Assembly: GCA_002269645.1 (NCBI GenBank)
Contig: NIVC01000509.1
Location: forward strand, 62,001 to 126,000
DNA length: 64,000 nucleotides
Reading direction: 5' to 3'
DNA from: Macrostomum lignano
Lineage: Eukaryota
Part shown: piece after piece, positions 1-64,000 of the stretch
Position numbering within the stretch: the first letter of the stretch is position 1
Layout of the letters: every line of letters begins with the position of its first letter
The notes under the pieces: model-generated
What the model saw: the letters and a program-made list of their open reading frames with translations, nothing else
What the model was told of the DNA's origin: nothing
Database searches by the model: none
Made by a program: the position numbers and the translations under genes

Positions 1-262
1 GCTACGCTACCTCGGGCCGAACCCGTCCATTGACGAGGTTTGCCAGCCCGACAGCATCCCACGGCTCATCCAGTTCCTTCGGGCGACTAGACGAGCCAGT
101 TTCTTCCCAACGGAAGATCACGCTGCAGGACGGACCGGCGGACCACCCTGACCGGCCCCACGCCTCTGCCTGTCTGCGGGCCTTCAGGGGCTAGCGGAAT
201 GGGCGACCCTCGCCTCCCCGCTGTGTCTACGGACCACCCTGCAGCTAAGTCAAGTAAGTCAA
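1..262 (+). mobile_element. 3' end of a LOA-like non-LTR retrotransposon (ORF2 C-terminus, 3' UTR, TAAG-type tail)
   Basis: Frame 2 reads LRYLGPNPSIDEVCQPDSIPRLIQFLRATRR...* (stop 149-151), resembling the ORF2 end at ~16720-16810 ([30 protein letters not shown]). A GC-rich 3' UTR and TAAGTCAAGTAAGTCAAG tail follow. Confidence 0.7.
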
Positions 263-2009
263 GGCAGATGCACAGATACAGCTGCTGTAAGTAGTATCTG
301 TGGCTTGGGGAGACCGACAATTGACCGCAAAATTTGATCGCCCTATTTTCTGCGGCGACTGTTGGTCGTTCTTTAAAACTGTAAATATGCCAGCTGTTAT
401 TATTTGAGACTTTTGGAGGAAGTGACATTTCCAGATAGTTTAAAAATGCAGCCTGACTATACAATACTTAAAAGAAAGGGTGACGTTGTCAATTTTAGTT
501 GCCCCGTCAAGGGCCGTTTTAACATACGGTACCAATCTGTAATATTGTTAATTTAATGGTCCCGTACTCTCACGTCTGCTTAAAGTAGCGACCAAAGACT
601 TTAAAATAACTTGCGTACGTTTGTAAAGCCTAAGTACAGTAGGCGATCGATAAATTCTGTTTTTCTCGCCGGCCAATAGAAAAGCCGCGCATAAATAAAT
701 TATGTTAGCCTGAAATTAAGTTCTCCGCGCGCACCCACCCCCAGCCCGCTCCTTATCAGTCCTGTCTGGCTGGGGCGCTCGGGGTATCCTCCACCCTCCT
801 GCCTTCCCGCCTTCGTACGTAGACCCCTTAGAGCCTTGCCACCGCGGCACTCCTTGTTTGCTTGCCTTCTCTCTCCGCCTCGCTACGCCACGGTTCTAAA
901 CCACGCCTCTGCCAAATCTCAGTCACGCCACCTCTACGTCTTGTACGAGCTCCCGCTACGAGCACCGCCACCACACGTTCACCGCCATCACATCGTCACC
1001 ATTGCCTCAAGCTCATCGACTCACTCTATCGTCTACCATCTATCTTATTGTTGCGTAGCCGCCCAAGTGCATTTCTTACGGATTCAGCAAGTACTCTGAC
1101 CTATCTCTGTTGACCACCCAGACGGAATTGATAATAGCAAGCCTAACTATCCTCTCATACGATTACAATAAACAAAGACTGTGGCCATTGCCCGCACCAG
1201 TCGTACTATCATCAAGTGCTACCGCTACAAAACTTGCCTCTGCCGTGTTTGCCTTCGTTAATTACCTTCGAGGCCACCGAATAATTTTTGACTTTCATTT
1301 ACGATTACACTGTTGATATGCAGTTATATAAAGCTTCAAATAAAGCTGTTAGTTGCCCTAATGCATGAAATTGTTGAGTGAAAATTTCAAGTTCATATGT
1401 TCCTTCAGTCAAAAGTTATTACAAAATTCTTGTTATACATGTAAACCAATTCACAGATATTTATTTAGATGTTCATGAAAAGCATTACAAGTTCAGAACC
1501 TGTTTGTTTTGGAACCAGAAAACCTGGGTACACCTAAGACTAGCAGACAGACAGACTGTTCATACAGTTGCAATCCTGTCCTGCTTTGAACCTTGTTTTA
1601 TGAATCCAATCGATATTGCTCCGACATAACAGACCACTAAACCCTAATTTCTTACGAGTTCGAACAGGTACCATGGTAGCATAAAAACAAAGACATGCAA
1701 TGATACTACAGCTGCCACCATCCATTGCAGACGGAGATCAATGGGAGGCAGCAAAATGACTGAAGCGGTTGACAGACGGAGACGGCCGGCCGGAGAGTAT
1801 TAAATGAGCCCCCAGCACGGAGGCCGCCCCCTCAAGCGGCACTGCTCGCTTGATCGCTTTGGAGAACTCAGTTCTTCACAAATGGAAAGCTCAAATCGTT
1901 TTTTTTTTCTCAAATCTTTTAAGACAGTTAAAATATATACCTGACGGCGATCTCCATTGTACAGCTAGACTAGTGGAAGACATATCGCAGTAAGGTAAAA
2001 AGAGCTTTA

Positions 2010-2487
2010 CGACACTAATGATACAATAATAGTAAACTAATGAGGCACTAACTAATGGCACACAAATGATGCACTAATAATACACTAATGGAACACCTAA
2101 TGGTAAACTAATTTCACACGAATGGCACACTAAATGGTACACCAACGGCACAAAAATGGTACACTAATCGCACACTAATGACACACTTATGGTACACTAA
2201 TGGTACACTAAAGGATACACTAATGATACACTAAAGACACACTAATAGTACATTAATGGTACACCTAATGGTACACTAATAGTTCACTAATCGCACACTA
2301 ATGACACACTAGTGGTACACTAATGGTAAACTAAAGGTACACTGGAGAGGTACACCAATGATACACTAATGATACACTAATGATACACTAATGGTGCACT
2401 AATGGTACACTAATGGCATACTAATGGAACACTAATGGTACACTAATGGTACACTAATGGTATACTAATGGTCTACTAATGGTGCAC
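2010..2487 (+). repeat. Degenerate ~11-bp tandem repeat (AATGGTACACT)
   Basis: Visible reiteration of aatggtacact/aatgatacact. Confidence 0.9.
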
Positions 2488-3266
2488 TGTACTTTCTCTT
2501 ATCAAGTTGCGTGAGAAGCAACAGACTGAGCTCATGCTAGCTTGGTTAAATGGCATGAAGAGAAAAAAATCGTAATTTATAATTATTTAACTTATTGAAG
2601 CAAAAAAAATTAAGCCAACAATGATTGCTTCATTAAATTTTTCTGCAGGAGAGACCGATGGGGAGGCTGAAAATTGTGAAATATTACTTGAAAAAGAATT
2701 TTTAAAACTATCTGTGCCGGGACACTGCTTGACTATGCACACTCGTAGCATGCCTCATCAGCCTGTCTCAGTGTTGAGGCCAGTTTAGAGGGTGGAACAG
2801 AAGTCACACTGACGCCAGCATCGTTAGAGCACTTGTTGGGCCTTAAGGCTACGCACAACATATTGCATTATATAGAATATAGCGATTGCGAATCAGCACA
2901 TAGTGGGATAAACAGGCTGGTATTACAATCCATCAAATATGAACTGACATGAGTGCATCTGCCTCACAAAGTTTCTCTTCTATTGTGAGGCGCAGCTCAG
3001 AGATTAGCGATAACACAAGCCTTTTATGTCATCAAAAGCCTATTGTGAATCGTTTTAAAGTCCACTCACGCATTCAGTTATTCAGCGGAGTGGGGTGGTC
3101 TGACTCTCAGGCAGACAGCAAGAGAACTCAGTCGGAGAAAATATAACAGTCTGCCTGATCAGCGGCCACCCCGAAGCTCCTCTCCCTGCTCTGGGATAAT
3201 TTATTGCAGCTGACAGCAGCTAAACTGCATCTATCCAGAAATCTGCATAGCAACTACCCATCTGCG

Positions 3267-5613
3267 ATGAAGCTGGCAGTCAAGCAATCCGAGCTGCTGC
3301 GGCTGCTTTTGGGCCAGCTGCTCCTGGGTGAGTGCGACCGCTGAAGACATTGAGAAGACAGGAACAGCATGGGAACAGCATGGGAGATGGGAACAGCATG
3401 GGAGATGGGAACAGCATGGGAGATGGGAACAGCATGGGAACAGCATGGGAGACAGGAACAGCATGGGAGACAGGAACAGCATGGGAGACAGGAACAGCAT
3501 GGGAGACAGGAACAGCATGGGAGACAGGAACAGCATGGGAGACAGGAACAGCATGGGAGACAGGAACAGCATGGGAGACAGGAACAGCATGGGAGACAGG
3601 AACAGCATGGGAGACAGGAACAGCATGGGAGACAGGAACAGCATGGGAGACAAAACTTCATCAAGTCAAGACATTGCGGTTCCAACCACTGTAATTCTTT
3701 ACTTGCAGACAGTCTCACCCTCAACGACCCCATTGCAGTGCTGGGCTCAGCCGCAGCCTCCGGCGCCATCACCGAGCGCTCCTACTCTCTGGTGAGCAGC
3801 GGCTCCATCACCATCCCGAGTGACATCAGCACGGAGCTGCTCACCGGAATCGTCGTTGAATCAGACTTGCATTGCGTCACTCGGTGCCAGGAAAAATCCT
3901 GCGTTGTCACCGTTGCGAAAGTCGCCACGGGTGGGCGCTACGAGTGCGAGGTGCTGGTTGCTAACACGAATAACCATGCAAGCCTGAGTCCGGAGTCATT
4001 CGTAGCCAGGGAGTTCCGGCCAAGCGACAGCGTGAAGGTCTGGAAGGCGGACAACTTTGACCAGGTGGTGTACAGTTCAAAGCCTCGAGTTTTCAACGGT
4101 AAGTCGATGCGAAAGCTTCTTTTTATTGCAGTATAAACTTTGTAAATGATATTTTACTGAGTACCATAGCAAGTGAGCAATCGATTTTACTGCAAACTTA
4201 TAAGTAACCTAGACAAGCTTTCAGTTAATTCAATTATAAATACCAATTGGACAAGAATAGGGGGGCCGTAGGTGCAGTCACATTAATTTGGGGCTAAATT
4301 GGAATCTCGGCTTGGCTCTTCTTGTGCAATTAACGGCCTTGAGGGCCAACCCCCAAGGCACAGTGAAGTGTACATGCCTAACGATAATATAAAGTGACTG
4401 CGTACGTATCCGCGCACTTGTGTGCCTGCTCAGGGGAGTCGGCGGAATGGGCAGTAATCCCTCTCTCCGGTTGTGTGACAATGCCGCTTAAAATGCAGGG
4501 TGCACACAGCCCCTTGCCTGCCTCCAACTAAAACAAAGAGCTGCCTACTTGGTAATACCGTCTGCTTTCGCTGGGAAGTCGAGTGCCGATTTTTATTCAG
4601 CAAATTATCGACTAGAACAAATAATTTAATTGGCTATTTCTCGGATCACAGTGTATCGCATGGCTGAACTGATTTTAGCAACTGGAGTTGGAAGAAACGG
4701 TTACGTTCAGTCCATCAGAATCAACGTCACCGCCTGCTACCGCATCGAAGCGCTCGGTGCCAAAGGCGGGACCGAGAAAAAAATGGGCTACCCTGGAGGC
4801 AAAGGCGCCTCAGCTGTTGGCAACTTCACCCTGACTGCTGGAACCGAGCTGGCCATTGTTGTGGGTCAGGCGGGTGAGGCGGCCGATCAAGCGTTTTCTG
4901 GCGCAGGCGGTGGCGGCGGCAGCTTCGTTTACCGGAGCGACAACAACCTGCTCATTGCTGCTGGTGGAGGCGGAGGAGGCGGTGCGTGCTGCTCTATGGG
5001 CGGTAGGTCGTGATATGAGCTTTGCAAAGTAATCATGACATTTATACAATCTATTGCTGTGTCACATTGTGATTGCATGCACCACTTTTTAGCCTACGAT
5101 GGGCAATCGAACATGATGGGACTTAGCAGCTTTACATCCGACATTGCTGCCGACTACATTGGAACCGGAGGTGAAAATGGCGGGCCGGGACATCGGGCCG
5201 TAAGTCGCTTTTCATCTGGCTCGTATACGTGTAATGTTGGAGGTCCCGGAGCTGGCTGGAGCGGCAGTGCGTCGAACGCCCCCAGCTCAAGTGACGGCGG
5301 CGGTGGAATGAGCCGCGTGGACGGATGGCTTGGAGGAGCTCGCAGTATCGGGGTGCGCTCTGGCGATGGCGGCTTCGGTGGTGGCGGCGGCGGCGCCATG
5401 GGAGAGGGAGTCTCGGGTTATCGCTTTGGAACCTCAGGCGGAGGCGGCGGTATCAGTGGCGGCGGAACTGGAGGAGAAGGCCCGAAACAGGCTGCAGGCG
5501 GTGGCGGCTCCGCATGCTTTTTTGGCCACAGCTGCGTCACCCTTCCTGGCGCCAACCTCAACTCCGATGGACGCGTCAAGATCGAATGGGTTGAATCGAA
5601 GTTCTGTAACTAG
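3267..5613 (+). CDS. Predicted secreted protein, PAN/Apple-like Cys module plus ALK/LTK-type glycine-rich domain; exons 3267-3327, 3709-4098, 4679-5002, 5093-5613 (431 aa)
   Basis: All three introns are GT-AG, phase 1, and join the ORF fragments in frame (1296 nt). Leu-rich N-terminus; HCVTRCQEKSC...YECEV; YRIEALGAKGG, LAIVVGQAG, GGGGGSFV, GGFGGGGG and DGRVKI motifs typical of this glycine-rich domain. No TM segment seen. Confidence 0.8.
3356..3652 (+). repeat. 18-bp minisatellite (GGGAGACAGGAACAGCAT) in intron 1
   Basis: About 16 tandem units; explains the overlapping repetitive ORFs here. Confidence 0.95.
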
Positions 5614-5673
5614 CCTAACTGAACTCGATCGGAGTCAATAGGGGAGGTCTGAAGCTGCAGCCTTATCAGTGCG

Positions 5674-8600
5674 ACACTCTGGACTGGTTCAGGTAGCAGG
5701 GAAGTTTAAGCCACTCTGGACTGGTTCAGGTAGCAGGGAAGTTTAAGTCACTCTGGACTGGTTCAGGTAGCAGGGAAGTTTAAGCCACTCTGGACTGGTT
5801 CAGGTAGCAGGGAAGTTTAAGCCACTCTGGACTGGTTCAGGTACCAGGGAAGTTTAAGCCACTCTGGACTGGTTCAGGTACCAGGGAAGTTTAAGCCACT
5901 CTGGACTGGTTCACGTAGCAGGGAAGTTTAAGTCACTCTGGACTGGTTCAGGTAGCAGGGAAGTTTAAGCCACTCTGGACTGGTTCACGTAGCAGGGAAG
6001 TTTAAGTCACTCTAGACTGGTTCAGGTACCAGGGAAGTTTAAGTCACTCTGGACTGGTTCAGGTAGCAGGGAAGTTTAAGACACTCTGGACTGGTTCAGG
6101 TAGCAGGGAAGTTTAAGTCACTCTGGACTGGTTCAGGTAGCAGGGAAGTTTAAGACACTCTGGACTGGTTCAGGTAGCAGGGAAGTTTAAGTCACTCTGG
6201 ACTGGTTCAGGTAGCAGGGAAGTTTAAGTCACTCTGGACTGGTTCAGGTAGCAGGGAAGTTTAAGCCACTCTGGACTGGTTCACGTAGCAGGGAAGTTTA
6301 AGTCACTCTGGACTGGTTCAGGTAGCAGGGAAGTTTAAGACACTCTGGACTGGTTCACGTAGCAGGGAAGTTTAAGCCACTCTAGACTGGTTCAGGTAGC
6401 AGGGAAGTTTAAGTCACTCTGGACTGGTTCAGGTAGCAGGGAAGTTTAAGCCACTCTGGACTGGTTCACGTAGCAGGGAAGTTTAAGTCACTCTGGACTG
6501 GTTCAGGTACCAGGGAAGTTTAAGTCACTCTGGACTGGTTCAGGTAGCAGGGAAGTTTAAGACACTCTGGACTGGTTCACGTAGCAGGGAAGTTTAAGTC
6601 ACTCTGGACTGGTTCAGGTAGCAGGGAAGTTTAAGACACTCTGGACTGGTTCAGGTACCAGGGAAGTTTAAGTCACTCTGGACTGGTTCAGGTAGCAGGG
6701 AAGTTTAAGACACTCTGGACTGGTTCACGTAGCAGGGAAGTTTAAGCCACTCTGGACTGGTTCAGGTAGCAGGGAAGTTTAAGCCACTCTGGACTGGTTC
6801 AGGTAGCAGGGAAGTTTAAGACACTCTGGATTGGTTCAGGTAGCAGGGAAGTTTAAGACACTCTGGACTGGTTCAGGTAGCAGGGAAGTTTAAGTCACTC
6901 TGGACTGGTTCAGGTAGCATGGAAGTTTAAGTCACTCTGGACTGGTTCAGGTAGCAGGGAAGTTTAAGTCACTCTAGACTGGTTCAGGTAGCAGGGAAGT
7001 TTAGGTCACTCTAGACTGGTTCAGGTAGCAGGGAAGTTTAGGTCACTCTAGACTGGTTCAGGTAGCAGGGAAGTTTAGGTCACTCTAGACTGGTTCAGGT
7101 AGCAGGGAAGTTTAGGTCACTCTAGACTGGTTCAGGTAGCAGGGAAGTTTAAGCCACTCTGGACTGGTTCAGGTAGCAGGGAAGTTTAAGCCACTCTAGA
7201 CTGGTTCAGGTAGCAGGGAAGTTTAAGCCACTCTAGACTGGTTCAGGTAGCAGGGAAGTTTAAGCCACTCTGGACTGGTTCAGGTAGCAGGGAAGTTTAA
7301 GTCACTCTGGTCTAGTTCAGGTAGCAGGGAAGTTTAAGTCACTCTGAACTGGTTCAGGTAGCAGGGAAGTTTAAGTCACTCTGGACTAGTTCAGGTAGCA
7401 GGGAAGTTTAGGTCACTCTAGACTGGTTCAGGTAGCAGGGAAGTTTAGGTCACTCTAGACTGGTTCAGGTAGCAGGGAAGTTTAGGTCACTCTAGACTGG
7501 TTCAGGTAGCAGGGAAGTTTAGGTCACTCTAGACTGGTTCAGGTAGCAGGGAAGTTTAAGTCACTCTGGACTGGTTCAGGTAGCAGGGAAGTTTAAGCCA
7601 CTCTAGACTGGTTCAGGTAGCAGGGAAGTTTAAGCCACTCTAGACTGGTTCAGGTAGCAGGGAAGTTTAAGCCACTCTGGACTAGTTCAGGTAGCAGGGA
7701 AGTTTAAGTCACTCTGGACTAGTTCAGGTAGCAGGGAAGTTTAAGTCACTCTGGACTGGTTCAGGTAGCAGGGAAGTTTAAGACACTCTGGACTGGTTCA
7801 GGTAGCAGGGAAGTTTAAGTCACTCTGGACTGGTTCAGGTAGCATGGAAGTTTAAGTCACTCTGGACTGGTTCAGGTAGCAGGGAAGTTTAAGTCACTCT
7901 AGACTGGTTCAGGTAGCAGGGAAGTTTAGGTCACTCTAGACTGGTTCAGGTAGCAGGGAAGTTTAGGTCACTCTAGACTGGTTCAGGTAGCAGGGAAGTT
8001 TAGGTCACTCTAGACTGGTTCAGGTAGCAGGGAAGTTTAGGTCACTCTAGACTGGTTCAGGTAGCAGGGAAGTTTAAGCCACTCTGGACTGGTTCAGGTA
8101 GCAGGGAAGTTTAAGCCACTCTAGACTGGTTCAGGTAGCAGGGAAGTTTAAGCCACTCTAGACTGGTTCAGGTAGCAGGGAAGTTTAAGCCACTCTGGAC
8201 TGGTTCAGGTAGCAGGGAAGTTTAAGTCACTCTGGACTAGTTCAGGTAGCAGGGAAGTTTAAGTCACTCTGAACTGGTTCAGGTAGCAGGGAAGTTTAAG
8301 TCACTCTGGACTAGTTCAGGTAGCAGGGAAGTTTAGGTCACTCTAGACTGGTTCAGGTAGCAGGGAAGTTTAGGTCACTCTAGACTGGTTCAGGTAGCAG
8401 GGAAGTTTAGGTCACTCTAGACTGGTTCAGGTAGCAGGGAAGTTTAGGTCACTCTAGACTGGTTCAGGTAGCAGGGAAGTTTAAGTCACTCTGGACTGGT
8501 TCAGGTAGCAGGGAAGTTTAAGCCACTCTAGACTGGTTCAGGTAGCAGGGAAGTTTAAGCCACTCTAGACTGGTTCAGGTAGCAGGGAAGTTTAAGCCAC

Positions 8601-9720
8601 TCTGGACTAGTTCAGGTAGCAGGGAAGTTTAAGTCACTCTGGACTAGTTCAGGTAGCAGGGAAGTTTAAGTCACTCTGGACTGGTTCAGGTAGCAGGGAA
8701 GTTTAAGCCACTCTGGACTGGTTCAGGTAGCAGGGAAGTTTAAGCCACTCTGGACTGGTTCAGGTAGCAGGGAAGTTTAAGCCACTCTGGACTGGTTCAG
8801 GTAGCAGGGAAGTTTAAGCCACTCTGGACTAGTTCAGGTAGCAGGGAAGTTTAAGTCACTCTGGACTAGTTCAGGTAGCAGGGAAGTTTAAGCCACTCTG
8901 GACTGGTTCAGGTAGCAGGGAAGTTTAAGCCACTCTGGACTGGTTCAGGTAGCAGGGAAGTTTAAGTCACTCTGGACTGGTTCACGTAGCAGGGAAGTTT
9001 AAGCCACTCTGGACTGGTTCAGGTAGCAGGGAAGTTTAAGCCACTCTGGACTGGTTCAGGTAGCAGGGAAGTTTAAGCCACTCTGGACTGGTTCACGTAG
9101 CAGGGAAGTTTAAGCCACTCTGGACTGGTTCAGGTAGCAGGGAAGTTTAAGCCACTCTGGACTGGTTCAGGTAGCAGGGAAGTTTAAGTCACTCTGGACT
9201 GGTTCACGTAGCAGGGAAGTTTAAGCCACTCTGGACTGGTTCAGGTAGCAGGGAAGTTTAAGCCACTCTGGACTGGTTCACGTAGCAGGGAAGTTTAAGC
9301 CACTCTGGACTGGTTCACGTAGCAGGGAAGTTTAAGTCACTCTGGACTGGTTCAGGTAGCAGGGAAGTTTAAGTCACTCTGGACTGGTTCAGGTAGCAGG
9401 GAAGTTTAAGTCACTCTAGACTGGTTCAGGTAGCAGGGAAGTTTAAGTCACTCTGGACTGGTTCAGGTAGCAGGGAAGTTTAAGACACTCTGGACTGGTT
9501 CAGGTAGCAGGGAAGTTTAAGTCACTCTGGACTGGTTCAGGTAGCAGGGAAGTTTAAGACACTCTGGACTGGTTCAGGTAGCAGGGAAGTTTAAGTCACT
9601 CTGGACTGGTTCAGGTAGCAGGGAAGTTTAAGTCACTCTGGACTGGTTCAGGTAGCAGGGAAGTTTAAGTCACTCTGGACTGGTTCAGGTAGCAGGGAAG
9701 TTTAAGTCACTCTGGACTGG
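5674..9720 (+). repeat. 37-bp satellite (CACTCTGGACTGGTTCAGGTAGCAGGGAAGTTTAAGY), ~109 copies
   Basis: Uninterrupted head-to-tail units with no spacers; period measured 5711 to 5748. Confidence 0.97.
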
Positions 9721-10556
9721 GGTGGCCTGTTTAAGCAAATGTCTGCTTGACGCATTGAGTCGTCAGCAAGGGGAAATGTACTTGATTTTATTTTACAATC
9801 AGATGGCTGTCACCGAATGATGAATAGCACCCAGGTAGCCTCATGCTGATGAAGAATCAGGTGTTAAACATGGGAGATGCTGCAGCTTTGACCTTACTGA
9901 GCTCCGATCCCCCCTGCCCCGCGGTTGCTCGGTTTTTTTACCACCGGGATTTTTTCCCGGTGGGTTTTTTCCCCGGGTCAGCCGCTGAAGTGACTTTAAT
10001 TTTCTTAGAAATTGCTTTAGTAGGGCTTCTTGATTTCCGTTAACTCCATTCCAGCCAGCTCTTTTACCACAAGGTCCAATCCATTTTATTGTGATGTTTC
10101 AATATTGATTTTAAGCTCCAATTCCTCAAAAAACATTACTATAAGTAGTCTGCACCTTTGCATATCTTTCCAAAGCAATAATTAAGACCCACATGTAAGC
10201 TACTTGTTATGCTGTACTCAGAACTTCTTGACATAAATTCTTTATGGGTAATTATTTTGCTAAATATGAACTGTCCTATTCTAATAATAAACTTTGAGAA
10301 CAAACATGCCGTGATTAATATATTAATAACTATATCGTTAATCCATTTATTTATTCAAAATCTTAATTTTGACATATTCGTTTCCGCCTTGTGATTTCTT
10401 GAAAAGAAAATGTTTTCATTTGTGAGTTTCTCATCAGCATGGGATTCGCAGAGAAGGAAAGTGGTTGCTAGGCGAACATCAGGTGACTCCTGTGCTGCGG
10501 CGGTAGTCTGGTCTTTTTATGACTACCGAGAGGACCCTTGATCGAAACATAATTGG

Positions 10557-11600
10557 TTAGAGTCAGACAGGTGCTGATTAGAGTGAGACAGGTGCTGATT
10601 AGAGTGGGACAGGTGCTGATTAGAGTGAGACAGGTGCTGATTAGAGTGAGACAGGTGCTGATTAGAGTCAGACAGGTGCTGATTAGAGTGAGACAGCTGC
10701 TGATTAGAGTGAGAAAGGTGTTGATTAGAGTGAGAAATCTGCTGATTAGAGTGAGACAGCTGCTGATTAGAGTGAGACAGCTGCTGATTAGAGTGGGACA
10801 GGTGCTGATTAGAGTGAGACAGGTGCTGATTAGAGTGAGACAGCTGCTGATTAGAGTGGGACAGGTGCTGATTAGAGTCAGACAGGTGCTGATTAGAGTG
10901 AGACAGCTGCTGATTAGAGTGGGACAGGTGCTGATTAGAGTGAGACAGCTGCTGATTAGAGTGAGACAGCTGCTGATTAGAGTGAGACAGCTGCTGATTA
11001 GAGTGAGACAGGTGCTGATTTTAGTGAGACAACTGCTGATTAGAGTGAGACAGGTGCTGATTAGAGTGAGACAGGTGCTGATTAGAGTGAGACAGGTGCT
11101 GATTTTAGTGAGACAGCTGCTGATTAGAGTGAGACAGCTGCTGATTAGAGTGAGACAGCTGCTGATTAGAGTGAGACAGGTGCTGATTAGAGTGAGACAG
11201 GTGCTGATTAGAGTGAGACAGGTGCTGATTAGAGTGAGACAGGTGCTGATTAGAGTGAGACAGCTGCTGATTAGAGTGAGACAGGTGCTGATTAGAGTGA
11301 GAAAGGTGTTGATTAGAGTGAGAAATCTGCTGATTAGAGTGAGACAGGTGCTGATTAGAGTGAGAAAGGTGCTGATTAGAGTGAGACAGGTACTGATTAG
11401 AGTGAGACAGGTACTGATTAGAGTGAGACAGGTACTGATTAGAGTGAGACAGCTGCTGATTAGAGTGAGACAGGTGCTGATTAGAGTGAGACAGGTGTTG
11501 ATTAGAGTGAGACAGCTGCTGATTAGAGTGAGACAGCTGCTGATTAGAGTGAGACAGGTGCTGATTAGAGTGAGACAGGTACTGATTAGAGTGAGACAGG
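10557..11600 (+). repeat. 21-bp satellite (GATTAGAGTGAGACAGGTGCT), left segment
   Basis: About 50 tandem units ending at the LINE 5' junction. Confidence 0.97.
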
Positions 11601-11802
11601 GGGGCAAACGGCAACTTAAACCGAGGGACTCTGTGACATCCGCCAGCTTTTCGTTTTTCGAGGAGGCTCTTCCCCCTCCTTTTCGTTCTGGCCTGGCGTG
11701 GAAGCGGCTAGCTTCCTCGTCTTGGTCTGCTGGTGGGGGACGGATCCCCCCTGCTGCTTTTTTGCGGGGCAGGTGGCTGCTAAGTAGTTGGCTGCTGGCT
11801 AA

Positions 11803-16887
<5,085 letters not shown>

Positions 16888-16980
16888 TCCTTGTGCTCTT
16901 TTACCTTGGGGTTGCGATAGGGGCCTCGCGGCCTATTCGCGGCGCCTGCGCCCCCCGTCAGTAGTAAGTAAGTAAGTAAG

Positions 16981-17122
16981 TAGAGTGAGACAGGTACTGA
17001 TTAGAGTGAGACAGGTACTGATTAGAGTGAGACAGGTACTGATTAGAGTGAGACAGCTGCTGATTAGAGTGAGACAGGTGCTGATTAGAGTGAGACAGGT
17101 GTTGATTAGAGTGAGACAGGTA
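16981..17122 (+). repeat. 21-bp satellite, middle segment between the LINE and Helitron2
   Basis: Same unit as 10557-11600. Confidence 0.95.
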
Positions 17123-18135
17123 CTAGTGAATGAAGACGCTGTCGTCTTCAAAGGTGGGACGATGGTTTATTATTTGCTTATTAACTTTTATGGCTATGAC
17201 TTGTTTATTAAACACAAATTAAGAACTTAATTAAGAAGCAATAATACTGCTAAAATACATCTTAGTGACCAATATTTCTAAATCCTAAATACCTTACGCC
17301 AAATATTCTACCAACTATCTACCAACCTATGTATGTATCTATACGAATTTTGGCTTAACTTGACATTGTGTGAACCGATTTTCTTCAAACTTGCACTATT
17401 AGATCAGAAATCAGTCTAATAGTGGATTAAAACTAATCAAAAGTCATTAAATACACTTGCGTCGTTCCAATTCTGTTGCCAAAATTTAGAGACAAGAGTT
17501 TTAACATGTTTCACAGAACATAAAAAACTATTATAGACTCTTGACTTCTAAAGAACGGCTTAACACCCGCAGGCTCGTGAAGCCATTGGATACGACTTTG
17601 CAGTAAACAGATGATCACGTTGCATGCCTGGATAAGGCAGGGCAACTTTGCGTGATAAGTCCATAATTAGACACAGTTGTATTCATAATTGTTCATAAAG
17701 CAGCTGTTTAAAATATTTTTCAAATAAAAGACTGTGTCTAAAACTCAAAGCGTCGTGCATCGAATAGCTAATCGGTAGAAGAGGATATTTTATCAATCAT
17801 AGATATTTCAAAATTAAAATAGCCTTTTTGTTTGGTAGGCAAACTATATTTCTTTATGCAATATCAAAGCAATGCCAAACGATGCCGCTCACACTTTGAC
17901 GGACCTTTACTGCACATTTTGCGGGCGATGTTACGCGCAGCCAATTCACCAATAGATTAATAACGATTGCACGCTTAAGGCGAATGGGCAGCACACTTTT
18001 CTGCATGCTGAATACAACAGTATACTGTGCTGCTGCCCAAGTGCAACCACCTACACAGCAGACCGCCAATGAACTCATTCTAATGAGCCACGGCAATTTG
18101 TTTCCTACCTAGGCCATAGGCCGTCGCAATATTGC

Positions 18136-18623
18136 AGTGCCTGCTATGCACAAACTAAGGCCGACATTAAAGTTCTGGTATTTAAACCATAAAATCGATT
18201 GCCCACCTGAAGGCAACCACGTGCATAGCAAGCCGCCATAGTACTCATACCTAATGAGTCTAGGCAAATAATCGAGAGTCGTATCTCCGCAGTACTGCAT
18301 TGTCTACTGTGCACTATCGTCGGCAATTCTAATATAAACTTTATGAAATTCGAACGCCCACCTTCTAAGGCGCATGAGTGACACGCATCTTGTTAACTGG
18401 ATAACGTTTGAATAGTGTCTGTCACATTATCAGTAGGCAAAACGCAATAGTGGTGTGTCACACAAGGGCGAACAAAGTGCACAGTAGACCGCCATACTGC
18501 CCATACTTAATGAGCAGAGGCAATTATTTAATCATTTGGCACACATTTCAACTTTCCTAAGCTATATACCGCAGTACTGCATTGCCTACTGTGCATAAAC
18601 CTATCTATCCGAACAGTATACTA
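18136..18623 (+). repeat. ~488-bp direct repeat, copy 1 (copy 2 at 43786-44273)
   Basis: Read base by base as identical at offset 25650. Confidence 0.92.
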
Positions 18624-19322
18624 CTAGCAATCTAGTGCCCCCCTTCGGGGCGGCCAATGAGCAAGGGACGAATCCTTTATGAAAATAATTCTTAATTCGT
18701 TTATTAATTAATTTATAAATAGAATAGAATTTAATAATTAATTCTATTTTTTATTCTGGGATTATGTATAAATCAAACATATGCTATTTAACCATGCTTG
18801 CCATCTTTCAGAGCAATAGCGTGCTACTTCTGTAGCCGGGGGGGCTCCAGGTATTACACGGCAAGCAGTACGCCCTGCAACGGCTGCAAAAGCAGCAACA
18901 GCAGAAAAAAATGTTACTCATTGGCAGAACAGTTGGCTATAATACCAAGAGGCGTCAGTGGCGCTTTTGCAGAAGGCTTCACCAACAAGATGGTACCATT
19001 GCACAAATTCTGTTACGAACATTTCATTGGTGGCAATCTTACCACTTGTTGGCTTGCTTTAGTCTGCACAGCTGGTCATAGGCATTCACTTGGGAGCATG
19101 TAAATTTCACTCATTACTAATGAGCATTCAAAAACAGTTACAACCCTCCTCTTTTTGCAACCGGGCTTGGGACCGGCTTTGGCAGAGTTAAAGCCATCAC
19201 AAGAGACTATCTGGGGTTTGCAAAGGCTGCTTCAAACCCCCTCTGGCTGCATTTGCATGTACGAGGGCCATTCCAAAAGTTCATGCAATCAGACATTTTT
19301 TATTACAACAAAAAGCTGCTAA

Positions 19323-20127
19323 TTTGGGCTTCTATCACTGCACTACGAGACTCTCTGGCCGAACCCTTCATTTGGAACATTAATTGATTGAATTATCCTA
19401 TTGCTTGGAAAAGGACTCTAATTGAGCTTGTATCACCGCAGTATCAAGACTGTCTCTGACCGAACCCTTCAATTGGAACATTAATTGATTGAATTTTCCT
19501 ATTGCTTGGAAAAGGACTCTAATTGAGCTTCTATCACCGCAGTATCAAGACTGTCTCTGACCGAACCCTTCAATTGGAACATTAATTGATTGAATTTTCC
19601 TATCGCTTGGAAAAGGACTCTAATTGAGCTTCTATCACCGCAGTATCAAGACTGTCTCTGACCGAACCCTTCAATTGGAACATTAATTGATTGAATTTTC
19701 CTATTGCTTGGAAAAGGACTCTAATTGAGCTTCTATCACCGCAGTATCAAGACTGTCTCTGACCGAACCCTTCAATTGGAACATTAATTGATTGAATTTT
19801 CCTATCGCTTGGAAAAGGACTCTAATTGAGCTTCTATCACCGCAGTATCAAGACTGTCTCTGACCGAATCCTTCAATTGGAACATTAATTGATTGAATTT
19901 TCCTATCGCTTGGAAAAGGACTCTAATTGAGCTTCTATCACCGCAGTATCAAGACTGTCTCTGACCGAATCCTTCAATTGGAACATTAATTGATTGAATT
20001 TTCCTATCGCTTGGAAAAGGACTCTAATTGAGCTTCTATCACTGCAGTATCAAGACTGTCTCTGACCGAATCCTTCAATTGAAACATTAATTGACTGAAT
20101 TTTCCTATCGCTTGGAAAAGGACTCTA
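19323..20127 (+). repeat. 101-bp tandem repeat (~8 copies) in the Helitron 3' region
   Basis: GGAACATTAATTGATTG recurs at 19374, 19475, 19576 and onward. Confidence 0.95.
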
Positions 20128-21459
20128 ACAAACTCCACAAATTAGCACGAAAGTCAACTTCTAATCAACGGGCATGCATTAATACAACTTACTTCCAGGA
20201 ACTTAATCTGCACAAGTGCACCGGCAACTGGAATAAGCAAATGGCATGAACTTCTGGATTGAACCACGTATTAGAGTGGAAGAAATCTACCAGGGACATA
20301 CAAAAGCAGCGAAATGTCCATTTCAACCAACTCTCTGTCAGGCCCAGCACGTCTGCAGCCAGCCTGCTATCAACATTGACAATGGCAAAAATATCTCTTG
20401 TATTAATTTAATAATTCATCCTTAATATTGCTTTAACAAAGATAGACCAGAAGCTAGTAATTTCTTTTCTGGAATCTAAACGCAAAAATTAAACTGTATC
20501 ATATCTTTCCTAAGGTATCAATTTCTTAGAATCCCATTAAAGAACTTCTTAGAATGCCATTAGATAGGATGCCTGCTATTGGGGAACCCACCAAGTCATA
20601 TTTTACTTAGCCAAAATTGCAATCAAGTTTTCGGTCCACTTTCCTTATCGACCATCTTATTGCGCATTATGCCATAAGATGAAATTACGAGTATTAGAAT
20701 GCTATTACATGAGCACCTTAGAATTCCAGTATAGATACAATTCTTAGACTGTCATTAGATGAGATTCTGATGAGATGACAGATAAGTTAGAATGCCTGCT
20801 CGTTTTGTGGGGATGCCTGCCTTGTCTGCTGCCTGTTGTGTCACAAATTTTCCTTAAGCACCCAATTTAAAGGTCATATTCATGCCAATGCCAATGCAGC
20901 AGGAATTTTAGCATGTAGGGCCAAGGTAGCAATTATTTTTCCATGCTAAAATTTTACTTGTGATGGCTTTTCAACACATGTGCTTCAAAAACTCACTGAT
21001 TTCTTCAACTGCTAGAGAAATCTTCGCATAACATTCTGCTTGTTTCATCCGCCTGCGCACTCCAGTCGATTCGTGTTGACTCGAGTTGGCTCTCATCAGA
21101 CGGCACCAGTCTGTATAGTTTCTGTTGAACGTTAAATTCAATGAACAAAAGTTTACAGGTCTGCATCAGGAGTGACAAAATAGATATACGATTATGGAAT
21201 GGGTCACGAATAATAAAATAGATCAGAGATTACAAAAATAGATCATGGTTCACACAATGGTCAGAAAAGAAAGAATGGGTCTGAAAATATCCTTTCATTA
21301 TTTCCCACTTACAGTACACTTTTGGAATTTGCACTTTCAAGTCCCCGTTGTCACTGCCATGGTACAACATAGTAATCACCATCACCACGTCTAGTTTCAC
21401 TACATTATGGCTTGAGCAAAACATGCAAACATGTGTACATCATCAACTCACGCATATGC

Positions 21460-24400
21460 CTAGTCTCCTGTAAGCACTTCAGGGTAAACCACGTTCCTAG
21501 TCTTGGTTCCGAAAATTCGCACACGGACATTAGCCGCGTTCTTCGCTCGTGACAGAGCCGTGTACAGCTGGCCATGAGTGAAGCAACCGACTGCCAGGTC
21601 CACGCCAACTGTGTCCAGAGACTGTCCCTGCGACTTGTGGATCGTCAGGCAGAAACTCGGCTTCACAGGGAACTGCAGCCGCTTAAAACTGACGGGCAGG
21701 TCCGCATTGCTTGGAATCAGCGGAATTCGCGGCAGAAGAATCTCGTCTCCCGTGAACTGGCCGGCGGCAATCTTGCATCTAAGCACGTTATCGCCCATTG
21801 CGAGTATGATCAGCCGCGTACCATTGCACATCCGTGGCGGGTTGATGTTCCTGAGAAGCACCACCGGCATACCGACTTTCAGCCTCAGCAAGTGAATCGG
21901 AAAGTTTGGAGCATCCAGCTGGTTGAGCAACTCAGGCGGGAAGTGCGTAGCGGCATCCTCATCGGCCACGCTGTCTATCGAGCGGTACTCCCGCAGGCTG
22001 CCGGGGAACATGCCCAGGCACGTCTCATTAATGGCATCGACAGAGTCGTTGTAAGGCGCCAGGATCGCTCGGCTTGCAAAATAGCCGTCTCTCTCCACTG
22101 ACTCCTCAAACGATGGGTAAACAAAATTGATTAGATCAGTGAGTGGCCCCTCCGCAGATATCACGATCTCGATTGGGAGGGACACTTTCTCCTCCACATC
22201 CTGCTCCATTGTTCCAGATCCGATCTGTGAGGAGTGAAACAGTTAGTCAAAAGCTAGCCAGACTTTTAGGTTAGACATTCTGAATAAAGCACAATAAAAG
22301 CACTTTGCATTTTTTCCACAAAAACCCGCCCTTTAAATTTAACGCCCGGAATTATTAAATATTTAAGTCAACAAAGACCAAACTTACCTGCTTGAGTAGC
22401 TCGGTGTACTTCACATATGTTGCAGAATCGGAACTGCTCAGCAATCGGATGTTTCTCGTCAGACGATGCCGCCGGAAAAATTTCCACAGCGGGGATCTAC
22501 TAACACACGCCATAACGTTATTCGCACGCGTCCCATTCAAAACAACTGGCAAGAGCTGGCGAAAGTCACCAGCGCAAACAAACACCAGTCCGCCGAATGG
22601 CACGTCCTGCTTTCGCACGTCTCGCAAGCACCGGTCGACTGCCTCCAAATCCTTCCGGTTAGTCATGGAAATCTCGTCCCAGACAATTAGACGCGCTGTC
22701 CGAAACACGGCGGCTTGTTTGGACTGCACTCCAACAGAGCAGACGTCCTTGTTAGAGCGGACCGCCCGGATAGGGATCTTGAACCTGTCATGAACAGTTG
22801 GTTTCGGCGCAATCATGTACAGCGGAACAATGCGGCTTAGTCAGATAGTAAGCAACTCACGTGGAATGCGCAGTTTGTCCACCTGGCAACAGAGTCGCTG
22901 CGATTCCAGAAGCCGCAACGGCGAGGGCGACTTCCCCCCGGCTGCGCACGAAGGCCAGCAAAACCTCCAGTAGGAAGGTCTTGCCAGTGCCAGCGGGCGC
23001 GTCCAGGAAGTGCAAGCCGCCGTTGCCGCTCACAAGATCCTGAGTCACTGACTCGTACACCGCTTTCTGCTCGTCTGTCAGCATTGGTAAGCGCGCCTCA
23101 GTAATCTGCGCTTGCTCGACCGCATCGAACTGCATCGGTCCAACTTGAGGCATCGCGGATGCCGCAGGCAGGCCGTAATCTGGCAGGTTGTTCCCGCCCA
23201 TGGAGGTCAGCATGCTCTGCAGCTCGCGCAGCGCCAGGTCAGTAATCTCCTCGGTGCTCAAGTCTCGGTGATGAAACCGCAGGTCCTCGCACATATCCTC
23301 GGCAAAGCTGCACCAGAGGTCGTTGCCATCATCAGGGTCACCCCATATGAGAATGACAGCCAGAAGATGTCTCAGGGCTCTTGGCATTCTTGACTGAACG
23401 GCCTCAGCTAGGCACCGCCGCCAGTGGTCATCTCGCTGCAGCAGGCCGAGGGCCATGCAAGCAGCCTTGGCGCTCGGGTGCACAACGCCATCCACAGTCA
23501 GCAGCGCCTCAAAGCTGGTTGGTCCCCTAACCTGCAAAAGGAGCATGCGAACATAAAATAAATCACCAGTTCTTGGGCTCACCGTGTACATGCGTGCAAC
23601 GTTTGTGTTCCGCACTACACCCGGGTGGCCATCGACTTTCGCGCCTCGCTTCGCTCGCCGCCACACTCTTTCACTGGCATGCCAAACGAAGTAGGACGGC
23701 ACTCCGTGTAGAGCAAGGACCGAGCAAACTCGTCAGTACGACACAGCTTGAAAAATGCCGTCAACGTAGAGTCCCTCGGCGTCCTGGCTCTAGCACTTGC
23801 GGTCTGCTCGTTGAAATACACGAGCTGCTCCTCCGACTTGTGAACGCAGAGCCGGATGACCGCCGGAAATCTGTCGTGCACCTGATCAGAAGGTGGGAGA
23901 AATAAATACCTTTAAAGTTGTTGCTGACTTCTAAAGCTCACAGCTTTGCAATATTTAAAATTTAAAATACTTATTACTTCAAAGCCCAAAATGGTATTCA
24001 CGGCTTCCATTGGGCCAATGTAGCGCGCAGACAGATACTCCTTGATTTCATCACGCGGCCTCTCTCCATCGTTTGCCGCTACCGTTTCTGCCGGCTGTTG
24101 GCTACCCACAGCCTGCTCTCTCGGATCAGTTGAATTCTTATTGGCGTCGACTTTGAACGTCGCCATGTCGCCGCCCTTCAGCAAGTACTTGATCACGTAT
24201 TTGACCGACTTCACAGTGGCACAAACTTCAACGTTCATGTGGCACGCAAACTGGAGCAACAGGTCAGGGCTGTACGGAACAACCCACCTATATTTTTATT
24301 AAAAAAAGAATGTCATTAACTTTTAAAAATACAAAAGCAGAAAAGTACAACCAGGCAATATCATTTCAACTCGCCTGTTGTCCATGCGAATGCTGCGGCC

Positions 24401-27400
24401 TTTGAACAGTTTGTCCACCGTAAATCCGCCCATCTCAGGCGAGCGTCTGCGATACAAAGGGTAGCCAGTATCGCTGGTCAGCGTCACCTGCTGGAACTCC
24501 TTCGGAAAGCCCTTGCTGCATTCGCCATTCTCCATGCAAGGGCACGCCGGATTCTCCTTGCCGCAGGGGCCATGGATCATGTGCGTCTTCACCAGCTCAT
24601 ACAGCACAGGCTGCTGCTCTGGGTCCGGAATCTCGGCAGACACGATGTCATCGTATCGGTCCGGAGTCACCCGCTGGCCACTCGCGAGCCACAGCAGAAA
24701 GTGCACATGGGGGAGACCTGAATTATTAAAAAAAATATCGAAACATTTTTCAATTCAGTTATCCAATTTGTATCGAATTTGCATCACACAAACCATGCCT
24801 ATATTTAGTATTTTTGTAACGATATAAATATTATAAAACTTAACACTCAGAGTTGTACTCACCACGCTTTTGGTACTCTAGCGAGCAGACGTGCGCGGCC
24901 TCTTTCCCATAGCGCTTCGTTAGCTGAGCCAGCAGAGCTTTCTTCTTCATTTCAAAGACTCGGCTAACAATGTCCGGCCGGTGTTCAGCCCGCTGTCCAG
25001 GCAGCAGCTGGGCGCTGATCTCCGGCCATTTCGGATTGCACGTTGCGGTGACAAACAGGTCCGGCTTACCGAACTTGTGAACATAGGTCATAGCGTCCTG
25101 AAGCCTCTCCATCAGGTACCTTGGCCCGCCAACAAAGCTCGAGGACAGAAGCACATGCGCGGGCTTGCCTATGTCACTCGGATCTCTGTCGGTAGACCTG
25201 CCATCGGCTGCAAACAGAGCGTCCCGCAGACCGCTATACGTCTCGCTGCGCAGGTCCTGCTGATGGGTCCGCAAATACAGCAGCCTCTCTGCCTCAATCT
25301 TGGCACACATGTCCACCAGGTACTGTTGAAATAATCTTCGGCCATAGTGCAGCACACTGAACTGGCCCGCTCGCACCATGATTTCGCTTGCATAGTATTT
25401 CATGGGGGTCAATTTCTTGTCATTACTCATCCGCAACTCTGGGTGCCAGCCGTCCTCGCCATTCGGGAACAGCAGCACATACTCCAGCGGGTCATATGAG
25501 CGGTGCGTCTCACTGATTCGCTGAGAACCGCCACCACGCAGTTGAATCACGACGTCCCGACTGGCCGGTGCGTCCTCATTGTCCTCAACGATCAGGATAC
25601 CGACCTCGTTTGCCGTAGGCAAGTTGTAGCGCCTGATTTTAACGGAGTTCATGGGATACAAATTCTGTAGAAACTGAATCACTTATTACGCTTATTTTAC
25701 TTCTGCTTTCGTTTACATTTTTAAGTTTCGTTATAACAAACACACTAACTTACCGAATGTGTTCCCCAGATGGTCGACGGTCAGGGTGAATCACAATTCG
25801 CGCATCTCCCAGCTCTGGGTCTTGGCTAATTCGCTCAGCAGCAGCCTTCAGGCTGCGGACATAGCCATTGCACTCGTGAAGCAGCGTCTGCAGCAGCTCC
25901 AGTAGCTCCGGTTTTACCTTCTGGCTGAGACTCTGGCGGCTTTCGAGTTCGCGATCGTTGAAGTACACCTGTCATCCCTGAGCTTCAGCCGAAGCCTCTG
26001 CAAACAGCGGCGCCGTGCGGTGATGCATCTGGCCGCTGATGATGAAGCTGGGACACCAGCCTGGCACCAACCGCAGTTTGGCACCCAGCGATGTCAGGTG
26101 CAGCGCCGAATTGTAGCTCCTGATGTTGGCCAGGAACTCAACACTCAATCTGTGCCGCCCCATGTACAGATCCGCCAGCACTTGCGGCACGGTGCGGCTG
26201 GGCAGCTTCACCTTGCCTTTGGCGCAGCAGAAATTCCTGGTCTCTGCGCGCCAGAGTAGAGCACCACATTCCTGGCATGCCCTGTTCATTGGGCCGCAAT
26301 CATGGGCCGGGGCCTCTGGCCTCTGTATTCTGTCAGACCTGTGATTGAGTTAAATGCATGCACAAATAGTTACTATAATATAGACTGCCAAAATTTATGA
26401 AATGTACAGTGTAAATATAAAAACTAAAATATAAAAATTACACTGACCAGCAGCACAAAAAGCCTACCTATTTTGAGCAGATTCTGCATCAGAATGACCT
26501 GTACCAAAATGACCTGAATCGGAAAGATCTGCCCTCTGCTCCGTTAAACTCGGCGCTTCTGCATCTGCAACGGGCTCAGAAACTGGCAGTGGATCAGTCA
26601 CGCGCAACGACTCATAGTGTTCATGGCGTAAAAGGATACGCACAATTGCAGTGGGTGGCTGCACAGTGGACATGCAGTACTGCAATACACTGCCATTTGC
26701 CTGATAAATAACCAGGTCAACATTGAAAAAACGGCTTGAAAGTGGCACGACCTCATCAGGAACATAGGTGCCCTCAGAAAAAGACTCATTAATAATGGAA
26801 TCAGCATTATCCGGCAAAACAAAGCCTTCGTCAATTAATTCGGGCATTACCTGCACTGCACGACATGTCAGTTCATGCCTCAAAGACGCTGCATTGGTCT
26901 CAAGCGGAGTGCCCTGCAACTGGTCACATACTGCATGAAAAAAGCAATTTCCATCACCAGGGATTGGAACAACACTTAGCGTATTGAATGGTACCACAGC
27001 TGGTGTGGCCAACTCACTACTGTCAAACCTGAAAGATTGAAGTTATACTTTAGACTCTGAAAAACTCATTCCCACTGATACAGATTCCTAGAGAGTCAAC
27101 AAAAAGTCAATTCTCACAAATGCAGACCCTTACAAACATTCCTCCACAGACAGTTTCTTACAGTGGTTTCTTAGAAATTCTGATTCTTAGCACAAATCCT
27201 ACAAATAAAGATTCTTGAAAACGTATCCTAGAAAAGCAGTTTCTTATATAAACACAGTTCATCTCTACAAATAAACATTTTTTGAAACGTTTCTTAGACT
27301 TAGATATACAGATACAGTCAAATTAAAATGTTCATCTCACCTGTTAACCGACACTCCTCGACGGCGAATTTGGTCGGCCTCCACTCGAGCTCTTCGCTGA

Positions 27401-28026
27401 GCCTCAGTTTCCGTGGCCCTACGCTCACTTGTGCGCCGCCGAGCTGCAGTTAGGCGCTCTTCTCGCTGAGCGTCGGTCTCCACGGCACTCCGCTTAGCCT
27501 TTTGCTGTCGGAGTCCAGCCAGGCGCTCTTCGCGCTGAGCGTCGGTCTCCCTGGCCCTTCGCTCAGTCTCCTGCTGCCGGTGTGCAGCCAGGCGCTCTTC
27601 GCGCTGAGCGTCGGTCTCCCTGGCCCTTCGCTCAGTCTCCTGCTGCCGGTGTGCAGCCAGGCGCTCTTCGCGCTGAGCGTCGGTCTCCCTGGCCCTTCGC
27701 TCAGTCTCCTGCTGCCGGTGTGCAGCCAGGCGCTCTTCGCGCTGAGCGTCGGTCTCCCTGGCCCTTCGCTCAGTCTCCTGCTGCCGGTGTGCAGCCAGGC
27801 GCTCTTCGCGCTGAGCGTCGGTCTCCCTGTCCCTTCGCTCAGTCTCCTGCTGCCGGTGTGCAGCCAGGCGCTCTTCGCGCTGAGCGTCGGTCTCCCTGTC
27901 CCTTCGCTCAGTCTCCTGCTGCCGGTGTGCAGCCAGGCGCTCCTCTCGTTGAACAGCGGTCTCTTGCTGACGTTTCTTTTTGGCATCTCTGCTCTTTTTC
28001 AAAGCGCTGGTGCCACGTCGAGCCAT
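21460..28026 (-). pseudogene. Helitron RepHel gene (charged repeat, OTU protease, Cys-rich region, Rep/HUH, PIF1 helicase), 9 exons, ~1812 aa, one in-frame stop and one frameshift
   Basis: Exons 28026-27341, 27028-26468, 26338-25754, 25632-24863, 24717-24375, 24287-23978, 23881-22861, 22784-22388, 22224-21460 are phase-consistent. Motifs GDGNC/HYESL, FVTATCNP, EYQKRGLPHVH, YVIKYLLKG, APAGTGKT, WDEISM, GDFRQL, TIHKSQGQS. TGA at 25974-25972; 1-nt loss near 23703. Confidence 0.85.
27480..27950 (-). repeat. 69-bp coding repeat (23 aa, REERLAAHRQQETERRARETDAQ) x ~7 in RepHel exon 1
   Basis: Period measured 27522 to 27591; in frame with the ATG at 28026. Confidence 0.9.
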
Positions 28027-28479
28027 TTTAGAATTTGGATCGAAAAATATGATAGGAATTGAATTGAAAAATAAGATAGGTAGAATTAGAATGAAAAAGT
28101 AAAGATAGTCTGAGTGAGGGGTTGTGTGATAATTGACAAAGATAAGAAAACAATCATGACAAACTTTTTATACTCAGCGCACCACCCCCACCCCAAAAAG
28201 CTGTACACTATTCAGTGTTAATAAATGTACGTACACTAAACGTAAATTCTCTCCAGCGCCCGCTGCTAATTAATTGGTCAAGCTGCCCTTTAAAGCCAAA
28301 ATTCTCCTTACAAAACTGCTAATAAAATGGTCAAAGTCAACAAGCAGCGATGAACAAATAGATGTGCAAATACTCGTGCACATTTTACACTCATCTTTTT
28401 TACCACAAAGTTGTTAGCAATGTTGCATTGAAAACTTTCAATAAAAATCGCTTATATATATGAAAGTCGCTCTCTGCTA

Positions 28480-29640
28480 TGCAGTCTTGGTCTTGGTAAT
28501 CCTTGGATTATTAAGAGCAATAATCCTTGGCTTATCGAGTGCAGTAATCATTGATTTATTAAGAGCAATAATCCTTGGCTTATCGAGTGCAGTAATCCTT
28601 GGTTTGCCAAGAGCAATAGTCCTTGGTTTATCGAGTGCAGTAATCCTTGGTTTATTAATAGCAATAGTCCTTGATTAATCAAATGCATTAATCCTTGGTT
28701 TGTTAATAGCAATAGTCCTTGGTTTATCGAGTGCAGTAATTCCTGGTTTAGTAATAGCAATAATCCTTGGCTTATTGAGTGCAGTAATCCTTGGTTTATT
28801 AAGAGCAATAATCCTTGGCTTATTGAGTACAGTAATCCTTGGTTTATTAATAGCAATAGTCCTTGGTTTATCAAGTGCAGTGATCCTTGGTTTATTAAGA
28901 GCAGTAATCCTTGGCTTCTTGAGTGCAGTAATCCTTGGTTTAGTAATAGCAATAATCCTTGGCTTATTGAGTGCAGTAATCCTTGGTTTATTAAGAGCAA
29001 TAATCCTTGGCTTATTGAGTACAGTAATCCTTGGTTTATTAATAGCAATAGTCCTTGGTTTATCAAGTGCAGTGATCCTTGGTTTATTAAGAGCAGTAAT
29101 CCTTGGCTTCTTGAGTGCAGTAATCCTTGGTTTAGTAATAGCAATAATCCTTGGCTTATTGAGTGCAGTAATCCTTGGTTTATTAAGAGCAATAATCCTT
29201 GGCTTATTGAGTACAGTAATCCTTGGTTTATTAATAGCAATAGTCCTTGGCTTATCGAGTGCAGTAATCCTTGGTTTTCCAAGTGCAGTAATCCTTGGCT
29301 TATCGAGTGCAGTAATCCTTGGTTTATTAATAGCAATAATCTTTGGCTTATCGAGTGCAGTAATCATTGATTTATTAAGAGCAATAATCCTTGGCTTATC
29401 GAGTGCAGTAATCCTTGGTTTGCCAAGAGCAATAGTCCTTGGTTTATCGAGTGCAGTGATCCTTGGTTTATTAAGAGCAGTAATCCTTGGCTTCTTGAGT
29501 GCAGTAATCCTTGGTTTATTAATAGCAATAATCTTTGGCTTATCGAGTGCAGTAATCATTGATTTATTAAGAGCAATAATCCTTGGCTTATCGAGTGCAG
29601 TAATCCTTAGTTTATTAAAGAGCAATAATCCTTGGCTTAT
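28480..29640. repeat. 24-bp satellite (GTGCAGTAATCCTTGGYTTATTRA) upstream of RepHel, with a 192-bp (8-unit) higher-order block
   Basis: Tandem units; a 64-codon block recurs in the spurious 28700-29671 ORF. Confidence 0.85.
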
Positions 29641-30514
29641 GGAGTGGAGTAATCTAAGTGTTTTTATTTAGCTTTTAATAAAAAATTTTACACTACTACT
29701 TTTAAACTACTTAGATTCGAACCCAGGTTGCTGCATTAGCAGTCTGGTCTGTTCAGCTCTAGGCTAGCTCTCATCGAAGTTATCACTGAATTTGTACCAC
29801 TTATATAGTTCAACACTCACACAAAGTCAGGTAGAGTAAAAAGTCACGAAGCAGTTATGACATAATCAATTTCTTAGGCAAGTCAGTACCAGTCTCTATA
29901 AAAGTTAACAATATGGTTACGCAATATAAATTGAGTACTGTGCTATGCTTTCACACTCAACGCTGTGACGCAATTCAATTGAGTGTCTTGTGTATTGTGA
30001 TGCAATCTATTTCAGAATCAGAATTCAACCAGTCAGTTTTTCTGCTAGCATTCTTACAATGCATTTCAAGTCGAAAGAGCTGCTTGACCTTTGCAAAAAA
30101 GCATGTTTTTCGAATATTTAATCCCTTTAGCATCAAGCAATTTCTTAGCCACGATGCATGTACTGTCACGGGAAAATTACTGATCGAACAGTGCAAGTTC
30201 GAAGAAAATCGGTTGAGCCGTTTTTGCTAAAATCGATCACACACACACACATGCACACACACACATACCGACAGACCATTTTTAGTATATGGACTAGCAA
30301 TCTACGCCCCCCGTTGGGGAGCCAAAGAAATGCAATACACGTTTTTTTAATAAGCTACATGTATCCTTGAAATCTTAAAAAAATCTCCTGTCAAACCTTG
30401 TAAGCCTTGACATGTCAGTAATTCCCCCCCACAAGCTTTAAGTTATCAACTTCCCCCCTTGACATCACAGCAATGCCCCCAATAAGCCTTGGAAATCTAA
30501 AAACTGTCAACCTT

Positions 30515-30585
30515 CTAACCCTAACCCTAGCCTAACCCTAACCCTAACCCTAGCCTAACCCTAACCCTAACCCTAACCCTAACCT
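30515..30585 (-). repeat. Interstitial (TTAGGG)n tract inside a type C Helitron; related tracts at ~33547-33631, 33935-33970, 37045-37068, 39315-39349, 54733-54794
   Basis: CTAACC reiterations with CTAGCC variants. Confidence 0.9.
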
Positions 30586-31429
30586 ACCCCTAAAACATTG
30601 AAATTTCAGTAATTCTGAGTCATTATAGCACTACTACAGCATTATAGCGATTCCCTGCAAGCCTCGACATCGTAGGGATTCCCAAATGAATCTCTTAACT
30701 TCGACATGAAGCTTCTTTTATTTTTTACATTACGCTTTTTTTATCAGCGATCCCTCCCCTGAGGAGGCATCAAATAATGTAATAAAAAGTTTTCAATAAA
30801 CTACATGTAGCTTCTGACTTTAGCCTTGAAATCTCATTTATACCCCCGTGAGCCTTGACATCTCAGCTATTCCCCCCGTAAGCCTTAACATGTCAGCGAT
30901 GGCCCCCATAAACCTTGAAATCTAAAAAATCCCCTGTTATTCTGTTAACCTTGAAACCCGATAAAATATAACCCTCAACCCACACTTGACCTAAACCTAA
31001 CTTTAACCCAACCTAAAGCCTTGAAATCTCAGCAATTCTTCTCCCCTAAGCCTTGACATTTTAGTGATTCCTTCTTTAAGAATCACAGCACTATAACGAT
31101 TTCCACCTAGCTTTGACATCGTAGCAATTCCCAAATGAATCTTTTAACTTCGACATGACTTTTCTTTTATGTATACATAGTGCTACTTTTATTTTTTACA
31201 TGACTCTTCTTCTATCAGCGACCCCCCCCGTGGCGAGCCAACAAAGAATGCAATAAAAAAATTGAGTAAAGTACATGAACTTTGAAGTAGCTTCTGACTT
31301 TTGCTTTGACATCTCAGAACCCCCCCCCCGTAATGTCAGTTATTCTCTGAGAGCCTTTACGTCTCAGTTTTTCTCCCCAGCACAGCATTATAGCTGCATT
31401 TAATTTTTACATGACACCCTTCATGTCTG

Positions 31430-32670
31430 ACATGACGCTTCTTTTATTCTACCATGATGCTTCTTAATTTTTTAAATGACACTTTCATTAGTTTCTAAAT
31501 GAGGCTTCTATGATTTTTTCTTGACGCTTCTATGATTTTTATATGACGCTTCTATGATTTTTTACATGACGCTTCTATGATTTTTACATGACGCTTCTAT
31601 AATTTTTTACATGACGCTTCTATGATTTTTTACATGACGCTTCTATGATTTTTATATGACGCTTCTATGATTTTTTAAATGACGCTTTTACGATTGTTTA
31701 CATGACGCTTCTCTGATTTTTTACATGACGCTTCTATGATTGTTTACATGACGCTTTTATGATTGTTTACATGACGCTTCTATGATTGTTTACATGACGC
31801 TTTTATGATTGTTTACTTGACGCTTTTATGATTGTTTACATGACGCTTCTCTGATTTTTTACATGACGCTTCTATGATTGTTTACATGACGCTTTTATGA
31901 TTGTTTACATGACGCTTCTATGATTGTTTACATGACGCTCCTATGATTTTTTACATGACGCTTCTATGATTTTTTACATGACGCTTCTATGATTTTTAAA
32001 TGACGCTTCCATGATTTTAAAATGACGCTTCTACGATTTTTCACATGACACTTCTATGATTGTTTACATGACGCTTCTATGATTTTTTACATGACGCATC
32101 TATGATTTTTTAAATGACGCTTCTATGATTTTTATATGACGCTTCCATGATTTTTTAAATGACGCTTCTATGATTTTTATATGACGCTTCCATGATTTTT
32201 TAAATGACGCTTCCATGATTTTGAAATGACGCTTCTACGATTTTTCACATGACACTTCTATGATTGTTTACATGACGCTTCTATGATTTTTTACATGACG
32301 CTTCTATGATTTTTACATGACGCTTCTATGATTGTTGAAATGACGCATCTATGATTTTTATATGACGCTTCTATGATTTTTTAAATGACGCTTTTATGAT
32401 TGTTTACATGACGCTTCTCTGATTTTTTACATGACGCTTCTATAATTTTTTAAATGAGGCTTCTATGATTTTTATATGACGCTTCTATGATTGTTTGCAT
32501 GACGCTTCTATGATTTTTTACATGACGCTTGTATGATTTTTTAAATGACGCATCTATGATTTTTTACATGACGCTTCTATGATTTTTATATGACGCTTCC
32601 ATGATTTTTTAAATGACGCTCCCACGATTTTTTACATGACGCTTCTATGATTTTTATATGGCGCTTCTTT
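31430..32670. repeat. ~23-bp satellite (ATGACGCTTCTATGATTTTTTAC); also 34680-36150 and, inverted, 53060-53820
   Basis: Tandem units with variable T-run length. Confidence 0.93.
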
Positions 32671-33277
32671 TTAAAAAGTCTTTTAGTTTTCCTGACGTTG
32701 AAAAGCTTTAATTAAAAAAATTATACTCTATGAAAATTCGAACCATCGTCGCTGCATTTAGCAGTTCAGTTTGTTCACCTCTAGGCTAGCTCTCATCGTT
32801 TTGATATCATCAAATTTTTCACTTATATAATTCAACACTCTAAAATCCAAGCATAGAGTAAATCACACGAAGCAGTTATGACATAATCAGTTTCTCAGTC
32901 AGTCAGTATCAGTTAACAATATGGTTACGCAATTTAAATCAAGTCTGGTGCTACGCTTCACACTGCATTTTCAATTCAAGTCGGAGTTACAATTCAGTTA
33001 TGATGCAATCTATTTCAGAATCAGAATTCAACCAGTCAGTTTTTTCTCTAGCATTCTTACTATACATTTCAAGTCGAAAAGTTTGCTTGACCTTTGCAAA
33101 AAAGCATGTTTTTCGAATATTTAATCGCTTTAGCATCGAGCAATTTCTTAGCCACGATGCATGTACAGTCACGGGAAAATTTCTGATCGAACAGTGCAAG
33201 TTCTAACAAAATCGGTCCAGCCATTTTTTCTCTAATCGATCACATAGACACAGACAGACCATTTTTAGTATATAGGA

Positions 33278-36200
33278 CTAGCAATCTACGCCCCCCGTTG
33301 GGGAGCTAAAGAAATGAAATACACGTTTTTTAATAAGCTACATGTAGCCTTGAAATCCTAAAAAATCTCCTGTCAAACTTCTAATAGCCCTAACCCCAAC
33401 CCTAAACATAACCCTAAATTTAATATTTTGTCCATGAGTTTTTGCATGATGCTTCTATGATTTTTTGCATGACGCTTCCATGATTTTTGCATGACGCTTC
33501 TATGCTAAACATTTTTAATAAGCTACATGAGCTAAGTTATAAGCTACCCTAACCCTAGCACTAACCCGAATCTTAACGCTATAACCCTAACCCTAACCAT
33601 ATACCCTAACACCAACGCTAACACTAACCCTACAGCCTGACATCTGTATAAGTTTGTGAAGCGCTAGTAGTATTTTTTTAGCTTAGTATCTTAGCGTTGG
33701 GGAGCCAAAAAATGCAGTACAAGTTTTGTAATAAGCTACATGTAGCATCACTTTGCAATATCTCTCTGCAATATTTGCATCTCTTTGCAATAATATACTG
33801 CTTTGCAAGCAGTCCCTTAAGCCTTGACATGTCAGTAATTCCCCCCCCCACAAGTTTTAACATTTCAACTTCCCCTTGACATCTCAGCGATGCTCCCCAT
33901 AAGCCATGAAATCTAAAAAAATCTGTCAACTTTCTAACCCTAACCCTAACCCTAACCTAACCTAACCCTAAAGCATTGACATTTCAGTAATTCTCTCCAA
34001 GAGTCATTATAGCACTACTACAGCATTATAGCGATTCCCTGCAAGCCTCGACATCGTAGGGATTCCCAAATGAATCTCTTAACTTCGACATGAAGCTTCT
34101 TATTTTTTACATTACGCTTTTTCTATCAGCGATCCCTCCCGTGAGGAGCCAACAAATAATGAAAAAAAGTTTTCAATAGACTACATGTAGCTTCTGACTT
34201 TAGCCTTGACATCTCATTTATTCCCCCATGAGCCTTGACATCTCAGCTATTCCCCTCGTAAGCCTTGAAATGTCAGCAATGCCCCCCATAAACCTTGAAA
34301 TCTGAAAAATCCCCTGTTAACCTTGAAACCCGCTAAAATCTAACCCTCAACCTTTGACACTACGCTTTGACATCGTAGCAATTCCCAAATGAATATTTTA
34401 ACTTCGATATGACTCTTCTTTTATGTATACATAGTGCTTCTTTTTTTTTTACATGACTCTTCTTCTATCAGCGCCCCCCCCGTGGCGAGCCAACAAAGAA
34501 GGTAATAAAAAAATTGAGTAAACTACATGTACTTTGAAGTAGCTTCTGACTTTTGCTTTGACATCTCAGAAACCCCCCCCCTAATCTCAGTTATTCTCCG
34601 TGAGCCTTGACATCTCAGTAATTCTCCCCAGCACAGCACAATAGCTTCATTTAATTTTTACATGACACTTCTTTCATGTCTGACATGACGCTTCTTTTGA
34701 TTTTTACATGACGCTTCTATGATTTCTAAAATGACACTTCCATTAGTTTTTATATAAGGCTTCTATGACTTTTTACATGACGCTTCTATGATTGTTTATA
34801 TGACGTTTCTATGATGTTTTTAGCTCATTAGCTTTTGATGTTTGACGCTTCTATGATTTCTTAAATGACACGTCCATTAGTTTTTATATAAGTTTTGTAA
34901 TAGGTTTTGTATAAGTTTTGTAATTTTTACATGACGCTTCTACGATTGTTTACATGACGTTTCTATGATGTTTTTACATGACGCTTCTATGATTTTTTAC
35001 ATGACGCTTCTATGATTTTTTACATGACGCTTTTATGATTTTTACATGACGCTTCTATGATTGTCTACATGACGCTTCTATACTTTTTTACATGACGCTT
35101 GTATGATTTTTTTACATGACGCTTCTATGATTTTTTACATGACGCTTCTATGATTGTTTACAGGACGCTTCTATGATTGTTTACATGACGCTTCTATGAC
35201 TTTTTTACATGACGCTTCTATGATTTTTTAAATGACGCTTCTATGATTTTTAAATGACGCTTCTACGATTTTTACATAACGCTTCTATGATTGTTTACAT
35301 GACGCTTCTATGATTTTTCTACATGACGTTTCTATGATTTTTTACATGACGCTTCTATGATTTTTACATGACGCTTGTATGATTGTTTACATGACGCTTC
35401 TATGATTTTTTTACATGACGCTTCTATGATGTTTTAAATGTCGCTTCTATGATTTTTTTAAATGACGCTTCTATGATTTTTTACATGACGCTTCTATGAT
35501 TTTTTACATGACGCTTTTATGATTTTTACATGACGCTTCTATGATTGTTTACATGACGCTTCTATACTTTTTTACATGACGCTTGTATGATTTTTTACAT
35601 GACGCTTCTATGATTGTTTACAGGACGCTTCTATGATTGTTTACATGACGCTTCTATGACTTTTTTAAATGACGCTTCTATGATTGTTTACATGACGCTT
35701 CTATGATTTTTTAAATGACGCTTCTATGATTTTTATATGACGCTTCTACGATTGTTTACATGACGCTTTTATGATTGTTTACATGACGCTTCTATACTTT
35801 TTTACATGACGCTTGTATGATTTTTTTACATGACGCTTCTATGATTTTTATATGACGCTTCTACGATTGTTTGCATGACGCTTCTATGATTATTTACATG
35901 ACGCTTCGATTTTTTTACAAGACTCTTAGATATGATTTTTTACATGACGCTTCTATGATTGTTTACATGACGCTTCTATGATTGTTTACATGACGCTTCA
36001 ATGATTCTTTAAATGACGCATTTATGATTTTTAAATGACGCATCTATGATTTTTTACATGACGCTTCTATGATTTTTATATGACGCTTCCATGATTTTTT
36101 AAATGACGCTCCCACGATTTTTTACATGACGCTTCTATGATTTTTATATGGCGCTTCTTTTTAAAAAGTCTTTTAGTTTTCCTGACGTTGAAAAGCTTTA

Positions 36201-36772
36201 ATTAAAAAAATTATACTCTATGAAAATTCGAACCATCGTCGCTGCATTTAGCAGTTCAGTTTGTTCACCTCTAGGCTAGCTCTCATCGTTTTGATATCAT
36301 CAAATTTTTCACTTATATAATTCAACACTCTAAAATCCAAGCATAGAGTAAATCACACGAAGCAGTTATGACATAATCAGTTTCTCAGTCAGTCAGTATC
36401 AGTTAACAATATGGTTACGCAATTTAAATCAAGTCTGGTGCTACGCTTCACACTGCATTTTCAATTCAAGTCGAAGTTACAATTCAGTTATGATGCAATC
36501 TATTTCAGAATCAGAATTCAACCAGTCAGTTTTTTTCTCTAGCATTCTTACGAGCTACAATACATTTCAAGTCGAAAAGTTTGCTTGACCTTTGCAAAAA
36601 AGCATGTTTTTCGAATATTTAATGCCTTTAGCATCGAGCAATTTCTTAGCCACGATGCATGTACAGTCACGGGAAAATTTCTGATCGAACAGTGCAAGTT
36701 CGAACAAAATCGGTCCAGCCATTTTTTCTCTAATCGATCACATAGACACAGACAGACCATTTTTAGTATATA
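33278..36772 (-). mobile_element. Non-autonomous Helitron, type C, second copy
   Basis: 5' ~700 bp nearly identical to the neighbouring copy (36070-36772 vs 32580-33277); 3' hairpin plus CTAG at 33281-33278. Confidence 0.87.
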
Positions 36773-38001
36773 CGAGGCCAACTCCTCCTTCGGAGAAGAA
36801 AGGGGAAGAACTCCAATCAGCGGAATTCCATTCCCTGAACTCCATCAGCGGAATCCCATTTTCCAACACCTCTCCGCGCAACAGAAATCGTCTCCGTGAA
36901 ACTGAACACTATCGAAATCCTCTCCGTGAAACTGAACACCATCGAAATATTCTCCGCGAAATAGAAATCCTCTCCGTGAAACTGGACTAAATCGAAATTT
37001 CTACGTCAAACAGCCTAGCTCTCAGAATTCATTGGTTAGGGTTAGGGTTAGGGTTAGAGCTACACACAGCTGCGTGTTGAAAGGCGCCGTAAAAACATTG
37101 AACCAATTAAATTGCGCAACTTATTTCTCAGGCAGTCAGTATCAGCCTCAGTTAAAGTTAACACAAAGATTGCGCAATCTAAATCAACCCTCCAATACAC
37201 AGCAACCGACCCCCCTTCCAATACGCAGTGCAGCTAGAAATTGAACCCCCCCCCACCAACTATTGGGGGTCGGTCGAACCCCCATTGAACTCCAAAATGA
37301 GAACAATCTTTGCAGAAAGCTAAAAGTATGAAAATCTTTTCTTGAATGCTGTGAATTTAATTTTCATATTTAAAGCAAAAAACTTATATCCCCGAACTCA
37401 GCGCTGCAAGCTCTTTCCAGCAATAAAAGTCTCGTCTCTCAAAGTTAAAAAATCGAGCAACAGTTAGCGTTTGAAACTTTCTGATTTTAAGCATTGAAAT
37501 ATCGAGTGTACCTTCACTGCCTGCTAAAGATGCTCGCGAGTTTATGCATTAAAATGCACTGAATTTCACTGTGCAAAAAATACACAGGGCTTCCTGTTAA
37601 AAAACAGAACACAAATAGTTGCGCAATTGTCTATAAAGTCAGCCAGTGAGCCAGGGTCCGATTGTACACACGCCGCTAATGAGAACGCGCCCATTCCCCC
37701 ACAGGAGAGAAAATGCACTGGCGACATAGGAAAAAGTTGTGGCGTAATCACTCAAAATTTATGCCAATTTTCAGCTTTGAGCAGAAAAAGTGTCCAGAGA
37801 AGGTTAGGAAATCAGATTTCTGCTTTTTTAGGGATCTTAAAATTAAAAAATGAAAGATTAAAACAGCCTAAAGCCGATTCCGGAAAATTTGCAGTATTCC
37901 CATATAAGTTTCAACGCTGAGTTGCACGTAGTCTAGGAGGAGATATCCTACAAACAAACAGACAAACAAACAAACAAACAACGCACCAACTTTAGTATAT
38001 A
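36773..38001 (-). mobile_element. Non-autonomous Helitron-like element, type E (short)
   Basis: 5' TATATACTAAAGTTGGTGCG followed by (TTTG)n; 3' hairpin 36782-36798 followed by CTCG. Confidence 0.65.
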
Positions 38002-40735
38002 CGAGTGGAACTCCTCCTTCGGAGGAGAAAGGGGAAGAACTCCCATCACCGGAATTCCATTCCCTGAAATCCATCAGCTGAAACTCCACTTGAATCCCAT
38101 CTTCCAAATCGTCTCCAAATTCTTTACAAAATCTTTGAAAGACCATAGCTCAAAGACTCTCACGTCTCTCATATCTCCTCTCTCTTCTATTCGCTATTAT
38201 CGTGACTCTCTTCTCTCTCCTCTCTCTCATCTCATCTCTACCCGTACTCCCTTATTTATGTTTTATCCCTCGTCTTTCGTCTGTACCCTCTCCTGTCTCT
38301 TGTCTCCTCTCTTCTCTCATATCTCTCCTCTTCACTTCTGTCTCCTGTCTTCTCTCTTCTCTCTTATCTCTCCCTCTTCTCTCCTCTTTTATATGTCATC
38401 CCTATTCACTTATCTATCGTCTCTCTTAACCCTCTCTCTCTTCTCTTTTCTTTCCTCTCTGCTCTCATTTCTCATATCTCATATACGCTCTCACACTCCA
38501 CTTACTTGTCTCCAATCTTTCTTTCCTCCTTTCCACTTTTCCCTGTCTCTTCTCTTCTCTCTTTTCTATCCTCTCCATTCTCTCTTTTCTCCTCCCCTTG
38601 CTCCTTTTATCTTCTCCCCTCTCTTCTCTAATCTCTTCTCTCTTCTCTCTTATGTTCTCACTCATCTCTTTTTATCGCATCTCTCATCTCTCCTCTCCTC
38701 ACTACTTTCCTCTCTTAACTCTCTTATCTATTTCATCTCTCTCCTCTCTCCTCTTTCTCTTCTCCTCTCGCTTCTTCTCTCGCTTCTCTCTCCTATCTCT
38801 CCTCTCATCTCTACTACCGTATTTATATCTTCTAACTGGTCCTTCGTCTCTACTCTCTCCTTTCTCCTTTCTCCCCTCTTTTCTCCTTTCTTGTCTCTCC
38901 TGTCTCCCCTCCTCTCTCATCCCTCATCCCCTCATCTCACTCTTTCTTTCTCCTCTACTCTCCCCTCTCTTCTATTTTCTCTGTACGCTCTTATCCCTAA
39001 TCTATTTTCTCTCCTCTCTCCTCTTTTCTACTCTCTCCCTCTTCGTTCCCGCCTAAATCCCCTCTTCTCTCCAATCTGTCATGTCTAATATCTCCACTTA
39101 TTTCTACTCTGTTTTCTATCATCTCATCTCTCTTCTGCTTTCATTCTTCTCTTTACTCTTTTCTCTGACTGATTGAAGATGCCAAATCCATCAAGATCCT
39201 CTCCGCGAAGCAGAAATCCTGTCCGTGCAACTGAAAACCATCGAAATTCTCTCTTTTAAACTGGACTCAATCGAAATTTTCTCCGTCAAAAAAAATAAAT
39301 ATCAGGATTCATTGGTTAGGGTTATTGTTAGGGTTAGGGTTAGGGTTAAAGCTACACAGCTGCGTGTTCAAATAAAAATTGAACCAATTGAATCAATTGA
39401 TTGCGCAACCGATTTCTCAGTCAGTCAGTATCAGTCTCAGTTAAAGTTAACAAAAAGATTGCGCAATCTAAATCAACCCTCCAGTACACAGAGACCGACC
39501 TCTTTTCAATACGCAGTAGCAGTTAGAAATTGAACGCCGAACTGTTGGGGGCATTGAACCAAAAAATGAGTACAATCTTTGCATAAAGCTAAAAGTATGG
39601 AAATAGTTTTTTTGATGCTGCTCTTTTAGTCTTTACATTTATAGCAAACAATTTATATCCTCGAACTCAGCGTTGCAAGATCTTTTCAGCAGTATAAGTA
39701 TCTTCTCTTAAAGTTTAGAACTCGAAGAGCAGTTAGCGTTTGAAAGTTCCCGTTTTAAGGCATTGAAATATCGCGTGTACGTTCACTGCCTTCCAAAGAG
39801 GCTCGCAAATTTATTCATTCATTACACAGGCTGGCTATTACACAGGGCAGCCTATTGAAAGGCACAGATAATAAAACAAATTGATGGCGCAACCGATTTC
39901 ACAGTCAGTCAGTATCAGTCTCAGTTAAAGTTAAGAAAAACATTGCGCAATCTAAATCAACCCTCCAATACACAGCGCCCGACCGCCTTCCACTACGCAG
40001 TGGCAATTAGCAATTGAACCCCCAAATTTATCTCTGACCTATCGCAAAAATAAGTACAATCTTTGCAGCAAGTTAAAAGTAAAAGTAATAAAATCGTTTT
40101 TTGAATGCTGTGCTTTTAATTTTTACAGTTAAAGCAAACAACTTATATCCCTGAACTCAGCGTTGCAAGATCTTTCCAGCAATATAAGTCTCTCCTCTCA
40201 AAGTTCAAAAATCGAGCAACAGTTAGCATTTGAAACTTTCTGATTTAAAGCATTGAAATATCGAGTGTACGTTCACTGCCTGCTAGAGAGGCTCGCAAAT
40301 TGATGCATTGAATTTCACTGTCCGCCAGTTAGCTAGGGTCCAAGTGTACACACGCCGCCACTGAGAACGCTCCTATCCCCCCACTGGAGAGAAAATACAC
40401 TGCCAAGTTAGCAAAATTTTATGGCGCAATCACTTAAAATTCATGCAGATTTTCAGCTCCAAGCAGAAAGAGGGGACAATTAAGATTATCAAAGGTCAAG
40501 ACCGCCGTTTTCTGCTTTTTTGAGGATCTTAGAAATTAAAATTTCAGAATTAAAATAGCCTATAGCCGACCTCGGATAATTTCCAATCTTCCCATATAAG
40601 TTTCAACGCTGAGTTGGCACTATTCAAGGAGGAGTTGTCGAAATGACAGACAGACATACAGACAGACATACAGACAGACATACAGACAGACAAACAACGC
40701 GTCAACTTTAGTATATATAGATAGAAGAGGAAGGA
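38002..40735 (-). mobile_element. Non-autonomous Helitron-like element, type E (long), with a CT-rich low-complexity core (38160-39170) and internal duplication
   Basis: 5' ...TCTATATATACTAAAGTTGACGCG followed by (GTCT/GTAT)n; 3' perfect hairpin CTCCTCC-GAA-GGAGGAG (38011-38027) followed by TTCCACTCG. Shares blocks with 36773-38001. Confidence 0.65.
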
Positions 40736-40885
40736 CTAGCAATCTTCGCCCCCCGATGGGGGACATCTAGATAGAATCTCTGTTCTCTACAAGTATCAAT
40801 AAGATGGCCAAACAAAGCCTTCACATAGTCAATAGAAAAACTGCTCAGATGAAGTGCAATGCGAAAAGAAAACATCCTAAGACAG

Positions 40886-41425
40886 CAAGCATCCCCCCAG
40901 ATAGCAAGCACCTCCAGATAGCAAGCATCCCCCCAGATAGCAGGCTCCCCCCAGATAGCAAGCATCACCCAGATAGCAAGCATCCCAGATAGCAAGCATC
41001 CCCTAGATAGCAAGCATCCCCGAGATAGCAAGCATCCCCCAAATAGCAAGCATCCCCCAGATAGCAAGCATCCCCCAGATAGCAAGCATCCCCCAGATAG
41101 CAAGCATCCCAGATAGCAAGCATCCCCCAGATAGCAAGCATCCCCCAGATAGCAAGCATCCCCCAGATAGCAAGCATCCCCCAGATAGCAGGCACCCCCA
41201 GATAGCAGGCACCCCCAGATAGCAAGCATCCCCCAGATAGCAGGCACCCCCAGATAGCAGGCACCCCAGATAGCAAGCACCCCAGATAGCAAGCACCCCA
41301 GATAGCAAGCACCCCCAGATAGCAAGCACCACCAGATAGCTAGCACCCCCAGATAGAAAGCACCACCAGATAGCAAGCACCCCCAGATAGCAGGCTCTCC
41401 CAGATAGCAAGCACCCCCAGATAGC
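40886..41425. repeat. 16-17-bp satellite (GGGGATGCTTGCTATCT on the element strand); also 47440-47680 and 51560-52310
   Basis: Tandem units with variable G/C run. Confidence 0.93.
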
Positions 41426-41449
41426 AGGCGACATGGTGGCTTTTTACTG

Positions 41450-43190
41450 TTAGACATGGTGGCTCTTTAATGTTAGACATGGTGGCTTTTTAATGTTAGA
41501 CATGGTAGCTCTTTAATGTTCGGCATGGTAGTTCTTTAATGTTAGACATGGTGGCTCTTCTATGTTTAACAATGTGGCTCTTTAATGTTTTACATGGTGG
41601 CTCTTTAATGTTCGACATGGTGGCTCTTTAATGTTAGACATGGTGGCTCTTTAATTTTCGACATAGTGGCTCTTTAATGTTAGACATGGTGGCTCTTCTA
41701 TGTTTGACATGGTGGCTCTTCTATTTTTGACATGGTGGCTCTTTAATGTTCGACATGGTGGTCCTTTAATTTTTGACATGGTGGTTCTTTAATGTTCGAC
41801 ATGGTGGCTCTTTAATGTTCTACATGGTGGCCCTTTAATGTTCGACATGGTGGCTCTTTACTGTTAGACATGGTGGCTCTTTAATGTTTGATATGGTGGC
41901 ACTTTAATGTTTGACATCATGCCAGATTTATGTTTGACATGGTGGCTCTTTAATGTTCGACATGGTGGCTCTTTTAGGTTTGACATGGTGGCTCTTTAAT
42001 GTTCGACATGGTGGCTTTTTACTGTTAGACATGGTGGCTCTTTAATGTTAGACATGGTGGCTTTTTAATGTTAGACATGGTAGCTCTTTAATGTTCGGCA
42101 TGGTAGTTCTTTAATGTTAGACATGGTGGCTCTTCTATGTTTAACAATGTGGCTCTTTAATGTTTTACATGGTGGCTCTTCTATGTTTAACATGGTGGCT
42201 CTTTAAGGTTCGACATGGTGGCTCTTTAATGTTCGAAATGGTGGCTCCTTAATGTTCTTCATGGTGGCTCTTTTTTGTTCGACATGGTGGCTCTTTTTTG
42301 TTCTACATGGTAACTCTTTTATGTTTGATACGGTGGCTTTTTAATGTCTGACATGGTGGCTCTTTTATGTTTGACATGGTGGCTATTGTTTGACATGGTG
42401 GCTCTTTAATGTTCGAAATAGTGGCTCTTCAATGTCTGAAATGGTGGCTCTATTATGTTCGACATGGTGGCTCTTTTAGGTTTGACATGGTGGCTCTTAA
42501 ATGTTTCACATGGTGGCTCTTTAGTTTTTACTCGTAACATGGTGGCTCTTTGATGTTCTTCATGATATAGCTCTTTTATGTTACACATGGTGGCACTTTA
42601 ATGTTCGACATGGTGGCTCTTTAATGTTTGACATAAAGTCACATATATGTTCGACATGGTGGCTCTTAAATGTTTGACATGGTGGCTCTTTAATATTCTA
42701 CATGGTGGCTCTTTTATGTTAGACATGGTGGCTCTTTAATGTTCGACATAGTGGCTTTTTAAGGTTTGAAATGGTAACACTTTAATGTTTGACATAAAGT
42801 CACATATATGTTTGACATGGTGGCTCCTAAATGTTTGACATGGTGGCTCTTTATGTTTGACATGGTAACTCTTTTATGTTTGATACGGTCGCTTTTTAAT
42901 GTCTGATATGTTGGCTCTTTTATGTTTGACATGGTGGCTCTTTAATGTTCGACATGGTGGCTCTTTAATGTTCGACATGGTGGCTCTTTAATGTTTGACA
43001 TGGTGGCTTCTAATTGTTTGACATGGTGGCTCTTTAATGTTCAAAATGGTGGCTCTTTTATGTTTGACATGGTGGCTCTTTCATGTTTGACATGGTGGCT
43101 CTTTTATGTTTGACATGGTGGCTCTTTTATGTTTGACATGGTGGCTCTTTTATGTTCGACATGGTGGCTCTTCTATGTTTGACATTGCGC
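41450..43190. repeat. ~21-22-bp satellite (AAAGAGCCACCATGTCAAACATT on the element strand); also 45140-47340 and 48450-50330
   Basis: Degenerate tandem units. Confidence 0.93.
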
Positions 43191-43785
43191 TTCTTTGATG
43201 TTTAGCAGTTTTGTTGTGTTTGTTGTGTTTTAATAAAAAAAATCTTTTTGTACTACTAAGATTCGAACCCAGGTTGCTACATTAGCATTCCAGTCTGTTC
43301 GCATCAGGGCTATCTCTTTTCAATTGGAGAACATGAATTGTGGCCCTTATAATTCAATTCTTACAGCAAGTCAATCGGAGTAAAAAGTTATGACATAATC
43401 AATTTCTCAGTCAGCCAGTATCAGTCTCAATTTAAGTTAGCAATATGGTTACGCAATTTCAATCAAGTCGTGTGTGCATTTCTTCGGCACTGTTTTCAAC
43501 TTGTTGTGATGCAATCTTTATCACAATCGGAATTCAGTCAGTCAGTTTTTTCTCTAGCATTCTTACAATGCATTTCAAGTCGAAAATTTGGCTTGACCTT
43601 TGCAAAAAAGCATGTTTTTCGAATATTTAATCCCTTTAGCATTGAGCAATTTCTTAGCCAAGATGCATGTACCGTCCCAGGAAAATTTCTGTTCGAATGG
43701 TGCAAGTTTGAAGAAAATCGGTTGAGCCATTTTTTCTGAAATCTATCGCATAGCTACAGACATTTCATTTTTAGTATATTGGAGA

Positions 43786-44273
43786 AGTGCCTGCTATGCA
43801 CAAACTAAGGCCGACATTAAAGTTCTGGTATTTAAACCATAAAATCGATTGCCCACCTGAAGGCAACCACGTGCATAGCAAGCCGCCATAGTACTCATAC
43901 CTAATGAGTCTAGGCAAATAATCGAGAGTCGTATCTCCGCAGTACTGCATTGTCTACTGTGCACTATCGTCGGCAATTCTAATATAAACTTTATGAAATT
44001 CGAACGCCCACCTTCTAAGGCGCATGAGTGACACGCATCTTGTTAACTGGATAACGTTTGAATAGTGTCTGTCACATTATCAGTAGGCAAAACGCAATAG
44101 TGGTGTGTCACACAAGGGCGAACAAAGTGCACAGTAGACCGCCATACTGCCCATACTTAATGAGCAGAGGCAATTATTTAATCATTTGGCACACATTTCA
44201 ACTTTCCTAAGCTATATACCGCAGTACTGCATTGCCTACTGTGCATAAACCTATCTATCCGAACAGTATACTA
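43786..44273 (+). repeat. ~488-bp direct repeat, copy 2
   Basis: Identical to 18136-18623. Continues uninterrupted (...AGTATACTA|TATCAC) at the point where copy 1 meets the Helitron CTAG. Confidence 0.92.
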
Positions 44274-44500
44274 TATCACAGCTAGGAAAGCTTTTCACCT
44301 CACGATTGCCCACCTTCTAAGGCGCGAATGCTTAACACACTATTCTGTCTGCTGAATAATGCTGAAATTATCACAGCCTGCAGAATGCAAGAGAATTTGT
44401 GCTAAACAAGAACAACCACATGCACAGTAGACCGCCTTGACACTCATAATTAATGAGGCTAGGCAATGGAATGGAATTCCATTATCAACGACTTATATAA

Positions 44501-47500
44501 TCCTATATACTAAAAATGAGTTGTCTGTGGGTATGCGATAGATTTCAGAAAAAATGGCTCAACCGATTTTCTTCAAACTTGCACCATTCGATCAGAAATT
44601 CTCCTGGGACGGTACATGCATCTTGGCTAAGAAATTGCTATATATTAAAGGGATTAAATATTTGAAAAACATGCTTTTTTGCAAAGGTCAAGCAAAATTT
44701 TCGACTTGAAATGCATTGTAAGAATGCTAGAGAAAAAACTGACTGGCTGAATTTCAATTCTGATAAAGATTGCATCACAACAAGTCGAAAACAGTGCCGA
44801 AGAAATGAACACACAACTTGATTTAAATTGCGTAACCAATAGGCCTATTGCTAACTTGAATTGAAACTGATACTGGCTGACTGAGAAATTGATTATGTCA
44901 TAACTTTTTACTCTAATTGACTTGCTGTAAGAATTGAATTATAAGGGCCACAATTGATGTACTCCAATTGAAAAGAGATAGCCCAGATGCGAACAGACTG
45001 GAATGCTAATGTAGCGACCTGGGTTCGAATCTTAGTAGTGCAAAATAATTTTTTTATTAAAACACCTTGAAAACATGAAACTGCTAAACATAAAAGAAGC
45101 ACAATGTCAAACATATCAGTGGCACCATGTCGAACATTAAAGAGCCACCATGCCAAACATAAACGAGCCACCATGTCAAGCATTAAAAAGCCACCATGTC
45201 AAACATATTTGTGACTCCATGTAAAACATATATACGTGACTCCATGTCAAACATAAAAGAGCCACCATGTCAAACGTAAAAGAACCTACATGTTGAACAT
45301 TAAAGAGCCACCATGTCAAACGTAAAAGAACCACCATGTCGAACATTAAAGAGCCACCATGTCAAACGTAAAAGAACCGACATGTCGAACATTAAAGAGC
45401 CACCATGTCAAACATTAAAGAGCCACCATGTCAAAAATTAAAGAGCCACTTTGTCATACTTAAAAGAGCCACCATGTCGAACATTAAAGAGCTACCATGT
45501 CAAACATAAAAAAGCCACCATGTCAAACTTTAAAGAGCCACCACGTCGAACGTGAAAAAGCCACCATGTCAAACATAAAAGAGCCACCATGTCTAACAAT
45601 AAAGAACCACCATGTCGAACATTAAAGAGCTACCATGTCAAGCATAAAAGAGCCGACATGTCGAAAATTAAAGAGCTACCATGTCAAACATTAACGAGCC
45701 ACCATGTCAAACATTAAAGAGCCACTTTGTCGAAAATTAAAGAGCTACCATGTCAAACATAAAAGAGCCAACATGTCGAAAATTAAAGAGCCACCATGTC
45801 AAACGTAAAAGAACCACCATGTCGAACATTTAAGAGCTACAATGTCAAACATTTAAGAGCCACCATGTCAAACGTAAAAGAACCACCATGTCGAACATTT
45901 AAGAGCTACAATGTCAAACATTAAAGAGCCACCATGTCAAACATTAAAGAGCCACCATGTCAAACATAAAGGAGCCACTTTTTCGAACATTAAAGAGCCA
46001 CCACGTTGAACATTAAAGAGCCACCATGTCGAACATTAAAGAACCACCATGTCAAACATTAAAGAGCCACCATGTCAAATAATAAAGAGCCACCATGTCA
46101 AACATTTAAGAGCCACCATGAAAAAAATTTAAAGAGCCACCATGTCTAACATTAAAGAGCCACCATGTCCAACATGCAACATTAAAGAGCCACCATGTCC
46201 AACATATATGTGACTCCATGTCGAACATTAAAGAGCCACCATGTCTAACATTAAAGAGCCACTATGTCCAACATGCAACATTAAAGAGCCACCATGTCCA
46301 ACATATATGTGACTCCATGTCGAACATTAAAGAGCCACCATGTCGAACGTTAAAGAGCCACCATGTCGAACATAAAAGAGCCACCATGTAAAACATTAAA
46401 GAGCCACCATGTCTAACATTAAAGAGCCACCATGTCGAACGTTAAAGAGCCACCATGTCAAACATTAACGAGTCACCATGTCAAGCGTATACGTGACTCC
46501 ATGTCAAACATTAAAGAGCCATCATTTCAGACATTAAAGTGTCACCATGTCGAACATTAAAAAGCCACCATGTCCAACATTAAAGAGCCACCATGTCTAA
46601 CATATATGTGACTCCAAGTCGAACATTAAAGAGCCACCATGTCCAACATGCAACATTAAAGAGCCACCATGTCCAACATATATGTGACTCCATGTCGAAC
46701 ATTAAAGAGCCACCATGTCGAACGTTAAAGAGCCACCATGTCGAACATAAAAGAGCCACCATGTAAAACATTAAAGAGCCACCATGTCTAACATTAAAGA
46801 GCCACCATGTCGAACGTTAAAGAGCCACCATGTCAAACATTAACGAGTCACCATGTCAAGCGTATACGTGACTCCATGTCAAACATTAAAGAGCCATCAT
46901 TTCAGACATTAAAGTGTCACCATGTTGAACGTTAAAGAGCCACCATGTCGAACATTAAAGAGCCACCATGTAAAGCATATATGTGACTCCATGCCAAATA
47001 TATACATGACTCCATGTCTAACACATACATGACTCCATGTCAAACATTAAAGAGCCACCCTGTCGAACGTTAAAGAGCCACAATGTAGAACATTAAAGAG
47101 CCACCATGTCAAACAATAAAGAGCCACCATGTTGAGCATTAAAGCACCACCATGTCGAACGTTAAAGAGCCACCATGTCGAACATTAAAGAGCCACTTTG
47201 TCAAACATAGAAGAGCCACCATGTCAAACATAGAAGAGCCACCATGTCAGACATTGGAAGCCACCGTATCAAACATAAAAGAGTTACCATGTTGAACAAA
47301 AAAGAGCCACAATGTAGAACATAAAAGAGCCACCCTGTTAAACATAAAATATACACAATTTCAAATGTAAAAGTAAGTGAATTTTAAAGGAGCCGCTATA
47401 ATGCTAAAGAAATTGTCGCACTAGCTACTTATTGTCTGGTGGATGCTTGCTATTTGGGGATGCTATCTATCTTGGGGATGCTTGCTATCTGGGGGATGCT

Positions 47501-47832
47501 TGCTATCTGGGGTATGCTTGCTATCTGGGGATGCTTGCTATCTGGGGGATGCTTGCTATCTGGGGATGCTTGCTATCTGGGGATGCTTGCTATCTGGGGA
47601 TGCTTGCTATCTGGGGGATGCTTGCTATCTGGGGGATGCTTGCTATCTGGGGGATGCTTACTATCTGGGGGATGCTTGCTGTCTTGCGATGATTTCTTTT
47701 TGCATTGCACTTCATTTGAGTATTTTGTCTGTTTTCTTTGTGAAGGCTTTATTTCACTATTTTTTTGTTACTTACTTGTAGAGAACAGAGACTCTATATA
47801 GATGTCCCCCAACGGGGGGCAAAGATTGCTAG
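44501..47832 (+). mobile_element. Non-autonomous Helitron, type A
   Basis: A|TCCTATATACTAAAAATG at 44500/44501; CCCCCAACGGGGGGCAAAGATTGCTAG ending at 47832. Confidence 0.9.
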
Positions 47833-50800
47833 TCCTATATACTAAAAATTAGTTGTCTGTGGGTAGGTAGGTATGCGATAGATTTCAGAAAAAATGGCTC
47901 AATCGATTTTCTTCAAACTTGCACCATTCGATCAGAAATTTTCCTGGGACGGTACATGCATCTTGGCTAAGAAATTGCTCAATGATAAAGGGATTAAATA
48001 TTCGAAAAACATGCTTTTTTGCAAAGGTCAAGCAGCTCTTTCGACCTGGAATGCATTGTAAGAATGCTAGAGAAAAAACTGACTGGCTGAATTCCGATTG
48101 TGATAAAGATTGCCTCACAACAAGTTGAAAACAGTGTCGAAGAAATGCACACACGACTTGATTAAAATTGCGTAACCATATTGCTAACTTAAATTGAGAC
48201 TGATACTGGCTGACTGAGAAATTGATTATGTCATAACTTTTTACTTCAATTGACTTGCTGTAAGAATTGAGTTATAAGGGCCACAATTCATGTTCTCCAA
48301 TTGAAAAGAGATAGCCAAGATGCGAACAGACTGGAATGCTAACGTAGCGACCTGGGTTCGAATCTTAGTAGTGCAAAAAGAAAATTTAAAAAGATTTTTT
48401 TTATCACAACACCTTAAAAACACAAAACTGCTAAACATAAGAGAAGCGCAATGTCAAACATAGAAGAGCCACTATGTCGAACATTAAAGAGCCAACATTT
48501 TGAATATAAAAGAATTAGCATGTCAAACATAAAAGAGCCACCATGCCAAAAATAAAATAAGCACTATGTCAAACATATATGTGACTCCATGTCAAAGATT
48601 AAAAAGCCACCATGTCAAACATAGAAGAGCCACCATATCAAACCTAAACGAGCCACCACGTCTAACATTTAAGAGCCACCATGTCAAACATTTAAGAGCC
48701 ACCATGTCAAAACATTTAAGAGCCAACATGTCAAACATTAAAGAGCCACCATGTCAAACATTTAAGAGCCACCATGTCAAACATATATGTGACTTTATGT
48801 CAAACTTTAAAGAGCCACCATTTCGAACATTAAAGAGCCACCATTTCGAACATTAAAGAGCCACCATTTCGAACATTAAAGAGCCACCATTTCGAACATT
48901 AAAGAGCCACCATTTCGAACATTAAAGAGCCACCATTTCGAACATTAAAGAGCCACCATTTCGAACAATAAAGAGCCACCATGTAAAACATTTAAGAGCC
49001 ACCATGTCAAACATTAAATAGCCACTTTGTCGAACATTAAAGAGCCACCGTGTCAAACATAAAAGAGCCACCATGTTAAACATTAAAGAGCCACCATGTC
49101 AAACAAAGAAGAGCCACCATGTCAAACATAAAACAGCCACCATGTCAGACATTAAAAAGCCACCGTATCAAACATAAAAGAGTTGCCATGTAGAACAAAA
49201 GACAGCCACCATGTCGAAAATAAAAGAGCCAACATGTAGAATATTAAAGAGCCACTATGTCAAATATTTAAAAGCAACCATGTCAAACATATATGTGGCT
49301 TTATGTCAAACATTAAAGAGCCACTATGCCAAACATAAAATAAGCACTATGTCAAACATATACGTGACTCCATGTCAAAGATTAAAAAGCCGCCATGTCA
49401 AACATAAAAGAGCCACCATGTCAAACATTTAAGAGCCACCATGTCAAACATATATGTGACTTTATGTTAAACTTTAAAGAGCCACCATTTCGAACATTAA
49501 AGAGCCATTATGTCAAACATTAAAGAGCCACCGTGTCAAACATAAAAGAGCCACCATGTTAAACAATAAAGAGCCACCATGTCAAACATAGAAGAGCCAC
49601 CATGTCAAACATAAAAGAGCCACCGTGTCAAACATAGAAGAGCCACCATGTTAAACATAGAAGAGCCACCATGTTAAACATTAAATAGCCACCATGTCAA
49701 ACATAGAAGAGCCACCATGTAAAACATAAAAGAGCCACCATGTCAGACATTAAAAAGCCACCATATCAAACATAAAAGAGTTACGATGTAGAACAAAAAA
49801 CAGCCACCATGTCAAACATAAAAGAGCCACCATGTCAAACATTAAAAAGCCACTTTGTCTAACATTAAAGAGCCACCATGTCAAAGATTTAAGAGCCACC
49901 ATGTCAAACATTTAAGAGCCACCATGTCAAATATATATGTGACTTTATGTCAAACATTAAAGAGCCACCATTTTGAACATTAAAGAGCCACCGTGTCAGA
50001 CATAAAAGAGCTACCATTTAGAACAAAAAACAGCCATGATTTCGAACATTAAGGAGCCACTTTGTCTAACATTACAAAGCCACCATGTGAAACATTTAGG
50101 AGCCACCATGTCAAACATCAAAGAGCCATCATGTGAAACATATACGTGACTCAATGTCAAACATTAAAGAGCCACCATGTCAAACATTAAAGAGCTATCA
50201 TGTCAAACACAAAAGAGCTACCATGTCAAACATAGAAGAGCTACCATGTCAAACATTAAAGAGCCACCTTTTTAAACAAAAAAAGAGACACCATTTCAAA
50301 CATAAAAGAAGTGTCATGCCAAACAAAATGGAACCATTATAAAGCTAAGGAAATTGTTGCACTAGCTACTTGTTCTCTGGTGGATGCTTGCTATTTAAGG
50401 ATGGATACTTGCTTACAAGGGGATGCTTGCTCTTGTGGGTGGAGGGTACTTGCTATCTGAGAGGGGGTTGCTAGATATCTTGCTAAATATTTGGTACATC
50501 GTCATGGCGATGTACCGTGATACGACAGCTGCTGTGACAACACCGGACGGCCTATCGGACTCCTTTGAGACATCCTCCGGAGTGCTTCAGGGAGATACGC
50601 TGGCGCCGTTTCTGTTCGTCCTGGTGCTTGACTGGGTGCTGCGGACTGCTCTTCCTACCGACGACGACGGTTTTCTGCTGCAGCGACGCGTGGGTCGACG
50701 TCAACCGGAGAAGCGGCTCAGCGTGCTTGGCTACGCCGACGACCTCGCCCTGCTGTCCTCGACCGTCGAGGGCGCCCAACGGCAGCTGGACAGGCTGGTT

Positions 50801-52436
50801 GCCGTTGCGGCGAGTGTCGGCCTGGTGGTCAACACGCAGAAGACCGTTGTGCTCTGCGTGCCGGACGACATCGAGGCTGCAATATTTTGCCGAGGCGCTG
50901 ACGGGCAGGCGACCGAACTCCCGCGATGTCAGCAGTTCGTCTACCTCGGCGGTCTGGTTCCAGACGCTCGCGAGGACCTGCGACGCCGCCGCGGGCTTGC
51001 CTGGGCTGCCTTTCGTTCTGTGAGGGCAGTCCTGCAGTCCGAGGCCCTACCGGACCGCCAGAGGGCGGCGCTGTTCCAGGCGGTAATCGAGACCGTCCTG
51101 CTGTACAACGCCGAGACCTGGACGCTGACGGACTCACTCGAACAGCAAGTCGATGCGGCGCACGCTGGTCTGCTGCGCGCCGCCTTCAACATCGGCGTCG
51201 AGCGAGTCACCAACGCGGCACTCTATCGCCGCGCTGGCCTGCCACGTCCAAGTGATCTACTGCGCCGTCGGCGACTCCAGCTCGCAGGCCATCTCATCCG
51301 CGCCGAGTCGTACTGCCCACAGCCGGTGCAGGAGGTGCTGCTGCTCACGCTGCAGGCACCCTACCGGCGAGGTCAAGCGCGAACTCGGCGTTATGTCGAC
51401 TGTCTGCTGGCTGACGCCGGCGCCCCGGACACTGCCGGTGGCGCGGCCTTTGTTCGCGCCCAAGCCATGAAGCGCGCCCTGTGACGCTGACTTTTACCAT
51501 CATGACAGCGTATTTTGTTGTTTTGTTGTTGTTGCATCTAGGTTATGGATAACCTTGCTATCAGGGGTTGCTTGCTGTCTGGGGGATGCTTGCGATCTGG
51601 GGGATGCTTGCTATCTGGGGGATGCTTGCTATTTGGGGTCTGGGGGAATGCTTGCTATCTGGGAGATGCTTGCTATCTGGGGTCTGGGGGAATGCTTGCT
51701 ATCTGGGGATGCTTGCTATCTGGGGGATGCTTGCTATCTGCGGGATGCTTGCTATCTGGGGGATGCTTACTATCTGGGGTCTGGGGGAATGCTTGCTATC
51801 TGGGGATGCTTGCTATCTGGGGATGCTTGCTATCTGGGGTTGCTTGCTATCTGGGGATGCTTGCTATCTGGGGTTGCTTGCTATGGGGGGATGCTTGCTA
51901 TCTGTGGGATGCTTGCTATCTGCGGGATGCTTGCTATCTGGGGGATGCTTACTATCTGGGGTCTGGGGGAATGCTTGCTATCTGGGGATGCTTACTATCT
52001 GGGGTCTAGGGAAATCCTTGCTATTTGGGGATGCTTGCTATCTGGGGGATGCTTGCTATCTGCGAGATGCTTGCTATCTGGGGGATGCTTACTATCTGGG
52101 GTCTGGGGGAATGCTTGCTATCTGGGGATGCTTGCTATCTGGGGTTGCTTGCTATCTGGGGATGCTTGCTATCTGGGGTTGCTTGCTATGGGGGGGATGC
52201 TTGCTATCGGGGGGATGCTTGCTACCTGGGGGATGCTTGCAGTCTGGGGGATGCTTGCTATTTGGGGATCGATGCTTGAATGCTGTCTGAGGATGCTTGC
52301 TGTCTTGGGATGTTTTGTTTTTAAGAGGGAATGTCTATTGTTGTTTTTTAAAGGCTTTATTTCGCTGTCTATTTGTTATTTTTAAAGAACAAGGATTCCA
52401 TCCAGATGTCCCCCATCGGGGGGCGAAGATTGCTAG
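47833..52436 (+). mobile_element. Non-autonomous Helitron, type A, carrying an RTE-like insertion
   Basis: TCCTATATAC at 47833; hairpin plus GAAGATTGCTAG ending at 52436. Confidence 0.88.
50497..51534 (+). mobile_element. 5'-truncated RTE/RTEX-like non-LTR retrotransposon (RT C-terminal half, stop 51484, (TTG)n tail)
   Basis: GVLQGDTLAPFLF, GYADD, VNTQKT, FVYLGG, LLYNAETW, RRLQLAGH; short 3' UTR and TTG tail at 51515-51534. No clear TSD. Confidence 0.85.
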
Positions 52437-55016
52437 TCCTATATACTAAAAATGGTCTGTCTGTGTCTATGTGATCGATTAGAGAAAAAATGGCTGGACC
52501 GATTTTGTTCGAACTTGCACTGTTCGATCAGAAATTTTCCCGTGACTGTACATGCATCGTGGCTAAGAAATTTCTCGATGCTAAAGGCATTAAATATTCG
52601 AAAAACATGCTTTTTTGCAAAGGTCAAGCAAACTTTTCGACTTGAAATGCATTGTAAGAATGCTAGAGAAAAAACTGACTGGTTGAATTCTGATTCTGAA
52701 ATAGATTGCATCATAACTGAATTGTAACTCCGACTTGAATTGAAAATGCAGTGTGGAAGCGTAGCACCAGACTTGATTTAGATTGCGTAACCATATTGTT
52801 AACTGATACTGACTGACTGAGAAACTGATTATGTCATAACTGCTTCGTGTGATTTACTCTATGCTTGGATTTTAAAGTGTTGAATTATATAAGTGCAAAA
52901 TTTGATGTTATCAAAACGATCGATGAGAGCTAGCCTAGAGGTGAACAAACTGAACTGCTAAATGCAGCGACGATGGTTCGAATTTTCATAGAGTACAATT
53001 TTTTTAATTAAAACTTTTCAACGTCAGGAAAACTAAAAGACTTTTTAAAAAGAAGCATCATGTAAAATATCAGAAAAAAGCGTCATATAAAAAATCATAG
53101 ATGCGTCATTTACAAAATCATAGAAGCGTCATGTAAAAAATCATAGAAGCGTCATGTAAACAATCATAGAAGCGTCATGTAAAAAATCATAGAAGCGTCA
53201 TGTAAACAATCATAGAAGCGTCATGTAAAAAATCATAGAAGCGCCATGTAAACAATCATAGAAGCGTCATGTAAACAATCATAGAAGCGTCATGTAAAAA
53301 ATCATAGAAGCGTCATGTAAACAATCATAGAAGCGTCATGTAAACAATCATAGAAGCGTCATGTAAACAATAATAGAAGCGTCATGAAAAAATCATAGAA
53401 GCGTCATGTAAAAAATCATAGAAGCGTCATGTAAAAAATCATAGAAGCGCCATGTAAACAATCATAGAAGCGTCATGTAAACAATCATAGAAGCGTCATG
53501 TAAACAATCATAGAAGCGTCATGTAAAAAATCATAGAAGCGTCATGTAAAAAATCATAGAAGCGTCATGTAAAAAATCATAGAAGCGTCATGTAAACAAT
53601 CATAGAAGCGTCATGTAAAAAATCATAGAAGCGCCATGTAAACAATCATAGAAGCGTCATGTAAACAATCATAGAAGCGTCATGTAAAAAATCATAGAAG
53701 CGCCATGTAAACAATCATAGAAGCGTCATGTAAAAATCATAGAAGCGTCATGTAAAAATCATAGAAGCGTCATGTAAACAATCATAGAAGCGTCATATAA
53801 AAATCATAGAAGCCTCATTTAAAAACTAATGAAAGTGTCATTTAAAAATTAAGAAGCATCATGGTACAATAAAAGAAGCATCATGTCAGACATGAAGGGT
53901 GTCATGTAAAAATTAAATGCAGCTATAATGCTGTGCTGGGGAGAAAAACTGAGACGTAAAGGCTCTCAGAGAATAACTGAGATTACGGGGGGGGGGGTTG
54001 TTTCTGAGATGTCAAAGCAAAAGTCAGAAGCTACTTCAAAGTTCATGTACTTTACTCAATTTTTTATTGCATTCTTTGTTGGCTCGCCACGGGGGGGGGC
54101 GCTGATAGAAGAAGAGTCATGTAAAAAATAAAAGTAGCACTATGTATACATAAAAGAAAAGTCATGTCGAAGTTAAAAGATTCATTTGGGAATTGCTACG
54201 ATGTCAAAGCTTGGTGGAAATCGTTATAGTGCTGTGATTCTTAAAGAAGGAATCACTAAAATGTCAAGGCTTAGGGGAGAAGAATTGCTGAGATTTCAAG
54301 GCTTTAGGTTGGGTTAAAGTTAGGTTTAGGTCAGGTGTGGGTTGAGGGTTATATTTTAGCGGGTTTCAAGGTTAACAGAATAACAGGGGATTTTTTAGAT
54401 TAGAAGGTTTATGGGGGCCATCGCTGACATGTTAAGGCTTACGGGGGGAATAGCTGAGATGGCAAGGTTCACGGGGGTATAAATGAGATTTCAAGGCTAA
54501 AGTCAGAAGCTACATGTAGTTTATTGAAAACTTTTTATTACATTATTTGATGCCTCCTCTGGGGAGGGATCGCTGATAGAAAAAGCGTAATGTAAAAAAT
54601 AAAAGAAGCTTCATGTCGAAGTTAAAAGACTCATTTGGGAATCCCTACGATGTCGAGGCTTGCAGGGAATCGCTATAATGCTGTAGTAGTGCTATAATGA
54701 CTCTTAGAGAGAATTACTGAAATTTCAATGCTTTAGGGTTAGGTTAGGGTTAGGGTTAGGGTTAGGGTTAGGCTTAGGCTAGGGTTAGGGTTAGAAGGTT
54801 GACAGATATTTTTAGATTTCCAAGGCTTATTGGGGGCATTGCTGAGATGTCAAGGGGGAAGTTGATATGTTAAAGCTTGTGGGGGGGAATTACTGACATG
54901 TCGAGGCTTACAAGGTTTGACAGGAGATTTTTTAAGATTTCAAGGATACATGTAGCTTATTAAAAAAACGTGTATTGCATTTCTTTGGCTCCCCAACGGG
55001 GGGCGTAGATTGCTAG
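52437..55016 (+). mobile_element. Non-autonomous Helitron, type C
   Basis: TCCTATATACTAAAAATGG at 52437; hairpin plus CTAG|T at 55016/55017; close inverted paralog of 30294-33277. Confidence 0.9.
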
Positions 55017-55260
55017 TAAATTTCTAAAATCCTGGCCCACCATGCACTAGCGTTGACAATAGGCATAAGATTATGCGCAGAAAAATCTAACCTTGCATGG
55101 TAGGCGACTACTTTCTAGTAGTGATGTAAATAAACGCAATATTGCCATGTCTGCTGTGTAGAACGTCAACGCTAGATTTTCGCTGCGCGTAACACCCACT
55201 CAATACCGAGTGACTGATAACTACATTACTATAATATCATCAACGCCAATTGCTGCTGGC

Positions 55261-58200
55261 TCATTTCTCGCAAAAAGCTAATAAACGCTTCTGCTCATTT
55301 ACCTGTGCCAGAATACCACCTGTTGAAAATAGGCGCTGAAATCTAACGAAATCGCAACAGGTAACAAACAGATCAGACAAGGCACGAACTCTACTCACCG
55401 CAGTGTAGTACAGACCTGCTGGCGGCGACTTGCGGCCCTTACCCAGCTGTACAAACGCCTTGTCAATCGTTAGGCCTTGCGACGTGTGAATAGTGATTGC
55501 CCAGGCTAGCCTCAGCGGAAACTGCTGTCTCGACAAGCTGGCGCCTCGCTGAAGCCACTGGCTCGACACTGGCAGAATTGGCACAACAGAAACTGATGAC
55601 GCACACTCGCTGCTGCTGCTGCTGCTGCTACTACTACCATCTCCTCTGGTCAGCCGCATGGCTTGCATTGCCGGGCCATTGTAGCGCTCGAATTCAACCC
55701 AAATGCAGTCGGGCAAATCGTTTGGCGGCTTCTTTCCATTCGCATAGCAGATGCCACGAACCGTTCCAACCGAGCCATTCACCAGGCCATTTTGCACAGA
55801 TAGATTCCGAGTCAACATCACGCGTGCTCCAATCGCCAGAAATAGTCGCCTGGCTAGGCCTGTCTCCGATTTCTGCTTGCTACTATCAGCAGCATTGTTG
55901 CCAGTCAGCGGTTGCCTTCCAGTACAAGTTGCATTGATTATCCGCACCGGATTGTTATCATCGACAATTTTTCGCAGCTCCTCACAATTGGCATTAGACA
56001 CATCTTCATTTGTGTGGTACAATAGAGTGCATTTGCCATCAACATCTAGCGGTAGCATGTCTGCAGCTGCTACTTGACACTTGTCCATTACAGTCTTCCA
56101 AATGGCTTCGGTTACTTTGCCTTCGCGAAGAGACTCTAGAATGCTGGCAAACTCTGTGTCATTTGCTTGACGCACCTGCTTGTTTAGATAAACAACCGTT
56201 TTGAAACTCTGATACACTTGATAGCCAATCGGTGTCAAATTATCTTTGGCATTCTTGTTAAACACGTACAGCTGTTTGTCTTGAACGGGAGGCAGCTGAA
56301 ACACATCACCAACCAAAATGATTGACCGTCCGCCGAAATATCCTTCTTCAAGCGTGTCTCGCTTCTCCTCAGGAAACAGTTCGCACAGCCGGTTGTGCAC
56401 CTTGGCCAGTGTCCTTTGGCCAACCATGCTAAACTCGTCAATGATTATGTAGCGCACGTTTGACCATACCGATTGCATGTCTGACAATGCCTTGCTGCTG
56501 CCCGAAGTCGTTGAACCGTCAGCATTAGTAGTACAGGCCGTAGTCGAAAACTTTACGTTCAACTTCAACGCTGAATGCAGTGTCTCGCCAGCAATGTTGA
56601 ACGCAGCCACACCAGTCGGTGCCATTACTTTGCACTTGTCCTCGCCAATCAATTTTCGTAGTGCAGCAATCAGAAAACTCTTGCCTGTTCCAGCGCTGCC
56701 ATACAAAATTACTCGCAGTGGTGGAGGCATCTTTCCCGACTCAGTACTATTGTTAGTAGTGTCACTTTCGGCCAGCCGTTCAAGCTTCAATTGATTGTCA
56801 ATCATGTCGTAGAGCTTCCGCTGTCTCTCATTCAGCAGTGAAACGTCAATCGTTTGACGATTAGCGCCTGCACCATCTTCGGTTGTAATTCCAGCTACAC
56901 GTCTAACAGGCTTAGTCAATTCGGTCATTAAAAACTGCTTTGCCTCTGCCAGACTCGGAAATTGCCAATCTGAAGCAGCACTCCAATCGAAACCTTCTGG
57001 CGCAACTGGCAGAGTATCTTCCGGATTCTTGTTCACATTCAGCTGAATGTCCGCATGCCTTGCACCCAGTGCTGCCATCCAATCTTCTTGCTGACGCTCC
57101 GGATAAGCTGGACCAGCAACTGATTCGGCATTCGCGGCAGTCATGTCTGGCAAACCGGCGACTGCTTCGCGTTCCTCCTCGTCGGCTTCATCGTTGCGCA
57201 GGTCGTCCAAATCGCGCACAACCAGCTGACACGCTTCCGTTTGCATCATCGCCTCGTAGGCCTCGCGCCAGCTTGCATGCGATCCCTTTGCTTGCTCTTC
57301 GGTTCGCCAACAGCTCCACAGTAGTACCTGCTGCCGATAGTTTGTTCGCGCCGTTTATCGTCGCTGTCTGTTGAGCGCAAAAACGGACTCACAATCAAAA
57401 CTGCTTCCTTGCCCGCTAGTCGCTTCTTGTAGACGGCAACTTGTTCACCACCGCGTCTTTGTTGACGCATCGGGGGAATATAGTCCGAAAAGAATCGATA
57501 CATTGTCTCATTCTCCAATTGTGCCGGCCGATTTGCGTACTTTTCAATACTATTCTTGCAAACGCCTCGACTCTCAATCGCTCTAGTCTCGCCAGTTTGA
57601 ACGTAGACAAACTCTCGCGACGCCTTGTACATCGGTGTCTGTAATACCAGATGCATAGCCTCTTGTGCTGAATAGTCGCGCGCTCCAACTTGCATCATCA
57701 AGTGCTGCTGAACAATGCGACGTGCAGTATTTGTTCGACTATACTCGTCGTGCTGCTGATTATTATCATTTTCTGCTGCATTATCAATGTCCACTGACTC
57801 CTGCTGCTGCTCCATAGAAAGATAGCGACGATTCAACTCTTGCAACTGCTCCGATTCCTTCTCTCCTTTGCTTGCATACTTGATCAAATAGCGAATCAAA
57901 TCTTTGGCCGACGAAATCATCTGAATGTCTAGGTTAGCTCTCCACATGCACAGTACTTGAGGATTGTACATGCCAATATACTGGTCGTTGCGCTGCGTCT
58001 CAACCTTCCAGTTTAAACTCGACAGCTTTTTGGCGACAGTCTTTGTCTGCAAATCTCGCGGATATTTGTATCGACACTTCATAGAACCGTTTTTTCCTTT
58101 CGTAGGCACCGATTACTGCACCTTGAGTGCCTCATGTTGTTGTGAAGAAGTGCTTGCAAATCAGCTTTATCGTCCTTAATTTCGGACGGCTTCAATCGAG

Positions 58201-59126
58201 CCGGCTCCGCTCCTACTCCGCCAGAGGAAATTTCGCGACCGCTATCTGATTCGTCCATGCACGTGTTCAAACTGCAAATGTACTTGTCCACAAAGGCAAC
58301 CAAATCTTCTGCTTGCAAGGATTCCGAAGTCACATCCACTCCGTCCGGCATCCAAACGCAGCCATGAACATGCGGGCTTCCTCGACTCTGATACTCGATA
58401 CGAAACCAAAAGTCCTTTACTTTCCAGTGCTCAACAAAAAAATCTTTGCAAAAACAATTCAAAACGAATCCAAAACACAGTATCCGCCATGCCAGGATCC
58501 TTTTGCAGTCTGGAACGCAACTCGTCTCGGATTTCTTGCCAATTATCATTGTCGACGTCTTCTTCGATTTGCCAAGCTTGCAACAACTCTGGCCACTGAA
58601 TATCCGCCACGGATAACGTCACAAAATAGTGCGGCAAACCAATTGTTTTAATCATTGCTTCCAATTGTCTACGCTTGCTTTGCCAATAGCTGGCTGTTCC
58701 ACGCAACTCTGATGCTCTGGCTGACACGCTGGACATCACCGCTGGGTCTTTCAGCTTCTCCAGCATCTCTGGCGCACTTAAGCCAGCCAAATTCTTGTCG
58801 TGCACAAATACTCGTCCAACTTCCAATGCTCTCCAACGCATCACCATGTTCTCAATGAAAAAGCGAAAGCGAGGATCGCAACGAAATCTCGGGCAGTGAA
58901 ACTGCATCAGGTGCTTTGCATAGTCGCCCAGGCTTATCGAACGAACTCGCGGGGTCTTGTAGTCGCCTCTACCGTCAGGAAATAGGTGAGGATAGGCCAG
59001 ACTAAACAAGCCCTCCTGTTCGAATTCATTTACCGGTACTCGGCTCGATCTTGGCCATTGCAATTTCTCTTCTAGCAAACGATCGCGAATCTTTACTTCC
59101 AAACGACGCAATGGCGTATTCAGCAA
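55261..59126 (-). pseudogene. Helitron2/Helentron-type RepHel, intronless, apparently N-terminally deleted, three 1-nt frameshifts (~1288 codons corrected), no C-terminal endonuclease
   Basis: WP...PVNEF, YPHLFPDGRGD, LRGTASYW, FVTLSVADIQW, EYQSRGSPHVH, YLIKYASK, GSAGTGKS, IDEFSM, GDVFQLPPV, TIHTSQG. Shifts near 58440, 58093 and 57342. Confidence 0.85.
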
Positions 59127-59361
59127 AGCGCTTGTTAAGTTAAAGTTAAAGCAAAGTTAAAAAAAATGCCAATTTTTCGACCTCAAAAAACACGTTTTTT
59201 GTACTTTTACCTGTGAAGTGAAAGTACAATCAAAAAATCCATTTCGGATCATTGTAGCGTTTGAATGCCCGCGTCTTTTGAGCACACTCACTAAGCGCTG
59301 CCATAATTTCCTGCCGCTGTAATTGAGATCAAATTTTTTGACAATGTCGAAAAAACGCAGT

Positions 59362-59402
59362 TTTTGGTTGCCATGGCAACCAAAACGCGTCGCCATGACA
59401 AC
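59362..59402. promoter_or_regulatory. 24-bp perfect palindrome containing a consensus RFX X-box (GTTGCCATGGCAAC, 59367-59380), plus a second degenerate X-box (59389-59402)
   Basis: Sequence match to the established X-box consensus; function not demonstrated. Confidence 0.45.
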
Positions 59403-59641
59403 CAAACACTGCGGATCTGTTAGCCCTAGGTTTTTGACGCATTTTGGCAAAAACCGTTTGTAAATCGGTCGTACCGTTTTTTATGCGCAGCGTTTAAAAG
59501 TTGAAAAACGTCATTTTTAGTGTGTCACATCTGTTGCACATCTTATCAGGGACGATTTCGCAAAAGTAAGCAGCATAGAAAAAAATTCTCGCTTCGCTCG
59601 CCTTTTTTTCTATACTACTTACTGGCTCCATCGTCCCACAA

Positions 59642-60043
59642 CTAGTTAGAGTGAGACAGGTACTGATTAGAGTGAGACAGGTGCTGATTAGAGTGAGACA
59701 GGTGCTGATTAGAGTGAGACAGGTACTGATTAGAGTGAGACAGGTGTTGATTAGAGTGAGACAGGTACTAGTTAGAGTGAGACAGGTGCTGATTAGAGTG
59801 AGACAGGTGCTGATTAGAGTGAGACAGGTACTGATTAGAGTGAGACAGGTACTGATTAGAGTGAGACAGGTACTAGTTAGAGTGAGACAGGTGCTGATTA
59901 GAGTGAGACAGGTGCTGATTAGAGTGAGACAGGTGCTGATTAGAGTGAGACAGGTGCTAGTTAGAGTGAGACAGGTGCTGATTAGAGTGAGACAGGTACT
60001 GATTAGAGTGAGACAGGTACTAGTTAGAGTGAGACAGGTGCTG
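59642..60043 (+). repeat. 21-bp satellite, right segment
   Basis: Same unit and orientation as 10557-17122; includes TACTAGTTAG variants. Confidence 0.96.
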
Positions 60044-61709
60044 GATAGTGAAACTTTCCCTTGTTCAACAAGGTGTGCTTTATATTTGATACTCATAAAT
60101 AATACTGCTACGAGCATTTGGAAAAACACTGACGAAAAAAAGTCATATTGGCGGGACAGTCTGGTGCTGGAGGTCCGTCAGGTCATAGGCAGCCTACGGT
60201 CATTGCCCCCTTTGGTCATACGCTCTCCTCACCGCGGAGCGGACGGTCATCAAGGGCGGTTACATCATTGACGAAAATTAACCTACAGATATGACTGTTC
60301 ATGCCTACTTCTGTTAGGCTCTTTCTTTACCAGTGGAACAGCCGCTCATATGGCCGAAACTCACTGAAGAATGAAGCTTGAGAACCTCTTAAGATCTCTA
60401 AGATCTGAAGAATTCTACAAACCGTTGCGTTTTGCATGCCCTCTGTTCCACAAAGCACGAAAAATCAATACTCCAGTAGTTTCAACAATTATTTAAAAGA
60501 TATTGCAGAGCTGTCTGAAAAATATCAATTGTTTTTTAAATTGACAATTCCAGATTTGGACTGTTGCAAATGTCAAAATTTTATTTTAAGTAAAAAAACG
60601 AAAATATTATTGACAATATGTATTTGTATAACTTCAATTTTAATCAAGAAAGCATATAGCAATATACCTGTAGAAATCCCTGCTTATCCTATGGCCACTG
60701 TGCGACACTGTATTGAATTTATTAGATTTTTTAAGCAAAAAATTCAAACGAACATTCCGATAAAAATAACTCTTGCTATTACCAACTTTTTCAGCTACTT
60801 GCAGTAAGTAGTGCAGTAGTTTTTATTGATTTTTAGTACGAAAATTAAAAAATCCGGCAAATTGGACAATAAAGCGTTGAGAATAGCGGCAGAGTAAAGC
60901 AGAGAAAAATGGTGCAAAGTGCGGACAAGAAGCTGCTCTCTGCTTCCAGTAGAACTTTTTATACCAGATTAGCGCCGGGATTAAAGCATTTATTATATCA
61001 AAATTATAGTATTTGCATACATTCGATTCTCTACAGTTCTACAAATCGATAATTTATAAATAACAGAATTATCATTAATTACGAATTAGCATTAGTTAAA
61101 TTAGTGAGTAATGCGAAGAGGAAAACAGCATGTTAAGATTTTTATTGAATAGATTTTATAGAGAAAAAAACAGGATGCACATCGGCACTATATACTACTG
61201 ACGATGCAGCCATTGCAGGTAAGAGATTCATTTAATCGATGAAAATGGATTACTAGTTGACCAACTACTCAGTAAAATATTTTTTTAAATGAAAAAGCTA
61301 ATCCACAGACAGTCGGCAGTACTAGCGATGATATATTAATAATAATATTAATACTCAGTAGCAAAAGCGGAAAATTACGAAAACTTCATCAAAATGAATT
61401 TAAAAAACAAAGAGTGCATATCACATATATTATTAACACGAACTATGACGTCTGACAGACAGGCAGACAGACAGACAGAGAGGCAGACAGACAGACACAG
61501 AAACTAAGCAAAGTCAAGCAAGAATGATATTCAGAATTTACAACGCCGGGAAATGAATAGATTTTCATTTGTTTCAGACTGAGCACAGATACCAAAATAA
61601 CTAGATGGGCCACTCAGGCATATATACTTAGTAAAACAGCTTTCTACTTTCCGTTCAGTAGCAAAGAAGAATACATAAGCTATTTTATAAAAACAAGGCA
61701 GCTGAAATG

Positions 61710-62847
61710 GGGGCGCTTCATAAGACCTAAATTTCACAACGCCTAAAGCACATGACTTCACATCACCTAAATTTCATAACGCCTAAAATTGAAAATGCAG
61801 CCTCCTTCACATCGCCTAAATTTCATATCGCCTAAATTTCACATCGCCTAAATTTCATATCGCCTAAATTTCATATCGCCTAAATTTCATATCGCCTAAA
61901 TTTCATATCACCTAAATTTCATAACGCCTAAAACCGAAAATGCATCCTACTTCATATCGCCTAAATTTCATATCGCCTAAATTTCACATCGCCTAAATTT
62001 CACATCGCCTAAATTTCACATCGCCTAAATTTCATATCGCCTAAATTTCACATCGCCTAAATTTCATATCGCCTAAATTTCACATCGCCTAAATTTCATA
62101 TCGCCTAAATTTCATATCGCCTAAATTTCATATCACCTAAATTTCATAACGCCTAAAACCGAAAATGCATCCTACTTCATATCGCCTAAATTTCATATCG
62201 CCTAAATTTCACAACGCCTAAAAATCTGCATGCTCTTTCATATCGCCAAAACTTCATATCGCCTAAATTTCACAACACCTAAAACTGAATGTGAAGGAGA
62301 GAAGCAAAGATTTTAGGCGTTGTGAAATTTAGGCGATATGAAATTTAGGCGATATGAAGTAGGATGCATTTTCGGTTTTAGGCGTTGTGAAATTTAGGCG
62401 ATATGAAATTTAGGCGATGTGAAGGAGGCTGCACTTTTGATTTTAGGCGTTGTGAAATTTAGGCGATATGAAATTTAGGCGTTGTGAAGGAGGCTGCATA
62501 TATTTTAGGCGTTGTGAAATTCAGGCGATATGAAATTTAGGTGATGTGAAAGACCGTGCAAATATTTTAGGCGTTGTGAAATTTAGGCGATATGAAATTT
62601 AGGCGTTGTGAAGGAGGCTGCATATATTTTAGGCGTTGTGAAATTCAGGCGATATGAAATTTAGGTGATGTGAAAGACCGTGCAAATATTTTAGGCGTTG
62701 TGAAATTCAGGCGATATGAAATTTAGGTGATGTGAAAGACCGTGCAAATATTTTAGGCGTTGTGAAATTTAGGCAATATGAAATTTAGGCGTTGTGAAGT
62801 GTGGTGGTTTTAGGCGTTGTGAAATTTAGGTCTTATGAAAGCGTCCC
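61710..62847. mobile_element. Non-autonomous foldback element (MULE/FB-like): long modular TIRs built from a 16-bp repeat, 9-bp TSD
   Basis: TSD GCTGAAATG at 61701-61709 and 62848-62856; ends GGGGCGC / GCGTCCC; (CGCCTAAATTTCATAT)n mirrored across a spacer at ~62286-62309. Confidence 0.88.
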
Positions 62848-63609
62848 GCTGAAATGACCGATAAGTTTAGAAGCCTAAGCTTGCAGGCGTAAACAACTTG
62901 CTAATTCGTTCAGCAATAATGTACATTAGCCAGTCCACTGAAATGTACATGGCCGCTTTGGGCTGGAATTTCCGAGAAAGGCAATAAAAATTGGGGCGGG
63001 CGGGGTGGGGGTAGAGTGGAAAGAAAGGCGCGGTTGGAGGTTAAATGGGGGGTAAGAGCCAATAAATGAACCTTGGCTTTAAAATACATTAAAATGCTTC
63101 CGCTTAACTTACTACTGAACTGAAAGTAGCTTGCACGCAAATGTGCTGAGTGGCCCATCTAGTTATTCTAGAATCTACGGTCTGAACTATTCATAAAAAA
63201 GTAAGCGGATATACAATTTATACTACTAAATTAATCAAGTAGTAAGCAAGCTGATGATACACAGGAGGTATAGGACAGTAGTGAGTTTTATTTATTTGGT
63301 TATGACAGAAAAATAAAAAATAAAAAACAACTGCCGGCCACAAAAAATTCATGCATCCTTGCTTCAAGTATAAAAACAGAAAAATAATATTAACTTATAA
63401 CAAATATAATTTTTGACAGACAAGAATAACAAACCGTATTGGCTTGACCAAATTGATTAATTAATCAGTTGACTTCTGTTATAAAAGTCCAACACACAGA
63501 AATTGTTGTATTTATTGATTTCAAAACCAAGCCAAACAGCGATCGATGAATTGGTTTTGACTAACTTTCATCCTCAGGTGGCGATACCACGGGACTCAAC
63601 AATGCTCAC

Positions 63610-63668
63610 CTTGGTGCGGCAGTAGAACGCGCCCCGGATTAAGAAACCAAAGGAGAGCGACATGAGGC
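63610..63668 (-). CDS. Possible isolated coding exon (LMSLSFGFLIRGAFYCRTK) of a host gene
   Basis: Pyrimidine tract plus CAG acceptor, AAG|GTGAGC donor, open hydrophobic frame; single exon only. Confidence 0.3.
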
Positions 63669-63769
63669 CTGAGATGCGTAGGTGGGGGGGGGGGCATTGT
63701 GAAACAAATGATGTTAAATTGGGAGTCTTTTAATGACTGATATTTCTATTCTTTGTAATATTCAAAATC

Positions 63770-64000
63770 TCACCCTTACACCATCAAAATTTCACCATTA
63801 CCATACTAGAATCTCACCCTTACCACACTAGAATCTCACCCTTAGCATACTAGAATCTCACCCTTACCATACTAGAATCTCACCCTTACCATATTAGAAT
63901 CTCACCTTTACCATAGTAAAATCTCACCCTTACCATACTAGATTATTATTCTTACCATACTAGAATATCACCCTTACCCCATCAGAATCTCCCCTCTACC
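63770..64000 (+). repeat. 22-bp tandem repeat (CTAGAATCTCACCCTTACCATA)
   Basis: Period measured 63806 to 63828; runs off the window end. Confidence 0.9.

Follow-up and report, generated by a model that had tools for sequence, protein, structure and literature searches.

Chains of unlike Helitrons joined without host DNA in the flatworm Macrostomum lignano, and their possible growth by insertion at resident 5′ ends

Introduction

How do Helitrons of different kinds come to lie end to end, with not one host base between them? The question is raised by a stretch of 64,000 nucleotides from Macrostomum lignano (contig NIVC01000509.1, positions 62,001 to 126,000), here called the window. It contains nine Helitron units, six on the minus strand and three on the plus strand, which form two trains. 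The choice of sites by Helitrons is poorly understood beyond a rule of A/T in AT-rich DNA (a slash marks a joint or a point of insertion throughout).

The two trains and their units

A preliminary description of this DNA had proposed nine elements in two chains, and all nine units were found, with the boundaries then given (Table 1). It had also placed the plus train as a whole in an A/T site, which agrees with its flanks, tataa/TCC...CTAG/taaat. For the minus train the 5′ boundary reads ...cacttc/TCC, and there is no A at this point. Units A, C and the autonomous-type unit have in common approximately 600 bp of 5′ end (77–83% identity) and also the 3′ terminus, and they differ chiefly by internal 23-bp satellites. 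A, C and the autonomous unit are related subfamilies and E is a separate lineage, which qualifies the earlier description of the families as unlike. The C unit that ends the plus train matches the one at 33277–30294 on the minus strand with 98% identity. A reverse-transcriptase fragment (50423–51484) lies inside unit A2, between its two satellites.

Neighbouring units differ in family, satellite content, length (1.2–11.7 kb) and lineage. The unit after an A is an A, a C or an E; after a C comes another C, the autonomous unit or host DNA. Because the successors of A and of C vary, the units are independent modules and not internal parts of one element, and their treatment as separate elements was sound.

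Table 1. Positions of Helitron units, joints, the transposase gene and flanking repeats in the window.
Feature	Position	Strand	Basis or remark
R, 488 bp	18136..18623		directly after the minus-train 3′ end; begins TAGTATACT
Autonomous-type unit ("master"), 11,670 bp	18624..30293	-	3′ end CCCCGAAGGGGGGCACTAGATTGCTAG/tagtat
RepHel gene remnant	21463..28167	-	STPR-like repeats, OTU protease, Helitron_like_N (HUH Rep), PIF1 helicase
Joint C/autonomous unit, CTAG/TCC	30293..30294	-	12-mer count and joint sequence
C unit	30294..33277	-	ends and alignment
Joint C/C, CTAG/TCC	33277..33278	-	12-mer count and joint sequence
C unit, first three bases TCG, not TCC	33278..36775	-	alignment with other C units
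E block, two E-lineage units	36773..40732	-	ends: hairpin CTCCTCCGAAGGAGGAG, TTCCAC or TTGGCC, TCG
E units as earlier delimited	40735-38005 and 38004-36776	-	E-type 3′ ends
Joint E/C, TTGGCC/TCG	36775..36776	-	not CTAG type
Joint E/E, TTCCAC/TCG	38004..38005	-	not CTAG type
Joint A/(TCC)E, CTAG/TCC	40735..40736	-	12-mer count and joint sequence
Unit A, first of minus train	40736..43783	-	5′ end TCCAATATAC, preceded by ..cacttc
R′	43786..44273		direct repeat of R with 100% identity, just before the minus-train 5′ end
Unit A1, non-autonomous type I, first of plus train	44501..47832	+	ends; internal 23-bp and 18-bp satellites
Joint A1/A2, CTAG/TCC	47832..47833	+	12-mer count and joint sequence
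Unit A2, non-autonomous type I	47833..52436	+	ends; two satellites
Joint A2/C+, CTAG/TCC	52436..52437	+	12-mer count and joint sequence
Unit C+, non-autonomous type I, last of plus train	52437..55016	+	3′ flank CTAG/taaat

The minus train is enclosed by the perfect repeat R and R′. The start of R resembles a Helitron 5′ core, and R′ is separated from the TCC of the train by two bases (TC). This repeat is the sole hint of a move or copy larger than a unit.

Transposase gene and Helitron class

The autonomous unit consists of a 5′ region, a 48-bp satellite, a RepHel gene, a 101-bp satellite and the 3′ end. Pfam matches on the minus strand between 21460 and 25682 include PF14214 (E 9e-46), PF05970 (6e-36 and 2e-20) and Pif1_2B; an HVH motif was found, and the nearest relatives are RepHel proteins of M. 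lignano. The gene has short introns, a Trp codon changed to a stop (25974–25972) and a frameshift near 23702. The unit had been named the master, and the RepHel domains are indeed present, but the gene in the window is a pseudogene.

Four features of canonical Helitrons (Helitron1) were found. An HUH Rep is combined with a PIF1-type helicase, though the window copy is broken. Type-I units have 5′ TC and 3′ CTRR (TCC...CTAG), and the ends of E are not CTRR. The 3′ hairpins have stems of 5–7 bp, 13 bases (type I) or 6–9 bases (E) from the end, and their fold energies, compared with those of shuffled sequences, were not exceptional. Insertion in A/T without target duplication is seen in the plus train and, elsewhere in the genome, in a solitary copy at locus L018 (aataata/TCC...CTAG/tttgtt) and a train at L019 (gagaaa/../taagta); the exception is the minus train, with its 5′ flank of C/T and its 488-bp flanking repeat. 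Helentron/Helitron2 was considered and rejected, since Pfam finds OTU, Rep and PIF1 and no endonuclease domain, and the ends are TC...CTAG in A/T.

Joints between units

The 12-mer GATTGCTAGTCC occurs exactly five times in the window, on the minus strand at 30291–30302, 33275–33286 and 40733–40744 and on the plus strand at 47824–47835 and 52428–52439. By chance 0.2 would be expected (mean of shuffles), and none of 100 shuffles reached five. This confirms the five CTAG/TCC junctions reported earlier, and such joins are far commoner than chance. At every CTAG joint a G+C hairpin, CCCC(C)AnCGGGGGG, is followed by CGnAGATTGCTAG and immediately by TCC(T)ATATACTAAA; at the five exact hairpin-GATTGCTAG/TCC joints there are zero host bases between CTAG and TCC. 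Three joins of the minus train are of this type; the 3′ ends at E/E and E/C are TTCCAC and TTGGCC, followed by TCG. These exact contacts of a 3′ end with a 5′ TC, between elements that do not align internally, are of the class described by Du et al. (2008).

Since the joints link unlike units, rolling-circle read-through of one element cannot account for them, as had been argued. There are 4519 AT sites in the window, so that with uniform choice a Helitron boundary would be struck about once per thousand insertions.

Joints and single units at other loci

The survey of joints covered the window and 11 loci of the M. lignano assembly Mlig_3_7 (GCA_002269645.1), 323 kb, and 34 more joints were found at 10 of these other loci. 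In this sample 41 of 46 Helitron 3′ ends (about 89%) directly abut a 5′ end, a share that may not hold genome-wide, since all 11 added loci were chosen around RepHel genes. The next base after the remaining five is T, and their 3′ flanks match the 5′ core at 6.2 of 9 bases, compared with 4.9 of 9 for random A/T flanks (P ~0.007).

Two autonomous copies, at L018 and L019, are 99.86% identical over 9834 bp, and their homology ends at the element ends; the latter lies between two other units. A second autonomous element is present in four copies (L009, L013–L015), 99.2–99.8% identical, with four different sets of neighbours. Among near-identical copies the limit of homology is the element end, or lies at most some 280 bp into the conserved 5′ region of the next unit. 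Because autonomous copies of 99.2–99.9% identity are solitary or have differing neighbours, units move singly and not as trains. The preliminary description had suggested that trains may move as composites, which these copies do not support; no multi-unit combination was found at two loci with different flanks among the window and the 11 loci. A Helitron 5′ end lies just downstream of each of the five young autonomous copies in trains, and a 3′ end lies upstream of only three. The DNA upstream of the young copies at L009 and L013 is non-Helitron.

The E lineage

Two related Helitron lineages, type I and E, are present in the window. Type-I units begin TCCTATATACTAAAAATG... and end with a hairpin and then ...GATTGCTAG. 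E units have the 5′ core TATATACTAAAG..., and at the 3′ end the hairpin CTCCTCCnnnGGAGGAG, next TTCCAC or TTGGCC, and next TCG. The E lineage has a separate RepHel (transposase) and a separate 3′ end. Thus the 5′ core is common to both lineages and the 3′ ends are unlike, and all four combinations of joint occur.

The E block is flanked by two pieces of the 5′ end that belongs to the following C unit, TCC (40735–40733) and TATATAC (from 36772). Excision of the block in silico (40732–36773) gives a perfect A/C joint, GATTGCTAG/TCCTATATACTAAAAATGGTCTG, the same as the C/C joint at 33278, and excision of E at L011 likewise gives an intact joint. Since removal restores the joint, the E units appear to have inserted within the 5′ end of a resident. 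What the first three bases past a joint read depends on the upstream partner: TCG follows 21 of 21 E ends and 0 of 20 type-I ends. In the eight joints of mixed lineage the counts are 4 of 4 and 0 of 4, respectively. The C unit downstream of E reads TCG, and its sister C units, 98–99% identical, read TCC. An E-to-type-I joint at L010 (17200) reads TCG/TCC; insertion exactly at the boundary therefore also occurs, which counts against the three-base rule for E.

Origin of the trains

The best reading, to which we give somewhat better than an even chance, is that of successive insertions, each directed to a resident Helitron's 5′ end. Trains would arise through separate transposition events, and each incoming copy would integrate at the 5′ terminus of a Helitron in place, the site nicked by the transposase to start transposition. 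Type-I copies would enter at the boundary, which at the head of a train is the canonical host-A/T site; the new 3′ CTAG would then abut the resident TCC, with no host base left between. E copies would enter three bases deeper, between TCN and TATATAC. Repeated rounds would produce a head-to-tail stack in a single orientation. It had been thought that joins of unlike families need another route. Since a host A and the first T of the resident already form an A/T site, CTAG/TCC would result from ordinary chemistry and no new chemistry is needed, nor is the joining of circles needed to explain the joints. In single-stranded DNA the nick made by the Helraiser transposase falls precisely where the flank meets the 5′ TC, and AT-rich DNA is preferred 3′ of insertions (PMC4778049).

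This targeting would be due to the transposase itself, which would recognise the 5′ end of the resident and not its 3′ end. With a shared 5′ core, unlike 3′ ends and all four combinations of joint, a single shared target at the 5′ end is the simpler one. The order of arrival would follow from parsimony on the five young copies, each of which is accounted for by one insertion at a resident 5′ end, and from the logic of the E block. Further points count against this reading: the point of exchange cannot be located in joints of type I with type I, and the perfect 488-bp repeat and the non-A 5′ flank of the minus train lie outside the predictions of serial insertion.

More tentatively, and with the balance somewhat against it, the transposases may pick targets by sequence, whether real or look-alike 5′ ends. 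E, seen nowhere but in joints, would be specialised for entry at TCN/TATATAC in other Helitrons, a self-building homing or safe-haven strategy. On this view the 488-bp repeat may be host DNA that was mobilised from a sequence resembling a 5′ end (CTAG/TAGTATACT) and inserted at the first real 5′ end of the train.

Some end-targeted insertion is needed, as the preliminary description held, but its proposed target, CTAG/T, is less favoured than the resident 5′ end by the young copies, the E excision and the bases after the joint. Insertion at a resident 3′ end, between CTAG and the host T in a non-canonical G/T site, would make trains grow downstream and would give the identical final sequence at type-I joints. 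CTAG/T is also cleaved by the transposase, and a 3′ end does lie upstream of three of the five young copies. Maize lines in which the upstream one of two adjacent Helitrons occurs by itself agree with this order, barring a later excision of its downstream partner (PMC2267711). We nevertheless consider it unlikely. The young copies at L009 and L013, with a train downstream and non-Helitron DNA upstream, would require several still younger insertions. Type-I units after E ends are without their own TCC in three of four cases, and a freshly nicked 5′ end should retain it; E units after CTAG never begin TCG. As the 3′ ends of the lineages are unlike, each transposase would have to recognise that of the other.

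Joining off the chromosome, of circles or single strands by RepHel strand transfer in trans or by recombination, ranks next and is more doubtful. The multimer would then insert, and might move as a composite. Helitron circles carry exactly the CTAG/TC joint and are active donors (PMC4778049; PMC5876387), and the 25-kb minus train lies between its perfect repeats as if a larger block had recently been copied or integrated. On the other hand, near-identical autonomous copies are solitary or differ in their neighbours on both sides, and no train was seen twice in new flanks. The order C/C/autonomous, found both in the window and at L008, has diverged unequally (C units 89–93%, autonomous 5′ region 69%), and the autonomous-plus-C pairs of L013 and L015 differ downstream past the conserved 5′ region.

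It is improbable that the trains are secondary products of unequal crossing-over or gene conversion between conserved ends, which would have rearranged copies lying side by side or in older arrays. Existing joints can be shuffled by recombination, but the first exact CTAG/TCC joint cannot be made by it; the young autonomous copies, with sharp ends of homology in new contexts, resemble products of transposition, and neighbours are non-mosaic past approximately 17 bases from the joint. The C units of the window, 98–99% alike at their 5′ parts and just 91% at one 3′ part, do form a mosaic pattern; copies in the window are closer to one another than to those elsewhere, and the common 5′ region, some 600 bp long, provides homology. 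Finally, assembly error (collapsed or mis-joined repeats, to which a highly repetitive region is prone and which could include the perfect 488-bp repeat) and the chance landing of random A/T insertions on boundaries are very improbable in view of the joints at 10 other loci and the expectation of one in a thousand per insertion.

Significance

Joints of unlike Helitrons were already described in maize in 2008, and Helitrons lying end to end are known also from bats, though not at the frequency found in the flatworm. What appears to be new is this frequency, the targeting of 5′ ends and the rule for the E lineage. That nearly nine in ten 3′ ends abut another 5′ end suggests that end recognition by the transposase also guides integration. 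If so, this would be a route by which Helitrons start long arrays and blocks rich in satellites, a safe-haven strategy of the sort used by site-specific retrotransposons, and possibly a case of sequence-directed integration by an HUH enzyme. For annotation there is a warning: a program that pairs each 5′ end with the closest 3′ end will set wrong element limits in genomes of this kind.

Comparison with known systems

In the bacterial HUH transposons IS91 and IS200/IS605 the target sequence is similar to the site that is cleaved at the end of the element itself. A target that looks like an end would follow the same logic as the proposed targeting of 5′ ends in the flatworm. These systems are prokaryotic, with short targets of 4–5 bases, and we know of no trains of unlike elements described for them.

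The circle joint of Helraiser equals the chromosomal CTAG/TC, its transposase nicks at the border of flank and 5′ TC, and it inserts in A/T with an AT-rich 3′ side (PMC4778049; PMC5876387). In human cells, however, where no Helitron ends are resident, it showed no targeting of such ends (Grabundzija et al. 2016, 2018). Helitrons of Fusarium and Metarhizium show self-insertion and multiple 5′ termini (Chellapan et al. 2016, PMC5148889), stacked 5′ ends to which L011 (15534–15640) and the TCG-TC-TCG stacks are comparable here; they differ in being Helitron2-like with inverted-repeat ends, in few cases from which no rule was derived.

The tandem arrays of Helibat in bats (Pritham and Feschotte 2007) and those of plant centromeres (Xiong, Dooner and Du 2016), as they are cited in PMC2267711, PMC5876387 and PMC11934779, are ascribed to rolling-circle replication. 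As described there, they have the same perfect head-to-tail joints in one orientation throughout but are repeats of one element, whereas flatworm neighbours differ in family, length and lineage and copies change neighbours. A rolling-circle array of copies of the same element was accordingly rejected for the window, where neighbours differ in satellites as well.

The nearest likeness is with the r1 region of maize, where two adjacent unlike Helitrons meet as CTAG/TC, a G/T joint that lacks the host A (Du et al. 2008, BMC Genomics 9:51, PMC2267711). Consecutive insertion was proposed there, with the alternatives of G/T after the 3′ end or A/T at a host A and the 5′ T of the resident (PMC2267711). 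As in the flatworm, a 3′ CTAG directly abuts the 5′ TC of a different element. The maize case is one pair, the first reported in that genome, whereas the flatworm has trains of three to six or more units, about 89% of sampled 3′ ends in joints, two lineages mixed, and sequence evidence for the end that is targeted.

Organization of the trains

The 12-mer GATTGCTAGTCC has exactly five matches in the window, all at the places where the preliminary description had put an exact joint, that is, the 3′ end of one Helitron directly abutting the 5′ end of the next. Dinucleotide-preserving shuffles have a mean of 0.2 matches, with fewer than five in each of 100. When aligned, the five joints display one layout: a G+C hairpin, CCCC(C)AnCGGGGGG, which on folding has a stem of 5–7 bp, leads into CGnAGATTGCTAG and then into TCC(T)ATATACTAAAA. 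There are zero bases between, and TCC follows the 3′ end immediately, so that the claimed lack of any host base is upheld. The nine units form two chains, as proposed, and the plus train sits in an A|T site; the minus chain has the 5′ flank ..cacttc|TCC, without an A. Since the exact joints and both chains were located where they had been described, the observation is confirmed, and the train arrangement is real and striking.

The units had been called unlike families. The A, C and autonomous ('master') units, here termed type I, do differ, mostly in internal satellites of 23 bp that are related to each other, but they have in common a 5′ region of about 600 bp (77–83% identity) and the 3′ terminus. 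The E units belong to a second lineage. Two joints absent from the preliminary list, 38005/38004 and 36776/36775, differ in kind from the CTAG joints: an E unit has at its 3′ end the hairpin CTCCTCCGAAGGAGGAG and then TTCCAC or TTGGCC, with TCG as the next three bases. Short telomere-type (CCCTAA)n runs are seen in both E units (~39350-39310 and 37065-37040, minus strand), and in E1 a stretch of roughly 1 kb (39200-38160) is purine-rich and of low complexity.

Features located in the window
Feature	Position	Strand	Remarks
Plus chain units	44501-47832, 47833-52436, 52437-55016	+	flanks tataa|TCC...CTAG|taaat
Minus chain units	43783-40736, 40735-38005, 38004-36776, 36775-33278, 33277-30294, 30293-18624	-	3′ end CTAG|tagtat
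Second RepHel gene, another Helitron	55261-59126	-	Helitron_like_N 58431-59126, PIF1 55261-57249
37-bp satellite	5675-9720		109 copies, 96% identity
21-bp satellite TTAGAGTGAGACAGGTGCTGA	10557-17124; also 59646-60043		split by retroelement
Retroelement	~11953-16887		ORF 14446-16887 with reverse-transcriptase and RNase H domains
Reverse-transcriptase fragment (PF00078)	50423-51484		G+C-rich stretch in unit A2, between its two satellites

The autonomous unit and other elements

The 11.7-kb autonomous-type unit is a dead copy. It codes for STPR-like repeats, an OTU protease, a Helitron Rep domain (PF14214, E 9e-46) and a PIF1 helicase, and the reading frame of RepHel, the Helitron transposase, is broken up by short GT..AG introns. 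A stop codon at 25974-25972 replaces a tryptophan conserved in relatives, and a frameshift near 23702 splits the conserved LLYTEVPSYFVW stretch. The best relatives of the conceptual translation are in Macrostomum lignano (94% and 84% identity), which places the window in that species or one very close to it. None of the annotated Mlig_3_7 proteins exceeds about 98% identity, and a search through them for the locus of the window itself gave no orthologue. The STPR-like repeats (PF21107), of 23 residues, correspond to a 69-bp tandem repeat at 27395-27963, in the opening part of the RepHel reading frame; according to the search output PF21107 is also present in some RepHel proteins of other animals.

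Outside the trains the window is also transposon-rich. The Helitron of the second RepHel gene and the plus train are arranged tail-to-tail. The 3′ flank of that train, TAAATTTCTAAAATCCTGG, has a motif in common with 17266-17290 and with a flank at 25192 of L015, one of the loci described below; this is possibly the end of a third Helitron family. A degenerate Helitron 5′ region (17290-17420, plus strand; ..AACCGATTTTCTTCAAACTTGCAC) adjoins the left flank of the minus train, and the trains may lie inside an older Helitron. The further ORFs of the retroelement, from 11953, gave zero domain matches. The reverse-transcriptase fragment in A2 is either nested or captured. Ten CTAGTCC matches at 7383-15584 are unrelated to Helitron ends, nine being in the 37-bp satellite and one (15578) in the retroelement.

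Joints at other loci

Eleven loci around RepHel genes of the public Mlig_3_7 assembly (GCA_002269645.1; handles within L008–L019) were taken with the window, 323 kb in total, and searched for 3′ ends with a pattern blind to downstream sequence. A Helitron 5′ end directly follows 41 of the 46 ends found (89%), a figure that applies to the sampled loci, which are biased to autonomous copies, and that does not establish a genome-wide fraction. The other five are followed by T, and one more 3′ end outside a joint, in L008, was missed by the pattern. With uniform choice among the 4519 AT sites of the window, a boundary would be hit by about one insertion per thousand; the joints are thus far above chance. 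Their recurrence at other loci indicates that they are not an assembly accident of the window.

All four kinds of joint (I|I, I|E, E|E and E|I) are present in this sample. The E lineage has autonomous members of its own, with a RepHel ~55% identical to that of the window, and at L012 there is a RepHel 42% identical with termini of another kind. DNA pattern scans of viral and metagenome collections with the 5′ and 3′ ends produced nothing beyond chance matches in contigs of phages and bacteria; the family is absent from those collections.

Movement of single units

It had been suggested that the trains move as composite units. This was not borne out: no multi-unit block was found at two places in the window and the 11 loci, and near-identical copies have different neighbours. 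The autonomous copies in L018 and L019 share 99.86% identity over 9834 bp, and homology ends exactly at the element ends; the former is solitary (aataata|TCC...CTAG|tttgtt), and the latter lies in a different place between two other units. A second autonomous element has four copies, in L009, L013, L014 and L015, of 99.2–99.8% identity. Their neighbour sets are all different, and homology to the neighbour stops inside the conserved 5′ region. L008 also has units in the order C|C|autonomous, with unequal divergence from the window (C units 89–93%, autonomous 5′ region 69%), and the idea that one composite moved twice is rejected on present data. Autonomous-plus-C pairs in L013 and L015 were likewise rejected as a composite, as the downstream elements differ. 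From the differing contexts and the unequal divergence it is clear that units move one at a time. In L014 the young autonomous copy has a 5.9-kb insertion (17753-23647) that its 99.8% identical sister in L013 lacks.

The end probably targeted

The preliminary description had proposed, as one of two routes, insertion targeted to the CTAG|T left by an earlier Helitron. Targeted insertion finds support, but the target is probably the other end: three lines of evidence in these sequences favour the resident element's 5′ end. Among young copies in trains, a Helitron 5′ end lies directly downstream in all five and a 3′ end upstream in three; upstream of those in L009 and L013 there is ordinary DNA. 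One insertion at a resident 5′ end accounts for each of the five, which argues for that end as the target. Insertion after the 3′ end of a resident Helitron would demand several still younger insertions in the two latter cases, and we regard it as unlikely.

The three bases after a joint track the upstream and not the downstream partner, being TCG after all 21 E ends and after none of 20 type-I ends; at the eight mixed-lineage joints the counts are 4/4 and 0/4. The C unit at 36775 begins with TCG, while sisters 98–99% identical to it begin with TCC. Outside joints, type-I 5′ ends retain TCC and type-I 3′ ends are without it, so that TCC is part of the type-I 5′ end, and its assignment to the 3′ end is ruled out. 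Removal in silico of the E block (40732-36773) gives GATTGCTAG|TCCTATATACTAAAAATGGTCTG, the same as the C|C joint at 33278, and removal of E in L011 likewise restores an intact joint. It follows that the point of entry of the E units lay after base 3 of a resident 5′ end and before its TATATAC core. This core is common to the type I and E lineages; their 3′ ends are not. The five 3′ flanks outside joints are closer to the 5′ core than random A|T flanks are (P about 0.007).

The extreme 5′ bases themselves seem to be remade at insertion. The 99% identical copies at L009 7049, L013 7666, L014 7602 and L015 7553 differ in their first 3–8 bases (TCCTAT, TCTAAT, TCTAATCTAAT), and E-lineage joints display stacked TCG/TC/(TATC)n.

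Direct repeats of 488 bp (18136-18623 and 43786-44273), 100% identical, bracket the 25-kb minus train; the 5′-side copy is two bases (TC) away from the TCC of the train. The left copy joins gtgata|tagtat, which is a good A|T site, without a break, and the right copy does so with ggcact|gcaatat; host sequence would run on as gtgata|tagtat...ggcact|gcaatat. The 3′ flank of the train starts with a look-alike 5′ core, TAGTATACT. The repeat is possibly an assembly error, possibly a read-through circle integrated by homology, and possibly this 3′ flank with its look-alike core copied into the train's first 5′ end.

Origin of the joints

For the exact joints, their generality and the joint restored by removal of E, the explanation that we on balance favour is serial insertion at resident Helitron 5′ ends, guided by the transposase's own start site. 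The flatworm transposase would nick a resident 5′ end, its normal start site, while carrying another copy, which would then be pasted exactly at the nick. At a train's head, insertion of a type-I copy would be a canonical A|T event, and hence no new chemistry would be needed, just a strong site preference.

Slightly less likely even than insertion after resident 3′ ends is the joining of Helitrons off the chromosome with movement of the composite; neither is supported, and units move singly. Recombination as the main source of joints is more doubtful again. Integration by homologous recombination inside the shared 5′ region is not supported, as from about base 17 onward each downstream neighbour matches its own type, without a long mosaic. 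For E, exchange may have taken place inside the first ~14 bases. Assembly artefact or chance is very improbable, given recurrence at other Mlig_3_7 loci far above the uniform expectation.

Comparison with known systems

In Helraiser, single-stranded DNA is nicked at the boundary of flank and 5′ TC, and circles arise with the joint CTAG|TC; the preferred targets are A|T sites that have AT-rich sequence on their 3′ side (PMC4778049; PMC5876387). Single-element tandem Helitron arrays in bats and plants have been attributed to rolling-circle replication (PMC2267711; PMC5876387; PMC11934779). In maize, two unlike Helitrons joined CTAG|TC were judged to be consecutive insertions, with both orders laid out (Du et al., 2008; PMC2267711); the flatworm joints are alike in that unlike Helitrons meet with CTAG directly against TC. 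Stacked 5′ termini have been reported for Fusarium Helitrons, and a like pattern is seen in L011 at 15534-15640, where two further E-type 5′ cores and then a single E 3′ end come after some 75 bases of a type-I 5′ end. Going by title and abstract, none of four papers that name both M. lignano and Helitrons concerns how Helitrons are arranged. What seems to be new here is how frequent and how long the trains are, their mixed lineages, the evidence on the targeted end, and the occurrence of the E lineage only in joints.
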